Shown in pieces: positions 1 through 32,000 of a stretch of DNA of 32,000 bases; within the stretch, counting starts at the first letter, position 1; each line of letters starts with the position of its first letter. Under the pieces are notes generated by a model that searched no databases, was not told the DNA's origin, and worked only from the letters and a program-made list of their open reading frames with translations. The stretch is from Candidatus Saccharimonadota bacterium. Its GTDB lineage: Bacteria; Patescibacteriota; Saccharimonadia; Saccharimonadales; UBA4665. Where the stretch lies: the NCBI GenBank assembly GCA_963716945.1, contig OY970322.1, positions 390,001 to 422,000 on the forward strand. The letters are read 5' to 3'. The translations under genes were made by a program, and so were the position numbers.

Positions 1-2646
1 GATAGCGGCTCCACCAGTAAGAACACCTTGACCTGGTCGGCGGTGACGGGCGCCACGGCTTACATAGTTTACGAGTCGACCAACGGCACGACCTGGTTTT
101 ATAACGAAGTCACTTCCGGCACGACCTCGATAGTTGATAACGGCACTAACTTTACCTGGACAAACTCGGGCACGCCGCCGAGTACCTCGACGACCGGCGG
201 TAACCTGACGGTTGGCGGTACGGTTCTGTTCCAAACCAAAGCCAACTCTACTACCGCTTTCCAAGTCCAAAACGCCGCCGGCAACAACTTCATCCAGGTA
301 GATACCAACGGTGCCAACCTTTATCTTGGTAACACCGGCATCGCCAGCACGATCCAGGTCGGCAACACCACCGGGGCCGTTGCCCAGACTATCGATATCG
401 GCAACAACGCCACCGCCAGCTCTTCGACAACCTTAGTCATCGGTTCGACTGTCGGTACCAGTCCGGTGACTGTCCAGTCCGGTACTTCCGGCACCACTTT
501 CACGCCGGCCGGTGGCAGCTCCAACACCGGCGTGCTGGTAAAACCGGTGTCTAACACCACTGCCGCCTTCCAAGTCCAAAACACCAGTAACGCCGCCGTC
601 CTGAACGTCGACGCGACTAACGGCACCACCACCCTGCAGGTGGCCACCGGCAACGACACGGCCACCCTTGGCGCCAACCTGGCCCCGACCAACTTCAGCA
701 CCGGCTGGACCGGCACCAACTGGACGCTCGCCAGCACCACTGCCGCCCACAACGCCCTGTCCGGCCACACCCAGGCCTTGTCGCCGACCACGCCCTTGGC
801 CACCACCTCCGGCCAGGTCTACCAGATCAGCTACACCATCACCAACCCGACTACCGCCGGCACCAGCCTGACGGTGGCCCTGGGCAGCACTACCATAGCC
901 TTCTACAACTTCGACGCTAACACGGCCGGCACCTACAGCTTCACCGACACCGTCATGGCGACCGCCCCCAGCAATAATGCCAACCTGACCTTCACGCCTG
1001 ATGCCTCCGGCCTGTTCACCGGCACCATATCGGCCGTTTCGGTCCAACTGGTGACCCAAAGCACCCACCCGGCTCTGGTAGTCGACAACGCTTCCGGCAA
1101 CCCCAACGTCCAGCTGCGGGCCAGTTCCGACACCCACAGCCTGCTCTTAGGCTTTGACGCCGGCGAATCCAACAGCAGCGGCACCAACAACACCGCCGTC
1201 GGTACCTATAGCTTGCAGGACAACGGCAGCGGTTCCTCCAACGTCGCCGTCGGTACCTTCGCTCTCCAGAATAACGCTTCCGGCAACGACAACAGCGCCT
1301 TGGGCTACGAGGCTCTCCAGTTCAACACTTCCGGCGGCCAGAACACGGCTATCGGCTACAATACTCTCAGCAGCAACACCACCGGCAGTTACAACGTGGC
1401 TGTCGGCAGCAACGGCCTGGCGTCCAACACCTTAGGCTACTCCAACACCGCCGTCGGCATAGCCACCTTGCAGAACAACACCACCGGCTCCGGCAACATA
1501 GCCCTGGGCAACAACACCTTGGAGAACAACACCACCGGCAACGGCAACATCGGCATCGGCGGCCTGGGCGATAACACTACCGGCAGTAACAACGTCGCTA
1601 TCGGCGGCCTGGGCAGCAACAATGGTTACTCCAACGTCGCTGTTGGTACCTTCAGCCTATACAACAGCACCGGCGTCAGCAACGACACAGCCATCGGTTA
1701 CCAGGCTTTGCAAAACGACGTCGGCGGCAGCTACAACGTCGGCCTGGGCTACGGCGCCAACGTGCTCAACGGCAGCCTGAACCTTAGCGGCGCCGACGCC
1801 ATCGGGGCCGGCACTCAAGTCGGTGCCAGCAATACCACTATCCTGGGCTACGGCCTTGCCAACGGCGCCAACCAGGCCGTCGGCATCGGCACGTCCTTCG
1901 CCCCCAACGAACTGACGGTCAGCCCGCAGACTTACGGCACCAACGGCACCGTAGGCAGCGGCACGACCATCACCCAGGGCAGCGGCTCCGGTACGGTTAC
2001 CGGCTCGGGAACGGCCTGGACTACCGGCATGGTCGGCGGTACCATCTACTACAGCGACGGCAGTACCGGCACGATCACGGCCGTAAGTTCGGGCACCAGC
2101 CTGACCAGCAGCAACACCACCGGCGGCTGGAGTTCGGCTACTTACAACATCGTCTGGGGCGGCTTCAACGTCAGCAACAGCGATACAGTGCTGCTGCAGC
2201 CGACTAGTAACTCTACTACGGCGTTTCAGATTAAGAACAACACCGGCGGTTTGCTGGTAGCGGCCGATACGACTAACATGACGCTGACCATAGACGGCCA
2301 CATCATCACCGGCAACGGCAATGGCGCTACGACCACGGCCACGCTTAACGGTAACGCCGGTACGGGCGGCAGCCCGAGCTGTACCGTCAGCGGTGACGAC
2401 ACCAGCGGTCAGATTACCCTCAAGACGGGCAGCACCAGCGGTTGGGCGGCCGGCATCCAGTGTACGATTAACTTCGGCACCAGCTACGCCAGCGCGCCGC
2501 ACCCGGTCCTGACCCCGGCCAGTAGCCAAGATGTCAGCGCCGTCAAACCGTACGTTACATCGGGCACGGGCAGTTTCACCGTCAGCTTCATCACCGCCGA
2601 TAACGCCCAGCACACTTACGTCTGGAATTACTTCAACGCCCAATAA
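1..2646 (+). CDS. Giant surface fibre protein, paralog A; only the 3' 881 codons are in the window (5' end lies upstream)
   Basis: Frame +1 is open from nt 1 (DSGSTSKNT precedes the track's TTG at 28). Stop is TAA at 2644-2646. Contains an FN3-like 'LTWSAVTGATAYIVYES' and a recurring module junction 'TTAFQVQN..G....VDT'. Also has a CBM/jelly-roll-like block and ~190 aa of 'NTA.G..AL..NT.G..N' repeats in YadA-head/Hep_Hag or phage tail-fibre style. The C-terminal ~115-aa domain ends TYVWNYFNAQ and is shared with three other ORFs. Confidence 0.9.
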   Translation, partial: DSGSTSKNTLTWSAVTGATAYIVYESTNGTTWFYNEVTSGTTSIVDNGTNFTWTNSGTPPSTSTTGGNLTVGGTVLFQTKANSTTAFQVQNAAGNNFIQVDTNGANLYLGNTGIASTIQVGNTTGAVAQTIDIGNNATASSSTTLVIGSTVGTSPVTVQSGTSGTTFTPAGGSSNTGVLVKPVSNTTAAFQVQNTSNAAVLNVDATNGTTTLQVATGNDTATLGANLAPTNFSTGWTGTNWTLASTTAAHNALSGHTQALSPTTPLATTSGQVYQISYTITNPTTAGTSLTVALGSTTIAFYNFDANTAGTYSFTDTVMATAPSNNANLTFTPDASGLFTGTISAVSVQLVTQSTHPALVVDNASGNPNVQLRASSDTHSLLLGFDAGESNSSGTNNTAVGTYSLQDNGSGSSNVAVGTFALQNNASGNDNSALGYEALQFNTSGGQNTAIGYNTLSSNTTGSYNVAVGSNGLASNTLGYSNTAVGIATLQNNTTGSGNIALGNNTLENNTTGNGNIGIGGLGDNTTGSNNVAIGGLGSNNGYSNVAVGTFSLYNSTGVSNDTAIGYQALQNDVGGSYNVGLGYGANVLNGSLNLSGADAIGAGTQVGASNTTILGYGLANGANQAVGIGTSFAPNELTVSPQTYGTNGTVGSGTTITQGSGSGTVTGSGTAWTTGMVGGTIYYSDGSTGTITAVSSGTSLTSSNTTGGWSSATYNIVWGGFNVSNSDTVLLQPTSNSTTAFQIKNNTGGLLVAADTTNMTLTIDGHIITGNGNGATTTATLNGNAGTGGSPSCTVSGDDTSGQITLKTGSTSGWAAGIQCTINFGTSYASAPHPVLTPASSQDVSAVKPYVTSGTGSFTVSFITADNAQHTYVWNYFNAQ
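647..1058 (+). repeat. 412-bp tract 100% identical to 21864-22275 in giant C
   Basis: Line-by-line comparison of the two stretches found no mismatch. The antisense track ORFs 668-871 and 21885-22088 translate identically. The tract encodes the CBM-like block GNDTATLGANLAPTNFSTGWTGTNW...ISAVSVQLVTQ. Confidence 0.95.
1651..2213 (+). repeat. 563-bp tract 100% identical to 22868-23430 in giant C, at the same 21217-nt offset
   Basis: Compared block by block (ttcagcctatacaacagcacc ... ccgactagtaactc). Identity ends at 2213/23430. Confidence 0.95.
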
Positions 2647-2728
2647 CCGTCTGCTAGCGCTTAAAACCGCTCTCCGCCGCTGCAAATCATAGCTTAGTAA
2701 GGGAGTGCTTGGTATAATCGTAAGCAAC

Positions 2729-3553
2729 ATGCGTAAACCGCGCCACTGGAGACTATTACCAACTGTAACCGGGCTGATCCTGATGGCGGTCAGCTTGAGT
2801 CCGGCTAGCGCCGCTTCGGCTAACATATCCCACTCTTATTCGGCAACTGGTAATATCCCAAACGGCACTATCGTCAGTTTGGACCCGCAGCACTCCGGCT
2901 ACGTCGAGCTGGCCAACACCTCCAACGACAGCCGGCTACTGGGAGTAGCGCTGCCCAGCGACCAATCACTATTAGCGGTTGACCCTAATAGCAGCAAGAC
3001 CCAAGTGGCTATCAGCGGTACTGTCGACACCCTGGTGAGTACGGTCAATGGCAATATTAAAGTCGGCGACCAGGTAAGCGTATCACCGTTTAGCGGGGTA
3101 GGTATGGAAGCGGCGCCTGGCAGCCGGACGATCGGCATCGCCCAAACGGCCTTCACATCTAGTACTAGCCAGGCCACGACTGAACGGGTGAAAGATACGT
3201 CCGGCACGAACCAAGAAGTAAAAGTCGGCTACATCCGGCTCACGATAGCCATTAGCAGCAAAAACGGCGGACCCGGCACCGGCTCTCAGGCCAACTTCTT
3301 ACAAAAGGTAGTCAAGTCATTAACTGGCCGCACCATTTCCACGATCCGCATATTGCTTAGCCTGGCGGTCGCTATTATCTCGTTGATTTCGTTGATCACA
3401 CTCATTTACGCCTCGATTTACGGCAGCATTATCTCGATCGGCCGCAACCCTTTGGCCCAAAGCGCCGTTTTCCGAACGCTGGCTTCGGTTATGAGCATGG
3501 CTTTCCTGACTACGGCCATCGCTTGCGTGACGATTTACTATCTGTTGCGTTAG
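2729..3553 (+). CDS. Membrane protein with N-terminal signal/anchor, beta-rich ectodomain module and a C-terminal two-helix hairpin with an IGRNPLA loop; paralog of 10196-11026
   Basis: The track ORF is 2705-3553 (GTG start). I prefer ATG 2729 (MRKPRHWRLL...). The paralog begins MRNMRKYF, and both genes share -10 box + 10 nt + ATGCGTAAA. The hydrophobic h-region ends in ASA. The ectodomain motif 'GNIKVGDQVSVSPFSGVGMEAAPGSRTIGIAQ' matches the paralog and giant C. Two C-terminal TM helices flank 'IGRNPLAQSAVFRTL'. Stop is TAG. Confidence 0.8.
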   Translation: MRKPRHWRLLPTVTGLILMAVSLSPASAASANISHSYSATGNIPNGTIVSLDPQHSGYVELANTSNDSRLLGVALPSDQSLLAVDPNSSKTQVAISGTVDTLVSTVNGNIKVGDQVSVSPFSGVGMEAAPGSRTIGIAQTAFTSSTSQATTERVKDTSGTNQEVKVGYIRLTIAISSKNGGPGTGSQANFLQKVVKSLTGRTISTIRILLSLAVAIISLISLITLIYASIYGSIISIGRNPLAQSAVFRTLASVMSMAFLTTAIACVTIYYLLR

Positions 3554-3629
3554 CCGGCTAAGACTGGTCCGCCTGCTGGTTACCGGCCGCCCCGCGTCCG
3601 GACCATGCTAATTATCAGTTCATTATTTC

Positions 3630-3658
3630 TTGGACTCCTGGTACAAGAGGGATACAAT
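3630..3658 (+). promoter_or_regulatory. Candidate sigma70-type promoter for giant B (TTGGAC-17 nt-TACAAT)
   Basis: TTGGAC at 3630-3635, a 17-nt spacer, and TACAAT at 3653-3658, inside the AT-rich gap 3554-3727. Sequence match only. Confidence 0.35.
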
Positions 3659-3727
3659 ATACTTACGGCTGATAATACCAAAATAGTATTTACAGGGCCC
3701 GGCCCCTAACATAAACACCACAAACAA

Positions 3728-6700
3728 ATGGCAGACCAAAACGAAAGCTTATCCCTTGTCTACGAAGGCTCCTCGGTCGACTCGAGCTTGGAGACGCAAA
3801 GCGAGCCCCAGTTTAAGGCTAACCCGCCGCCTGAATACGAACAGGCGCCCAGACGCCTGTCATCCAGACGCAACCGCCGCAAGCTGCTTATAGTCAATAT
3901 CATCATACTCCTCCTTATTATCATAATAGGGCTGGTCAGCTTTTTCCTCTCTTCCGGCCCCAGGGCCACTAACGCCTCAACCAACCACAAGCTGGTTAGT
4001 TATGCCGCCTCTTCCTTGCCGGTCCAGAACATTCAGCCCAACCAGGCGCTCCAGGTTAGCGAAGCCAACCAGCTGTCCATCAACGGCCAGGTAACTATCG
4101 GTAACACCCTGGTCTTAGCCCCGACCGCTACCCCGACTACCCCGGTTACCGGTCAGATATATTACAACCAGTCTGACAATACGCCTTATTACTACGACGG
4201 TACGCGGTTTGTCAGTTTGGCGTCAGGAGCGGGATTGCAGACTACGGCCCAGAATGCCCCACAGCAGTTCGTGGCCTCCATTGGCGGCAGCAGCGGCTCT
4301 ATCGGCATCGGCAGTGGGCTGGCTCTAAGTGGTGGCGAGCTGCTAGTGCGACTGCAGGCCGGTCCGGGCATAACGGTGAACGGTTCGACGGTCTCCAGTA
4401 GCGGGGTTATCAGCTTGACGGCCGGCAGCTCGAACGTGTTCATTACCCAGGACGGCAAGGGCAACTACACGGTCAGCGACCATATAGCCAACCTGATTAC
4501 CGGCGGCGGTACTACCGGCCAAATTGCGCTTTTCAGCGGCAGCCAAGCCGTTGGCGATTCGATACTGGGACAAGCCGGCGCCAGCCTGACCGTCGCCGGT
4601 TCCTTCGTTGTCCAAAGCGCGGCGTCAGCCGCCTCACTGGCGGTCGCCAACGCTATTTCGGGTGGCACGCTTAGCGTAGCCGGCGGCAAACTGGCGGTGG
4701 ACGGTTCTGGTAATCTGACCCTGCAATCGGGCAGCACGATTTATGCTAATAACCTGGTTCAAACTGACAGTACCCAGCCGGTATCGATTAACGCCGGTGC
4801 TAAGCAGCTTGAATTCACCGCCAACGGCATCAACTTCACGCTCCCTAGTTCCGGCGGATCGACGCAAGTAATCTGCACGACCGGTATCAGTTGCGCTTCC
4901 GGCGGCGGCCAGGCGATTCTGCTGGCACCCAATGACAGCGCTTCGCCGACGGCGCACCCAACCGCACAAACTAACACCGCCGGCGACTTACCGTCGATTT
5001 TTATCAATAACACCGGCGGGGCCAACCTGTTGGAGCTGCAAGGCGACGGCGCGGACACTTTTGTCGTCGGCCAAAGCGGTGACACGGTTATCGCCGGTAC
5101 GCTCGCGGTCCAATCCGCCAATAGCCTGAGCCTCGGTACACCGGGGCCGGCCGGCAATAACGGTTCGGTCAGTTTTGCTAATGCCGCTGGCTTACATACC
5201 GTGACCTTGCAGGCACCAGTGACTGACCCGGCCAGTGATTTGATCTTTACTCTGCCGGCCAGCGACGGTGCCTCGGGTAATTGTATTAAAACTGATGGTA
5301 ACGGCAATCTCAGCTTTGGTAGCTGTGCTAGCGGCAGCGGTGCCACGGCCATTGGAGCGATTGACTCTCAGTCTAAGTCGCTTAATGGTGGCGTTATAAG
5401 CGGAACTAACCTTTATTTACAGTCGGCTGACGCTAATTTCCCCGGCTTAATAACTACTGGTAGCCAGACTCTGGCCGGCGATAAGTCCTTTAACGGTGAT
5501 ATTACTCTGTCCGGCACCGGCACCGGCCTGAGCGTTACTAACTCGGTTACTATCGGCACTGGCCTGACTGTGGCTGCCGGAGGTTTGACTGTCAGTGCCG
5601 GCACGGTTACCTTCAGCGGGCTTAATACGGCGGGCATTGTTACTAATACGTCCGCTGGCGTACTGGGGACAGTTGCTATTATTGGAGTTGGTAACGGCGG
5701 CACCGGTGCAGGCAGCTTTACGTCCGACGGTATCTTGTATGGCAACTCCGGGGGTATTATCCAGGTTACCGGCGCGGCCGCTAGCTCTATACTGGCCACT
5801 AACGCCAGCGATTTGCCGGGCTTGACCCAGACCTTGCCGTCAGCTGTCCAAGGCAACATTACCGCTACTGGTGCTTTGGCCGCCGGTTCTATCGCTTCGA
5901 CGTTTGGTAGTATCTCGACAGCCAGTAATATCCAGACCACGGCAACGGTCCAGGGTACCACGGTTACGGCTACGGGTGCTTTGCAAGGCAACTCCCTCAG
6001 TGTCAATGGCGGCGTGTTTGCTGTTAATAATACTGGGGCCATTACGGCCGCGACAGGTATCAGTTCTTCTGGCACGATCACCTTTAGCGGCCTGGGCACG
6101 GGCATACTGCAAGCCAGCGCCGGCGTGATCGGCCTTTATGGCGGCGGCCTGGTAGCCGGCGTGAAGGACGAGGCCGGAACCAGCCGCGGCGGTACTATAA
6201 CCCTTAACAACGTCACGTTTGGGATCGGAGGGGCCGCCAGCACCCTTACGATCGACACCGCCGACGCCACGCATAACGGGCTAGTTACTAACGGCGTCCA
6301 AACTATTGCTGGAGCCAAGACGTTAAGCGCCAACTTGACGCTGCAAGCCAGCCCGACGGCCTTGACCATTAACGGGCCGCCCAGCGGTACCACGTCCCTG
6401 ATCCAGCTTGGCTCGGCGCTTGGCACCGGCGTCGGCAGCAACATTAACTCCAACGGTACTTTCATCGGCCTTGACGCGGCTAGCGGCAGCAGCGCCGATT
6501 TACTGAATTTTCAGGCTAATGGTGTCAGCGACCTCCGGGTCGACAGTTCGGGCAATGTTTTTACGGCCGGAAACGTTACTGCCAGCGGCAGCCTCGCCGT
6601 CGTGTCGTCCAGCGGAAACACGGTCTCGTTACTAGCACCAAGCGGACTGGCCGCGGCTTCGACACTGACTTTGCCCAGCACTAACTATGGCAGCGCCGGC

Positions 6701-9700
6701 GACTGTCTCAAGCTGGCTTCCGGCAGCAGCGGCAATAACGGCGTTATAGATTTCGAAAACTGTCTCGGGGAACCCGGCGGTCCGCCGACCGGAGCGGCCG
6801 TAATACTGAACGCCGACCCGGTGGGTGGAACCGCCGGCCAGCAGCTCCAAGCGGCCTTTAACATTCAAAGCGCCGCTTACACGACCGGTAACGTCATCGA
6901 GGAGGGGCCGAGCGTTGCCGGGACGGCAGCTAACCTCTTGCAATTAGAGAATAACAGCGGCGTACAGACCTCGGCTTTCTGCCCCAACGGCAGCGAACTG
7001 TTGCTTAACCAGGCACCGAATACCTTTTGTTCGACCGCGAACGGTACCAGCGGCACGCCGTACGCCATAACGATCGGGACTGGTTCTAGCGCCCTGGCTG
7101 GCATTAACTTCGGCGGCGACAGCCAGATTTATCGTTCGGCCGCCAACACCTTCACCTTTGGGTCGGCAGCTTCGAGTCAAACGCTCCAGATATCGGCTAA
7201 TACCACCAACGGCTCGCCGGGCGGCTCGCTGACAATCCAGGGCGGTGCCGCTACGGGCCTGGTCAGCGGCGGCAACATAGTCTTGCAGGTATCACCGCCG
7301 CCGACCGCCGGTACGATTAGAAACTTTATAACCGGCCTGCTAGGGGCCACCGACGTTGCCGAGGACGGTACTTACCTATGGTGGACTACTGGCAGTACCG
7401 TGGGCCGCGCGACCCTTAACGGAAGCAGTACGCCAACCCACATCATCCCGAACTATTTCACGCTTGAAACCAAGCTCAACTACCTCGCGAGCGACGGCAA
7501 TTTCGTTTATATCTCGACTGGAGGTCGTACTATCGACAGGTTCACCATTACCAAAAATAATACTATCCCCACGTTTAGCCAAGGCAGTAACTACTGGCAA
7601 AATTATATCTGTTTGAGCAACGGGACCGTCAGTACCAGTAACGCTTCTTGCCCTAACGGCGGCGGCGACAACCTGCAAGGCCTGGCCTATGATTCTAGCA
7701 ACAAAATCATGTACTGGGCGGACAGGAGTGAAATAGGCGACTACAACACGGTTACTCTGACAGCTACCAACAACTGGTTCGTCACGAGCGGTTTGAGCAC
7801 TACCGGCTGTGGCAGCAACGGTTCCATGAACTCCGTGGGGGTCGATTCTATCAACAACATGATTTACTGGTTCTCGACGACCTGTACTGATATCGGCCAG
7901 GCCAATCTGCCCTCGGGCAATGCCGCGCCTACCAGCATCACGCCGGCCTGGTTTTCGCTTGTCGGCCAGGCCCAGGGCTCCCCATCCAGCATCCAGGGCT
8001 TGACTAGTGATGGAACTAACCTGTACTGGTCTAACATCAACAAAGACAGCATCGGCGACGTCAACATAGCCAGTGTCGCGGCGAACATGGCCAACCCGTC
8101 GAATCCGATCCTGGCTAACAGTAACCTGATATCCAATATCGGCTCGGGTACCGGCAATGGACCGCAGGGCATAGCCGTCAGCCTCACGCCTGGTTACCTG
8201 TATTGGACCCAACCAGTCGGGTCGCCGGGTTACATAGGCCGCGCCCTGGTATTAGCCACCCAGCCCAATCCCGAGCAGACGGTCTTTCAGCTAAGTGGTA
8301 CCGACGGCTCGGCACAGTTTAAGGACGCCGTCGATACTACTTCTAGCTTCCAGGTGCAGGACGCTAACGGGGCCGCGGTCTTCAACGTCGATACTCTTGA
8401 TAACGTCAGTAGCCTGGCCGGGCAATTCACGGCTGCCGGCGGCGTAACCGCCAGCGGCCTAAGCACACCGGCGGCGCCCACGATTACGCCGAACGTCCTC
8501 AATACCTGCTTGAGTTCCTCGACTACTTATACCTACGAGATCAGCGCTATTAACAGTAAGGGCGGTTCGACACCGGCCTCGGCCTTAGGTAGCACGACTT
8601 CGGGCTGCTCGTCGCTTGATACTGCGGGCGATAACATCAGCATTACCTGGACGGCCGTGCCGGGCGCTTACGGCTACAATGTTTACAGGGTAAGCAGCCC
8701 GTACACGGCTGGTTTGATCGGAACCGTGCTTACGGCTGGCGGCAGCCTATCCCTTACCGACACTGGCAACACCACACCGGTTATTTCCGCTACTGCGCCG
8801 CCAGTCAGCGACACCTCCGGCCAGCTGGCCACTTCTGGTGGCGGTGGTCTTTTGATCCAGGACGCCAGCAATACCAGCATTTTCAACGTTACTGCCGGCA
8901 GTACCTTGGCCGGGCTGGTCGCCAATGGCGATTTTGAGAGCCGCGGAACCGGGGGCTGGTTGGTGAAAAGTACCTCGTCTACCTCCACCACAGCTCTCTC
9001 AGCCGTTAATACCCAGGCGTGGGAAGGCCTTTATTCCATGAAAATAGCGGCTTCGGCCCTGGCCAATGACGGTGCCTACTACACCACCTCGTCGCCTATG
9101 GTTAGTTCGACGCAGTACACCTTGAGTTTTTACGCTAGAACCGGAAGCGGCACTATCAGTGACTTGGACGCCGGATACGAAGTGCAGGCGACGGCCACCG
9201 GGACGGGCACGGTGACTTCTACGGATACTAACTGTACCTTGTCAGCTAACTCCGTAAGCACGACCTGGACCCGATACACCTGTACGTTCACAACCGGCAC
9301 TATAACCCAAAACGGCAGTACCACCAGCACGACCAATATCTATATTAATAAGACCGGCAGCTCGGCGGAAACGTTTTACGTCGACGCCGTGCAGCTCCAG
9401 ACTGGCGGTTCGGCGACGGCTTTCAACAGCGGCAATACCATACAGATTAATGGAACTGTCAACACGGCCGTCCTCTTCCAGAACGGCCTTGATTCCACGA
9501 CCGCCTTCCAGGTTCAGAACGCGGCCGGCACGAGCAAGGTATTTGACGTTGACACCTTAGACGGCCGAGTTGGCGTTGGCACCAATGCCCCGGGTAACTT
9601 ATTGAGTATCGGCGCGTTGACGACGGCAGCCGGTACTTACCAGATAGCTGTCACTACCGGTGGCTCGGCTAATAGTGGTATTGTCGTCCAAACGGTGCTC

Positions 9701-10162
9701 GGGCAGAGCGGGGGGAACGTTTTCCAGGCCCAAGACTCGACTGGCGCTGCCCTAGCTACTATAGATTACCAAGGTAATTTGACGGTCAAGGCGGCGACCA
9801 TTAACGGTACGCTAACGGTCAACGGCCATCTTATAACTGGGTCGGCAGCGCCCACGCTGCCTACCGCCCAGACCGCCGCCGGTAGTGCTAATGGCGGTAC
9901 TTGCAGTATCAGCGCCGGTAATGACACCTCGGGCACGATTAGCGTTACGACCGGCAGCGCCGGCGTCACTACGGGAGCGTGGTGCACTTTTACCATTAGT
10001 TTCACTACGGCGCCGCGACCGGTGGTATCGGGTACTACCCAGGCTAGCGCCGCACTCCAGCCATATATGAGCGCGACGCCTACCGCCTTTAGCTTTGGCA
10101 TAGCCGGCGGAACGCCCGGCACCAGTACCACTTACACCTTTAATTACTTCAATGCCCAATAG
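3728..10162 (+). CDS. Giant N-terminally anchored surface fibre protein, paralog B (2144 aa)
   Basis: ATG start and TAG stop, with no in-frame stop over 6.4 kb. Acidic/Pro-rich cytoplasmic N-tail, basic cluster RRNRRK, then TM helix LLIVNIIILLLIIIIGLVSFFL (about nt 3881-3955). Tail-fibre-like 'GQIYYNQSDNTPYYYDGTRFVSL'. Long G/S/T/A/N beta-helix-like tracts. Six YW-type propeller blades (about 7350-8250). FN3-like 'ISITWTAVPGAYGYNVYR' (about 8465-8780). CBM4_9-like 'NGDFESRGTGGW...YTLSFYAR...FYVDAVQLQ' (about 8905-9405). The C-terminal shared domain ends TYTFNYFNAQ. Confidence 0.93.
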   Translation: MADQNESLSLVYEGSSVDSSLETQSEPQFKANPPPEYEQAPRRLSSRRNRRKLLIVNIIILLLIIIIGLVSFFLSSGPRATNASTNHKLVSYAASSLPVQNIQPNQALQVSEANQLSINGQVTIGNTLVLAPTATPTTPVTGQIYYNQSDNTPYYYDGTRFVSLASGAGLQTTAQNAPQQFVASIGGSSGSIGIGSGLALSGGELLVRLQAGPGITVNGSTVSSSGVISLTAGSSNVFITQDGKGNYTVSDHIANLITGGGTTGQIALFSGSQAVGDSILGQAGASLTVAGSFVVQSAASAASLAVANAISGGTLSVAGGKLAVDGSGNLTLQSGSTIYANNLVQTDSTQPVSINAGAKQLEFTANGINFTLPSSGGSTQVICTTGISCASGGGQAILLAPNDSASPTAHPTAQTNTAGDLPSIFINNTGGANLLELQGDGADTFVVGQSGDTVIAGTLAVQSANSLSLGTPGPAGNNGSVSFANAAGLHTVTLQAPVTDPASDLIFTLPASDGASGNCIKTDGNGNLSFGSCASGSGATAIGAIDSQSKSLNGGVISGTNLYLQSADANFPGLITTGSQTLAGDKSFNGDITLSGTGTGLSVTNSVTIGTGLTVAAGGLTVSAGTVTFSGLNTAGIVTNTSAGVLGTVAIIGVGNGGTGAGSFTSDGILYGNSGGIIQVTGAAASSILATNASDLPGLTQTLPSAVQGNITATGALAAGSIASTFGSISTASNIQTTATVQGTTVTATGALQGNSLSVNGGVFAVNNTGAITAATGISSSGTITFSGLGTGILQASAGVIGLYGGGLVAGVKDEAGTSRGGTITLNNVTFGIGGAASTLTIDTADATHNGLVTNGVQTIAGAKTLSANLTLQASPTALTINGPPSGTTSLIQLGSALGTGVGSNINSNGTFIGLDAASGSSADLLNFQANGVSDLRVDSSGNVFTAGNVTASGSLAVVSSSGNTVSLLAPSGLAAASTLTLPSTNYGSAGDCLKLASGSSGNNGVIDFENCLGEPGGPPTGAAVILNADPVGGTAGQQLQAAFNIQSAAYTTGNVIEEGPSVAGTAANLLQLENNSGVQTSAFCPNGSELLLNQAPNTFCSTANGTSGTPYAITIGTGSSALAGINFGGDSQIYRSAANTFTFGSAASSQTLQISANTTNGSPGGSLTIQGGAATGLVSGGNIVLQVSPPPTAGTIRNFITGLLGATDVAEDGTYLWWTTGSTVGRATLNGSSTPTHIIPNYFTLETKLNYLASDGNFVYISTGGRTIDRFTITKNNTIPTFSQGSNYWQNYICLSNGTVSTSNASCPNGGGDNLQGLAYDSSNKIMYWADRSEIGDYNTVTLTATNNWFVTSGLSTTGCGSNGSMNSVGVDSINNMIYWFSTTCTDIGQANLPSGNAAPTSITPAWFSLVGQAQGSPSSIQGLTSDGTNLYWSNINKDSIGDVNIASVAANMANPSNPILANSNLISNIGSGTGNGPQGIAVSLTPGYLYWTQPVGSPGYIGRALVLATQPNPEQTVFQLSGTDGSAQFKDAVDTTSSFQVQDANGAAVFNVDTLDNVSSLAGQFTAAGGVTASGLSTPAAPTITPNVLNTCLSSSTTYTYEISAINSKGGSTPASALGSTTSGCSSLDTAGDNISITWTAVPGAYGYNVYRVSSPYTAGLIGTVLTAGGSLSLTDTGNTTPVISATAPPVSDTSGQLATSGGGGLLIQDASNTSIFNVTAGSTLAGLVANGDFESRGTGGWLVKSTSSTSTTALSAVNTQAWEGLYSMKIAASALANDGAYYTTSSPMVSSTQYTLSFYARTGSGTISDLDAGYEVQATATGTGTVTSTDTNCTLSANSVSTTWTRYTCTFTTGTITQNGSTTSTTNIYINKTGSSAETFYVDAVQLQTGGSATAFNSGNTIQINGTVNTAVLFQNGLDSTTAFQVQNAAGTSKVFDVDTLDGRVGVGTNAPGNLLSIGALTTAAGTYQIAVTTGGSANSGIVVQTVLGQSGGNVFQAQDSTGAALATIDYQGNLTVKAATINGTLTVNGHLITGSAAPTLPTAQTAAGSANGGTCSISAGNDTSGTISVTTGSAGVTTGAWCTFTISFTTAPRPVVSGTTQASAALQPYMSATPTAFSFGIAGGTPGTSTTYTFNYFNAQ

Positions 10163-10195
10163 GCAAATTAAGCTTAAGCAAAAAAGGCTATACTG

Positions 10196-11026
10196 ATGAG
10201 GAATATGCGTAAATACTTCAAATTCCTAGCCGGTCCCGCCAGCGTTCTGTTCCTGATTGGCTTAGCGGCTTCGGCGGCTGCCTCCGGCGTCCTAATCCAA
10301 AGCTACAATGCCGGCCCTTCGGTCCTGTCCGGCATGCTCGTCGAAACCGAAGCCCGCGACCAGTCTACCGTCGTTCCGCTGACTACCCAGGGCATCCGCG
10401 GTATGCTGGGGGTAGTCGTACCGGCCAACGACGCCGCCCTTGTCCTGTCGCCGCAATCCGCATCATCCCGCCAGGTCCTGGTGGCCGCCTCCGGCAATTA
10501 CGGCGTACTGGTTAGCAACCAGGACGGTTCGGTCAAATCAGGCGACTACCTGACCATGTCGTCGTTACCTGGTATCGCCATGAAAGCCGCCAGCGACCAG
10601 TCCGAGGTTATCGGCCGCGCCGGCGGTGATTTCGATGGTGTTAATAACACCCTATCGACGGTATCGCTCAAACTTGCCGCCGGCCGTTCGGCAAAAGTCT
10701 CCATCGGCCAGGTGCCAGTCAGTGTCCGACTCGGTCCGAACCCCCTCTACCAGAAAAGTAACTTGCCGGGATTTTTGAGCCGGGCGGCCAGCGACGTTTC
10801 TAATAAACCGGGCTCGATCCGGATTTACCTTAGTTCGGCCGTCTTACTGGCTACGCTTATCATCAGCGGCGTGATGTTTTATGGCAGCGTCCGCAGCAGC
10901 ATAACAGCCATCGGCCGCAACCCCCTGGCCAAGCGGGAAATCAGCCGTGACCTCGTCCAATCGGTTGCCGCCGGCCTGGTTATCTTCTTGGCTGGCATCC
11001 TGGCGGCCTACCTCATATTAATTTAG
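10196..11026 (+). CDS. Membrane protein, paralog of 2729-3553 (signal peptide, beta-rich ectodomain, C-terminal hairpin with IGRNPLA loop)
   Basis: ATG at 10196, with an alternative ATG at 10205 giving MRKYFKF. Signal-like FLIGLAASAAAS. 'GSVKSGDYLTMSSLPGIAMKAASDQSEVIGRAG' module. The C-terminal helices flank 'IGRNPLAKREISRDL'. Stop is TAG. It lies 33 nt behind giant B, as its paralog lies behind giant A. Confidence 0.85.
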   Translation: MRNMRKYFKFLAGPASVLFLIGLAASAAASGVLIQSYNAGPSVLSGMLVETEARDQSTVVPLTTQGIRGMLGVVVPANDAALVLSPQSASSRQVLVAASGNYGVLVSNQDGSVKSGDYLTMSSLPGIAMKAASDQSEVIGRAGGDFDGVNNTLSTVSLKLAAGRSAKVSIGQVPVSVRLGPNPLYQKSNLPGFLSRAASDVSNKPGSIRIYLSSAVLLATLIISGVMFYGSVRSSITAIGRNPLAKREISRDLVQSVAAGLVIFLAGILAAYLILI

Positions 11027-11039
11027 ATCCGGGGCAAGA

Positions 11040-12023
11040 TTAATCGACGACGAAATAATCGAAACCAAAAGACGTGCCGGCCGGCGGGGCGGTCGAGTCA
11101 CAGACGGTGAAGTTGCTAGTGGTACGGTTGACATAATAACTTAAGCCGCCGGCACTAGAACCGACCGGCGTCAATAGGACATGCGGCGTGGCGTTGTACT
11201 TGGCTGTGAAATCAACGGTTATGAAACAGCCGGCCGCCGGGCCGCTGCCGGTATTGATAGTGATCGAACCGCTGGTATCGCTGCCCGACACGCTGGAAGT
11301 GCCGCCATTACCGAGGGCGCTGCCGTTGGTCCGGCCGGGCGTGCCGCCGCCGACGGTAATGTGGTGGGTCAGTACCAGGTCGCCGTTTAGCTGCAAACTG
11401 CCGGTAGTAAGTTGTGGTGCTGACAACGTTCCGCCGAAAGTTCCGCTGCCGCTAACCTGTAAGCTCTTAGCTATAGTGACCGCGCCTTGGAGGCTGGTGG
11501 TACCGGCGACGGCTAGGTTTTTGCTGACTTGGGCCTGGCCGAACTGGGCGCTGCCGGCAACCGTAACATCGTTTAGGCCCAAAGTGCCGCCGATTTGCAA
11601 GCCGCCGGCGACCTGCAAGTCTTGTCGCATCAGTACTTTACCGGCGAAAATGGCGCTGCTCTGGACATTCAGCACCTGGCTCGAATTACCGACCGTAGCG
11701 TCACTGTCGGCCAGTTGCTGGAGAGTGCTTTGGGATAAACTTTGGGACGAAACGCTGGAGCTGCCTGAATTATGCCTGCTATCGTTGTAGGCGACGAGAA
11801 CGATCCCGGCCGCCACGGCCAATAATAATATGAACAGCAGGAAATAAATATTAACCCGCTTGGCTATGCCGCGGCGCTTCTTCTTGGGCGGCGGCGAGAC
11901 CGAAGGCCCGGGCTCCAGGGTGGTTTCGGGCGGCGCCGGTTTGCCGTTGAGTTCGGGCGGGGGACTCTCCAGCGAAGCTTCCTGGGGGTCTGCTGCTAAC
12001 GGTTCAGATCGGTCCGAGTCCAT
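11040..12023 (-). CDS. Miniature member (327 aa) of the fibre family: cytoplasmic Pro-rich tail, TM anchor, short beta-helix stalk and the shared C-terminal domain
   Basis: ATG at 12023 and TAA at 11040-11042. KKKRRGIAKR followed by TM VNIYFLLFILLLAVAAGIVLVAY, the same topology as giant B. Stalk repeats 'LQVAGGLQIGGTLGLNDVTVAGSAQFG' resemble the pre-terminal stalk of giant C. The C-terminus 'SGSDTSGSITINTGS...YNATPHVLLTP...FGFDYFVVD' aligns with the ends of A, B and C. Confidence 0.85.
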   Translation of the reverse strand: MDSDRSEPLAADPQEASLESPPPELNGKPAPPETTLEPGPSVSPPPKKKRRGIAKRVNIYFLLFILLLAVAAGIVLVAYNDSRHNSGSSSVSSQSLSQSTLQQLADSDATVGNSSQVLNVQSSAIFAGKVLMRQDLQVAGGLQIGGTLGLNDVTVAGSAQFGQAQVSKNLAVAGTTSLQGAVTIAKSLQVSGSGTFGGTLSAPQLTTGSLQLNGDLVLTHHITVGGGTPGRTNGSALGNGGTSSVSGSDTSGSITINTGSGPAAGCFITVDFTAKYNATPHVLLTPVGSSAGGLSYYVNRTTSNFTVCDSTAPPAGTSFGFDYFVVD

Positions 12024-12075
12024 ATGTTATTTATACAGTATAATCGAGGAAAAGCGTAAACGGTATAAACAACCC
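12024..12075. promoter_or_regulatory. 52-bp divergent control region with mirror-image -10 boxes, each 6 nt from a start codon
   Basis: Minus-strand TATAAA (plus-strand 12030-12035) lies 6 nt before the ATG at 12023. Plus-strand TATAAA at 12064-12069 lies 6 nt before the ATG at 12076. There is an additional TATAAT at 12039-12044. No SD on either side. Confidence 0.45.
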
Positions 12076-12768
12076 ATGGCCCGACCGGAATACCAGTACA
12101 ATCATTCTGACCATATCAGGCACCGCCGGCGCTACCGGCGGCGTTTCTTCGTGGCCGCCGTCTTTTTTATAGCCGCCATGGTCGCCGCCGGCGCGCTGGC
12201 TTACAATCTGTATAACCTTAGCCGCGTCACAACTAAGCCGGTCGGAGTTACTTATCATCAGACCATCGGCGGTCTTCAGGTCACGAAGTCGGCCTACTTC
12301 GAGTTCAGCGATACCCAGGCCTGGTCTTACGCGCCGGGCGACAGCACTGCCACCGAACTGACGTACTTATTATATGAAGGCGGCCTGCCAGTCCACTCGC
12401 TGACGGTTTATATTAACCAAACGCCTCTCAACAGCGACCTGGCGGTGACACGCGTCCTGCCGGTCCAAATCAAAAACGGCAACGCTTTGATGCTCGAAGG
12501 CGACATCTCCCAGCCCTGCAGCAGCTTGTACGGACCGTCCGATCCGAAGCGCATCAAACAGGTTTCGCTCGAAGGCACCGACTTCTTATGCGTGCCCGAT
12601 TCGCCGCAATTCAGCACGGTGGTCGGGCAGGTCGGCGGCAATTACGACCTCAGCCTCAAGCGCGCCGACGGCCGGACCGCCAATTACATAATTATTTACC
12701 ATAATCTGTCAGTGGACCCGGACCCTTCGCCTTTTGTTAGGATTATGAGGACTTTCCAGGCTTTGTAG
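12076..12768 (+). CDS. Single-pass membrane protein (230 aa), N-in, with a ~180-aa external domain of unknown function
   Basis: The track ORF starts at 11860, but its first 72 codons are antisense to the 5' end of 11040-12023. ATG 12076 (MARPEYQYNHSDHIRHRRRYRRR + TM FFVAAVFFIAAMVAAGALAY) is the plausible start. Stop is TAG. Confidence 0.75.
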   Translation: MARPEYQYNHSDHIRHRRRYRRRFFVAAVFFIAAMVAAGALAYNLYNLSRVTTKPVGVTYHQTIGGLQVTKSAYFEFSDTQAWSYAPGDSTATELTYLLYEGGLPVHSLTVYINQTPLNSDLAVTRVLPVQIKNGNALMLEGDISQPCSSLYGPSDPKRIKQVSLEGTDFLCVPDSPQFSTVVGQVGGNYDLSLKRADGRTANYIIIYHNLSVDPDPSPFVRIMRTFQAL

Positions 12769-12773
12769 CGCCG

Positions 12774-12794
12774 GCAGCCGGCCGGCCGGGCTGC
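12774..12794 (+). terminator. GC-rich hairpin (GCAGCC...GGCTGC) just after the 12768 stop, abutting the next -10 box
   Basis: gcagcc at 12774-12779 pairs with ggctgc at 12789-12794, followed by TATAATT. The U-tract is weak, so this is low confidence. Confidence 0.3.
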
Positions 12795-12805
12795 TATAAT
12801 TAAGC

Positions 12806-13558
12806 GTGATGAAGCGCTTAAGGCTGGGAGTTATATTAGGGCTGGTCGTGCTGCTCGGCACGCCGGCGGCTTTTGCCGCCCAGTCCAGTTCGCCCAATTA
12901 CCAGGTCAACGAAGTCCAGTTCGATTCCGGCGGCCTGCTGAATGCCAGTTCGCCCAACTACCAGGCCCAGCAAAGCGCCGGCTCGAACGTCGCCGGCTCG
13001 GCCTGCGGCACTCTCTACTGTGCCGACAACGGCTTCTTGACCGGCAGCGACCCGTTTCTGCAAATGGTCGTCAACCCGGCCACAGTCAACCTGGGTACTC
13101 TAAGCTCAACCGGCACTGCTACAGGGTACGCGACCTTTAGTATCCGGGCCTACCTGGACAGCGGCTACATCATAGTCAGCATGAACAACCCGCCCACCGA
13201 TAGCGAAGGCTCAACCCTGAGCGCCTTGTCCAGCCCGACGGCTTCCAGCGTCGGCACCGAGCAGTTCGGTATTAACTTAGTCCTCAACTCCACCGGTTGT
13301 GCCAATCCGGCCCCGGCCAATTACGGAGCTAACCCGTCGCTGGTACCCAGCAGCACCTTCGCCAACGGCATAGCTGCCCCCGGCTATAATACCTGCGGGT
13401 TATTTAAGTACCACAAGGGCGACACCATAGCCGAGAGCAACGGCAAGGGCTGGGGCGAAACCGATTACACCATTTCCTACATGGCAAATATTAATCCCGC
13501 CAGCAAAGCCGGCGTTTACAGCATGACTCAGGACCTGGTCGCCGTCGCTACTTATTAA
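12806..13558 (+). CDS. Secreted beta-rich subunit-like protein S0 (250 aa), first gene of the putative fibre module
   Basis: GTG at 12806 or ATG at 12809. An extended -10 (TGCTATAAT, 12792-12800) lies just upstream. Signal peptide LGLVVLLGTPAAFA|AQ. Duplicated 'SSPNYQ' motif. 'GTEQFGINLVLN' motif. C-terminus 'AGVYSMTQDLVAVATY-stop' ends in an aromatic residue like S1-S3. Confidence 0.85.
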   Translation: MMKRLRLGVILGLVVLLGTPAAFAAQSSSPNYQVNEVQFDSGGLLNASSPNYQAQQSAGSNVAGSACGTLYCADNGFLTGSDPFLQMVVNPATVNLGTLSSTGTATGYATFSIRAYLDSGYIIVSMNNPPTDSEGSTLSALSSPTASSVGTEQFGINLVLNSTGCANPAPANYGANPSLVPSSTFANGIAAPGYNTCGLFKYHKGDTIAESNGKGWGETDYTISYMANINPASKAGVYSMTQDLVAVATY

Positions 13559-13658
13559 CTAATTATTAAATTGATTCTTAGTCTTGCTAATGCTAGTCTA
13601 GTATTGTAAAGAGCCTCGTGAGGGCACATTAACTGATACGAAATAAAGAGTGCGGCGG

Positions 13659-14972
13659 ATGCGGCAACATTATATAAACATACTGGCTCAAACACGCAGA
13701 GGACTTCTGCTGCTGTCCGCCTGTTTGGTAGTCGCCGTCGGCCTGACTCCGATTATTAACGCCGGCAACGCCTCCGCCGCCCAGGTTAGCCAGCGTTCGC
13801 TGACTATCGGCAGCGGTTTGCCCAGCGCCTCAACCACTTATAACTTCAGTTTCGTACCTAATACCACCGCGGCTATCCAGGGCCTGAAATTCCAGGCCTG
13901 TACCGCGGCGATCGGTACTTGTACGGCGCCAACCGGTTTAAACTTTTCCAGCGCTGTGTTCAGTACCCTAACCGGAACTTGGACCACTGCCACGGCTTTC
14001 GCGGCTGATGCTACCGGCGCTAACGACTGTACCGCCAGTGCCAGCGTCCTCTGTGCCAAGCGTACGCAAGCTACCGCCGAGACGGGCGCTGCTGTCCGCG
14101 GATTGACATTTACGACCATCACCAACCCCAGCGGCGCCAGCTGTGCCACTGTCAACTGTACGTTCTTCGTGCGTATGACAACTTATAGTACCAATACCTA
14201 TACGGTGGTCAGCACCGTCGACACCGGCACCGTAGCCAGCTCAACTATTCAAAGCCTGACTGTTAATGCCACGATTCAAGAGCAGCTAACTTTCTGCATC
14301 GGCGCCACCACGATTGATGACTCCAACACCACTACGCCGCCGGTTTGTAGCAGTATTAGCGGTACTTCCTTGAGCCTTGGCACGCTGACATCCGCCGATA
14401 CTTCGGTGTCGCCGGTCTCGGTCGGCAATGGCGGCGACGGCAATAACGGCATCGCCGAACTTAGTACCAATGCCACGAACGGCGCCACGGTAACTTATGA
14501 CGCCATCCAGCAAGCCGGCACCAACCACAAGGGCACTCTAAGGGTAGCCGGCGCCACCTGCAACGCCAGCGCCGGCATTACCAACGACCAGTGCATCAAC
14601 GCTATCGGCACCACCCAGGCCACGATTACTGCCGGCACCGAAGCCTACGGTATGACGGTGGCCGCCGTCAACTGCAAAGCCACCACGGCCTACGCCTGCA
14701 GCTTCACCGGCGGCACCTACCACTTAATACGCGATACGCAGTACGACGGTACCGGCGGCAACACCTACCCGACCGACACCAACCTGGTCAGCGGTACCAC
14801 CAACGCCGGCTACGCCTGGGACGAGACCGGCACGCCCGATACGATAGCCACTGCCAGCACTGTCGTCGACAAGGAAGCCCTGATCCTAAAATTCGCCGCC
14901 ACCCCTAACATAGTCACGCCGGCCGGCACCTACACCGCCCAGGCCGACTTCGTCGCCACGCCGACATTCTAA
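13659..14972 (+). CDS. Secreted beta-rich subunit-like protein S1 (about 437 aa), tandem paralog of S2
   Basis: The track start is GTG 13650. ATG 13659 has AAAGAG 8 nt upstream. Signal peptide ends ...NAGNASA|AQVSQRSLTIGS. Cys-rich (QACT..GTCTAPTGL, SCATVNCTFF). 'EAYGMTVAAVN' motif. C-terminus 'AGTYTAQADFVATPTF-stop'. Confidence 0.88.
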   Translation: MRQHYINILAQTRRGLLLLSACLVVAVGLTPIINAGNASAAQVSQRSLTIGSGLPSASTTYNFSFVPNTTAAIQGLKFQACTAAIGTCTAPTGLNFSSAVFSTLTGTWTTATAFAADATGANDCTASASVLCAKRTQATAETGAAVRGLTFTTITNPSGASCATVNCTFFVRMTTYSTNTYTVVSTVDTGTVASSTIQSLTVNATIQEQLTFCIGATTIDDSNTTTPPVCSSISGTSLSLGTLTSADTSVSPVSVGNGGDGNNGIAELSTNATNGATVTYDAIQQAGTNHKGTLRVAGATCNASAGITNDQCINAIGTTQATITAGTEAYGMTVAAVNCKATTAYACSFTGGTYHLIRDTQYDGTGGNTYPTDTNLVSGTTNAGYAWDETGTPDTIATASTVVDKEALILKFAATPNIVTPAGTYTAQADFVATPTF

Positions 14973-14990
14973 CCGGTATTTAGCGCTAGC

Positions 14991-15002
14991 TGTGGATAAC
15001 TT
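14991..15002 (+). promoter_or_regulatory. 12-mer TGTGGATAACTT, whose first 9 nt are the reverse complement of the DnaA-box consensus TTATCCACA; identical copy at 19470-19481
   Basis: Exact string read at both places. Both copies lie 19-29 nt after a stop codon in AT-rich intergenic DNA, upstream of S2 and giant C respectively. Confidence 0.5.
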
Positions 15003-15108
15003 TTGGTATTTGCATAATCTTTTTGTTGTTGCATCTAAGTACTTATGCTATATTGACGGGGAGAAGGCCCTTTAAGCCGCCAAATAATATAAAAATAATA
15101 ATTAAATT

Positions 15109-16428
15109 ATGATTAAAAAAATCCACACAATCAGTCGCCAAGCCCTAAATAGGGTTAACAGGGTCGTCCTGTTGACGTTAGCAATAGTTGTTACTGCAGG
15201 CCCGGTTATGCTTATCACCCAAACGGCCACGGCCGCCCAGATTACCAACCGTTCAGTGCTGATTTCAACGGCTCAACCCAGCGCCACGGCCACCTACACC
15301 ATCGGTCTGGTGCCAGCCACCGCCGCTGCTATCCAGGGGCTAAAGCTGCAGGCCTGTACAACGGCTCTAGGTACCTGTACGGCGCCGACCGGTTTAAGCT
15401 TTTCCAGCGTGGGCGCTACCGGTACGGTAGCCGGGGCTTGGACGACTTCCACTAACTTCACTACCGGTGCCGGAACCAACGACTGTACGGCCAGTGCCAG
15501 CGTCATATGCGCCAACCGCACGGCGGCGGCCAACGAAACCGGTACGAGTGTTCGCACGGTAGCTTTCACGAACATCACCAACCCCAGCGGCGCCAGCTGT
15601 GCCACTGTCAACTGTACGTTCTTCATCCATATAACGACTTATAGTCTTAACACCTACACTGTGGGCAGCACGGTCGACACCGGCACGGTCGCCAGTTCGA
15701 CCACCCAGCTCTTCACGGTTAACGCGGCGATTCAAGAGCAGCTAACTTTCTGCATCGGCGCCACCACGATTGATGACTCCAACACCACTACGCCGCCGGT
15801 TTGCAGCAGTATTAGCGGCACCTCGCTTAACTTGGGTACCTTGAACTCCGCCGATACTTCGGTGTCGCCGGTCTCGGTCGGCAATGGCGGCGACGGCAAT
15901 AACGGCATCGCCGAACTTAGTACCAATGCCACCAACGGTACGACCGTGGCCTATGACGCGGTGCAGCAAGCCGGCACCAACCACAAGGGCACTCTAAGGG
16001 TAGCTGGCGCCACCTGCAACGCCAGTGCCGGCATTACCAACGACCAGTGCATCAACGCTATCGGTACGACCCAAACGGCCATCACGGCCGGCACCGAAGC
16101 CTACGGCATGACTATCGCCGCCGTCAACTGCAAGGCCACCACGGCCTATTCATGCAGCTTCACGGCTGGTACGTACAACCTGACCAGGAACGCCCAATAT
16201 GACGGCACCGGCGGCAACACCTACCCGACCGACACCAACCTGGTCAGCGGTACCACCAACGCCGGCTACGCCTGGGACGAGACCGGAACCTCGGACACGA
16301 TTGCCAGCTCGACAACTATCGTCGACAAGGAAGCCCTGATCCTAAAATTCGCCGCCACCCCTAACATAGTCACGCCGGCCGGCACCTACACCGCCCAGGC
16401 CGACTTCGTCGCCACGCCGACATTCTAA
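15109..16428 (+). CDS. Secreted beta-rich subunit-like protein S2 (439 aa), tandem paralog of S1
   Basis: ATG start and TAA stop. Signal peptide ends ...TQTATA|AQITNRSVLIST. Collinear with S1 at a 1456-nt offset. The C-terminal ~230 aa are near-identical to S1 and the N-terminal ~200 aa are much more diverged. Confidence 0.9.
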   Translation: MIKKIHTISRQALNRVNRVVLLTLAIVVTAGPVMLITQTATAAQITNRSVLISTAQPSATATYTIGLVPATAAAIQGLKLQACTTALGTCTAPTGLSFSSVGATGTVAGAWTTSTNFTTGAGTNDCTASASVICANRTAAANETGTSVRTVAFTNITNPSGASCATVNCTFFIHITTYSLNTYTVGSTVDTGTVASSTTQLFTVNAAIQEQLTFCIGATTIDDSNTTTPPVCSSISGTSLNLGTLNSADTSVSPVSVGNGGDGNNGIAELSTNATNGTTVAYDAVQQAGTNHKGTLRVAGATCNASAGITNDQCINAIGTTQTAITAGTEAYGMTIAAVNCKATTAYSCSFTAGTYNLTRNAQYDGTGGNTYPTDTNLVSGTTNAGYAWDETGTSDTIASSTTIVDKEALILKFAATPNIVTPAGTYTAQADFVATPTF

Positions 16429-16435
16429 CCGGCCT

Positions 16436-17482
16436 ATGAGCCGCGCAAGCTTACGGACCGCCAGACTGGCAGCGGTGCTGATGCTTTGCTTGTCGCCTTA
16501 CTTCTTTTGGCCGGGCCAGACGTCGGCTCTGCTGCTGACCCACCGTTCTGTCAGCTTATCGACGCCCGTGCCCTCGGCCACGGCTTCAGAAGCGTTTACG
16601 CTGACCCCCGGCTCCGGCTCGGCCGCCGGTTCGATAGTTTTTCAATACTGCACCAACTCGCCCCTTTTTGATCTGGCTTGCGTGCCGCCGGCCGGCCTGT
16701 CGCTCAGCGCGGCTGCCTTGAGCCAGCAGACAGGCAACACGGGCTTCAGCATAGACGCTGCCGATAGTACCGCTACGCGGCTGGTCATCAGCCGGGTGCC
16801 GGCAGCCATGTCGACCGCTCCCAGCAGCTATACTTTTGCCAATACGACCAATCCGTCAACCAGCAATGAAACGACCTATATTCGTATTAGCACCTACGCC
16901 TCTACCGATGGTACCGGCAGCTATATCGATAACGGGGCAGTGGCTTTCTCGACATCGGCCGGGTTGTCGGTCGGGGCTACCGTGCCGCCGTTTTTGAGCC
17001 TCTGCGTGGGCGTGACGGTAGCCACCGATTGCAGCCAGACTGCCGGCGATAGCGTGGATCTGGGGGTCTTAAGCGCCCAGGCCGCCCGGACCGGCACGTC
17101 CCAGTTTGCCGCCTCTACTAACAGCGGTACCGGCTATGCCGCCTATGTCCTGGGCACGACCATGACATCCGGGAATAACGTTATTCCGGCCGCGGCCCTG
17201 TCCGCCAGCCGTCCCGGAATCTCTGAGTTCGGTGTTAACTTACGCCAAAATACCAATCCGGCCGTCGGTTCCGACCCTGACGGGGCCGGCACGGCAACGC
17301 CGCTTAACGGCTTCGACACGCCTAACTTATTCAGCTTCGATCCGGGGGCGATGATAGCCGGTTCGGACACTTCGACGGCTTACAGCCGCATGACAGTATC
17401 CTATGTCACTAACGTGAATTCCGGCCAGCCGGCCGGCATCTATAGCACGACCTTGACCTACCTCGTCTCGGCCCAATTCTAA
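16436..17482 (+). CDS. Secreted beta-rich subunit-like protein S3 (348 aa), distant paralog of S1/S2
   Basis: Starts 7 nt after the S2 stop. Signal ends GQTSA|LLLTHRSVSLST (compare QRSLTIGS and NRSVLIST). 'IVFQYCTNSP..LACVPPAGL' parallels 'LKFQACT..GTCTAPTGL'. 'ISEFGVNLRQN' motif. C-terminus 'AGIYSTTLTYLVSAQF-stop'. Confidence 0.88.
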   Translation: MSRASLRTARLAAVLMLCLSPYFFWPGQTSALLLTHRSVSLSTPVPSATASEAFTLTPGSGSAAGSIVFQYCTNSPLFDLACVPPAGLSLSAAALSQQTGNTGFSIDAADSTATRLVISRVPAAMSTAPSSYTFANTTNPSTSNETTYIRISTYASTDGTGSYIDNGAVAFSTSAGLSVGATVPPFLSLCVGVTVATDCSQTAGDSVDLGVLSAQAARTGTSQFAASTNSGTGYAAYVLGTTMTSGNNVIPAAALSASRPGISEFGVNLRQNTNPAVGSDPDGAGTATPLNGFDTPNLFSFDPGAMIAGSDTSTAYSRMTVSYVTNVNSGQPAGIYSTTLTYLVSAQF

Positions 17483-17524
17483 AAATACTTTATCTCACTA
17501 ATATAAAATGATACACTTACGCTG

Positions 17525-18547
17525 ATGAAGTTAACTAAGAGGGTAGCCGAGGCCGTGCTTTACTTAAAACGCCCCTTGTTAGGGCTGGGCCTTGCCCTAA
17601 CCGTGGCCTTATCGACCGGCCTGACCGCCCAGGCCGCCACCACGCCCGCCGGCAGCGCCAGCGGCCTAAGCATATCGCCCCTCCGCCAGGAACTGACCCT
17701 CAAGCCCGGCCAAGCTGACGAGATCAGCATCACCCTCAAGAACATTACCGGCGGCCCTATAACCGCCAAGGTAGCCGTCCAGGATTTCGAATCCGACAAC
17801 CTGACCGGCAACCCCAAGATTATCACCGACCCTAAGGCCAACAACCCGGCCAGCATCCGCAACTTCCTGGTCGGCCTTGGCAACATACCGCTGGCCACCG
17901 GCGAGCAGAAGACATTCACCATACCGGTCCAAGCCCCGGCTAATGCCGCGCCCGGCGCTTATTACGGCCTGATCGAGTACCAAGCCATACCTGTCAATAA
18001 CTCCAACCAGGGCGGCAATAGCCAGGTGGGCCTGTCGGCCGCCGTCAGCCAGCTGGTCTTCATCACCGTACCCGGCAACATTACCCAGAGGATGGAGATC
18101 AACGGTATCCACGTTTACCGGGATAAACTCGGTACCAAAGAGGGCCTGTTCTTTACCAGCCCGCCGAAAACCGACGGCATAATGCTGACCAACCTCGGCA
18201 ACGGTTTTGCCAAGCCCTTTGGCCGGATTAGCGTCCAAAACTCCAGCGGCAAGGAGATTTACGCCTATCAGCTCAACGGCGGTATAACCCCCGAACTGGT
18301 CCTGCCGCACAGCAGCCGCCTCTTCATTAACGGCATCAGTAACATCAAACGGCCGGGCCGCTACACGATAGTCGCCAACATCTCCTACGGCTCCGGTTCA
18401 GCCATCCTGACCGGCAAAAAGACCTTCTGGTACATCCCGGCCTGGCTGCCGGCCGCCGTCATCGTCGTCCTGGCCCTGCTGGCCGGCGCGGCCGTCCTGG
18501 CCCGCCGCCGTTACAAGCGCGGCCCCGGCCACCAATACCACCGTTAG
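17525..18547 (+). CDS. C-terminally anchored surface protein with a DUF916/DUF3324-like (Ig-like) ectodomain; candidate assembly/chaperone-like component
   Basis: Signal peptide ends ...GLTAQA|ATTP. 'LTLKPGQADEISITLKNITGGPITAKVAVQDF...GNPKII...IPLATGEQKTFTIPVQAPANAAPGAYYGLIEYQ' follows the pattern I recall for DUF916 proteins of Firmicute WxL loci. C-terminal TM WLPAAVIVVLALLAGAAVLA is followed by RRRYKR. The family assignment is from memory and was not searched. Confidence 0.8.
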   Translation: MKLTKRVAEAVLYLKRPLLGLGLALTVALSTGLTAQAATTPAGSASGLSISPLRQELTLKPGQADEISITLKNITGGPITAKVAVQDFESDNLTGNPKIITDPKANNPASIRNFLVGLGNIPLATGEQKTFTIPVQAPANAAPGAYYGLIEYQAIPVNNSNQGGNSQVGLSAAVSQLVFITVPGNITQRMEINGIHVYRDKLGTKEGLFFTSPPKTDGIMLTNLGNGFAKPFGRISVQNSSGKEIYAYQLNGGITPELVLPHSSRLFINGISNIKRPGRYTIVANISYGSGSAILTGKKTFWYIPAWLPAAVIVVLALLAGAAVLARRRYKRGPGHQYHR

Positions 18548-18550
18548 GAC

Positions 18551-19441
18551 ATGAAAAACCATCGTGCCGCCGTCCGGTTGTTGAAACGAAGCGGACCGGC
18601 CATAGCCGGCCTCCTAATCGGCGGCCTGGTGCTGTTAGCGCCGCCTCGTCCGGCCGTAGCGGCAACCGTGCAAAATAACAGTGCCGTCGGCGTCCAGGGC
18701 GTCATCCCCAGCCCGCCGCCGAGCCGCGGCGGCACCATCGCCGTACCCGGTAACGGCGCCTCATTCACCAGCGGCACCATAACCGTCAGCGGCCTCTGTC
18801 CGACCGGCTTGCTGGTCAAAGTCTTCGACAATAACGTCTTCGTCGGCTCGGTTATCTGTTCCAACGGCAGCTACTCGCTGCAGATCAACCTCTTCAACGG
18901 CCAGAACGAGCTGGTGACGCGGGTTTACGACGCCCTTGACCAGCCGGGGCCCGATTCCGGCACGACCACCGTAACTTTCACCGATGCCCAGTTCGCCCAG
19001 TTCGGTACCCAGGTGACGCTGAGCAGCGTCTATGCCGAACGCGGTGCTGCCCCGGGAACGGAGTTGGACTGGCCGATCTTGCTGAGTGGCGGTAGCAGCC
19101 CTTATGCCCTCAGCGTTGACTGGGGTGACGGTTCGCCATCGGACCTGATGAGCCTCGTCAACACCGGCACAGTAACCATTAAGCATACTTATAAGTCGGC
19201 CGGAGTCTACAATGTCGTAGTCAAGGCGACCGACGCCAATGGCCAGGCGGCTTTTCTGCAGCTGGTCGGGCAGGCCACCGGCGCTATCCAGAGCAACAAA
19301 GGCGGCAGCAGTATCCTGGTCAAGAAGCAAGTTTTATGGTGGCCAACAACCTCTATGATACCGCTGATTTTCATCGCCTTTTGGATCGGCCGCAGTTATC
19401 AGATTCACGCTTTGCGTAAGAAGTTCGAAAGCGTAGATTAG
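18551..19441 (+). CDS. C-terminally anchored protein with an Ig-like domain and a PKD domain
   Basis: Starts 3 nt after the previous stop. Signal/anchor AIAGLLIGGLVLLAPP. The PKD signature 'LSVDWGDGSPSD...HTYKSAGVYNVVVKATDANGQ' is present. C-terminal TM MIPLIFIAFWIG is followed by a basic tail. Stop is TAG. Confidence 0.85.
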   Translation: MKNHRAAVRLLKRSGPAIAGLLIGGLVLLAPPRPAVAATVQNNSAVGVQGVIPSPPPSRGGTIAVPGNGASFTSGTITVSGLCPTGLLVKVFDNNVFVGSVICSNGSYSLQINLFNGQNELVTRVYDALDQPGPDSGTTTVTFTDAQFAQFGTQVTLSSVYAERGAAPGTELDWPILLSGGSSPYALSVDWGDGSPSDLMSLVNTGTVTIKHTYKSAGVYNVVVKATDANGQAAFLQLVGQATGAIQSNKGGSSILVKKQVLWWPTTSMIPLIFIAFWIGRSYQIHALRKKFESVD

Positions 19442-19777
19442 GCCAACCGCCCAAAAACGTTCCAATCCTTGTGGATAACTTATAATAAATACGTGCATTA
19501 AATAATTTTTCATAATTATAACAACGATAAGAGGCAGTCTAATATCACAAATCTAGTAGTGATAATGGATTATTACAGATAAAATATTCAAGTTGGTATA
19601 TAATTTACAACATTAAAAATTAAAACTCATATTATTTATTACAATAATGTTTGAGTATATTTATTATTCGCCAAGGGGTTGAATAGAGGCGGCAAAGGGT
19701 TGATACTTAATAACAGGGTAAAACATGAAGCGCCACCGGTGCCTCCCCTAAAAAAAACTACAAAAAACTAAAACAAA
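19442..19777 (+). promoter_or_regulatory. 336-bp strongly AT-rich intergenic island upstream of giant C
   Basis: Long A/T runs contrast with the GC-rich flanks. Contains the DnaA-box 12-mer (19470-19481), TATAAT at 19482-19487, a TGG-TATATAAT extended -10-like element (19594-19604) and a GGGTTGA direct repeat (about 19676 and 19697). Also has the palindrome CACCGGTG and the A/C-rich leader aaaaaaaactacaaaaaactaaaacaaaATG. Confidence 0.5.
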
Positions 19778-22700
19778 ATGTACGAAACTGCTCCGCGAGG
19801 GCATATCGCGTCCGAACGTACCCATGGGCTACGGGCTAAGAGGGTAATTTTTGCCGTTGGTGGCAGCTTGCTGGCCCCGACGGTGTTTTTATATACGCGC
19901 GCGTACGCGCGTATTAACAAGCTGCGTACCCGCGGTTTCATTCTGGCCATTGTGGCGCTGGCCCTGTTAACTTCGGTCGGCCTGAGTTTGTTGAGGCCGG
20001 CCCAAACCGTTGCCGCCACTGACAGCAGTATCAACTTCCAGGCCCGGTTGGAAACCAACACCGGTGCGATCGTGCCTGACGGCTGGTACAACATTGAGTT
20101 CAAGATGTATAGCGTTTCCAGCGGCGGCAGCCCCGAGTGGACCGAAGACTACACTTGGAACAATGGCAGTGCCAACTGTACTACACCCGTTTTCCAGGCT
20201 ACCGGCGACTGCCGCGTCAAGGTGGTTAACGGCTACCTGACGGTTAATCTGGGCTCGATTACCAGTTTCCCGGGCACGATTAACTGGGACCAGCAGCAGT
20301 GGGTGACGATGAACATCGGCGGTACCGGCGGCAGCGGTTCTTTCCCCGGCATCGGCGACGGCGAAATGAACCCCCGTTTGCAGCTAACCGGTGTACCGTA
20401 CTCCTTCCGGTCAGGGCAGGCTGGCGGCTTGTTCGATCCGGCTGGCACTGGCGCGGCTCTAAGCTGGATTACCCAAACCGCCGCCAACGTGCTGCAGCTA
20501 CCTAACGAAGGCGGAACATTGTGTATCGACGGTGACACTAGTGGTTGTGGTTTTGCTCCGGGTACCGGAGGCGCGGGTTATATCCAGAACCAGAATGCTT
20601 CGGCCCAAACTACCTCCAACTTCTGGATTAGCGGTAGCGGCCAGGCTACTACTTCGTTCATAGCGCCGACTTATACCGGGGGCGGCGCGGTCGCCGTATC
20701 CTCCGGGGGGACTAATACCAATTTGACCCTTACGGCCAACGGTACCGGGACGGCTAGCCTAGATACGGGGGCTAACGGCGGCACGGTATCCGTAGCTTTG
20801 ACGGCCGGCACGTTAAACCTGGCAAATTCTGCCAGCGCCACGACTATTAACATCGGCAACACGTCCGGCGCTACCGGTATTACCGAGCGCGTCGGTACCG
20901 GCAACTACAGCCTGGACGGTGTCGCCGGCTCCACCTACAGCCTGGGCGCTTCCACGACCACGGGTACTATCCTAATTGGCGGCACGGCTCAGACCGGCAG
21001 CATCACCCTGGGCAGCTCTTCCGGCACTAACTCCGTCCTAATAGGCAACGGTGCCGGGGCTACGACCGTCAACATCGCCAACACCGAAACCGGCGGTGCC
21101 GTCAACATCGGTACGGCTATGACTACCGGCACGGTCTCCATTGGCGGTACCGGCGCCCAGACTGGCACCATTAGCCTGGGTATCGGTACCGGCGTCCAGA
21201 CGATTAACCTGGCCACTGGCGGTACCGGCGCCAAGACCGTCACGGTCGGTTCGGCCGCTTCCACTTCGTCATTACTGCTACAATCCGGTACCGGCAACTT
21301 GTCCCTGCAGACCCAGGGCACCGGCACCTTAGGCGTTGGCAACAATGCCGTGGCGCAGAACCTGGCCATCGGCAATGCTACGGGGGCTACGACCGTGTCG
21401 GTCCTATGCGGTACGGGCATCTGTGGCTTCGGGAATAACGCTACCAGCCATAGTACTAGTATCGGGTCCGGTACAGGTGTTAGCGCTTTGACTCTTCAGG
21501 GCGGCACCGGTGGCGCCTCACTGGATTCTGGCACGGGCAGCATAACAATCGGTAACAGTGCCAACAACAAGACCATCACAATCGGTGCCAGTGGGAGCAC
21601 GGCCAATACTACGACCGTCAATATCGCTACTTCTACAGGTGCCTCTCAGACGGTCAATATCGGCTCGAACTCTGGCACCAGTCCCGTCACCATAGGTAGC
21701 GGCACCAGCGGTATCACGCTTAACCCGTCAGGCGGCAGTTCCAACCAGGGCGTCCTGGTCAAGCCTGACGCCGACACGACCGCTGCCTTCCAGATTCAAA
21801 GGGCCGGCAGTAGCACCGACCTGCTCAACGCCGATACTGCCAATATGACGCTGACTGTCCAAGCCGGCAACGACACGGCCACCCTTGGCGCCAACCTGGC
21901 CCCGACCAACTTCAGCACCGGCTGGACCGGCACCAACTGGACGCTCGCCAGCACCACTGCCGCCCACAACGCCCTGTCCGGCCACACCCAGGCCTTGTCG
22001 CCGACCACGCCCTTGGCCACCACCTCCGGCCAGGTCTACCAGATCAGCTACACCATCACCAACCCGACTACCGCCGGCACCAGCCTGACGGTGGCCCTGG
22101 GCAGCACTACCATAGCCTTCTACAACTTCGACGCTAACACGGCCGGCACCTACAGCTTCACCGACACCGTCATGGCGACCGCCCCCAGCAATAATGCCAA
22201 CCTGACCTTCACGCCTGATGCCTCCGGCCTGTTCACCGGCACCATATCGGCCGTTTCGGTCCAACTGGTGACCCAGAACACTGACCCAGTTCTAGTAGTT
22301 AACAACGCCTCTGCCGTTGACGACCTAGAAGTCCGGGCCAGCAGCAGTACTACCAACCTCTTCGTCGGTCTCAGTGCGGGAGCGTCAAACGCCACCGGTA
22401 TCGACAATCTGGCGCTGGGCAACAACGCTTTCCAGTACAACACTGGCGGCAGTACCAACCTGGCTATTGGCGCTGATGCCCTCCAGTACAACACCACCGG
22501 CAACGACAACAGCGCCTTGGGCTACGAGGCTCTCCAGTTCAACACTTCCGGCGGCCAGAACACGGCCCTGGGTTCCGGCGCTCTCAGCGACAATACGATC
22601 GGCAGTTACAACGTGGCTGTAGGCGGCAACTCGCTCCAGTACAACAGTTCGGGCTACTCCAACACCGCCGTCGGCATAGCCACCTTGCAGAACAACACCA

Positions 22701-25700
22701 CCGGCTCCGGCAACTTGGCCATCGGCAATAACGCCCTTGGCGGCAACACCACCGGCAACAACAACATCGGCATCGGTGGCCTGGGCGTCAACAGCACCGG
22801 TTCGTTTAACGTCGGCATCGGCAGCTTGCGCGAGAACAACGGCAACGCCAACGTCGGCATCGGCGTCTTCAGCCTATACAACAGCACCGGCGTCAGCAAC
22901 GACACAGCCATCGGTTACCAGGCTTTGCAAAACGACGTCGGCGGCAGCTACAACGTCGGCCTGGGCTACGGCGCCAACGTGCTCAACGGCAGCCTGAACC
23001 TTAGCGGCGCCGACGCCATCGGGGCCGGCACTCAAGTCGGTGCCAGCAATACCACTATCCTGGGCTACGGCCTTGCCAACGGCGCCAACCAGGCCGTCGG
23101 CATCGGCACGTCCTTCGCCCCCAACGAACTGACGGTCAGCCCGCAGACTTACGGCACCAACGGCACCGTAGGCAGCGGCACGACCATCACCCAGGGCAGC
23201 GGCTCCGGTACGGTTACCGGCTCGGGAACGGCCTGGACTACCGGCATGGTCGGCGGTACCATCTACTACAGCGACGGCAGTACCGGCACGATCACGGCCG
23301 TAAGTTCGGGCACCAGCCTGACCAGCAGCAACACCACCGGCGGCTGGAGTTCGGCTACTTACAACATCGTCTGGGGCGGCTTCAACGTCAGCAACAGCGA
23401 TACAGTGCTGCTGCAGCCGACTAGTAACTCCAATAAGGCGTTTCAGGTACAAAACAATCTAGGCACGACACTCTTAAACGTAGATACGTCCGGTAATACT
23501 CTTAGTCTCGGCGTCACTGGCAGTACGGCTATCGCCAGTACGATAAACATTGCCAACACCACCGGCAACGCCACCCAAACCATCAACATCGGTGCCACGA
23601 ATGCTGCCGGCAACACCGTCCTGATACAGGGAGGTACAGGTACGGGTGTTTCTCTCCAGGTAGCGGCCAGCGGGACGATTGCGGTCGGCACAACAGTTCA
23701 AACCAGCACTCTAGATCTTGGCAACACCAGCGCCTCCTCTACAACCCTGATTAATGGCGGCACCGGCGCCAGCGCCATATCCTTACAAGCCGGTGCCGGC
23801 GGAACGATCTTGCTTGGCACAAGCGGCTCTACGGCCAACGCGACTACTGTAGATATAGCTAACACCACCGGCAACGCCACCCAAACCATCAACATCGGTG
23901 CCACAAATGCTGCCGGCAACACCGTCCTGATACAGGGCGGTACAGGTACAGGCGTCTCCATCCAGGTCGCCGGTACGGGCACAATTGCTATTGGTACTAC
24001 CAACGCCGACACCGTCAGCCTCGGTGCTGTTGGCAGTACAGCCAATGCCACTACCGTCAACATTGCTAACACTACTGGTGCTGCTATCCAGACGGTTAAC
24101 CTAGGTTCGCTCTCCAGCACTTCGCTTACTAAGATCCAAGGTGGTACCAGTGCTTCGGCTATAATCTTGCAATCAGGTAACGGGAGCACGATTACAATAG
24201 GCAGCCAGACTGCCAGCACCACTAACGCCATAATTATAGGTGCTTCCGCGGCTACTGCGAACGCCGACAACATAAGCATTGATAACACCAGCGGTACCAA
24301 TGCCGGCACTATCACCATCGGCGGCAGCGGCACTGCCACAGGTGCCATAACGCTTGGCCAGTCCACCGGCTCCCAAACGGTTAATGTCGGTGTTGGTGCA
24401 CCCGCAGCGGGAGCAACTCAAACAATTAAGATAGGTACGACTGTTTCTGCTACTACCGGCACTACTGCGATTACGATTGGCGGCACTAGTACAACCACAA
24501 ACGGCGCCACTAGCGTTAGTATCCTGGCCGGCAACCACTCCGGCTCGACTGTCGCTAATGGTTCCAGGACTACTACCGACACGGACTCTACGGGTATCAA
24601 AGTATCGCTTGGTGATATGACAAGTAGTATTGGACTCTGTATTGGTGGCTTGCTTACCGGGGTGGCCCCAACTTCCGGTACTGCCTACGAGCTAGTTGAC
24701 TGTAATAATACTCCCACCGCTGACTATGCCGAGGAATATCCGGTCGCGGCAGGTGTAGGCGTTGGCGATGTCGTAGCTACCGGCACCCAAATGGTTAACA
24801 CATATGATACTGATGGTCCTAACGGGTCGGTTGACTGGAGTACAGTGAAAGGCCAGATTACCCAGCTAGTTCAATCTGATCAGGCTTACCAGTCGAACGC
24901 TATCGGTATTGTTTCGGATAACAACTCCGATTTCAGCTCTACTGGTTACAATATCAAGGCTGAAGACAACCCCATGTCCGTCGCCTTAAACGGCCGTGTT
25001 CCGGTGAATGTTACTACTGAGAATGGACCAATTGAACCTGGTGATTATCTAACTACTTCGGCTACTATTCCAGGCTATGCCATGAAAGCCACCCAAGCTG
25101 GCTATGTTATTGGCCGCGCTTTGAGCTCATACGACGGTTCCGGACCGGGTCAAGTAATGGTCTTCGTCGGTGATGGCTACTATCCTGGACCTGATGCCAG
25201 CAGCTACCTGCAACAAGACAGTGACGCTAACCTGGCAAGCCTTTCTGTAAACGGGAACACACTACTTTCTAACCTAGACGTAACCGGCGACAGTACCCTA
25301 AGCGATCTAAACGTCAGCGGACCCACAACCCTGAATGGCCTGACCGTAACCGGCGACGCCAACGTCCAGGGCAACCTGACGGTAGCAGGCAACGCCACGA
25401 TCGGCGGCTCGCTAACCGTAACCGGCCTGACCAGTGTGGCGGACCTGGAGGTCAGCGGCCACATAATTACCTCGGGCGGGGAACCGACGTCCCAGATTCA
25501 GGCCGCGGCCGGCAGCGACGCGGTTGTCAGCATCGCCGGCACCGATACCACCGGCACGATAAGCATTACCACCGGTAGCAACCCGACATCCGGCTCGCTA
25601 GCCGATATCCTCTTCAGCAAAGCCTACGGCGCCGCGCCGCACATAGTCCTCAGCCCGTCCAATAACAATGCCGCCGGCCTGCGCTACTTCAAGGGCACGA

Positions 25701-25786
25701 CGACCACCAACGACTTCATGTTCAACGTCATCGACAACCCGGCCCCGAACACGACCTACCAGTACGACTACTTCATTGGCCAGTAG
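19778..25786 (+). CDS. Giant surface fibre protein, paralog C (2002 aa)
   Basis: ATG start and TAG stop. Signal/anchor GFILAIVALALLTSVGLSLL..AQTVAA|TD. Long '..T.NI(A/G)....G..QT(I/V)N(I/L)G' beta-helix-like repeats. A CBM-like block and Hep_Hag-like repeats are shared with A. A tandem-repeat insert (23431-24560) is followed by a beta-barrel-like module 'ADYAEEYPV...GPIEPGDYLTTSATIPGYAMKATQAGYVIGRAL'. A stalk of 'L.V.G' heptad-like units precedes the C-terminal shared domain, which ends TYQYDYFIGQ. Confidence 0.93.
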   Translation: MYETAPRGHIASERTHGLRAKRVIFAVGGSLLAPTVFLYTRAYARINKLRTRGFILAIVALALLTSVGLSLLRPAQTVAATDSSINFQARLETNTGAIVPDGWYNIEFKMYSVSSGGSPEWTEDYTWNNGSANCTTPVFQATGDCRVKVVNGYLTVNLGSITSFPGTINWDQQQWVTMNIGGTGGSGSFPGIGDGEMNPRLQLTGVPYSFRSGQAGGLFDPAGTGAALSWITQTAANVLQLPNEGGTLCIDGDTSGCGFAPGTGGAGYIQNQNASAQTTSNFWISGSGQATTSFIAPTYTGGGAVAVSSGGTNTNLTLTANGTGTASLDTGANGGTVSVALTAGTLNLANSASATTINIGNTSGATGITERVGTGNYSLDGVAGSTYSLGASTTTGTILIGGTAQTGSITLGSSSGTNSVLIGNGAGATTVNIANTETGGAVNIGTAMTTGTVSIGGTGAQTGTISLGIGTGVQTINLATGGTGAKTVTVGSAASTSSLLLQSGTGNLSLQTQGTGTLGVGNNAVAQNLAIGNATGATTVSVLCGTGICGFGNNATSHSTSIGSGTGVSALTLQGGTGGASLDSGTGSITIGNSANNKTITIGASGSTANTTTVNIATSTGASQTVNIGSNSGTSPVTIGSGTSGITLNPSGGSSNQGVLVKPDADTTAAFQIQRAGSSTDLLNADTANMTLTVQAGNDTATLGANLAPTNFSTGWTGTNWTLASTTAAHNALSGHTQALSPTTPLATTSGQVYQISYTITNPTTAGTSLTVALGSTTIAFYNFDANTAGTYSFTDTVMATAPSNNANLTFTPDASGLFTGTISAVSVQLVTQNTDPVLVVNNASAVDDLEVRASSSTTNLFVGLSAGASNATGIDNLALGNNAFQYNTGGSTNLAIGADALQYNTTGNDNSALGYEALQFNTSGGQNTALGSGALSDNTIGSYNVAVGGNSLQYNSSGYSNTAVGIATLQNNTTGSGNLAIGNNALGGNTTGNNNIGIGGLGVNSTGSFNVGIGSLRENNGNANVGIGVFSLYNSTGVSNDTAIGYQALQNDVGGSYNVGLGYGANVLNGSLNLSGADAIGAGTQVGASNTTILGYGLANGANQAVGIGTSFAPNELTVSPQTYGTNGTVGSGTTITQGSGSGTVTGSGTAWTTGMVGGTIYYSDGSTGTITAVSSGTSLTSSNTTGGWSSATYNIVWGGFNVSNSDTVLLQPTSNSNKAFQVQNNLGTTLLNVDTSGNTLSLGVTGSTAIASTINIANTTGNATQTINIGATNAAGNTVLIQGGTGTGVSLQVAASGTIAVGTTVQTSTLDLGNTSASSTTLINGGTGASAISLQAGAGGTILLGTSGSTANATTVDIANTTGNATQTINIGATNAAGNTVLIQGGTGTGVSIQVAGTGTIAIGTTNADTVSLGAVGSTANATTVNIANTTGAAIQTVNLGSLSSTSLTKIQGGTSASAIILQSGNGSTITIGSQTASTTNAIIIGASAATANADNISIDNTSGTNAGTITIGGSGTATGAITLGQSTGSQTVNVGVGAPAAGATQTIKIGTTVSATTGTTAITIGGTSTTTNGATSVSILAGNHSGSTVANGSRTTTDTDSTGIKVSLGDMTSSIGLCIGGLLTGVAPTSGTAYELVDCNNTPTADYAEEYPVAAGVGVGDVVATGTQMVNTYDTDGPNGSVDWSTVKGQITQLVQSDQAYQSNAIGIVSDNNSDFSSTGYNIKAEDNPMSVALNGRVPVNVTTENGPIEPGDYLTTSATIPGYAMKATQAGYVIGRALSSYDGSGPGQVMVFVGDGYYPGPDASSYLQQDSDANLASLSVNGNTLLSNLDVTGDSTLSDLNVSGPTTLNGLTVTGDANVQGNLTVAGNATIGGSLTVTGLTSVADLEVSGHIITSGGEPTSQIQAAAGSDAVVSIAGTDTTGTISITTGSNPTSGSLADILFSKAYGAAPHIVLSPSNNNAAGLRYFKGTTTTNDFMFNVIDNPAPNTTYQYDYFIGQ
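21864..22275 (+). repeat. Partner copy of 647-1058 (100% identical)
   Basis: See 647-1058. The offset is 21217 nt. Confidence 0.95.
22868..23430 (+). repeat. Partner copy of 1651-2213 (100% identical)
   Basis: See 1651-2213. The offset is the same 21217 nt. Confidence 0.95.
23555..23956 (+). repeat. In-frame tandem repeat with a 306-nt (102-aa) period inside giant C
   Basis: aacaccaccggcaacgccacccaaaccatcaacatcggtgccac... at 23555 recurs at 23861. The first 44 nt are identical, then one mismatch, then 32 identical nt. The peptide IANTTGNATQTINIGATNAAGNTVLIQGGTGTGVS is repeated, and a third, more diverged unit follows (NIANTTGAAIQTVNLG...). Confidence 0.85.
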
Positions 25787-25881
25787 AAGTAGAAAACCGA
25801 GGAATGATTTTAATCATATCCACGCTTACCCTTTGATTCTATAATTCAAGACATAATTAGTAGTTAACGGGGGAGTGCAGC

Positions 25882-26433
25882 ATGAAAAAGTCTTTTCGGG
25901 GAAAGCTAGGCCTGTTCATGGTTATAGTATTGGCGGTTGTAGGCGGTGGTTTAACCGATTCTATAGTTAGGGCTGCCATACCTGATAGCAACGGAGTGAT
26001 ACATGCTTGTTATACGACCGGAGTCCTAGCTAAGGTAAAGATTATAGACAGTGCTACTCAAAGCTGTGGTCCTCTAGAAACACCGATTAGCTGGAGCCAA
26101 AGCGGCGGTTCATCTACTGCCTTAGTAAGCTTAAATGATGACGGTACTCTTAACACGCAGTACTCCAGAGGAGTCTCGAGCATTAAGCTTGTAAGAGATG
26201 GCACAAATCAAACCTATAATGTGTGTTTCGACCTTACTAGTCCACCGGTATGGGGCACAAGTAGTGGCGGAGGCTATGAATACGTTACCTCAAGCAGTAT
26301 CCCTACTGATGTATCACAGGTATCTCAGCTCTGTGGCGCAGGATATAATGCAGTAAGTACTTCTTGGGGAGACCCATCAGTTAACCCATACTCTTCCCCA
26401 TACTCCTCAATACGATATATATTCTGGAATTAG
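25882..26433 (+). CDS. Small secreted protein (183 aa), function unknown
   Basis: SD GGGGGAG lies 6 nt before the ATG. Signal-like LGLFMVIVLAVVGGG...VRA|A. The N-terminal motif 'IPDSNGVIHACY...C...ETPISWSQSGG' is one I recall at the start of many uncharacterised secreted bacterial proteins. The gene looks visibly more AT-rich than its neighbours. Stop is TAG. Confidence 0.75.
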   Translation: MKKSFRGKLGLFMVIVLAVVGGGLTDSIVRAAIPDSNGVIHACYTTGVLAKVKIIDSATQSCGPLETPISWSQSGGSSTALVSLNDDGTLNTQYSRGVSSIKLVRDGTNQTYNVCFDLTSPPVWGTSSGGGYEYVTSSSIPTDVSQVSQLCGAGYNAVSTSWGDPSVNPYSSPYSSIRYIFWN

Positions 26434-26522
26434 GAAGTGGGGACGGGTTTATCCACTCGAAAGCCCAGATTTAACCAATGTATTAGATGCCAAACCGTAG
26501 CAAGTTTGACATCAATAAATGC

Positions 26523-26551
26523 TTGACCGCCTCTGTTAAGTTTGGTAAGAT
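26523..26551 (+). promoter_or_regulatory. Candidate rRNA promoter TTGACC-17 nt-TAAGAT, with a second TTGACA at 26506-26511
   Basis: Hexamers and spacing were read directly. It lies about 370 nt upstream of the 23S 5' end. The leader downstream holds several hairpins, for example GGATCATCT/AGATGATCC at about 26713-26745. Confidence 0.4.
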
Positions 26552-26855
26552 AGTTACTGGCTTGAGTTTAGGTCAGGGCTAGTCAGTCACCTAAGCGGCA
26601 AGAAGAGCTAAACGTAAACTCAAGCCTCCAAGGATTCAGATGGGCGTACGTTTGTATGTACGCCAACATCAATAGGACAATCCAGCTTGAGTTTCGCAAC
26701 TTAAAAATTTGGCAACGGATCATCTAAATTGAACCTTTAAGATGATCCAAGTAAAGATAAGCAATTAAGCGAATTGCCCGGTGTATATGGCACCGCAAGC
26801 AATTTGCTATTTAAGACAAACGGCTATGGTTCTCACGGGTAGCGATACCTGTTAG

Positions 26856-26877
26856 ACACCAATAACCAGTCAATTGC
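26856..26877 (+). other. 5' arm of the 23S processing stem; pairs with 30145-30166
   Basis: acaccaataaccagtcaattgc is complementary to gcaattggctggttattggtgt, with 22 bp and one A/G position (an A-G mismatch at RNA level). Outer arms aagacaaacg and cgtttgtctt extend the helix. This is the typical RNase III-type bracket around a 23S. Confidence 0.8.
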
Positions 26878-26920
26878 ACCGGTCTAGAACGACTCCTCAC
26901 CGAGCCCGTTTTAGACCAAT

Positions 26921-30104
<3,184 letters not shown>

Positions 30105-30144
30105 ACCTTTGATTCGCTTCGTTTACGGAGTTGGATCAAAGGTA

Positions 30145-30166
30145 GCAATTGGCTGGTTATTGGTGT
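30145..30166 (+). other. 3' arm of the 23S processing stem
   Basis: See 26856-26877. Confidence 0.8.
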
Positions 30167-30340
30167 TTAGCACCGATTACAGTCGTTTGTCTTAATTGGC
30201 ATATTTCAAACATTTGAACTACGGCCTAAACACGGCCTACGTCCAAACGTTTGAAAACGCCGCGTGAGCTGATCTTTAAGCCGTGATTTTGTAATCAATG
30301 GACACCGATCAGGCGTCTCATCTACGGAGAGACGACCTGA

Positions 30341-30452
30341 TTGGTGCCCATAGCCCGAGGGCAACACCTGTTCCCATGCCGAACACAGCAGTTAAGCCTC
30401 GGAGCGGTTACAATACTTGGGGTCCACCCCTGGGAAAATAGCACGGTGCCAA
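30341..30452 (+). rRNA. rrf: 5S ribosomal RNA
   Basis: ttggtgcccatagc...cctgttcccatgccgaacacagcagttaagc...ggggtccacccctgggaaaatagcacggtgccaa matches the 5S consensus (CCCATGCCGAAC.CAG.AGTTAAGC). The terminal helix pairs ttggtgcc with ggtgccaa using two G-U pairs. Confidence 0.9.
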
Positions 30453-30462
30453 ATTTTGAAGA

Positions 30463-30493
30463 AGACTTCCGAAAGGAGGTCTTTTTCTTTTTT
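30463..30493 (+). terminator. Rho-independent terminator of the rRNA unit
   Basis: Stem agacttcc (30463-30470) pairs with ggaggtct (30475-30482) around a gaaa loop, followed by ttttcttttttg. Confidence 0.75.
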
Positions 30494-30512
30494 GAGGGGG
30501 TCTTATTGATAC

Positions 30513-31118
30513 CTAATAATTCCGCGCCGGCAGGCGGGCCTGCAGGTCGTCGAAGGCCGCTTGGCTGACTTCGCCCATGGGGTAGGCGCCGGTGGCTACG
30601 TCCCTGACCGTAGTCGCCAGCCAGCGGTGTGTCAAGGCGGCCCCGGCCGCCGGGGCCGGCTCGGCCATATGGGGGACGTGCGCTATCTGCCGGAATACGA
30701 GCGAGCCGGCCCCGAAGCCGTCGGCGTAAACCGGGCTGAAGGGGAAGTATTGGGCCAGGTCGCCGCGTTCGCCGAAAAACCCCGGGCCGCCGTAGCCCTC
30801 CGGTTCGAATTGGCCCAAGGTTAAACAGATGACAGGGTCGCTGTCATTAGGGAAGCGGTCCAGCCGCCCGAACGAGGTTATGTGGTGCCGGCGATGGTGG
30901 TGGGTTTCCCTGGAGGCCGCGATTCCCATAGCGTGGGCAGTCCGGGTTACCGCGTCCGACGCCTCGTGGCAGGCTTGGGAGCGGTGGATTGAGGCCGGTT
31001 TCTTGTTGCCGGGCTCCGCCAGGCCCAGCAGGGCCATCGTTTCCAGCAGCGCGTAAGCCTTAGCCATAATCTCGGCGGCGGCATCGTGATCGTTGACACC
31101 GATGGTTGTCTCGCTCAT
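30513..31118 (-). CDS. Hypothetical protein (201 aa), no family recognised
   Basis: ATG at 31118 and TAG at 30513-30515. Minus-strand TACAAT (plus-strand 31127-31132) lies 8 nt upstream of the ATG, with no SD. GC-rich codon usage. His-rich 'ETHHHRRHH'. The antisense track ORFs are shorter. Confidence 0.65.
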   Translation of the reverse strand: MSETTIGVNDHDAAAEIMAKAYALLETMALLGLAEPGNKKPASIHRSQACHEASDAVTRTAHAMGIAASRETHHHRRHHITSFGRLDRFPNDSDPVICLTLGQFEPEGYGGPGFFGERGDLAQYFPFSPVYADGFGAGSLVFRQIAHVPHMAEPAPAAGAALTHRWLATTVRDVATGAYPMGEVSQAAFDDLQARLPARNY

Positions 31119-31167
31119 GGCCGTGAATTGTAGCAGTTGCGGCGGCTGCCAACAACCCGAAATTTTA

Positions 31168-31196
31168 TTGACATGAGCGGGTTAGCGTGGTATCAT
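31168..31196 (+). promoter_or_regulatory. Candidate promoter TTGACA-17 nt-TATCAT for the KGG gene
   Basis: TTGACA at 31168-31173, a 17-nt spacer, and TATCAT at 31191-31196, about 100 nt upstream of ATG 31297. Confidence 0.45.
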
Positions 31197-31296
31197 AAGC
31201 ATGATTTCGAAAGAAATTAAGAGGGTTTTTGCCCGTTCGCGGGCAGGAGCCTTTTTTATTTCCTCGAGAGGCTAATAAAGTAAGGGAGTAACCACA

Positions 31297-31494
31297 ATGG
31301 CAGGAACTAAAGCTGGCGGCCGTGCCGCCGCCGCAACCAACAAGACCAAATATGGCGCGGATTTCTACGCCAAGATTGGTGCCAAGGGCGGTAGGCTCGG
31401 CCGGACCGGTGGCTTCTACGCCAACCGCGAACTGGCCCGAGCAGCCGGTGCCAAGGGCGGCCGCATCTCGCGGCGCACCAAGAAAAGCGCCTAA
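31297..31494 (+). CDS. KGG-repeat general stress protein (GsiB/YciG-like), 65 aa
   Basis: Canonical SD AAGGGAG lies 8 nt before the ATG. Two 'FYAKIGAKGG' / 'ELARAAGAKGG' units match the KGG stress-protein repeat (compare GsiB 'EFYQEIG.KGGEA'). Stop is TAA. Confidence 0.8.
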   Translation: MAGTKAGGRAAAATNKTKYGADFYAKIGAKGGRLGRTGGFYANRELARAAGAKGGRISRRTKKSA

Positions 31495-31520
31495 GCCTGA
31501 GGCTTAAGGACCTTTTTGCG

Positions 31521-31548
31521 ACAAGCCCCCGCTTGAGCGGGGGCTTGT
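31521..31548 (+). terminator. Perfect 12-bp hairpin between convergent genes
   Basis: acaagcccccgc (31521-31532), loop ttga, gcgggggcttgt (31537-31548), followed by tgtttgg, which is only a weak U-tract. Confidence 0.6.
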
Positions 31549-31562
31549 TGTTTGGCGAGGGT

Positions 31563-32000
31563 TTAGAGGGCGGCGGCCGAAGTTTGCGGCACGTCTTTAC
31601 GGCGGCGGTAGGCCCGGCAGAAGCGGCTGGCCGTCACCCGCCAGGTGGTGTGGCAATTAAAACAACGATAATGGATAAAATCCCCCTGTTGGAGACATTT
31701 GGTAGAGCAGGTCGGGCAGATGCTGCGTTTGTACAGCCAATCGCGGTAGGTGTCGAGACAATCCTGGATATGGTCTTCGTCAATCGCCAGGCCCAAGCCG
31801 GCCGCCAGGCCGCGGGCTTTCTCCCAGGCGGCAACTTCCAGTTTGAGCAATTCGAAATCGGCCTTGTAGCTGCGGTGGTCGAGCAGGGCGTGGCCGGTTT
31901 CGTGCAGCAGTGACCAGACGGCGCGTTGGCCGCCGGCCTCGGCCCTATAGAATATTTCACCGGTTTCCGGCGACCAGTAAAACTGCCGGCCGGGGGTGAA
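31563..32000 (-). CDS. HExxH metallopeptidase (ImmA/IrrE-like) with a C-terminal CxxC...CxxC zinc ribbon; N-terminus lies outside the window
   Basis: My own translation of the minus strand shows the frame of track ORF 31563-31850 stays open to nt 32000: FTPGRQFYWSPETGEIFYRAEAGGQRAVWSLLHETGHALLDHRSYKADFE|LLKLEV... It contains HETGH. The C-terminus has CPTCSTKC...CFNCH. Stop is TAA at 31563-31565. Confidence 0.75.
   Translation of the reverse strand, partial: FTPGRQFYWSPETGEIFYRAEAGGQRAVWSLLHETGHALLDHRSYKADFELLKLEVAAWEKARGLAAGLGLAIDEDHIQDCLDTYRDWLYKRSICPTCSTKCLQQGDFIHYRCFNCHTTWRVTASRFCRAYRRRKDVPQTSAAAL

Follow-up and report, generated by a model that had tools for sequence, protein, structure and literature searches.

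The first 26,433 positions of the 32,000-nucleotide stretch of DNA that we analysed (the window) likely form a composite locus for surface structures in a Saccharimonadales bacterium (CPR/Patescibacteria), with a pam pilus operon at its centre. The pam core is an already known, named system, and the flanking genes alone remain unexplained. Beyond the preprint describing the Pam pilus (10.64898/2026.03.03.709456), our results add a family tie between its chaperones and Firmicute WxLIP (DUF916) proteins, a large unnamed family of fibre C-terminal domains, and a hairpin protein that is usually encoded first in an ATP-synthase-like operon and whose ectodomain recurs inside a giant fibre. The region holds 14 consecutive ORFs, 13 on the plus strand and one, the mini fibre gene g5, on the minus strand:

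1..2646, plus strand: g1, giant fibre, C-terminal 881 aa (N-terminus beyond the window)
647..2229, plus strand: block of g1 matching g13
2705..3553, plus strand: g2, hairpin protein, divergent paralog "hpA", with signal peptide and beta-rich ectodomain
3728..10162, plus strand: g3, type II-anchored giant fibre of 2144 aa (TM helix, residues 53-71)
10196..11026, plus strand: g4, hairpin protein "hpB"; homologs and synteny mark it as the conserved ortholog
11040..12023, minus strand: g5, mini fibre, 327 aa, divergent from the pam genes
12073..12768, plus strand: g6, bitopic protein (TM helix, residues 25-43), between mini fibre and PamT
12806-19441, plus strand: pam operon by homology, comprising PamT, three pilins of Pam type, a single DUF916/WxLIP-type anchored chaperone and PamR
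12806..13558, plus strand: g7, PamT by homology, single-domain tip pilin (NCBIfam NF058579, NF058581)
13650..14972, plus strand: g8 (S1), predicted pilin of Pam type with two domains, the C-terminal one Cys-rich and remodelled; occupies the PamA position
15109..16428, plus strand: g9 (S2), paralog of g8, 76% identity
16436..17482, plus strand: g10 (S3), predicted Pam pilin with two domains, in the PamE position immediately upstream of chaperone and PamR
17525..18547, plus strand: g11, predicted membrane-anchored pilin chaperone of PamC/PamD type, from WxLIP_PGBD, architecture and position before PamR
18551..19441, plus strand: g12, PamR by homology, RbmA-like terminator/anchor (NF058578)
19778..25786, plus strand: g13, giant fibre, 2002 aa (TM helix, residues 54-72)
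25882..26433, plus strand: g14, small secreted protein, 183 aa

Hydropathy analysis placed an N-terminal signal or anchor segment in all products with an N-terminus inside the window; g1 is truncated at the window edge, and the signal peptide of g10 is weaker yet visible. The same analysis gave g3, g5 and g13 a cytoplasmic tail of about 50 residues followed by one TM helix, g2 and g4 a signal peptide and a two-helix hairpin at the C-terminus, and g11 and g12 a signal peptide and a C-terminal TM helix. The first-pass annotation had described 14 consecutive genes for exported or anchored products, among them four fibres with a common C-terminal domain, and the ORFs, the hydropathy and the alignment of that domain agree. 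Its statement that no enzyme, transporter, sortase, usher, secretin or ATPase is encoded also holds, as none was found in positions 1-26433 with Pfam and NCBIfam.

The pam core was recognised through curated NCBIfam models. The g7 product matched the CPR_pilus_PamT equivalog (NF058579) with 271 bits (cut-off 240) and the Pam pilin C domain (NF058581) with 140 bits, g10 matched the latter model, CPR_Pam_pilin_C, with 145 bits (cut-off 55), and g12, which has two Ig/PKD-type domains and a TM helix at its C-terminus, matched the CPR_pilus_PamR equivalog (NF058578) with 370 bits (cut-off 300) as well as Pfam PKD. These matches bear out the earlier proposal of a cell-surface appendage locus, but not the accompanying one that it is captured by no named system. 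Neither g8 nor g9 directly matched any NCBIfam Pam model. Their N-terminal domain is common with g10 (33% identity, E 1e-19), and the last 46 residues of g8 align with the PamT C-terminus (hhalign, probability 90%, E 1.8e-6); no sequence match to Pam pilins was seen in the PDB. We placed g10 at the PamE position by matching the local gene order to the order of accessions in M. amalyticus. The intergenic gaps between g9, g10, g11 and g12 are 3-42 nt, which fits a single operon. The g11 product combines a signal peptide, a DUF916/WxLIP_PGBD Ig-like domain, a second beta domain and a TM helix (residues 308-326). It had been called DUF916-like from the start, and rightly so: Pfam WxLIP_PGBD matched 10 of 11 members of its family (best E 2.5e-11; g11 itself, at 19.1 bits, lies under the Pfam cut-off of 27.3), and the family profile matched the EfmWxLIP1 structures (9i25, 9i1y) with an E of 3.4e-4. 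Judged by sequence, the chaperone family of g11 belongs to the Firmicute WxLIP (DUF916) family. Homology thus assigns g7 as PamT, g8, g9 and g10 as two-domain Pam pilins, g11 as a PamC/D-type chaperone and g12 as PamR.

The Pam pilus of Ca. Mycosynbacter amalyticus is usher-less, and cryo-EM structures, an operon and an assembly model have been published, in which Sec export and donor-strand exchange on anchored chaperones do the work without an usher; the mechanism is based on structures and AlphaFold complexes, not on genetics (10.64898/2026.03.03.709456). The earlier suggestion that Sec and the encoded anchored proteins suffice for assembly amounts to the same model. By analogy we infer that in g7-g12 Sec would carry all products across the membrane, where the anchored chaperone g11 would cap every pilin on its open, Ig-like C-terminal domain. 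Donor-strand exchange would then polymerise the pilins, with PamT at the tip, g8/g9 as the shaft and g10 as an adaptor, until insertion of the PamR N-terminal strand stops growth and tethers the filament to the membrane. Neither usher nor ATPase would take part.

Comparison with relatives separated a conserved core from its surroundings. The products do not form private families, as had been assumed: the searches returned at least 189 homologs of the hairpin protein, more than 1,340 of the mini fibre (55-70% identity), 439 of the S1 pilin g8 and 4,757 cluster representatives of the fibre C-terminal domain, and all related loci are from Saccharibacteria or other CPR. A locus was counted as informative if its downstream sequence reached 8.5 kb or more; in 43 of the 53 such loci the genes for hairpin protein, mini fibre and PamT occur together in fixed order. 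Across Saccharibacteria the order is hairpin protein, (ATP synthase), mini fibre on the minus strand, PamT, pilins, chaperone and PamR. Where both genes occur (43 loci), the mini fibre is almost always encoded immediately upstream of PamT and on the other strand. The co-occurrence expected in the first-pass annotation was therefore found for hairpin protein, mini fibre, PamT and pilins, with chaperone and PamR where the flank reaches, but not for the giants, which adjoin pam genes in few relatives (L004, L028, L002 and L003); at other loci unrelated genes of 385 and 595 aa come after PamR. Homologs of g6 were present at or beside the same position in L012, L047, L063 and L065 only, and g6 is a lineage-specific accessory gene. 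For g14 no family match and no homolog in any related locus was found, and it is a candidate part of the system only.

With 29% identity (E 9e-24), the hairpin proteins g2 and g4 are paralogous, and in g2 the two C-terminal TM helices are linked by an invariant GRNPL loop. In Foldseek searches with the AF2 model of g4 (pLDDT 82) the ectodomain came out similar to decoration proteins of phage capsids (E 2e-4), and the hairpin to F-ATP synthase c subunits (target-normalised TM-score up to 0.90), a weak indication of a c-subunit-like hairpin. In 41 of the 53 loci, Daviesbacteria and other distant CPR included, the hairpin gene comes first in an ATP-synthase-like operon and is directly followed by b-like, OSCP, alpha, gamma, beta and epsilon genes; this operon is missing at the hairpin-gene position in the source genome. 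Possibly, although we hold this tentatively, the hairpin proteins are c-subunit-derived variant membrane subunits of the CPR ATP-synthase-like operon, not fibre partners, and stand beside giants here only through loss or move of that operon. No canonical a or c subunit was present within 10 kb on either side in any of 80 loci, and the oral Saccharibacterium Southlakia carries atpI-a-c in exactly the hairpin slot. The hairpin superposes on c subunits with target-normalised TM-scores of 0.86-0.90 (rmsd 1.2-1.6 A, 21-22% identity), and its profile had a single PDB match (E 0.16), to a c subunit whose R-N/Q-P loop aligned in register. However, such a superposition is expected of any TM hairpin, the profile-profile comparison was weak (hhalign probability 9%), and the ion-binding carboxylate and the GxGxGxG motif are lacking. 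Divergent paralogs also adjoin giants with no ATP synthase near (L070, L073, L074 and L076), and a copy of the hairpin-protein ectodomain lies within g13 (residues 1704-1789, nt 24887-25144; hairpin profile E 4.7e-15). The ectodomain is thus a module common with the giants, and g2 and g4 are probably membrane bases or oligomerisation partners. Their earlier description as dedicated partners of the giants is not supported, given their usual place at the head of the ATP-synthase-like operon, although the fusion within g13 does link them to giants.

The four fibres g1, g3, g5 and g13 have in common a C-terminal domain of about 110-145 aa (29-40% identity, 17 invariant columns), located at approximately nt 2296-2643 in g1, 9824-10159 in g3 and 25457-25783 in g13, and at nt 11043-11351 (residues 225-327) in g5. 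The domain represents a large unnamed family found in proteins of 140-2,950 aa, always at their very C-terminal end. In g5 it is preceded by a Pro-rich cytoplasmic tail, a TM helix (59-84) and a bactofilin-like beta-helix stalk (118-224). Its AF2 model was confident (pLDDT 84-93), and the best Foldseek match in BFVD was a protein from an uncultured Caudovirales phage (E 1e-9, 28% identity, rmsd 1.6 A across 116 columns), with tail-fibre and H-type-lectin entries next in line; the fold matches of the fibres in the PDB, to tail-fibre and tail-spike proteins, were weak (best E 2.7e-3). The giants carry further modules. The repeats first described as Hep_Hag-like are real, with 7-8 copies of a 17-residue unit (g1, about residues 397-560; g13, 877-995), but they gave no Pfam Hep_Hag match, and residues 411-587 of g1 instead matched PHROG tail-spike and virion-structural families (E 6e-18 to 6e-26). 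In g3 the predicted CBM-like sandwich was recovered as CBM_4_9 (residues 1730-1873; 37 bits, over the Pfam cut-off), the supposed YW propeller consists of four strict and two degenerate [LIM]YW blades of YW(TD) type at about 1200-1500, seen by eye only, and the alleged "YYN...YYYDG..F" repeats reduce to a single occurrence (residues 145-161). The block of g1 is 92-100% identical in DNA to positions 21864-23446 in g13 (blastn, sliding identity), which indicates recent recombination or gene conversion of 1.6 kb between giants 21 kb apart.

Taken together, the giant fibres are variable, mosaic add-ons and the mini fibre is conserved. We envisage g5 as a type II anchored protein, with its N-terminus in the membrane and its C-terminus outside, in which a beta-helix stalk would carry a beta-sandwich knob, and g1, g3 and g13 as recombining giants anchored in the same way, which would bear this knob together with CBM, propeller and tail-spike-like modules. 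The fibres may be trimeric adhesins, whose distal knob and modules would bind host-cell surface glycans or envelope, working beside the pilus and not as a part of it; trimerisation, orientation and ligand are all inferred. Among relatives the mini fibre is more conserved than the pilins (55-70% vs 26-50% identity), so a conserved self partner fits it better than a variable host receptor.

It was originally proposed that all 14 genes encode one 26-kb attachment apparatus, assembled jointly from giants, hairpin partners, pilins and anchors. The genes are contiguous, every product is exported, and the fixed order of hairpin, mini fibre and pam genes, the mini fibre divergent from PamT almost everywhere, and the split/fused pattern, with the hairpin ectodomain within g13 and a separate hairpin gene after g1 and g3, are all consistent with this. 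We nevertheless consider it unlikely. The giants seldom neighbour pam genes, a 5.4-kb ATP-synthase-like operon separates hairpin and mini fibre genes in the same 41 loci, a C-terminal domain family of thousands and of every length must mostly sit outside pam loci, and the M. amalyticus filaments resolved by cryo-EM hold PamA and PamB alone (10.64898/2026.03.03.709456).

The chaperone family could also mean that the core is the CPR counterpart of Firmicute WxL/Csc clusters, a wall-associated complex binding polymers or host surfaces and not a long pilus, with g11 as the WxLIP-type holder of the g7-g10 proteins. PamT would parallel the small WxL protein, next to larger proteins with N-terminal add-on domains and an Ig-Ig-TM partner, and for WxL clusters AlphaFold predicts that the DUF916 hairpin of the partner inserts into the client (PMC10599100). 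This is quite improbable, since no WxL domain was detectable in 34 PamT-family members or against the PDB, DUF3324 gave no match, and the homologous M. amalyticus proteins form long helical filaments resolved at 2.8 and 3.6 A (10.64898/2026.03.03.709456). That the fibres are prophage or tailocin remnants, as their PHROG, BFVD and PDB matches might suggest, is scarcely credible given that the window holds no other phage gene, that every fibre with its N-terminus in the window (g3, g5 and g13) has an N-terminal membrane anchor, and that Saccharibacteria carry the mini fibre as a fixed gene of the chromosome, with no relatives found in 2.9 million IMG/VR viral contigs.

Compared with known systems, g2 and g4 are like the F-type ATP synthase c subunit in their two-helix hairpin and R-N-P loop, and in most relatives the gene lies just upstream of a b-subunit-like gene. 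Unlike it, they have a 170-aa extracellular domain and neither a conserved carboxylate nor a glycine-zipper motif; Pfam ATP-synt_C did not match, and any homology is tentative. With phage tail fibres or spikes and R-type pyocin fibres the fibres have in common a beta-helical stalk, a small C-terminal beta-sandwich knob and PHROG tail-spike repeats, and the knob fold is found in one metagenomic phage protein (28% identity), whereas here the anchor is an N-terminal TM helix and the genes are chromosomal, conserved in a bacterial order and not found on viral contigs. The WxLIP proteins of WxL/Csc clusters (DUF916, DUF3324 and a TM helix) resemble the g11 family with its DUF916/WxLIP_PGBD domain, second beta domain and C-terminal TM helix, and both kinds of locus encode one small and several larger secreted clients; here neither a WxL domain nor DUF3324 nor an LPXTG protein was detected, and the CPR clients form filaments. 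The Pam preprint does not mention this relationship (10.64898/2026.03.03.709456). The chaperone-usher pili (Pap/Fim) of Gram-negative bacteria resemble Pam, according to the preprint, in Ig-like pilin domains that are incomplete until a donor strand is supplied, subunit-capping chaperones, a tip subunit without donor strand and a terminator subunit. They differ in that the present organism is a monoderm with no outer-membrane usher, its chaperone is membrane-anchored, and its pilins are two-domain with the inter-domain linker as donor strand; sequence similarity between Pap/Fim and these Pam proteins was not detected. The closest system is Pam of Ca. Mycosynbacter amalyticus (NF058578, NF058579, NF058581). 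It differs in having PamC and PamD where we find one chaperone, no obvious PamB module and no clear PamB/PamC pair, and here the shaft pilin is duplicated (g8/g9) with a Cys-rich C-terminal domain missed by the NCBIfam domain model, ATP synthase genes are missing, and three giants and a second hairpin gene are inserted around the core. The two systems agree in the sequence of their genes, from PamT through two-domain pilins and an anchored chaperone with Ig fold to PamR, in Sec-exported products without usher or ATPase and in a CPR host; the "tail fibre-like" gene beside the M. amalyticus operon corresponds to our mini fibre, and ATP synthase genes adjoin in related loci.

The 14 open reading frames (ORFs) of positions 1-26433, here numbered g1 to g14 in order, lie on the + strand with a single exception. 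A hydropathy scan showed that every product with its N-terminus inside the window carries an N-terminal signal or anchor segment. The giant fibres g3 and g13 and the mini fibre g5 have a single transmembrane (TM) helix after a tail of about 50 residues, the paralogous hairpin proteins g2 and g4 end in a two-helix hairpin, and g11 and g12 have a C-terminal TM helix (residues 308-326 and 261-279, respectively). Pfam and NCBIfam searches over 1-26433 found no enzyme, transporter, sortase, usher, secretin or ATPase, and no LPXTG motif was seen in the translated ORFs of this region. Together with sequence alignments, these results bear out the anatomy described in the first-pass annotation, i.e. 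exported or anchored products, a C-terminal domain (CTD) common to the fibres, paralogs and a lack of machinery genes. Its module vocabulary was looser: the CBM is a genuine Pfam match and the YW propeller was recognised by eye only, the 'YYN...YYYDG' motif listed as a repeat occurs only once, and the 'Hep_Hag-like' repeats consist of a 17-residue unit matching phage tail-spike PHROGs and not Hep_Hag. A promoter and terminator scan gave counts not above those of shuffled sequence, and no claim on transcription units was therefore drawn from it. The features discussed by position are the following:

647-2229 and 21864-23446, + strand: colinear 1.6-kb block present in both g1 and g13
2705-3553 and 10196-11026, + strand: the two hairpin-protein genes
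11040-12023, − strand: the only one of the 14 ORFs on this strand
13650-16428, + strand: pilins of the g8/g9 family
17525-18547, + strand: g11, putative chaperone
24887-25144, + strand: residues 1704-1789 of g13, matched by the hairpin-protein ectodomain profile
26923-30104: 23S rRNA
30340-30454: 5S rRNA
30513-31118, − strand: 201-aa ORF with no match in Pfam or NCBIfam
31533-31913, + strand: further ORF at the right edge of the window

The rRNA genes lie downstream of the 14 ORFs. The 23S match covers 3182 nt where the model has 2925 positions, which suggests about 250 nt of insertions, and since no 16S gene is found upstream of the 23S in the window the two appear to be unlinked. ORFs called at 27314-29862, inside the rRNA, are spurious.

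As judged from profile matches, the core of the region belongs to the Pam pilus system, which was described very recently, and the proposal that the island is not captured by named systems can therefore be set aside. With the models of NCBIfam release 20, g7, which has a signal peptide, scored 271 bits on the PamT equivalog NF058579 ('CPR-type pilus protein PamT', cut-off 240) and g12 scored 370 bits on the PamR equivalog NF058578 ('pilus system RbmA-like protein PamR', cut-off 300), and the C-domain model NF058581 ('Pam pilus system pilin subunit', cut-off 55) matched both g10 (145 bits) and g7 (140 bits). The pilins g8 and g9 gave no direct match to the NCBIfam Pam domain model, and a Pam chaperone or PamA model match was absent for g8, g9 and g11 in NCBIfam at E<=10. 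The g8 and g9 products are 76% identical, their N-terminal domain is common to g10 (33% identity), and the last 46 residues of their family profile align to the PamT C-terminus (hhalign probability 90%, E 1.8e-6); by this indirect route only, g8 and g9 qualify as putative two-domain Pam pilins. More than 10 invariant cysteines are found in the C-terminal half of the g8/g9 family, greatly exceeding the two or three pairs that PamA and PamB are reported to have. Searching PDB sequences with g8, with g10 and with a profile of the PamT family gave no match, so that no solved Pam pilin could be reached by sequence.

In the Saccharibacterium Ca. Mycosynbacter amalyticus, cryo-EM of the filaments at 2.8 and 3.6 Å showed the two-domain pilins PamA and PamB linked by donor-strand exchange, and the operon also encodes PamE, a single-domain PamT, PamR and the PapD/FimC-like chaperones PamC and PamD, which keep a C-terminal TM helix (10.64898/2026.03.03.709456). 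The authors concluded that trans-envelope machinery is absent and that the anchored chaperones are enough; a retraction or force generator was called missing (10.64898/2026.03.03.709456). An usher-less filament made by Sec and anchored proteins is also what the first-pass annotation had deduced from the missing machinery genes, and as such a system was shown experimentally in 2026 the core is no longer new. Compared with the M. amalyticus accession order (PamT 289, PamA 287, PamE 285, PamD 284, PamR 282), the gene order in the window would place g8/g9 in the PamA position and make g10 PamE and g11 PamD. The identities of the pam products are established by sequence comparison, while their assembly is a mechanism carried over from the preprint: all products would be exported by Sec, the anchored g11 chaperone would cap the C-terminal domains of the pilins, strand exchange would build the filament from PamT through g8/g9 to g10, and PamR would end filament growth and anchor the filament.

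The putative chaperone g11 has a signal peptide and an Ig-like DUF916 domain in addition to its TM helix, and its gene sits before that of PamR. Alone it scored only 19 bits on Pfam WxLIP_PGBD (DUF916). When 11 family members drawn from related loci were compared with PF06030 WxLIP_PGBD, 10 matched (best E 2.5e-11). This was further supported by the family profile, which matched the Enterococcus faecium WxLIP1 structures 9i25 and 9i1y in the PDB at E 3.4e-4. Homologs of g11 were found at nine related loci (L004, L012, L027, L028, L034, L039, L043, L055 and L066). WxLIP of Firmicute WxL clusters is described as an Ig-Ig-TM protein, with an AlphaFold prediction in which the DUF916 hairpin inserts into the WxL client (PMC10599100); WxL is not mentioned in the Pam preprint (10.64898/2026.03.03.709456). 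A WxL domain was found neither in g7-g10 (Pfam), nor in 34 PamT-family members at E<=1, nor against the PDB. As DUF916 is present in the chaperone family but WxL is not in the pilins, the link to WxLIP is firm for the chaperone and tentative for its clients.

GTDB species representatives were scanned with an alignment of 12 closer hairpin-protein sequences, which gave 80 loci, nearly all from Saccharibacteria and a few from other CPR. Co-occurrence was counted in those 53 loci whose downstream sequence reached 8.5 kb or more. In 43 of them the hairpin gene is followed by the mini fibre and PamT, and where the flank is long enough the pilins, chaperone and PamR come next in the same order as in the window. 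Only a minority of loci have giants beside the pam genes, so the co-occurrence that the first-pass annotation proposed to test holds for hairpin protein, mini fibre and pam genes and fails for the giants. At six loci without giants (L034, L039, L043, L045, L055 and L066) a conserved set of three genes, for products of about 385, 595 and 180 aa, comes after PamR; this set is absent from the window.

The hairpin gene heads an ATP-synthase-like operon in 41 of the 53 loci (e.g. L009, L077, L079 and L080), where it is followed by b-like, OSCP, alpha, gamma, beta and epsilon genes, and this operon sits directly between a giant-fibre or hairpin gene and the mini-fibre and pam genes. ATP-synthase-like genes are missing at this position in the window and at L004, L012, L028, L034, L039, L043, L045, L055 and L066. 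No canonical a or c subunit (atpB/atpE) was found within +-10 kb of the hairpin gene in the 80 loci; a small-ORF match at L068 (6957-7142) is spurious, lying antisense inside a Met-tRNA synthetase gene. In the oral Saccharibacterium Southlakia the order is atpI-a-c-b-delta-alpha-gamma-beta-epsilon, and no obvious pam or fibre genes come after these atp genes (PMC10633639, supplement 1). Southlakia carries atpI-a-c where the related loci carry the hairpin gene.

The hairpin protein may be the base of a fibre or a variant membrane subunit of an ATP synthase. A role at the fibre base is consistent with the ectodomain, whose profile matches a stretch inside g13 (E 4.7e-15) and does not match g1 and g3, each of which is followed by a separate hairpin gene; the same module occurs inside giants of Levyibacteria (L078) and Portnoybacteria (L081). 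In Foldseek comparisons the ectodomain resembled trimeric phage capsid decoration or cement proteins (Sf11, Pam3, T1 and HFTV1; E 2e-4 to 7e-3). The 189 homologs of g4 (AF2 model pLDDT 82) are all annotated as hypothetical, and the two TM helices are connected through an invariant GRNPL loop. A membrane-subunit reading draws on the operon position and on the hairpin itself, which superposes on F-ATP synthase c subunits (Foldseek; TM-score normalised to target 0.86-0.90, 21-22% identity) and whose profile gave a single PDB match at E<=10, to a c subunit (E 0.16) with the loops in register.

One could go further and see the hairpin protein as a c-subunit-derived piece without ion site, bearing a trimer-type phage-decoration ectodomain common to the giants, which in many CPR lineages heads an F1-plus-stator operon in place of atpI-a-c, so that an F1-type ATPase is coupled to surface fibres or pili. 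We regard this as very improbable. If it were true, the product would be a surface machine driven by ATP instead of a synthase coupled to protons, and could be the generator of retraction or force that is called missing in the Pam preprint. The gliding motor of Mycoplasma mobile is F1-like and would be comparable in principle. Homology to the c subunit itself is not claimed: the protein shares with it the hairpin with a polar R-Q/N-P loop and the slot upstream of atpF, which is insufficient for membership, g2 and g4 have no match to Pfam ATP-synt_C, helix 2 has no conserved acidic residue that could be the ion-binding carboxylate across the 28 sequences, and hhalign against a c-subunit alignment, taken as a lead only, gave a probability of 9%.

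The CTDs of g1, g3, g5 and g13, the knobs of the fibres, are 29-40% identical with 17 invariant columns, and a search of 1.84 billion proteins with a profile of the four gave 4,757 cluster representatives. These are 140 to 2,950 aa long, and the domain invariably sits at their extreme C-terminus. The CTD is therefore not one of the 'private' families first supposed; it is a very large unnamed family and a marker of surface fibres in CPR. One of its members, the mini fibre, is conserved like housekeeping genes and fixed beside the pam genes. Such high conservation argues for a conserved binding partner of the mini fibre, which may be one of the cell's own structures, e.g. the pilus base or the cell envelope. 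Its more than 1,340 homologs (55-70% identity) are labelled 'bactofilin' by JGI. The g5 score is 20.1 bits against a Pfam cut-off of 27.9 and the domain follows an N-terminal TM helix, so that it is predicted to be extracellular; the beta-helix resemblance is real, membership of the family is not.

The AF2 model of g5 consists of a TM helix, a beta-helix predicted with moderate confidence and a C-terminal beta-sandwich predicted with confidence (pLDDT 84-93). When the mini fibre was compared with the PDB by Foldseek, no match fell below E 1e-3, and the best folds were the phi297 tail spike (E 2.7e-3), the tips of R-pyocin fibres, CBMs and an H-type lectin; as these matches are weak we call the knob only lectin/CBM/tail-fibre-tip-like. 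In BFVD, g5 matched an uncultured Caudovirales phage protein (E 1e-9, rmsd 1.6 Å over 116 columns, 28% identity) and further tail-fibre entries. A prophage origin of the fibres was rejected, as IMG/VR viral contigs scanned with an alignment of mini fibres yielded 33 pattern matches and 0 confirmed relatives, and other phage families are absent from the window.

The block common to g1 and g13, which lie 21 kb apart, has 92-100% nucleotide identity with some stretches at 100%, whereas their CTDs are only about 29% identical. This suggests that the giants exchange cassettes and that the exchange, or a gene conversion, was recent. In our model g5 and the giants would be N-anchored, probably trimeric fibres that show a lectin-like knob to the host surface, the giants adding CBM, propeller and tail-spike-like modules and giving variable specificity via recombination.

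Taken together, what is new relative to the literature found is the WxLIP link, the size of the CTD family, the mini fibre as a fixed neighbour of the pam genes and the triangle of hairpin protein, ATP synthase and giants, in which the hairpin protein ties giant fibres and the pam locus to an ATP-synthase-like operon without a or c subunits nearby. The match of Pam chaperones to Firmicute WxLIP/DUF916 is a sequence-level bridge, suggesting that the long-unexplained WxL clusters may likewise use strand complementation. This bridge, the CTD family and the hairpin protein are all relevant to the way in which ultrasmall epibionts locate their hosts and stay attached to them.

Compared with known systems, the fibres resemble phage tail fibres and tail spikes, but no phage or tailocin gene set was found around them in the window. 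The core differs from chaperone-usher pili in that the outer-membrane usher PapC/FimD was matched nowhere in 1-26433 by Pfam or NCBIfam. With the WxL/Csc cluster the g11 family has the DUF916 domain and C-terminal TM helix in common, but WxL-domain clients were not found here. Relative to the M. amalyticus Pam system the window is simpler: the ATP synthase is not adjacent, a single chaperone is encoded, and the cysteine-rich shaft pilin is duplicated.

Follow-up and report, generated by a model that had tools for sequence, protein, structure and literature searches.

Beyond the involvement of type IV pili, little is known of the means by which ultrasmall epibiotic Patescibacteria locate and hold on to their hosts (PMC12206443, PMC10633639), and cultured Saccharibacteria grow on Actinobacteria (PMC10633639). 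The window analyzed here, a stretch of 32,000 nucleotides from the chromosome of a Candidatus Saccharimonadota bacterium (Saccharibacteria, TM7; Patescibacteria), encodes four proteins (A, B, C and D) that each end in the same domain of approximately 110-115 amino acids. The question raised by this locus is what that C-terminal domain, referred to here as the tip, does at the end of its carriers.

Four proteins with a shared C-terminal domain

Searching the six-frame translation of the window with an HMM of the domain found exactly four copies, with domain E-values from 2e-35 to 3e-61, and every copy runs up to a stop codon. When aligned with the tip of A, the tips of B, C and D are 31-39% identical to it, and pairwise BLASTP with composition adjustment gave E-values of 7e-8 for A/C, 2e-17 for A/D and 2e-10 for B/D. 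The proteins, their tips and the body segments that A and C have in common are as follows.

1..2646, plus strand: protein A, cut by the 5' end of the window; body in common with C
647..2229, plus strand: body segment of A, 92-98% DNA identity to 21864-23446 in C
2284..2643, plus strand: tip of A, A/B subtype; ends ...NYFNAQ; Cys38/Cys65; stop codon at 2644-2646
3728..10162, plus strand: protein B, 2144 aa
9809..10159, plus strand: tip of B, A/B subtype
11040..12023, minus strand: protein D, 327 aa; conserved in Saccharibacteria genomes
11043..11396, minus strand: tip of D, D subtype; ends ...DYFVVD; Cys63/Cys106 pair
19778..25786, plus strand: protein C, 2002 aa
21864..23446, plus strand: body segment of C, near-identical to 647-2229 in A
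25445..25783, plus strand: tip of C, C subtype; ends ...DYFIGQ; no Cys

A preliminary description of this DNA had proposed that one C-terminal block is common to the four proteins, and the translations, alignments, BLASTP comparisons and HMM search all bear this out. Some details required correction. The tips of B and C had been given starts at 9808 and 25444, each of which misses the reading frame by one base; the correct positions are 9809 and 25445. The motif GH(I/L)IT does not extend to D, which reads LTHHIT and has the His alone in common. The cysteine pair reported for A and B and its absence from C were both confirmed, and D was found to have a different pair. The depiction of the four as otherwise very different proteins fails for A and C, whose body segments are 92-98% identical in DNA sequence. 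These two genes share 1.6 kb in which the identity ends at a junction motif ('NSTTAFQIKNNTGG...') just upstream of the tip; in A the tip lies directly downstream of this motif. The A/C body and duplications of paralogues were the only long repeats found. Protein A is considered to be cut by the 5' end of the window because its frame is open from base 1. The idea that the locus is a DGR target was rejected, as the analysis, which was general rather than DGR-directed, revealed neither a reverse transcriptase nor a template repeat.

Architecture and predicted membrane anchoring of the carriers

In B, C and D, a K/R-rich stretch near the N-terminus precedes a single, strongly hydrophobic segment. 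Protein B, which is also present in public assemblies, starts with a cytoplasmic tail and a transmembrane segment (RRNRRKLLIVNIIILLLIIIIGLVSFFL), after which come a repetitive stalk, YWTD-like repeats, a CBM_4_9 domain (aa 1730-1873) and the tip. Protein C, which is identical to family member P0048, has an N-terminal hydrophobic anchor or signal and a long Gly/Thr-rich repetitive stalk, followed by a 'GRVPVNV...GDYLTTS...AMKA' module, hexad beta-helix rungs and the tip. The order in D is a Pro/Glu-rich cytoplasmic tail, a transmembrane segment, a Ser-rich linker, a bactofilin-like beta-helix stalk, an 'LTHHI' neck and the tip. The beta-helix of D follows an N-in transmembrane segment and is therefore predicted to lie outside the cell. 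Pfam places binding modules such as CBM4_9, PA14 and propellers elsewhere in many carriers, and a few carriers contain Peptidase_S74 and Peptidase_G2 chaperone domains.

The carriers had been proposed to be anchored at the N-terminus with the tip distal. The positive-inside segment of B, C and D agrees with this proposal, and of 49 large family members, 36 have a corresponding N-terminal transmembrane segment and the remaining 13 resemble truncated gene models. With the anchor at the N-terminus, the C-terminal domain is therefore expected to be distal. Based on the K/R-rich flanks and the single hydrophobic segment, the carrier would be inserted via an N-terminal signal-anchor in an N-in/C-out orientation. 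Its ectodomain is likely a long beta-helical repetitive stalk with optional modules (CBM4_9, propellers and enzymes), as suggested by profile matches and a model of moderate confidence.

With regard to neighboring genes, a paralogous membrane protein is encoded after gene A and another after gene B, and the D gene has conserved synteny with a cluster for WxL-like surface proteins.

Size, distribution and conservation of the family

The family comprises approximately 5,078 clusters at 50% identity with an E-value threshold of 1e-3, or 1,761 clusters at E<=1e-10, and its carriers range in length from 131 to 3,132 aa. Versions of 142 aa exist that consist of the domain without any stalk. Of the 194 members that were checked, 193 have a single copy of the domain, located at the C-terminus, and in all 82 genomic hits the stop codon follows the domain after 0-2 residues. 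Named family hits are from Saccharibacteria or Patescibacteria, and nearly all of 80 genomic loci are in Saccharibacteria or Saccharimonadales MAGs, a sample that is biased towards D orthologues because the D-type sub-alignment was used as the seed for the locus search. Searches of Pfam, NCBIfam, PHROGs and PDB sequences with the domain yielded no significant match: nothing relevant was found in NCBIfam and nothing below an E-value of 0.1 in PHROGs, and the four-copy profile matched only antibodies by chance among PDB sequences (E>0.2).

Three tip subtypes (A/B, C and D) are stably kept in different genomes and differ in their putative disulfides and in their loops, which have diverged. Among 189 family members, Cys38 and Cys65 co-occur in 43 of 44 cases and Cys63 and Cys106 in 42 of 44, and the two pairs are mutually exclusive. 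This pattern in the sequences points to two alternative disulfides, and mutually exclusive, covarying pairs fit an extracellular folded domain. The last residue of the domain is conserved as Gln or Asp, and conserved residues gather at the neck, a GxDTxG hairpin and this terminal residue rather than in the variable loops. D orthologues were collected by a locus search for which a tip peptide served as seed, and in them the tip is better conserved than any other region, with 61% identity versus 18% in the cytoplasmic tail.

Predicted fold and probable relationship to H-type lectins

The AlphaFold2 model of the A tip is all-beta with eight strands and has a pLDDT of 90.6; in the D model, the tip has a pLDDT of 86-94 and adjoins the beta-helix stalk. 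These models, together with the absence of any match to a sorting or anchoring family in Pfam or NCBIfam, uphold the earlier suggestion that the C-terminal block is a folded domain and not a sorting signal.

Foldseek searches of the PDB matched the C-terminal domains of the phi297 gp61 and LKA1 gp49 tailspikes with probabilities of 0.87-0.96, and the D stalk-plus-tip model matched tailspike C-terminal domains with an E-value of 2.4e-4. Further matches were the R1/R2 pyocin feet, Helix pomatia agglutinin (HPA; probability 0.44-0.72) and discoidin II. The solved feet 4RU4, 4RU5, 6CL5 and 6CL6 were the top PDB matches, with a TMq of 0.39-0.48 for the tip model and probabilities of 0.51-0.96. Other matches were 2cgy (probability 0.44, TM 0.34/0.41), 2ce6 (probability 0.72, TMt 0.43) and 2vme (probability 0.44). 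TM-scores to solved H-lectin and foot structures were 0.3-0.48, which is below conventional thresholds. In BFVD, proteins labeled 'H-type lectin domain' were matched with a probability of 1.0 (TM 0.47-0.59, rmsd 3.5), and two Caudovirales proteins had TM values of 0.74-0.75 with 27-31% identity. The HPA, discoidin, pyocin-foot and tailspike C-terminal structures are grouped in published work as one sugar-binding lectin fold class, which uses distal loops L1, L3 and L5 (PMC6363177, PMC5701251).

Of 97 family members, 23 match Pfam H_lectin (PF09458; gathering score 24 bits) at E<=1, in register and below threshold, with E-values down to 3.6e-4; the best member, P0041, reaches 22.2 bits (E 1.6e-4) and thus falls short of the gathering score. 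None of the four proteins in the window matches H_lectin at E<=0.1. Comparison by hhalign of the family with an H-lectin alignment gave a probability of 47.7% and an E-value of 1.9e-4 over 39 columns, the H-lectin alignment being very shallow at four sequences because a homologue search seeded with HPA returned three snail proteins alone. The family pattern 'tItF..y...P.vvltP' is placed on 'NITFASPYCRPPVVLLS' of HPA, and the register is the same when HPA is used alone. The residues of HPA that bind GalNAc are Asn61, Arg63, Trp83, Tyr89 and, from the neighboring chain, His84. In the hhalign alignment, the aligned part of sugar-binding loop L3 (Asn61/Arg63) is not conserved in the family because 'QNLRV' of HPA aligns with the variable segment 'aa.l.yY'. 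The preliminary description had remarked on a loose likeness to H-type lectins, and Pfam, hhalign and Foldseek agree in supporting it, every H-lectin score being below threshold. The best reading is that the domain family is a remote relative of the H-type-lectin or 'discoidin-like foot' domain that lies at the distal C-terminal end of phage fibres, tailspikes and R-pyocin fibres. No paper that connects H-type lectins to Saccharibacteria came up in a search of the literature.

Homologues in phage tail fibres and tailspikes

Judging from sequence, a mycobacteriophage-like tail fibre and a tailspike of a Curtobacterium phage each terminate in a true homologue of the domain. The former is a protein of 784 aa that has an Mtd_N/tail-fibre N-terminus, matches tail-fibre PHROGs and carries the domain at its C-terminus (E 1e-29). 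Its gene sits between minor tail genes and lysins. Pfam matches of these lysins gave no pointer to the host; the LysA encoded there is 60% identical to mycobacteriophage lysins by tblastn. The latter, the 'minor tail protein' gp10 of Curtobacterium phage JoyLin, is a tailspike that has a pectate-lyase beta-helix and, at its end, the domain (42 bits). Phage examples are few, being limited to three IMG/VR contigs and three related INPHARED phages, and tblastn searches with the tips of A and C gave no match among 50,697 INPHARED phages. Location of the homologues at the C-termini of phage tail fibres fits the tail-fibre analogy.

Proposed role of the tip

The distal domain is probably a divergent, H-type-lectin-like receptor-binding tip of membrane-anchored fibres, with receptor binding being its predicted activity. 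The shared block would consist of a self-contained beta-sandwich of approximately 105 residues and a short neck, with the last rung of the beta-helix ('L.V.GH I.T.GG') leading into the tip. The stalk-proximal end is predicted to contain the conserved His, the invariant G-x-D-T-x-G hairpin, the F...Y...P loop and the terminal Gln/Asp. Variable, indel-rich loops (about 27-36, 55-61, 84-93 and 108-115 of the 125-aa A fragment) would occupy the far end. Strand order and conservation suggest this placement, and the far end is where sugars are bound in H-type lectins and pyocin feet. Averaged over alignment columns, entropy is highest in the putative distal loops (2.36 bits), followed by the strands (1.95) and the proximal loops (1.67). 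One insertion/deletion hotspot, after residue 96, is at the putative proximal end and counts against the distal-loop reading. A metal-binding HxH trimer neck was also considered and rejected, the invariant His being better read as the last rung of a putative hexad beta-helix.

The tip may bind a glycan on a cell surface, that of the actinobacterial host being the most plausible, and the three subtypes (A/B, C and D) may have different ligands. Tips and bodies could be reshuffled by recombination at the conserved junction motif, as the breakpoint seen between A and C would suggest. It is possible, if rather doubtful, that Saccharibacteria recognize actinobacterial hosts with membrane-anchored, tail-fibre-like fibres whose interchangeable tips are homologous to the receptor-binding tips of actinobacteriophages, and that the reshuffled set of tips fixes host range much as the receptor-binding proteins of phages do.

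Alternative explanations

The C-terminal domains of tailspikes and fibres often serve in folding or oligomerisation. The tip could likewise have as its main role to start or stabilize folding or oligomerisation of the beta-helical stalk, having no ligand of its own or being removed like an intramolecular chaperone, a role that we regard as unlikely. Its strictly C-terminal, single-copy occurrence would suit such a role, as would conservation at the neck, hairpin and terminal residue instead of the variable loops, and no other part of the D orthologues is as well conserved as the tip and neck, unlike the situation in fast-evolving receptor-binding tips. Carriers often already hold CBM4_9 and PA14 binding modules, a few of them have the S74 and G2 chaperone domains, and the LKA1 paper states that C-terminal domains of this type may 'stabilize the trimeric' assembly. 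However, the single-chain bactofilin-like beta-helix found in D requires no trimerisation nucleus, and the standalone versions have no stalk to fold. The fold of the tip is all-beta and lectin-like, not the helical fold of the S74 chaperone, and for a pure folding cap it would be superfluous to keep three subtypes that differ in putative disulfides and in loops.

Alternatively, the domain could target its cargo to a secretion or attachment system specific to Patescibacteria, or dock non-covalently to the cell's own wall, though this seems very unlikely. One constant C-terminal beta-sandwich on thousands of otherwise unrelated surface proteins, with enzymes and binding modules among their parts, is a pattern that is typical of sorting and assembly modules too, and the conserved terminal Gln or Asp, the synteny of the D gene and the membrane protein genes after A and B may be counted on the same side. 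On the other hand, scans of the four proteins and of 41 and 97 family members against Pfam and NCBIfam revealed no T9SS CTD, WxL, LPXTG or SLH, nor any other known sorting or anchoring family, and the carriers are already anchored in the membrane at their N-termini. Furthermore, genuine tail-fibre and tailspike proteins of phages, which are neither secreted nor wall-sorted, have the domain at their C-terminus, and its nearest folds are distal receptor-binding feet. Saccharibacteria are not known to have a T9SS. For the D-type proteins there is the additional proposal, implied by their JGI name 'cytoskeletal protein CcmA, bactofilin family', that they are cytoskeletal bactofilins, and Pfam Bactofilin (PF04519) gives matches below threshold to D (20.1 bits, cut-off 27.9) and to 48 of 97 members. 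It is extremely improbable that they are, as the score of D is under the Pfam cut-off, its beta-helix lies beyond an N-in transmembrane segment, and the tip joined to its stalk has covarying Cys pairs and homologues in phage fibres. The resemblance to bactofilins is best explained by shared beta-helix repeat geometry, which corrects a misleading annotation of a conserved protein.

Read as a receptor-binding tip, the domain is a testable candidate for host recognition by tiny epibionts and could help in predicting host range from genome sequences. Many of the largest Saccharibacteria surface proteins have it at their outer end, and it ties these proteins to the receptor-binding feet of phages and pyocins by sequence and fold and defines a family of >5,000 clusters that is unannotated in current profile libraries.

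Comparison with known systems

The tip resembles T9SS C-terminal domains, WxL and SLH in being one conserved, folded C-terminal module on many unrelated surface proteins, but differs from them in the lack of a profile match, the N-terminal anchors of its carriers and its presence on phage fibres. The D-type stalk is like bactofilin in giving beta-helix repeat matches, which are below threshold, and unlike it in being predicted to be extracellular and capped by a lectin-like tip.

With H-type lectins (HPA 2CCV/2CGY, discoidin I/II and octocoral SLL-2), the tip is predicted to have in common a small all-beta sandwich, and its core F-x3-[YF]-x3-P-x-V-[VL]-x-[ST]P, together with the two strands and the last, aromatic-rich strand that come after it, aligns in register with scores below threshold. 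Unlike these lectins, it has approximately 35 extra N-terminal residues (the neck and strand 1) and the invariant G-x-D-T-x-G hairpin, and whereas the lectin is a soluble hexamer, the tip is found strictly at the C-terminus of membrane-anchored bacterial fibres.

The feet of R-type pyocins and of phage AP22 gp53, as well as the C-terminal domains of LKA1 gp49 and phi297 gp61, are beta-sandwiches that form the very C-terminal end of fibrous or beta-helical proteins, as is predicted for the tip, and receptor or polysaccharide binding by variable distal loops has been proposed for such feet (PMC6363177, PMC5701251). There is no detectable sequence similarity between the tip and the Pseudomonas foot proteins, and its carriers differ from virion or tailocin parts in being cellular, N-terminally membrane-anchored proteins of an epibiotic bacterium. 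In an actinophage tail fibre and in the tailspike of a Curtobacterium phage, the position of the foot is filled by true sequence homologues of the tip.

A C-terminal domain common to four proteins

The window, with a G+C content of ~58%, encodes four proteins that end in the same domain of ~110-115 residues, the tip.

Protein A: 1-2646, plus strand, cut by the window edge; tip 2284-2643
Protein B: 3728-10162, plus strand; tip 9809-10159
Protein C: 19778-25786, plus strand; tip 25445-25783
Protein D: 11040-12023, minus strand; tip 11043-11396

A preliminary description had claimed that the four share this end, and the claim is borne out. Translation of the four cited ends gives the same C-terminal block, MAFFT alignments place the tips of B, C and D at 31-39% identity to that of A, and BLASTP with composition correction pairs A with C (E 7e-8), A with D (E 2e-17) and B with D (E 2e-10). 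A tip HMM gives exactly four matches in the six-frame translation of the window, all running to the stop codon, and no further copy. Positions invariant in the MAFFT alignment of the four copies are H, G-x-D-T-x-G, T-G-S, F, P, F and Y-F. Details of the earlier account need correction, since its tip starts for B and C were one base off frame and its 'GHI' motif does not extend to D, which has 'THHI'.

Architecture of the carrier proteins

The N-termini of B and D consist of a ~50-residue cytoplasmic tail, a K/R cluster and one strongly hydrophobic segment, and C begins with a hydrophobic anchor or signal. Such an arrangement recurs in 36 of 49 large family members with an initial Met, and the others look like truncated gene models. 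With the anchor at the N-terminus and the tip at the C-terminus, the tip therefore forms the end of the chain most distant from the anchor, as the preliminary description had it. The ectodomains are repetitive beta-helical stalks, and modules inserted in the carriers include CBM_4_9 (residues 1730-1873 of B), LVIVD, Kelch and YWTD propellers, PA14, pectate-lyase beta-helix, GDSL lipase and Peptidase_S74. Of 97 members, 48 give bactofilin-like Pfam matches that stay below threshold. Three D-type proteins (P0001, P0003 and P0008) are labelled 'cytoskeletal protein CcmA (bactofilin family)' by JGI. The name is probably misleading because the beta-helix, predicted to be on the outer side of the membrane, bears a lectin-like tip; that D-type proteins are bactofilins, as the annotation implies, is not supported and is highly improbable.

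The stalk's hexad pattern 'L.V.G.' runs on into 'L.V.GH I.T.GG' of the neck, the short stretch joining stalk to tip, which makes the last rung of the stalk the site of the invariant His. On the assumption that successive strands run in opposite directions, the stalk-proximal end would hold the conserved G-x-D-T-x-G hairpin, the loop F69...P77 and the C-terminal Gln/Asp, and the far end would hold loops 27-36, 55-61, 84-93 and 108-115, a layout that we infer from strand order and not from coordinates. Mean entropy is 2.36 bits in the putative far-end loops, 1.67 in the proximal loops and 1.95 in the strands, and most insertions and deletions fall in the putative far-end loops, with one exception after residue 96.

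A and C had been described as otherwise very different, yet two segments totalling ~1.4 kb in a 1.6-kb span (647-2229 in A, 21864-23446 in C) share 92-98% DNA identity. Outside them, flanks and tips are unrelated or only 33% identical, and the identity ends at a junction motif before A's tip. This breakpoint suggests that fibre genes have recently recombined or exchanged modules. The motif, '(S/T)TAFQ(V/I)(Q/K)N..G....(L/F).VDT...', recurs at module boundaries.

Protein A (window 28-2646): residues ~87 and ~742
Protein B (window 3728-10162): residues ~1541, ~1927 and ~1999
Protein C (window 19778-25786): residues ~671 and ~1222

In A, B, several homologues and the fibre of phage contig L081 ('LLELRDEAGSTITVFDYRG') it directly precedes the tip, and it may serve as a structural joint or as a hotspot of recombination.

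Predicted fold and relationship to lectins

From the last 125 residues of A and a 38-sequence alignment, AlphaFold2 predicts a folded domain of eight beta-strands (pLDDT 90.6, pTM 0.82), with pLDDT below 70 in the first ~20 residues (the neck) only. In a model of D residues 95-327, pLDDT is 60-76 in the beta-helix stalk, ~50 (low confidence) in the neck and 86-94 in the tip. Foldseek returns no PDB match to the A tip at E<=1e-3. The top matches are the tailspike C-terminal domains of phi297 gp61 and LKA1 gp49 (probability 0.93-0.96, TMq 0.41-0.48), followed by R1/R2 pyocin fibres, Helix pomatia agglutinin (HPA) and discoidin II; though above E 1e-3, the top of the list is coherent. The D stalk-plus-tip model matches the phi297 tailspike at E 2.4e-4, as well as pyocin feet (distal C-terminal fibre domains), HPA (probability 0.72) and discoidin II. 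The pyocin foot, AP22 gp53, the LKA1 and phi297 C-terminal domains, HPA, discoidin I/II and an octocoral lectin form one jellyroll 'discoidin-like / lectin' class, placed at the fibre's distal end and binding sugars via variable distal loops L1, L3 and L5 (PMC6363177, PMC5701251). The best BFVD matches of the tip are two uncultured Caudovirales proteins (TM 0.74-0.75), which at 27-31% identity are homologues, and then several viral 'H-type lectin domain' proteins (probability 1.0, TM up to 0.59).

Pfam H_lectin (PF09458) has no match in the four window proteins. It scores 22.2 bits, under the cut-off of 24, on family member P0041 and E 0.13, in the same register, on the homologue from phage JoyLin; at E<=1 it is the second commonest Pfam family among 97 tip members (23 matches, best E 3.6e-4). 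With an HPA query checked against 2CCV/2CGY, hhalign places the family's 'tItF..y...P.vvltP' onto HPA 'NITFASPYCRPPVVLLS', with a probability of 10% against HPA alone and 47.7% (E 1.9e-4) against an H-lectin alignment of only four sequences. In that register the positions of the sugar-binding HPA residues Asn61 and Arg63 are not conserved. These lectin and foot signals agree with one another, each below threshold, and fit the loose H-type-lectin likeness noted in the preliminary description. We read the tip as a remote relative of the H-type-lectin/foot class, not as a demonstrable Pfam member.

Family size, distribution and subtypes

No family in Pfam, NCBIfam, PHROG or PDB sequences matches the tip. 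Searched with a family profile, 1.84 billion cluster representatives yield 5,078 proteins with E<=1e-3, and 1,761 with E<=1e-10; lengths run from 131 to 3,132 residues, and the match reaches the protein's last residues in 150 of 150 among the matches listed. In a local check the tip is single-copy and C-terminal in 193 of 194 members, the exception being a fragment. Named members belong to Candidatus Saccharimonadales or Patescibacteria. A D-type sub-alignment finds 80 loci in GTDB species genomes, at up to 76% identity and nearly all in MAGs labelled Saccharibacteria/Saccharimonadales. Proteins B and C are both encoded on a public contig of 1,099,440 bp. The window thus belongs to a chromosome of the Saccharibacteria type. 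Two D-type matches (54-59% identity) come from bins labelled Nevskiaceae (L041) and Candidatus Babeliales (L063), for which mis-binning seems likelier than real occurrence in those taxa.

Among 189 members, Cys38 and Cys65 occur together in 43 of 44 cases and Cys63 and Cys106 in 42 of 44; the pairs are never found in one member, and 104 members have neither. The pattern indicates two alternative predicted disulfides and at least three subtypes. The A/B subtype ends in '...NYFNAQ', the C subtype in '...DYFIAQ' and the D subtype in '...DY.V.D', and each of these three has close relatives in other genomes.

Homologues in phages

L081, an IMG/VR contig of 63% G+C, encodes a 784-residue protein with the tip in its last ~100 residues (E 1e-29) and an N-terminus matching Mtd_N and many tail-fibre PHROGs. 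Its gene has minor-tail-protein genes on one side and two lysins on the other; the contig's LysA shares 60% identity with its counterpart in Mycobacterium phage Aminay, and 1,316 of its 1,494 phage matches are Mycobacterium phages. In Curtobacterium phage JoyLin, gp10 ('minor tail protein') is a tailspike with a beta-helix of the pectate-lyase type, and its last 86 residues match the tip (42 bits) up to the stop codon. The same module thus terminates real receptor-binding proteins of Actinobacteria phages, although such examples are few and phage collections over-represent actinophages. Actinobacteria are the hosts of cultured Saccharibacteria (PMC10633639).

A search seeded with the L081 tip also finds standalone tip proteins of ~142 residues. 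One is encoded at 8001-8429 of L086 (JGI 3300045020), a 48.6-kb contig that looks like an actinophage genome. It has little beyond the tip domain, and its gene lies among small early-type genes including WhiB and YqaJ, outside any tail module. This would be a soluble lectin-like phage protein.

Genomic surroundings

Conservation of D extends to synteny: in the 80 loci it lies divergent from adjoining homologues of the window genes at 12806-19441.

12806-19441, plus strand: cluster of six secreted or anchored proteins
13650-14972, plus strand: g440
15109-16428, plus strand: g439, tandem paralogue of g440 (79% DNA identity over a sampled 300 nt)
2705-3553, plus strand: membrane protein directly 3' of giant gene A
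10196-11026, plus strand: its paralogue (E 3e-22), directly 3' of giant gene B
26923-30104, plus strand: 23S rRNA gene
30340-30454, plus strand: 5S rRNA gene

Neighbours of D include g250 in 74 of 80 loci, g348 in 64, and g340 and g296 in 51, a count limited by locus length. A second tip-bearing gene lies within 8 kb in only 2 of the 80, so the window's four-tip cluster is not general. Tip and neck, at 61-65% identity, are the best conserved parts of D orthologues, and the cytoplasmic tail has 18%; this may partly be bias, the loci having been found by tip peptide. The 12806-19441 cluster resembles a Firmicutes WxL/Csc surface-complex locus. Within it, g250, g440, g439 and g348 have a common end, '...Y....(L/F)V..(T/Q)(F/Y)', and the C-terminal halves of g440 and g439 are near-identical; g340 has a weak WxLIP_PGBD/DUF916 match (E 1.3e-3) and a C-terminal TM segment, and g296 a PKD domain and a TM segment.

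Each of the paralogous membrane proteins has a signal peptide, a ~200-residue ectodomain and a C-terminal helical hairpin whose 'AIGRNPLA' loop recalls that of the F-ATPase c subunit. In most other Saccharibacteria loci a homologue lies immediately upstream of F-ATPase genes, identified by Pfam in L025 as delta (weak match), alpha, gamma and beta; a putative b gene there is assigned by position only, without an ATPase family match. The ectodomain shares with the pre-tip region of C a ~60-residue module, 'G.V.V.V...G.I..GDYLT.S..PG.AMKA...VIGRA' (E 5e-8).

In the rRNA region at the window's 3' end, the 23S gene matches its 2,925-position model over 3,182 nt and may contain ~250 nt of insertions. 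Neither a 16S gene nor a tRNA occurs between the end of C's neighbour gene (26433) and the 23S start, and ARAGORN finds no tRNA in the window. Minus-strand ORFs at 27314-27829 and 28639-29169 lie inside rRNA and are spurious.

Proposed function and comparison with known systems

The tip is, with moderate confidence, a receptor-binding head of a divergent H-type-lectin-like kind, carried on fibres anchored at the N-terminus and probably directed at host-envelope glycans; tip classes would be interchangeable specificity modules. A structural cap or folding nucleus that binds no ligand is an unlikely alternative. Docking to the cell's own envelope, or a role as sorting module, would fit the pattern of a single unvarying C-terminal module on diverse cargo, as well as the conservation of the tip's last residue. 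The carriers have N-terminal anchors, however, tip homologues occur on phage fibres, and the tip matches no sorting profile, the result that the preliminary description had named as telling against a distal domain being absent; we regard this explanation as very unlikely, if less so than the bactofilin one.

A full-text literature search found no paper linking H-type lectins with Saccharibacteria, and a Southlakia Tn-seq study names other lectin-like adhesin domains, the tip domain not among them. The fold class and its role at fibre tips are already known. What is new is a very large, so far unannotated sequence family, the conserved neck, the hairpin and the disulfide variants peculiar to it, its presence on fibres that Saccharibacteria cells anchor in their membrane, and a link, at sequence level, between Saccharibacteria tips and actinophage fibres.

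Follow-up and report, generated by a model that had tools for sequence, protein, structure and literature searches.

We propose that two old paralogous giant genes, A and C, of an ultrasmall CPR bacterium of the Saccharimonadia type have had segments of a 1.57-kb module made identical recently and recurrently by ectopic gene conversion, tentatively with A as the donor and C as the recipient, and we put the probability of this reading at about 0.8. Both genes lie in the window, by which we mean the whole stretch of 32,000 nucleotides that was analysed and to which all coordinates refer; the parts of A, C and the pilus operon located below are on the forward strand. The shared block extends over 647-2213 in A and 21864-23430 in C; the two copies are collinear, with an unchanging offset of 21217 nt and no indel. 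Within it, near-identical tracts are embedded in far more divergent homologous sequence, which is the pattern that characterizes ectopic gene conversion.

The giant genes and their setting

Gene A is present by its 3' part (1-2646), which comprises 881 codons in frame 1, open from base 1, and the ORF leaves the window on the left. Its best homolog, a protein from a Candidatus Saccharimonadales MAG, is 54% identical, and the sequence of A is that of a predicted tail-fibre-like surface protein. Gene C (19778-25786) encodes a protein of 2002 aa that has a hydrophobic anchor at its N-terminus; the gene immediately follows PamR and is located upstream of the 23S rRNA gene. It possesses some 1.9 kb of its own (23513-25405), located between a junction motif described below and a C-terminal domain of the shared type, and this extra part contains an internal repeat with a spacing of 306 nt.

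A and C flank the Pam pilus operon, and the 23S/5S rRNA genes are adjacent. [quoted passage not shown] The co-localization of a tail-fibre-like protein with the Pam pilus operon has been reported (10.64898/2026.03.03.709456). The locus is chromosomal: no phage genes were found there, and no recombination genes are visible within the window. A Pam-pilin-type nature, which would make the giants tip adhesins, was considered for their conserved C-terminal domain of about 120 aa and was rejected, the hhalign probability being 0.1%.

Searches of A and C against Pfam, NCBIfam, PDB sequences and PHROG revealed no family beyond PHROG matches in the repeat zone, to which those of A are confined and which concern phage tail-spike and structural PHROGs. 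This zone had been called Hep_Hag-like in an earlier reading of the sequence alone, a designation that we could not maintain: with Pfam, neither A nor C had a match at E<=0.01, the repeat zone had none even at E<=10, and the 17-residue repeat merely resembles the pattern. The marks of a trimeric autotransporter adhesin of the Hep_Hag/YadA type are not seen: PF05658 is not matched, and in place of a YadA membrane anchor the proteins carry a hydrophobic anchor at the N-terminus. When the protein encoded by the block was compared with public genomes and metagenomes, distant matches from many phyla were obtained in the repeat zone only (26-47% identity). Exact-product look-ups of C and of ORF 10196 found neither on record. 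Among the homologs of A, some are named 'tail fiber domain' and a few distant ones carry PF05658 or PF13884.

In the AF2 model of the block, residues 23-152 (A aa ~222-351) are predicted to form a domain with a pLDDT of 70-86, for which Foldseek retrieved CBM6/22/4/16/29 folds with a probability of 1.0, TM of 0.4-0.62 and E of about 2e-3. The model thus points to a CBM-like domain resembling the CBM-type beta-sandwich; Pfam has no match for it in A or C, CBM_4_9 being found in B only. In the modelled repeat zone, strands return with a period of 17 residues. In the distal domain and the end of the repeats, the pLDDT falls below 50 and the domain borders are approximate.

A mosaic of identical and diverged tracts

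Four main tracts are identical between A and C. The first one, of 412 bp (A 647-1058, C 21864-22275), codes for the predicted CBM-like beta-sandwich domain (A aa 216-353), and the last one, of 564 bp (A 1650-2213, C 22867-23430), for the last repeats and a small domain (SPQTYG...YNIVWGGF...LLQPTSNS). They are separated by a diverged zone of 17-residue/51-nt solenoid repeats (A 1059-1649, C 22276-22866), inside which the comparison of A with C delimits two short tracts of 70 bp (A 1280-1349, C 22497-22566) and 63 bp (A 1435-1497, C 22652-22714), besides identical runs of 21, 16 and 15 bp. All 169 mismatches of the block fall within 1059-1649, where they affect 28.6% of the sites, and the 1109 nt of identical tracts hold none.

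The homology continues past the block on both sides in a diverged but collinear form (blastn 505-2240 against 21725-23457, and protein alignment). A motif scan located copies of a junction motif, '..VLxxP...xAFQ(V/I)QN..DT.N', which would mark the ends of the module. The left copy, VLVKP..TTAAFQVQN..LNVDAT.. (A 523-645, C ~21743-21862), is saturated in A/C synonymous divergence. The right copy, VLLQPTSNS|TTAFQIKNN.. (A 2179-2295, C ~23396-23512), holds the identity border, at which identity drops from 100% to about 55% inside one codon.

These results agree with the sequence-only reading on the collinearity of the two copies, on the confinement of divergence to the repeat zone and on the sizes of the first three tracts, including the position of the 70-bp one; the third tract had to be moved to 1435-1497 and the last one lengthened from 563 to 564 bp. 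An amino-acid divergence of 40-50% had been given for the repeat zone, and we found 35% overall (128 of 198 residues identical), with about 53% in the left third only. Identity had also been said to stop exactly where the insert of C begins, which is incorrect, as the extra 1.9 kb starts about 80 nt past the border.

The announced lack of synonymous differences in the identical tracts is real, with pS 0 over about 284 synonymous sites, while pS reaches 0.71-0.77, a saturated value, in the homologous flanks just outside the block and in 1057-1278. Because tracts with pS 0 abut saturated homologous sequence, a recent recombination between A and C, as had been proposed for these paralogs 21 kb apart, is the sole reading that fits. 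In a codon permutation test with 456 synonymous-capable codons, none of 100,000 shuffles equalled the observed stretches of 183 and 133 consecutive identical codons (maximum 132; P<1e-5), and the runs of 70 and 63 nt were reached in 0 of 20,000 shuffles of the repeat zone alone. The segments 1351-1434 and 1498-1650 display an intermediate pS of 0.42-0.46, which suggests older or patchy events. Register-shifted shuffling of the repeats does not account for the diverged zone, because off-diagonal matches in the window reach only 66-70% identity.

Recurrence in other lineages

In strains X and Y, contigs stop at the homologous right border, with overhangs of 30, 55, 141 and 141 nt that correspond to the assembler overlap. 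One contig of the Y sample, L020, passes over the border into a different C-terminal module and then into sequence 91% identical to window 26488-27185; since the latter lies just upstream of the 23S rRNA gene, we assign this continuation to the C position. From one genome to another, the 141 nt that precede the border share only 60-82% identity and the 433 nt that follow it 85-88%. Inside each of three genomes, however, these 141 nt occur as an exact repeat, the partner copies of X and Y being seen in part. Such a repeat, exact within genomes and divergent between them, argues for concerted evolution by recurrent gene conversion.

A second conversion patchwork is found in the window between two tandem pilin-like paralogs (13650-14972 and 15109-16428). 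They are 98-100% identical in stretches where orthologs are 79-91% identical, and the homogenized stretches are not the same in the genome of the window and in strain X, so that the two sequences show lineage-specific conversion patches. The ends of the exact repeats of the second paralog coincide with contig ends in the independent Logan assembly described below. A closer similarity within than between genomes is thus observed in several lineages, for the pilin-like pair as well as for the pre-border 141 nt. The sequence-only reading had raised the possibility of a standing mechanism for either variation or homogenization: the recurring border of X and Y, with 18-40% divergence before it, and the pilin-like stretches support homogenization, and diversifying cassettes were not observed.

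The converted segments are also the fastest-evolving parts of the proteins, with a pN of 0.27-0.41 between lineages. In strain X, C is conserved in its first 289 aa only (83%) and the rest of its body is entirely different. The more distant strain Z has two giants within 20 kb that share no identical tract; a 129-nt copy-number variant is the sole difference between samples at its loci. In strain W, contigs break inside the C ortholog at another, internal repeat. The P0081 locus was ruled out as a pam/CPR context by look-up.

Possible direction of transfer and proposed mechanism

Compared with its strain-X ortholog, A has a pS of 0.45 within the tract and 0.44 beyond it, and the tracts are at a pS of 0.25-0.45 from Y. 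The distance in pS between the tracts and the A-type sequences of X and Y is thus that expected of orthologs; this suggests a transfer from A to C, and we tentatively consider C as the recipient and A as the donor. In 1057-1278, pS is 0.66 between C and Y and 0.36 between A and Y, L020 being possibly a chimeric join across the repeat; in 1498-1650 the sign is reversed (0.33 and 0.52, respectively). At the amino-acid level, the differences obtained with the distant homologs P0001 and P0002 are too small to indicate a polarity.

The shared module would be made of the CBM-like beta-sandwich, the array of 17-residue solenoid repeats and the small distal domain. Non-reciprocal homologous recombination between the two loci would copy one version onto the other, most likely through repair or strand invasion of the RecA type, a role that we presume for RecA. 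Homologous recombination and natural transformation have been demonstrated experimentally in Saccharibacteria (PMC10633639). Since the outer flanks (55-60% nt identity) are too divergent for strand invasion, each event presumably requires prior similarity inside the tract. Recurrence would keep the domain-coding ends of the module identical in each genome while they diverge rapidly across lineages. The right boundary is fixed at the module junction LLQPTSNS|, and within the repeat array the left and central parts mostly escape conversion, save for patches of 15-70 bp. The two fibres would then probably share whichever form of the fast-evolving module is current, a module that probably binds a ligand or the host.

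A more ambitious proposal, which we regard as unlikely, is that of a dedicated module-exchange system, in which the junction motifs '..LLQPTSNS|xxAFQ(V/I)QN' would be fixed boundaries and a fast-evolving host-binding module, composed of the CBM-like and distal domains, would be copied whole among several fibre genes. If this were true, the episymbiont could re-target all its fibres together as the surface glycans of its host change, and one would be dealing with a CPR-specific host-range switching that goes beyond incidental gene conversion.

One could also assume that the 1.57 kb were copied in a single event and that the repeat array of one copy was later replaced with sequence from a third donor, which would be a family member elsewhere in the genome or DNA taken up from another strain. 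The 412- and 564-bp arms would have provided the homology, and the 70- and 63-bp tracts would be unreplaced islands. The size of the arms would suit homologous recombination in the naturally transformable Saccharibacteria (PMC10633639), and the family is very modular: the order of the parts that resemble A, B and C varies among P0001, P0002 and the giants of strain Z, and the C body of strain X is wholly different. However, the centre of the block (pS 0.77) is as saturated as the flanks (0.71-0.75) and is most simply the original paralogous sequence. Moreover, the window contains no third copy, off-diagonal repeat matches reaching 66-70% at most, and the border conserved in X and Y as well as the intermediate segments suggest repeated events rather than one. 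On balance we judge a third donor rather improbable and favor recurrent conversion between A and C.

Support from an independent assembly

It is very unlikely that merely similar paralogs were made identical by the assembly or polishing itself, whether by collapse, by the popping of bubbles or by polishing reads mapped to the wrong copy. Near-identical repeats are indeed merged by metagenome assemblers, no protein record exists for C as called, and both full copies come from one genome and one assembly, on which the base-perfect identity inside the tracts depends. On the other hand, an independent assembly of the same organism, from run ERR11523672 (Logan, k=31), branches at exactly 2213|2214 and also where three further exact repeats of the window end. 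Its contig L031 matches window 2184-13553 at 100% and stops 30 nt inside the right border (2213-29), and at four of six Logan contig ends the 30-mers are present exactly twice in the window, at repeat ends. The same border breaks contigs in four other assemblies from two other lineages, with overhangs that depend on k. The source contig measures 1.1 Mb, so the repeats are spanned, and a fall from 100% to about 55% within one codon is not expected from the collapse of similar sequences. The concern about assembly collapse is thus largely answered by the coincidence of contig ends with repeat ends at k=31, the identity of the tract interiors being that of one assembly.

Finally, programmed variation, be it a diversity-generating retroelement (DGR; such elements are abundant in CPR genomes) or targeted mutagenesis acting on a recent duplicate, or cassette switching of the pilE/pilS or vlsE type, is highly improbable. 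In its favor, the divergence is restricted to a surface-exposed repeat array that identical arms enclose, and two of the tracts open with the 12-mer CCGGCAACGACA. Against it, all 12 substitution classes are present with C<->T and A<->G the commonest and no adenine specificity, a spectrum that rules out a DGR or targeted mutagenesis, 39 codons differ synonymously only, the flanks beyond the block are just as diverged, no reverse transcriptase or recombinase occurs among the window ORFs, and A and C are not silent truncated cassettes but long ORFs that run in the same direction: C has its own start and is complete at 2002 aa, A stays open over at least 881 codons and includes a conserved C-terminal domain, and the window has no partial copies elsewhere.

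Significance and comparison with known systems

CPR bacteria, including Saccharibacteria, attach to host bacteria, and the recognition of these hosts is largely unexplained. Their fast divergence between lineages and their identity within a genome make the CBM-like and distal domains candidate specificity determinants, shaped by intragenomic recombination. From a practical point of view, exact repeats of the A/C type systematically break short-read assemblies at predictable junctions, and the B-pam interval could be deleted or amplified through the two direct repeats, which lie 21 kb from each other.

A parallel can be drawn with the babA, babB and sabA adhesin genes of Helicobacter pylori, full-length paralogs at separate loci in which non-reciprocal recombination creates mosaics with sharp borders. 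A and C would likewise exchange segments as paralogs at separate loci. However, H. pylori converts the 5' or 3' ends of its genes and generates within-host variants that switch binding, whereas A and C would convert an internal module of 2000-aa fibre proteins and are seen in a fixed state, in a genome of the CPR episymbiont type. Recurrent RecA-dependent conversion with defined boundaries is also known for tufA/tufB and the rRNA operons, whose copies within a genome are closer to each other than to their orthologs. The same relationship is found for A and C, but tufA/tufB and the rRNA operons are housekeeping genes homogenized over their full length, while in A and C the fastest-evolving segments are concerned and the middle of the module escapes.

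Cassette-type antigenic variation, as in Neisseria pilE/pilS, Borrelia vlsE, Treponema tprK and Mycoplasma genitalium MgPa, relies on silent truncated cassettes and one expression site to produce diversity. The mosaic tracts and the segmental conversion of surface-exposed parts are common to these systems and to A and C; the latter, however, are both long ORFs, and what is seen in them is identity rather than diversity. The interchangeable modules, the conserved junctions and the tail-spike PHROG matches of the repeat zone are reminiscent of module exchange in phage tail fibres, except that A and C are chromosomal, beside the Pam operon and rRNA genes, and that the exchange takes place within one genome. 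The clustered giant genes Giant1-5 of Apilactobacillus kunkeei, which encode very large extracellular proteins, display extreme dS heterogeneity, short intragenic tracts and some near-identical subtypes (PMC12863079). There, the exchange inferred is mainly between strains and genera at positional homologs (PMC12863079), whereas A and C are paralogs of one genome. Altogether, gene conversion among paralogous surface-protein genes is already textbook knowledge, of which A and C provide a clean and well-supported new example.

Identical tracts in genes A and C

Gene A, open in frame 1 from base 1 to a stop at 2646, and gene C (19778-25786) both encode giant tail-fibre-like surface proteins on the forward strand. 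As the sequence-only reading had noticed, A 647-2213 and C 21864-23430 form a collinear block at a constant offset of 21217 nt, without any indel. Four tracts of this block are exactly identical in A and C: tract 1 (647-1058, 412 bp), tract 2 (1280-1349, 70 bp), tract 3 (1435-1497, 63 bp) and tract 4 (1650-2213), the last being 564 bp long and not 563 bp as first counted. All of the 169 mismatches (169/169) lie within the repeat zone, 1059-1649, and at the borders identity falls from 100% to about 55% inside one codon. The identical runs were never matched when synonymous-capable codons were shuffled (P<1e-5), and those of the repeat zone were never matched when all its nucleotides were shuffled (P<5e-5). 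The 40-50% amino-acid divergence proposed for this zone is too high overall (35%) and is reached in its left third only (about 53%). Likewise, the zone had been called Hep_Hag-like, but a Pfam-defined Hep_Hag adhesin was rejected, with zero Pfam Hep_Hag matches even at E<=10. On both sides of the block A and C remain collinear, homologous but diverged, and therefore the extra ~1.9 kb of C begins about 80 nt past the identity border, not exactly at it as had been thought.

The proportion of synonymous differences (pS) between A and C, estimated region by region according to Nei-Gojobori, is 0 in the identical tracts (~284 synonymous sites), 0.77, thus saturated, in 1057-1278, 0.46 in 1351-1434 and 0.42 in 1498-1650. 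It amounts to 0.73 in the upstream homologous flank (A aa 150-215 vs C 631-694) and to 0.71 in the downstream one (A aa 739-765 vs C 1219-1245). Since pS is saturated in the flanks and in 1057-1278 and null in the tracts, A and C are old paralogs carrying recent identical overlays, and the recent recombination postulated from the sequence is borne out (0 against 0.71-0.77 around). With an upper bound on pS of ~3/284 and a strain-to-strain pS near 0.45-0.5, we infer that the last conversion events fall roughly within the final 2% of the time elapsed after the lineages split.

The 12-mer CCGGCAACGACA is found only four times in the window (647-658, 1280-1291, 21864 and 22497), and every copy starts on the opening base of tract 1 or tract 2 in A or C. 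It codes for part of the (T/S)GND repeat phase and this placement may be a coincidence.

Probable recurrent conversion and its alternatives

We consider it probable (around 80%) that the two old paralogous modules undergo recurrent ectopic gene conversion. Recurring events would homogenise the domain-coding ends, most of the repeat array would escape, and the right boundary would be fixed at a module junction. This reading has a weakness: flanks as diverged as they now are would not support strand invasion. Every event must hence have started within tracts that were already similar, which is consistent with repeated events. One could also imagine, with little likelihood, a single 1.57-kb copy whose centre was later overwritten, either by a third donor sequence or through transformation; the pS of this centre is however saturated like that of the outside flanks.

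An assembly or polishing artefact appears far less plausible still. In an independent Logan assembly (k=31, run ERR11523672), three contigs belong to the window organism: L031 (window 2184-13553, 100% identity), whose end extends into tract 4 by exactly 30 nt (k-1) from the right border at 2213, L028 (window 16403-20880, 100% identity) and L043 (from 23908), placed by gene position and not by alignment. Four of the six contig ends carry a 30-mer present exactly twice in the window, and these are ends of exact repeats, namely A/C tract 4, two pilin-paralog tracts and one C-internal repeat. Branch points of the read graph thus coincide with the ends of identity in the window, 2213 included, and collapse of merely similar sequence is very unlikely, this evidence bearing on the tract ends, as the interiors may hold copy-specific SNPs. 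The L028 end at 20851-20880 is a 30-mer found once in the window; if it has a partner repeat, this would be located outside the window, perhaps in a further gene of the family.

Programmed mutagenesis or cassette switching deserves the least credit, since the A/C mismatches comprise all 12 substitution classes (12/12), transitions being commonest, with 39 codons differing only synonymously, which excludes the adenine-directed mutagenesis of a diversity-generating retroelement.

The same border in related lineages

Two related lineages were compared, X (contigs L029, L030 and L032; PamR 84% identical to that of the window) and Y (L040, L041, L042 and L020; ORF 2705 homolog 77% identical). Contigs of both stop at the site homologous to 2213|2214, with an overhang equal to the assembler overlap: 30 nt in L042 (Logan), 55 nt in L041 (JGI) and 141 nt in both L040 (MEGAHIT k141) and L032 (JGI). 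Such k-dependent overhangs are expected of a repeat with two continuations, not of a conserved/variable boundary between strains. L020, from the sample of Y, exactly matches the first 141, 55 and 30 nt of L040, L041 and L042, respectively. Past the border it encodes another C-terminal module (ASAFQIKDNLG...YYWVIE*), after which it shows 91% identity to window 26488-27185, immediately upstream of the 23S rRNA gene, that is, the C locus. Y thus has the A/C pair too, with the same right boundary. Between genomes, identity is 60-82% over the 141 nt before the border and 85-88% over the 433 nt after it; such repeats, exact inside each genome yet strongly diverged from one genome to the next, bear the hallmark of concerted evolution through recurrent conversion.

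A second case comes from the tandem pilin-like paralogs of the pam operon (13650-14972 and 15109-16428, forward strand), in which exact tracts of 60-130 bp alternate with diverged patches. Their first 180 nt (paralog identity 35% vs ortholog identity 83%) represent old divergence. Downstream, paralog identity reaches 98-100%, and the homogenised windows are not the same set in the window genome and in strain X. This is textbook concerted evolution, in a case independent of A/C. Altogether, the repeat borders of X and Y and the pilin paralogs lend comparative support to the standing process suggested earlier, its visible outcome being homogenisation and not variation.

Concerning direction, pS between A and its X ortholog is 0.45 in tract 4 and 0.44 in the adjacent C-terminal domain, and 0.25-0.45 between the tracts and the A-like sequence of Y. 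A is closer than C to Y in 1057-1278 (0.36 vs 0.66) and in 1351-1434 (0.35 vs 0.64). The tract sequence thus looks A-type, with C as the recipient, a tentative assignment, as the repeat may have been bridged artificially in L020 and 1498-1650 points the other way. The proportion of nonsynonymous differences (pN) between lineages is 0.27-0.41 in the block, with pN/pS near 1 in its CBM-like domain, 0.09 in the N-terminal part of A and 0.035 in its C-terminal domain. Homogenisation thus affects the parts that evolve fastest, which is compatible with either diversifying selection on a putative binding module or relaxed constraint.

Domains and locus

AlphaFold divides the block into three parts, at a mean pLDDT of 55. 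The first, a confident beta-sandwich (A aa ~222-351), is matched by Foldseek to CBM6/22/4/16/29 folds (TM up to 0.62); a solenoid of 17-residue period is predicted at moderate confidence, and the distal part is poorly modelled. Because of the extent of this sandwich, tract 1 (aa 216-353) appears to coincide with a CBM-like domain; tract 4 covers the final repeats and the distal domain. The motif ..VLxxP...xAFQ(V/I)QN..DT.N directly precedes the block in both A and C and recurs where the block ends, with further copies elsewhere in A and in the giant gene B, and the right identity border falls inside such a copy (LLQPTSNS|). Modularity is strong in this family: the homologous proteins P0001 and P0002 and the giants of strain Z contain A-, B- and C-like parts in differing orders. 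The latter arrange B-like, A-like and block modules differently again; the one downstream of the ORF 2705 homolog differs between samples (L033 vs L034, ~17835-18160) by one 129-nt tandem repeat unit (2767 vs 2810 aa).

C and its X ortholog (L029 11232-15605) share 83% identity over the first 289 aa and are unrelated beyond, where the ortholog has B-like CBM modules; the gene therefore has a hypervariable body on a conserved N-terminal anchor, downstream of PamR (ORF 18551-19441, forward strand; 370 bits, cut-off 300). In strain W, contigs of three assemblies (L044, L045, L047) stop inside the C ortholog, and the MEGAHIT and Logan ends lie exactly 111 nt apart (141-30), which indicates another exact repeat. 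It begins at a GSGSYIQNQS motif, with a further copy near the N-terminus. These giants break short-read assemblies systematically.

Gene B (3728-10162, 2144 aa; region 3550-10173) is missing at the corresponding syntenic positions in X and Y; there, the 3' end of A and the homologs of ORFs 2705 and 10196 are immediate neighbours. B may be a lineage-specific insertion or duplication. The ORFs on either side of it (2705-3553 and 10196-11026) resemble paralogs; their N-terminus is signal-like, and their C-terminal part is hydrophobic and bears the motif IGRNPLA. JGI annotates one homolog, P0296, as type IV secretory pathway VirB2 component (pilin). Hydrophobic N-terminal segments occur in B and C.

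The window is cellular DNA since it contains both 23S and 5S rRNA genes. The 23S match (26923-30104) spans 3182 nt for a 2925-nt model, so insertions are likely, and ORFs called over it are probably spurious. The 5S gene follows at 30340-30454; no 16S gene lies upstream of the 23S in the window and it appears unlinked. The exact PamR protein was found on a 1,099,440-bp contig, most likely a complete CPR chromosome, and the closest homolog of A is a Candidatus Saccharimonadales MAG protein. Besides PamR, ORF 16436-17482 (forward strand) encodes a Pam pilin C-terminal domain protein. A 2026 study described the Pam pilus in Ca. Mycosynbacter amalyticus, a Saccharimonadia parasite, and noted a tail fibre-like protein consistently co-localised with the operon (10.64898/2026.03.03.709456).

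Comparison with known systems

The exact direct repeats of 412 and 564 bp, 21.2 kb apart, are predicted substrates for unequal crossing-over, which would yield an in-frame A-C fusion and delete or amplify B and the whole pam operon. A full-text literature search found no paper treating gene conversion in Saccharibacteria, as just two papers contain both terms and they deal with other topics. The value of this case lies in the candidate host-specificity modules of CPR fibres beside the Pam pilus operon and in the junction evidence across lineages. Cassette-type antigenic variation relies on silent cassettes, which A/C lacks, and was rejected. A/C is instead a well-documented case of a known process: it behaves like classic intragenomic conversion among surface-protein paralogs, such as H. 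pylori bab/sab, and like the concerted evolution of duplicates such as tufA/tufB, and it recalls the recombination described for the giant-protein cluster of Apilactobacillus kunkeei (PMC12863079).

Follow-up and report, generated by a model that had tools for sequence, protein, structure and literature searches.

The window, that is, the whole 32,000-nt stretch of DNA analysed here, contains no gene that ends in TGA, and this is very probably an outcome of sampling in a genome with the standard bacterial code, in which each of the three stop codons is used. TGA would be a minority stop in this genome, ending roughly 10-25% of the genes, and a TGA-free run of 17 genes would be ordinary for one 32-kb window. 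In the small sample of genes available, TAG is preferred to TGA, opposite to what bacteria of this GC content usually show. To judge from its protein content, the window is part of a ~1.1-Mb genome of Saccharimonadales (Saccharibacteria/TM7, Patescibacteria). The homologues of ROK kinase and Fmt are named Candidatus Saccharimonadales or Patescibacteria, and the CPR-specific PamT and PamR, both scoring above the curated cut-offs (NCBIfam), mark a CPR Pam pilus operon. If TGA really had been lost or reassigned in a Saccharibacterium of high GC content, this would be a new change of genetic code for the CPR, with consequences for gene calling throughout the lineage.

Independent ORF calls gave 17 terminated genes in the window, with stops of TAA in eight, TAG in nine and TGA in none, exactly the counts claimed in the earlier note. 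Its claim of about 8800 codons free of in-frame TGA was also borne out (0 of the 8,857 codons of the window genes); the same genes carry 257 out-of-frame TGA. Gene models were checked against the called genes of a close relative, L032, and the start of the gene ending at 3553 is probably the ATG at 2729 rather than the GTG at 2705. Together, genes and rRNAs account for 93% of the window, and no tRNA was found in it. The features are as follows.

1-2646, plus strand: 3′ portion of the gene for a giant surface protein, stop TAA at 2644-2646 (TAG in the L032 orthologue, 60% identical)
2729-3553, plus strand: 274-aa secreted, membrane-anchored protein, stop TAG at 3551-3553
3728-10162, plus strand: giant protein of 2144 aa containing a CBM_4_9 domain, stop TAG
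10196-11026, plus strand: 276-aa paralogue of 2729-3553, stop TAG (TAA in the L032 orthologue)
11040-12023, minus strand: 327-aa protein, stop TAA at 11040-11042 (also TAA in the L032 orthologue, 90% identical)
12076-12768, plus strand: 230-aa protein, stop TAG; the L032 orthologue is 84% identical, of equal length, and ends in TAG
12806-13558, plus strand: PamT, tip pilin of the CPR Pam pilus (NF058579, 271 bits), stop TAA
13650-14972, plus strand: 440-aa protein of the pam cluster without a family match, stop TAA (TAG in the L032 orthologue)
15109-16428, plus strand: 439-aa paralogue of 13650-14972, stop TAA
16436-17482, plus strand: 348-aa protein carrying a C-terminal Pam pilin domain, stop TAA; maps to a 1,099,440-bp contig
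17525-18547, plus strand: 340-aa protein, stop TAG
18551-19441, plus strand: PamR, RbmA-like pilus anchor (NF058578, 370 bits), stop TAG at 19439-19441
19778-25786, plus strand: 2002-aa giant repeat protein, stop TAG
25882-26433, plus strand: 183-aa secreted protein, stop TAG
26923-30104, plus strand: 23S rRNA (2577 bits); ORFs inside it are not genes
30340-30454, plus strand: 5S rRNA
30513-31118, minus strand: 201-aa protein, stop TAG at 30513-30515
31297-31494, plus strand: 65-aa KGG-repeat protein, stop TAA, as in nearly all relatives
31563-32000, minus strand: 3′ part of a 161-aa gene that continues beyond the window end, stop TAA at 31563-31565

Most of these genes form one co-oriented cluster that includes the pam pilus operon, 13 of the 14 protein-coding genes to the left of the rRNA sharing an orientation, and at the right-hand end the start of the 161-aa gene overlaps the stop of the ROK kinase gene lying just outside the window. 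In the remaining gaps, the ORFs are no longer than 27-53 aa; some of them end in TGA, and all were left out of the gene and stop counts. Two longer ORFs with a TGA end were rejected as genes, that at 29542-29862 because it lies inside the 23S rRNA and that at 31533-31913 because it is antisense to a conserved gene. A TGA at 869-871, described in the earlier note as the end of an antisense ORF, is indeed present, but its ORF lies on the plus strand in another frame.

TGA stops are found immediately outside the window. Among 17 further genes just to its right, carried on short-read contigs, four (24%) end in TGA, namely those for methionine aminopeptidase (MAP), YqeY, a winged-helix regulator (wHTH) and NrdR. 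In C-terminal alignments, the TGA of each of the four falls at the TAA or TAG ends of its orthologues, and these codons are therefore real stops. That of YqeY forms part of an ATGA in which it overlaps the start of adk, an arrangement of stop and start that is kept across most of the order. Over 32 genes of this genome, none of 13,072 codons is an in-frame TGA, and the gene boundaries are unchanged when TGA is read as sense. Of the statement that TGA is neither a sense codon nor a used stop, the first half thus stands (0/13,072 in-frame codons) and the second does not, since four of 34 stops are TGA. The proposal that TGA is unassigned after RF2 loss, or on its way to reassignment, is refuted by the four TGA-ended genes among the 17 adjoining ones, whose ends lie at orthologue termini; with TGA at 24% of the neighbouring stops, the zero in the window is a local sampling effect, the outcome that the earlier note had itself set against its reading.

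This argument requires the neighbouring contigs to belong to the genome of the window, and it is very unlikely that the TGA-bearing contigs, L027 and L036, belong instead to a close relative present in the same sample. Both are short-read Logan contigs of a metagenome run, and identity to the relative L003 is lower for Fmt (81%) than for ROK kinase (93%), as such a mixture might give. Each protein tested, however, corresponds to exactly one long contig, of 1,099,440 bp, with the same three sources (NCBI, ENA and Logan) in every case: the window proteins encoded at 16436-17482 and 30513-31118 and the ROK kinase of L002 map to it, and so do FtsZ, MAP, YqeY, wHTH and Fmt of L027, as well as S1. 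The gene order Fmt, DUF5663, IF-2, S1, ROK, 161-aa gene and KGG matches that of four relatives (L003, L028, L030 and L031), and this synteny orders the pieces as expected. All the Logan contigs derive from a single run (ERR11523672), and each protein looked up was matched by one contig of more than 1 Mb and one Logan contig.

With the contigs placed in one genome, loss or inactivation of prfB (RF2), which would leave TGA unassigned and every gene ending in TAA or TAG for reading by RF1, becomes extremely unlikely. The window taken by itself is what such a loss would give, with TGA at 0/17 stops and 0/8,857 in-frame codons, but MAP, YqeY, wHTH and NrdR, which share a contig with the window, have their TGA stops where the orthologous proteins end, and the TGA of YqeY belongs to the ATGA overlap kept in most of the order. 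Judged from the alignments, loss of RF2 is incompatible with these conserved TGA stops, which point to an RF2 that is present and functional. A past or ongoing reassignment of TGA under code 25 (UGA to Gly) or code 4 (UGA to Trp), with the window lacking such codons by chance, has hardly any probability left. The organism does belong to the CPR/Patescibacteria, in which code 25 occurs, prfB has been reported absent from the available Gracilibacteria genomes (PMC6851277), and TGA is rare at stops here. In-frame TGA is nevertheless absent from the 13,072 codons, against 398 out-of-frame occurrences, the ORF boundaries are identical with TGA as sense, and the TGA codons align with orthologue ends marked by TAA or TAG. 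A tRNA with anticodon UCA was not seen in the window or in the 29 related loci scanned, which is a weak test, these loci covering a small fraction of the genomes. No release-factor gene (GGQ motif) was found in the 0.95 Mb of loci searched. A test for a leaky TGA backed up by an RF1-readable stop gave no support; an in-frame TAA or TAG follows within three codons for 12% of TGA stops, compared with 9% of TAA/TAG stops (p = 0.40).

How surprising a run of 17 genes without TGA is depends on the rate with which it is compared. Against a typical bacterium of this composition (TGA ~46%), P(0/17) is ~2e-5. At the TGA rate of this genome itself, 12-24% as estimated from 4/34 genes overall and 4/17 outside the window, the probability is ~0.01 to 0.11. 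Since P is ~1-11% and a 1.1-Mb genome holds ~34 such windows, a TGA-free window is unremarkable. Given the low TGA use of the lineage and the number of windows scanned, the local zero is not significant. It is unlikely that the zero is regional in nature, that is, that the cluster of pam pilus and giant surface protein genes has a stop usage of its own through horizontal origin, high expression or a lack of ATGA-type overlaps. The difference between inside (0/17) and outside (4/17) is suggestive of a mild regional effect (Fisher's test, p = 0.10), and none of the 14 genes left of the rRNA overlaps another, while YqeY, one of the four outside genes with a TGA stop, ends in an ATGA overlap. Against this, two of 11 orthologues from the same cluster end in TGA in the closest relative, TGA makes up 29% of the stops in 45 metagenomic pam loci, and GC content and codon statistics are alike in the window and L027. 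Sampling from a genome with few TGA stops thus remains the preferred reading; table 11 is the right code, and the TGA-free run of the window gives no basis for inferring recoding.

The excess of TAG over TGA has to be considered apart from the zero. Over the 34 genes, the stops are TAA in 12 (35%), TAG in 18 (53%) and TGA in four (12%); these genes are ~3% of the genome and all come from one ~48-kb neighbourhood, so that the genome-wide frequencies are estimates, with 95% intervals of 3-27% for TGA and 35-70% for TAG. The bacterial model of Povolotskaya et al. (2012) predicts.35 TAA,.19 TAG and.46 TGA at fG 0.573 (PMC3549826), from which the observed stops depart strongly (chi-square p ~4e-7). 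The GC3 of the genome is ~0.72. Out of frame, TGA is more frequent than TAG (398 vs 280), whereas at stops TAG outnumbers TGA by 18 to 4 (P = 1e-4), and the bias is therefore specific to termination sites. A mutational or k-mer bias against TGA is rejected on the same ground, out-of-frame TGA exceeding TAG both here and in the relatives (4,972 vs 2,883). The remaining suggestion of the earlier note, that TGA is a codon disfavoured by a selective bias, fits these data, TGA and TAG standing at ~12% and ~53% of stops against the expected ~46% and ~19%, with the bias absent out of frame. Inspection by eye of the preceding base and the +4 base revealed no pattern of context at TAG stops. CTAG overlaps shared by two convergent gene pairs stand out among the TAG stops.

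Stop codons turn over readily among the relatives. A table of orthologues from 27 loci shows the stops of orthologous genes interchanging among TAA, TAG and TGA, and by a hand tally about 12 of the 26 genes shared by the window genome and its closest relative differ in their stop, some of them with a change of TAG to TGA. The L032 orthologues of the 274-aa protein (86% identical) and of PamR (84% identical), both of equal length to their counterparts in the window, end in TGA, and the ROK gene, with TAA here, ends in TGA in L003, L004 and L031 and in TAG in L005. The 398 conserved ORFs near ROK and Fmt end in TAA (192), TAG (127) or TGA (79), and the 333 ORFs near pam operons in TAA (127), TAG (110) or TGA (96); these gene sets of the relatives were chosen by conservation among syntenic loci and include recurring families, so that the counts are not independent. 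The TGA share of this genome (4/34) does not differ from that of its GC-rich relatives (34/152; p = 0.24) or of the order (79/398; p = 0.36). The ratio of TAG to TGA varies widely among related Saccharimonadia, TAG outnumbering TGA by 12 to 3-5 in L048 (GC 0.58), by 8 to 0 in L064 and by 9 to 0 in L013, and in some low-GC Saccharimonadales (L008, L010-L013, L020 and L023) TGA is almost absent, ending five of 96 conserved genes. TAA is the predominant stop in the closest relative (L028 with L032), with TAG at 7/26 against 18/34 here (p = 0.06), and the TAG excess may be narrower or noisier than it appears.

As to mechanism, termination in this genome might be weighted to RF1, for example by a low RF2:RF1 ratio coming from low-GC ancestors; alternatively, selection may act against TGA as the more read-through-prone stop. 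Under RF1-weighted termination, GC pressure would turn TAA into TAG and not into TGA. Gene packing could have a small added effect where convergent genes have a common 4-nt CTAG overlap. A wider proposal, possible but somewhat doubtful, is that this genome and several unrelated lineages of Saccharimonadia share RF1-weighted termination with GC pressure absorbed by TAG, and that the near-absence of TGA in some low-GC Saccharimonadales could be the kind of state from which UGA reassignment arose elsewhere in the CPR. If true, RF1 weighting would make a lineage-level exception to the rule that TAG is universally suboptimal and unresponsive to GC in bacteria. A GC3-rich bacterium whose commonest stop is apparently TAG would be well suited to studying the still unexplained 'TAG paradox', and the variation of TAG:TGA within the class bears on whether release-factor balance is a driver or a follower of stop usage.

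Nothing specific on stop usage or prfB in Saccharibacteria/Patescibacteria was found in the literature. Code 25 (UGA to Gly) of the Gracilibacteria and Absconditabacteria/SR1, the former with prfB undetected in the available genomes (PMC6851277), belongs to the same superphylum, and the window has a shortage of TGA stops that recalls it. Here, however, TGA ends conserved genes and never occurs in frame, and there is no sign of prfB loss. Code 4 (UGA to Trp) arose after RF2 loss in Mycoplasmatota and in insect endosymbionts including the GC-rich Hodgkinia (PMC2704378; PMC12421855). These resemble the present organism in the small genome and the probably host-dependent lifestyle, and a TGA-free window is what RF2 loss would give. 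They differ from it in that TGA makes up 4/34 stops here, with no TGA in frame and no suppressor tRNA seen in the scanned loci. AT-rich bacteria with an exceptionally low RF2 abundance (Wei et al. 2016, as cited in PMC8789281) are similar in that TGA, the RF2-specific stop, is little used here; their pattern, however, has been described at high AT3, and GC3 is ~0.72 in this genome. In bacteria in general, TGA rises with GC while TAG stays at ~20%, the 'TAG paradox' (PMC3549826; Ho and Hurst 2021, 2022, PMC8789281, PMC9348620), and usage at stops is mirrored by non-stop contexts in the published bacterial data (PMC3549826; PMC8789281; PMC9348620). This genome follows the general trend in its TAA share, which at 35% is as the model predicts, but TAG and TGA seem to have exchanged places at its gene ends (53% and 12%, against 19% and 46%), and no such exchange is seen out of frame.

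The 17 terminated genes of the window end in TAA (8) or TAG (9) and never in TGA, and their 8,857 codons contain no in-frame TGA, with 257 occurrences out of frame. These counts come from ORFs that were called independently, the gene models being checked against the called genes of the close relative L032, and they match exactly those of an earlier note on this DNA, which had concluded that TGA is neither a sense codon nor a used stop here. With 93% of the window annotated, the remaining gaps contain only ORFs of 27-53 aa, which were not counted as genes. Longer ORFs ending in TGA were considered as genes and rejected, because each falls within the 23S rRNA or on the strand opposite a conserved gene. 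The TGA-free window reflects local sampling in a Saccharimonadales genome with the standard code, and the only unusual element, on the basis of 34 genes, is a real skew: at high GC, the stops are rich in TAG and poor in TGA.

The organism is a soil-type, unusually GC-rich member of Saccharibacteria (TM7); the GC content of the window is 57%. This membership follows from the nearest homologues of a ROK kinase, labelled Candidatus Saccharimonadales or Patescibacteria, and from the presence of a CPR-specific, chaperone-assisted Pam pilus operon of a recently described type (bioRxiv 10.64898/2026.03.03.709456). The ROK gene lies just past the right end of the window and was read from L002, a Logan contig carrying the window's last genes. 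The pam operon (10196-19441) forms the core of the window and is flanked by giant genes at 1-2646, 3728-10162 and 19778-25786; the three products assigned by NCBIfam score above or near the curated cut-offs. Upstream of the rRNAs, 14 protein genes stand in a run, 13 of them on the plus strand, and a scan of the window found no tRNA genes.

Positions in the window
12806-13558, PamT (NCBIfam)
16436-17482, Pam pilin C-domain protein (NCBIfam)
18551-19441, PamR (NCBIfam)
26923-30104, 23S rRNA
30340-30454, 5S rRNA

Two 440-aa paralogues (13650-14972 and 15109-16428) share 72-75% identity with each other's orthologues in L032. The distant paralogues at 2729-3553 and 10196-11026, of about 275 aa and 28% identity, are possible PamC/PamD-like chaperones; by eye, the former carries a signal peptide and, towards its C-terminus, a hydrophobic segment. 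The three giant proteins, all encoded on the plus strand, are rich in Gly, Thr and Ser and share by BLAST a conserved C-terminal domain of about 130 aa with a 327-aa protein on the minus strand (11040-12023). Proteins described as 'tail fibre-like' adjoin pam operons in the Pam pilus preprint, and the four proteins with this domain may correspond to them. A/T-rich stretches without a Shine-Dalgarno-like motif precede start codons (e.g., 3728, 15109 and 19778). The 23S rRNA is 3,182 nt long against 2,925 nt of the Rfam model, indicating about 260 nt of insertions; the window lacks the LAGLIDADG endonuclease ORF found within the 23S region of the closest relative (L028, 14589-15083). The gene before the 23S rRNA encodes a protein, not a 16S rRNA; the rRNA genes are therefore unlinked. 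The GTDB genome records L003, L004 and L006 have clear Saccharimonadales neighborhoods under the titles Candidatus Dormiibacterota or Verrucomicrobiia, which suggests mislabelled or mis-binned SMAG assemblies.

Stop usage beyond the window was read from Logan contigs of the same genome. Exact-sequence look-up of the window proteins returned a single contig of 1,099,440 bp (NCBI, ENA and Logan) and short Logan contigs of run ERR11523672. With Fmt of the relative L003 as a query, a protein on this same 1,099,440-bp contig (P0129) was retrieved, whose 14-kb Logan contig from the same run (L027 and L036) encodes NrdR, FtsZ, FtsA, methionine aminopeptidase (MAP), Adk, YqeY, S21, a winged-helix (wHTH) regulator, PriA, Def, Fmt, DUF5663 and IF-2. 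FtsZ, MAP, YqeY, wHTH and Fmt were each found on the 1,099,440-bp contig, as was S1 (P0283; Logan contig L035). The order Fmt, DUF5663, IF-2, S1, ROK, 161-aa gene and KGG-repeat protein is unchanged in L003, L028, L030 and L031. The shared contig and this conserved order therefore place the Logan contigs immediately beyond the window's right end.

The 17 further terminated genes outside the window end in TAG (9), TAA (4) and TGA (4), the last being MAP, YqeY, wHTH and NrdR. When C-termini are aligned, the TGA codons of MAP, YqeY and wHTH coincide exactly with TAA or TAG of other Saccharimonadales orthologues; the one in YqeY, which overlaps the adk start codon as ATGA, is kept in most of the order. 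The proposal of an absent or unassigned TGA thus fails on conserved genes of the same genome; TGA is a working stop. The genes at 2729-3553 and 18551-19441 end in TAG here and in TGA in the closest relative (L028 and L032, JGI sample 3300001408; lineage-specific proteins 82-91% identical), with identical protein length, and the ROK gene ends in TAA here, in TGA in L003, L004 and L031, and in TAG in L005. The three stops thus swap freely within the clade. The other half of the claim stands: the 13,072 codons read from 32 genes of this genome include no in-frame TGA, all real gene boundaries are unchanged when TGA is read as sense, and a sense TGA is ruled out. The code is standard, with all three stops in use, and RF2 is probably present, in view of the conserved TGA stops. 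Searches found no release-factor gene in 0.95 Mb of loci, no tRNA-UCA in the window or 29 related loci, and no publication addressing prfB or the choice of stop codons in Saccharibacteria.

The sampled genes outside the window have TGA at 24%, within the tens of percent by which the earlier note would have recognized a local effect. At this rate (4/17), the probability of 0/17 is 0.010; at 4/34, from the total for this genome (TAA 12, TAG 18, TGA 4), it is about 0.11, and Fisher's test of inside against outside gives p = 0.10. Since a 1.1-Mb genome holds about 34 windows of such size, a single TGA-free one is unremarkable. The TGA share does not differ from that of GC-rich relatives (34/152, p = 0.24) or of the order (79/398, p = 0.36).

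The skew recurs across the wider class Saccharimonadia: conserved ORFs of 28 loci around ROK and Fmt end in TAA (192), TAG (127) and TGA (79), with 4,972 TGA and 2,883 TAG out of frame, and 45 metagenomic pam loci give 127, 110 and 96, respectively; these counts are descriptive, being taken from conservation-filtered, phylogenetically non-independent ORFs of two syntenic neighborhoods. The TAG:TGA ratio is heterogeneous between genomes (Monte-Carlo p ~5e-5): TAG dominates TGA in contigs L048 (12 vs 3-5, GC 0.58), L064 (8 vs 0), L075 (6 vs 0) and L013 (9 vs 0), and TGA dominates in L059, L042, L050 and L014. Some Saccharimonadia contigs have no TGA stop in 8-14 genes. In one low-GC group (L008, L010-L013, L020 and L023), TGA ends only 5 of 96 conserved genes, and the otherwise conserved TGA of YqeY is swapped for TAA in L008, L010, L011 and L013.

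As for the cause of the TAG preference, the most economical idea would be a termination apparatus weighted towards RF1. A low RF2:RF1 ratio might have been kept from AT-rich ancestors; such a ratio is reported for high-AT3 bacteria in work cited in PMC8789281. Alternatively, selection might act against TGA read-through; RF1-readable back-up stops are not enriched after TGA, which argues against strong leakiness. Under either option, GC pressure would convert TAA to TAG. A small structural contribution exists in palindromic CTAG overlaps of 4 nt, which provide TAG on both strands of the convergent pairs PriA/245-aa gene and Fmt/DUF5663.

Positions in L027 (same genome, right of the window)
8638-8641, CTAG overlap
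10918-10921, CTAG overlap

This geometry permits TAA or TAG but never TGA; the Fmt/DUF5663 junction of L028 has a 4-nt TTAA overlap, with TAA as the Fmt stop.

Trinucleotide bias was rejected as the source of the skew, since out-of-frame TGA is commoner than TAG within these genes (398 vs 280); against this background, the 18:4 ratio of TAG to TGA stops has P = 1e-4. At the composition of this genome (G share 0.573 at two-fold A/G third positions, GC3 0.72), the stop-usage model of Povolotskaya et al., fitted on 736 bacterial genomes (PMC3549826), gives TAA 0.35, TAG 0.19 and TGA 0.46, whereas the observed shares in 34 genes are 0.35, 0.53 and 0.12 (chi-square p ~4e-7). TAA is as predicted, and TAG and TGA look swapped. 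Bacterial TAG usage stays flat near 20%, unresponsive to GC, and non-stop contexts follow the same trend (PMC8789281, PMC9348620); compared with this norm, the present sample is atypical in both respects.

Follow-up and report, generated by a model that had tools for sequence, protein, structure and literature searches.

The question raised by this locus is whether six consecutive genes within a 32-kb window (the whole stretch of DNA analyzed here) from a Saccharimonadia bacterium encode a surface fibre of a new kind, as had been proposed in a first-pass annotation that read them as an undescribed module of four subunit-like proteins, a DUF916/DUF3324-like protein and a PKD-domain anchor. The cluster is very probably a pam operon, predicted to encode the Pam pilus specific to the ultrasmall CPR bacteria. 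That idea is thus largely right, but the system can no longer be called undescribed: a donor-strand pilus of the Pam type has already been published (2026 preprint), and S0, S3 and the PKD protein pass the corresponding NCBIfam models, so that the locus is a further example.

Identity of the six genes

All six open reading frames lie on the + strand: S0 (12806..13558, 250 aa), S1 (13650..14972, 440 aa), S2 (15109..16428, 439 aa), S3 (16436..17482, 348 aa), a chaperone-like ORF (17525..18547, 340 aa) and a PKD ORF (18551..19441, 296 aa), with gaps of 91, 136, 7, 42 and 3 nt, the last three agreeing with those first reported. In scans with the Pam models of NCBIfam release 20.0 (NF058578, NF058579 and NF058581), S0 scores 271.4 bits with NF058579 (CPR_pilus_PamT; cut-off 240) and 140.5 bits with NF058581 (Pam_pilin_C; cut-off 55), residues 203-348 of S3 score 145.4 bits with NF058581 (cut-off 55), and the PKD ORF scores 370 bits with NF058578 (CPR_pilus_PamR; cut-off 300) and 26.1 bits with Pfam PKD. 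The operon contains PamT, three two-domain pilins (S1, S2 and S3), an SP-Ig-Ig-TM protein and PamR. Where their source is named, the homologues nearest by sequence come almost entirely from Saccharimonadales, Saccharimonadia or Saccharibacteria. Hydropathy scans find an N-terminal hydrophobic segment in five of the six ORFs and a C-terminal hydrophobic helix in the chaperone-like and PKD ORFs; the exception is S3, whose N-terminus AAVLMLCLSPYFFW falls under the scan threshold, so that its signal peptide rests on reading of the sequence. In gene order the Cys counts are 4, 13, 12, 5, 0 and 2, in keeping with the earlier description of four related, secreted, Cys-containing subunits.

The reference system is the Pam pilus of Candidatus Mycosynbacter amalyticus, which comprises the pilins PamA/B/E/T, the chaperones PamC/D and PamR; its filaments were solved by cryo-EM and form by donor-strand exchange with no usher, an assembly order has been proposed, and AlphaFold models are the basis for the roles proposed for chaperones and anchor (Troman et al., bioRxiv 10.64898/2026.03.03.709456). 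The two systems have in common a Saccharimonadia (CPR) host, linker-bearing two-domain pilins, a TM-anchored chaperone-like protein and the lack of an usher, as well as passing scores with the curated models for PamT, PamR and the pilin C-terminal domain; likeness to PamA/B/C/D/E individually is drawn from the preprint and the family models. The window order (T, three pilins, chaperone, R) matches the T-A-E-D-R order of M. amalyticus, which we infer from the accession numbers given by Troman et al. Unlike M. amalyticus, the window has two tandem, 76%-identical pilins at the PamA position and a single chaperone, with no PamB/PamC pair after PamR; no PamB or PamC equivalent was found, either in the 32 kb of the window or in the +/-10 kb around the related loci. 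The extra residues of S1/S2, with 12 Cys, fall in the C-terminal domain, whereas PamA has ~100 extra residues in its N-terminal domain, and the size and insertion pattern of S1/S2 fit neither PamA nor PamB.

Pilin domains and the probable donor strand

S1, S2 and S3 share one family of N-terminal domains and one family of C-terminal domains. S2 is a tandem paralogue of S1 with like architecture (76% identity, blastp); the N-terminal domains of S1 (39-248) and S3 (27-214) align with E = 3e-12, and residues 93-250 of S0 align with 206-348 of S3 with E = 8.5e-8 (both blastp). For the C-terminal domain, hhalign joins the S3 and S0 families (probability 99.7%, E = 2.5e-25) and the S1 and S3 families (probability 96.9%, E = 1.5e-10). 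S1 and S2 fail NF058581, and S1 has no NCBIfam or Pfam match; yet a C-terminal-domain profile built without S1/S2 matches both along the whole profile, with 50.2 bits for S1 (profile positions 1-184) and 46.3 bits for S2, and for the pilins that occupy this position elsewhere the NF058581 scores run continuously from 101 bits down to none. On sequence grounds S1 and S2 are therefore read as Pam pilins despite failing the NCBIfam model, S1 being a divergent, Cys-rich two-domain pilin and a candidate major pilin. The S1-type family numbers at least 439 proteins in Saccharimonadia; P0005 and S1 share one 1.10-Mb contig, which is given as evidence for S2. S3 is a canonical two-domain Pam pilin, PamE-like by its position immediately upstream of the chaperone gene, with orthologues at the matching position in nine of nine related loci (37-54% identity). 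PamT orthologues are likewise placed in all nine; S0, the single-domain tip pilin candidate, has only the acceptor C-terminal domain and no donor linker, and carries three S-x-N-Y repeats in its N-terminal ~65 aa.

The AF2 model of S1 (pLDDT 85.3) shows two beta domains, an N-terminal domain at ~47-199 and a C-terminal domain at 211-440, joined by a disordered linker (200-210). Mature S1 has 12 Cys, and Cys-rich insertions lie within the C-terminal domain of S1 and S2. Foldseek matches this model to Ig-like proteins of a generic sort (integrin alpha, MSCRAMMs, BslA, SpaD). That would suit unrelated Ig-like adhesins, or proteins of S-layer type, that are secreted, resemble pilins as beta-sandwiches only and exchange no strands; the specific sequence homology with the curated Pam models and between S0-S3 themselves, together with the strict conservation of an operon with chaperone-like and anchor genes, renders this explanation very improbable.

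S0-S3 have motifs in common that reflect true homology rather than chance. The strand said to follow the cleavage site of S1-S3 is present in all three (S1 47-55, S2 46-54, S3 35-43); in an alignment of 24 two-domain pilins from the window and nine related loci its pattern, A-A-Q-(I/L/V)-T-x-R-S-x-x-(L/M)-S, is the best conserved stretch, and within the S1 motif (residues 44-55, AQVSQRSLTIGS; 13779..13814, +) AF2 predicts residues 49-53 to be a strand. The internal motif is exact in S0 (QFGINL) and S3 (EFGVNL) and holds only loosely in S1/S2 (E-A-YGMTV/I), while the C-terminal strand G.Y(S/T)......(V/A)...(F/Y) runs directly into the stop codon in all four proteins.

Donor-strand logic, which had been invoked with an N-terminal exchangeable strand, is upheld by homology with the cryo-EM-solved Pam pilus, but the donor is a different element: in M. 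amalyticus the donated strand is the linker joining the two pilin domains (Troman et al.), and here it is probably the inter-domain linker, S1 200-210 (IQSLTVNATIQ; 14247..14279, +), rather than the N-terminal strand. The sequence data are compatible with this assignment. Hydrophobic residues alternate along the linker, which has a pLDDT of about 32 in the AF2 monomer, and the 24 pilins conserve x-(I/V/L)-x-(I/V)-x-A-x-(I/V) there. Such a linker occurs in every two-domain pilin and is absent from PamT, the distribution expected of a polymer with a cap.

A membrane-tethered chaperone candidate

The product of 17525-18547 is a candidate membrane-anchored chaperone (PamD/PamC-like), present precisely once per locus in the window and the related loci. 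Its predicted layout is a signal peptide, two Ig-like domains (48-156 and 173-303) and a C-terminal TM helix at residues 307-331 (18443..18517, +; hydropathy and AF2), in agreement with the membrane tether first suggested; in the AF2 model (pLDDT 84.1, pTM 0.69) a disordered loop at 161-169 precedes a strand with alternating hydrophobics. The resemblance to DUF916 proteins or Ig-like chaperones, on which the original proposal depended, is borne out by Foldseek: the top match is the E. faecium WxLIP (9i1y_A, E = 4.5e-11), followed by CfaA, CsuC, DraB, FimC and Caf1M, with WxLIP and the chaperone-usher chaperones all at probability 1.0. The window protein matches PF06030 (DUF916) at E = 1.3e-3 and 19.1 bits, under the gathering score of 27.3, and about 65 of 88 relatives match it weakly (two sets, 29/44 and 34/44). 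The DUF3324 half of the earlier assignment did not hold, as the second domain has no Pfam match to that family in the window protein or its relatives. The product is thus best described as a candidate membrane-tethered chaperone-like protein with a DUF916-like N-terminal domain.

In the WxL/Csc clusters of Firmicutes, WxLIP consists of DUF916, DUF3324 and a TM helix and accompanies WxL proteins both small and large (Hassan et al. 2023, PMC10599100; PDB 9i1y, 9i25). Its layout is the same (signal peptide, Ig, Ig, TM), its hosts are also monoderm, it is predicted to complete the beta-sandwich of its WxL partner with a strand, and a WxL-bound entry is among the Foldseek matches. These likenesses would favour a WxL/Csc-like surface complex, in which the DUF916-like protein strand-completes one or a few S proteins and nothing polymerizes. 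The pilins, however, lack the WxL domain and the W-x-L motif, as they lack any Pfam match to WxL or SCPU at E<=1, contrary to the kinship once supposed, and their C-terminal-domain profile matches no PDB chain in a search that included 9i25 with its WxL partner; the window has no LPxTG protein (CscD), and WxL proteins are not known to polymerize. With Pam equivalog and domain models passed by S0, S3 and PamR, homologues that build cryo-EM-solved filaments, and a linker distribution that fits a capped polymer, such a complex is unlikely.

The similarity to CfaA, CsuC, FimC and Caf1M extends to a shared logic of tip, shaft and terminator and, as far as can be judged by homology, of incomplete Ig subunits completed by a two-Ig chaperone and then by the next subunit, as in the Pap/Fim, CFA/I and Csu pili of Gram-negative bacteria. 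A classical chaperone-usher or sortase pilus, its usher or sortase lying outside the region or unrecognized among the large unannotated ORFs that flank the locus, is nevertheless extremely improbable. As the first-pass annotation had noted, the window's other long ORFs match no usher or sortase family, and S0-S3 have no C-terminal LPxTG; PapD_N/C gives no signal in any ORF tested, Pfam detects no similarity to fimbrial or SCPU families, and no usher or sortase gene is conserved within +/-10 kb of the nine related loci. The chaperone candidate is anchored by a TM helix, in contrast to soluble periplasmic chaperones, and the pilins add an N-terminal domain and would donate an internal linker instead of an N-terminal extension. 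Saccharimonadia have a single membrane and are not known to possess an outer one that could seat an usher.

Proposed assembly and conserved neighbours

Homology with M. amalyticus, whose filaments have cryo-EM structures, supports pilus assembly through donor-strand exchange with neither usher nor sortase; the following steps are taken from that system. Sec would export every protein of the operon, and the C-terminal domain of each pilin would be an incomplete Ig-like barrel, into whose groove the membrane-anchored chaperone would first lend its own strand, to be replaced by the inter-domain linker of the next pilin. PamT, which lacks the N-terminal domain and linker and so could act only as strand acceptor, would cap the distal tip; S1 and S2 would probably form the shaft, where they may alternate in stretches like PamA/PamB, and S3, as the PamE-like adaptor, would connect the shaft with PamR. 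An usher would be dispensable because there is no outer membrane. PamR, an RbmA-like, PKD-containing terminator/anchor candidate, has two Ig/FnIII-like domains, an N-terminal strand (residues 44-52, SAVGVQGVI) and a C-terminal TM helix (261-280), the strand and TM segment being >90% conserved in 120 homologues; the strand would fill the last groove and the helix would hold the fibre in the cytoplasmic membrane, so that the anchor role first given to the PKD protein is retained as a proposal. The likely function would be long-range contact with the host, itself a bacterium.

Of nine related Saccharimonadia loci, eight keep the gene order and the ninth departs from it only in having PamR inverted. 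[quoted passage not shown] In the window (11040..12023, -) and in eight of the nine loci, a divergently oriented gene upstream of pamT encodes an N-terminally anchored, fibre-like protein, whose C-terminal domain is common to the giant surface proteins of 3728-10162 and 19778-25786 (blastp with big2, E = 5e-18); whether it belongs to the pam system is uncertain. Downstream of the operon lie a giant surface protein gene and 23S/5S rRNA genes, and several large unannotated ORFs flank the pam locus.

Identification of the operon

The six genes read in the first-pass annotation as a fibre module are all present on the + strand: four secreted subunits S0 (12806-13558, 250 aa), S1 (13650-14972, 440 aa), S2 (15109-16428, 439 aa) and S3 (16436-17482, 348 aa), followed by a chaperone-like ORF (17525-18547, 340 aa) and a PKD ORF (18551-19441, 296 aa). 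The intergenic gaps in this order are 91, 136, 7, 42 and 3 nt; a promoter/terminator scan gave counts no higher than the shuffled expectation, and only the short gaps bear on transcription units. Reverse-strand ORFs lying within these genes (e.g. 17666-18310) were set aside as artefacts of high G+C content. N-terminal hydrophobic segments are found by hydropathy scan in every ORF except S3, whose N-terminus falls below the threshold and whose signal peptide rests on reading of the sequence; the chaperone-like ORF and the PKD ORF also carry a hydrophobic helix at the C-terminus.

Three of the proteins score above the curated cut-offs of named families in NCBIfam release 20.0. S0 is identified as "CPR-type pilus protein PamT" (NF058579 equivalog, 271.4 bits; cut-off 240); S0 and S3 both carry the Pam pilin C-terminal domain NF058581 (140.5 and 145.4 bits; cut-off 55); and the PKD protein, previously proposed as the anchor, is "pilus system RbmA-like protein PamR" (NF058578 equivalog, 370 bits; cut-off 300), itself a proposed anchor with a C-terminal TM helix. 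The Pam system is known from Ca. Mycosynbacter amalyticus, a Saccharimonadia parasite in which the pilins PamA and PamB were identified from cryo-EM of filaments (Troman et al., bioRxiv 10.64898/2026.03.03.709456). The same preprint places further components in this operon: a third pilin, PamE; PamT, the proposed tip, which consists of the C-terminal domain only; PamC and PamD, which resemble PapD/FimC but have a TM helix at the C-terminus; and PamR, the proposed terminator and anchor, an RbmA-like protein that combines an N-terminal strand with a TM helix. It describes no usher (bioRxiv 10.64898/2026.03.03.709456).

We infer from the preprint's accession numbers that the genes of M. amalyticus run T-A-E-D-R-B-C; the order in the window is T, S1, S2, S3, chaperone, R. 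Unlike M. amalyticus, the window has no 55-kDa pilin and no PamB and PamC after PamR, and its origin from M. amalyticus itself is therefore rejected. The earlier proposal, a donor-strand pilus that lacks an usher and has an anchor and a chaperone-like partner tethered to the membrane, proves largely correct; what does not survive is its description as a new system, as the Pam pilus was described in the 2026 preprint and is already in the curated NCBIfam library. Pam pili, which probably serve to reach host cells, form a recently recognised class of pili in CPR/Patescibacteria, ultrasmall bacteria attached to other bacteria.

Other surface systems were weighed with the same libraries. The reported lack of usher, sortase and LPxTG holds in the ORFs tested by Pfam, NCBIfam and motif search; in particular, no ORF tested has a family match to an outer-membrane usher, and no conserved usher candidate occurs in nine related Saccharimonadia loci. 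In contrast to the subunits of sortase-assembled pili, S0-S3 each end in the conserved aromatic strand noted earlier, G.Y(S/T)...(F/Y), directly at the stop codon, with no sorting motif and no sortase match. The suggested likeness of the pilins to WxL and SCPU proteins is not borne out: S0-S3 have no W-x-L motif and no Pfam match of any kind at E<=1, PF13731 and the SCPU, PapD_N/PapD_C and fimbrial families included.

Relationships among the pilins

Sequence comparison indicates that the features shared by S0-S3 reflect homology. S1 and S2 are tandem paralogues with 76% identity; S1 39-248 aligns with S3 27-214 (E = 3e-12) and S0 93-250 with S3 206-348 (E = 8.5e-8), while hhalign of the family alignments gives 99.7% for the C-terminal domains of S3 and S0 and 96.9% for those of S1 and S3. 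Of the motifs proposed to unite these proteins, the post-cleavage strand is seen in S1-S3 as (T/S)x-R-S-x-x-(L/I)-(S/G)-(S/T), and the internal motif (F/Y)G(I/V/M)(N/T)(L/V/I) occurs in all four, with a loose fit only in S1 and S2. In all the two-domain Pam pilins examined, no stretch is better conserved than the post-cleavage motif (13779-13814 in S1, 15238-15273 in S2 and 16529-16564 in S3), which takes the form A-A-Q-(I/L/V)-T-x-R-S-x-x-(L/M)-S.

S1 and S2 themselves have no match in Pfam or NCBIfam; neither passes NF058581, and only 8 of 47 S1-family members touch this model, weakly. They are placed in the Pam pilin family because they share a homologous N-terminal domain with S3, because profile and hhalign comparisons recover the C-terminal domain, and because scores at the same operon position grade into theirs. 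A C-terminal-domain profile built from S3-like, PamT-like and other-locus pilins, with S1, S2 and their orthologues in L001 (the closest related locus) left out, aligns full length with S1 198-440 (50.2 bits) and S2 197-439 (46.3 bits). Pilins at the same position elsewhere score 101, 100, 92, 85, 70, 31, 29, 27, 16 and none against NF058581, which is a continuum. In the global alignment the C-terminal domain of S1/S2 is interrupted by three or four insertions, several with paired Cys, and the mature proteins contain 12 Cys compared with 4 in S3; these insertions explain why NF058581 misses them.

The AF2 model of S1 (pLDDT 85.3) comprises two beta domains separated by residues 200-210 (IQSLTVNATIQ), where pLDDT drops to ~32. 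Hydrophobic residues alternate along the linker, a pattern kept in 24 of 24 two-domain pilins and absent from PamT, as would be predicted for a donor strand and a strand-less cap. In S2 and S3 the linker lies at residues 200-209 and 176-183. The main text of the preprint assigns the donated strand to the inter-domain linker, and a legend in its supplement refers to a "donated N-terminal linker" (bioRxiv 10.64898/2026.03.03.709456); the N-terminal strand singled out in the first-pass annotation may also take part in donation. Against the PDB, Foldseek with the whole S1 model returns only generic Ig-like matches with low TM-scores, and since the orientation of the two domains is arbitrary, this search is uninformative on whether the C-terminal domain resembles WxL or chaperone-usher pilins. 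Searches of PDB sequences with S1, S3 and the C-terminal-domain profile give nothing significant in a PDB copy that lacks the Pam cryo-EM structures; the profile finds no chain there, although 9i25 with its WxL partner is in the same copy.

PamA is described as having an extra ~100 residues in its N-terminal domain (bioRxiv 10.64898/2026.03.03.709456); compared with that description, the extra residues of S1/S2 lie in the C-terminal domain instead. Set against the preprint descriptions, S1 and S2 are thus not obviously PamA or PamB. They may represent a third structural class among Pam pilins, widespread and distinguished by Cys-rich insertions in the C-terminal domain. The S1-like family has at least 439 proteins, which current NCBIfam models leave "hypothetical", a gap in annotation.

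The chaperone candidate and its possible relation to WxLIP

The AF2 model of the 17525-18547 product (pLDDT 84.1, pTM 0.69) begins with a signal helix, a beta-sandwich at residues 48-156 and a disordered loop at 161-169. After the loop come an alternating-hydrophobic strand, the other sandwich (173-303) and the TM helix (307-331). Two Ig domains with a C-terminal TM helix are the architecture of PamC and PamD, to which this protein is likened by fold and not by direct sequence comparison. Its top Foldseek match is the E. faecium WxLIP 9i1y_A (E = 4.5e-11, probability 1.0), WxLIP being the DUF916-DUF3324-TM protein of Firmicute WxL/Csc clusters; 9i25_C, a WxLIP with bound WxL protein, is likewise a top match (probability 1.0). 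Next, also at probability 1.0, come the chaperone-usher chaperones CfaA, CsuC, DraB, FimC, EcpB and Caf1M, as well as RbmA.

A resemblance to WxLIP also appears in sequence profiles, mainly across the family. The window protein reaches 19.1 bits against PF06030 (WxLIP_PGBD, the former DUF916), for which the gathering score is 27.3, and its remaining Pfam matches are NPCBM_assoc and DUF11, all three being weak. PF06030 is matched at E<=0.01 by 29 of 44 close relatives (best 1.2e-6) and by 34 of 44 distant ones at 23-32% identity (best 9.7e-9), and several relatives carry precomputed PF06030 matches. When the PDB is searched with a diverse profile of the chaperone family, EfmWxLIP1 is reached at E ~0.12 over the whole N-terminal domain and no chaperone-usher chaperone is found; a first, less diverse profile gave nothing significant. 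For the second domain, DUF3324 (PF11797) is matched by 0 of 89 family members at E<=0.01. The protein had been called DUF916-like and membrane-tethered, and this description appears to stand for the architecture and the first domain (AF2, Foldseek, PF06030) but does not extend to the second.

In WxLIP a disordered hairpin is predicted to become the strand that completes the WxL sandwich (PMC10599100), which is chaperone-like logic. That paper contains no mention of chaperones (PMC10599100), and the Pam preprint none of WxL or DUF916 (bioRxiv 10.64898/2026.03.03.709456). We tentatively raise the possibility, which we regard as somewhat doubtful, that CPR Pam chaperones and Firmicute WxLIP are homologous, forming one monoderm, membrane-tethered family that acts by strand complementation. 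If so, WxL-type surface complexes, not the chaperone-usher systems of Gram-negative bacteria, would be the source of Pam pili or share their origin, and WxL clusters would also work by donor-strand complementation; such a link would join two poorly understood monoderm surface systems and suggest a testable mechanism for WxL clusters. With 6357 clusters (50% identity, E<=1e-3) the chaperone family is a large one; it has no NCBIfam model and is likewise left "hypothetical".

Conservation, proposed assembly and neighbouring genes

Scanning species-representative genomes for PamR yielded nine loci, all in Saccharimonadia MAGs, with M. amalyticus not among them; the named closest relatives of S1, S2, the chaperone candidate and PamR are nearly all from Saccharimonadales, Saccharimonadia or Saccharibacteria. 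Eight of the nine loci share the window's arrangement, in which a divergently transcribed fibre-like gene precedes PamT and the PamA position is filled by a single pilin or a pair, with an S3-like pilin, a single chaperone and PamR after it; the ninth has the same gene set with PamR inverted. Identity to the window proteins, with L001 at the top of each range, is 50-70% for PamR in eight loci (35% in L009, the most distant), and across all nine is 41-68% for PamT, 34-54% for the S3-like pilin and 29-65% for the chaperone. The pilins at the PamA position show the lowest values relative to S1/S2 (27-30% in most loci; 53-67% in L001), which makes the presumed shaft subunits the part that evolves fastest, with strong diversification at this position. 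A profile search covering the window and +/-10 kb in the related loci recovered neither another chaperone nor additional pilins. The locus adds a further lineage of Saccharimonadia to those with the core operon (T, pilins, one chaperone, R).

Across 120 homologues, PamR has a post-signal-peptide strand that is >90% conserved (consensus SGSIGLQGTISSAPP; SAVGVQGVI at 44-52 in the window protein), and its two Ig/PKD-like domains and C-terminal TM segment are >90% conserved as well. The preprint proposes that the N-terminal strand of PamR plugs the last pilin and its helix anchors the fibre (bioRxiv 10.64898/2026.03.03.709456); the predicted strand and TM segment match this proposal. By homology with the M. 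amalyticus system, Sec would export all components, and the anchored chaperone would cap the open C-terminal domain of each pilin. PamT, an acceptor only, would start the fibre, S1 and S2 would lengthen it through linker-strand exchange, S3 would act as the adaptor from shaft to PamR, and PamR would terminate and anchor the fibre.

The N-terminal extension of PamT (12878-13080, S0 ~25-92) has three S-x-(N/S)-Y repeats, QSSSxNYQVNE...CSxNYCSKQS...SxNYQAQ, in 10 of 10 orthologues, and is possibly a host-contacting tip. Between pamT and its divergent neighbour lies the gene of a 231-aa N-terminally anchored protein (12073-12768), whose Pfam matches, DUF5671 and VirB8, are weak and which is found only in L001 (56% identity), being absent from the other loci.

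Further away, the long ORFs 28-2646 (872 aa) and 2705-3553 (282 aa) have no Pfam or NCBIfam match. The 23S rRNA gene (26923-30104) measures 3182 nt; it is longer than the 2925-nt Rfam model and therefore probably contains an insertion. A 5S rRNA gene follows (30340-30454), and ORFs called at 27-31 kb are spurious, lying inside the rRNA genes. The 26 kb upstream of the 23S gene contain no 16S rRNA or tRNA genes, and the rRNA genes thus appear unlinked.

Two giant N-terminally anchored surface proteins are encoded at 3728-10162 (2144 aa, with a CBM_4_9 domain at residues 1730-1873) and 19778-25786 (2002 aa). A C-terminal domain of ~120-180 aa (E = 5e-18, 7.5e-6) is common to both and to a 327-aa protein (11040-12023, - strand) whose gene is the divergent neighbour of pamT in eight of the nine loci, and which could correspond to the 'tail fibre-like protein' that the preprint reports in its analysis of neighbouring genes. 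A 276-aa protein (10196-11026) carries a signal peptide and, at its C-terminus, two hydrophobic helices; it was considered as a second chaperone (PamC) and rejected, as the chaperone profile gives no match, although in L001 its homologue (10998-11819) directly follows pamR and precedes a giant-protein homologue, a placement that suggests rearrangement between lineages.
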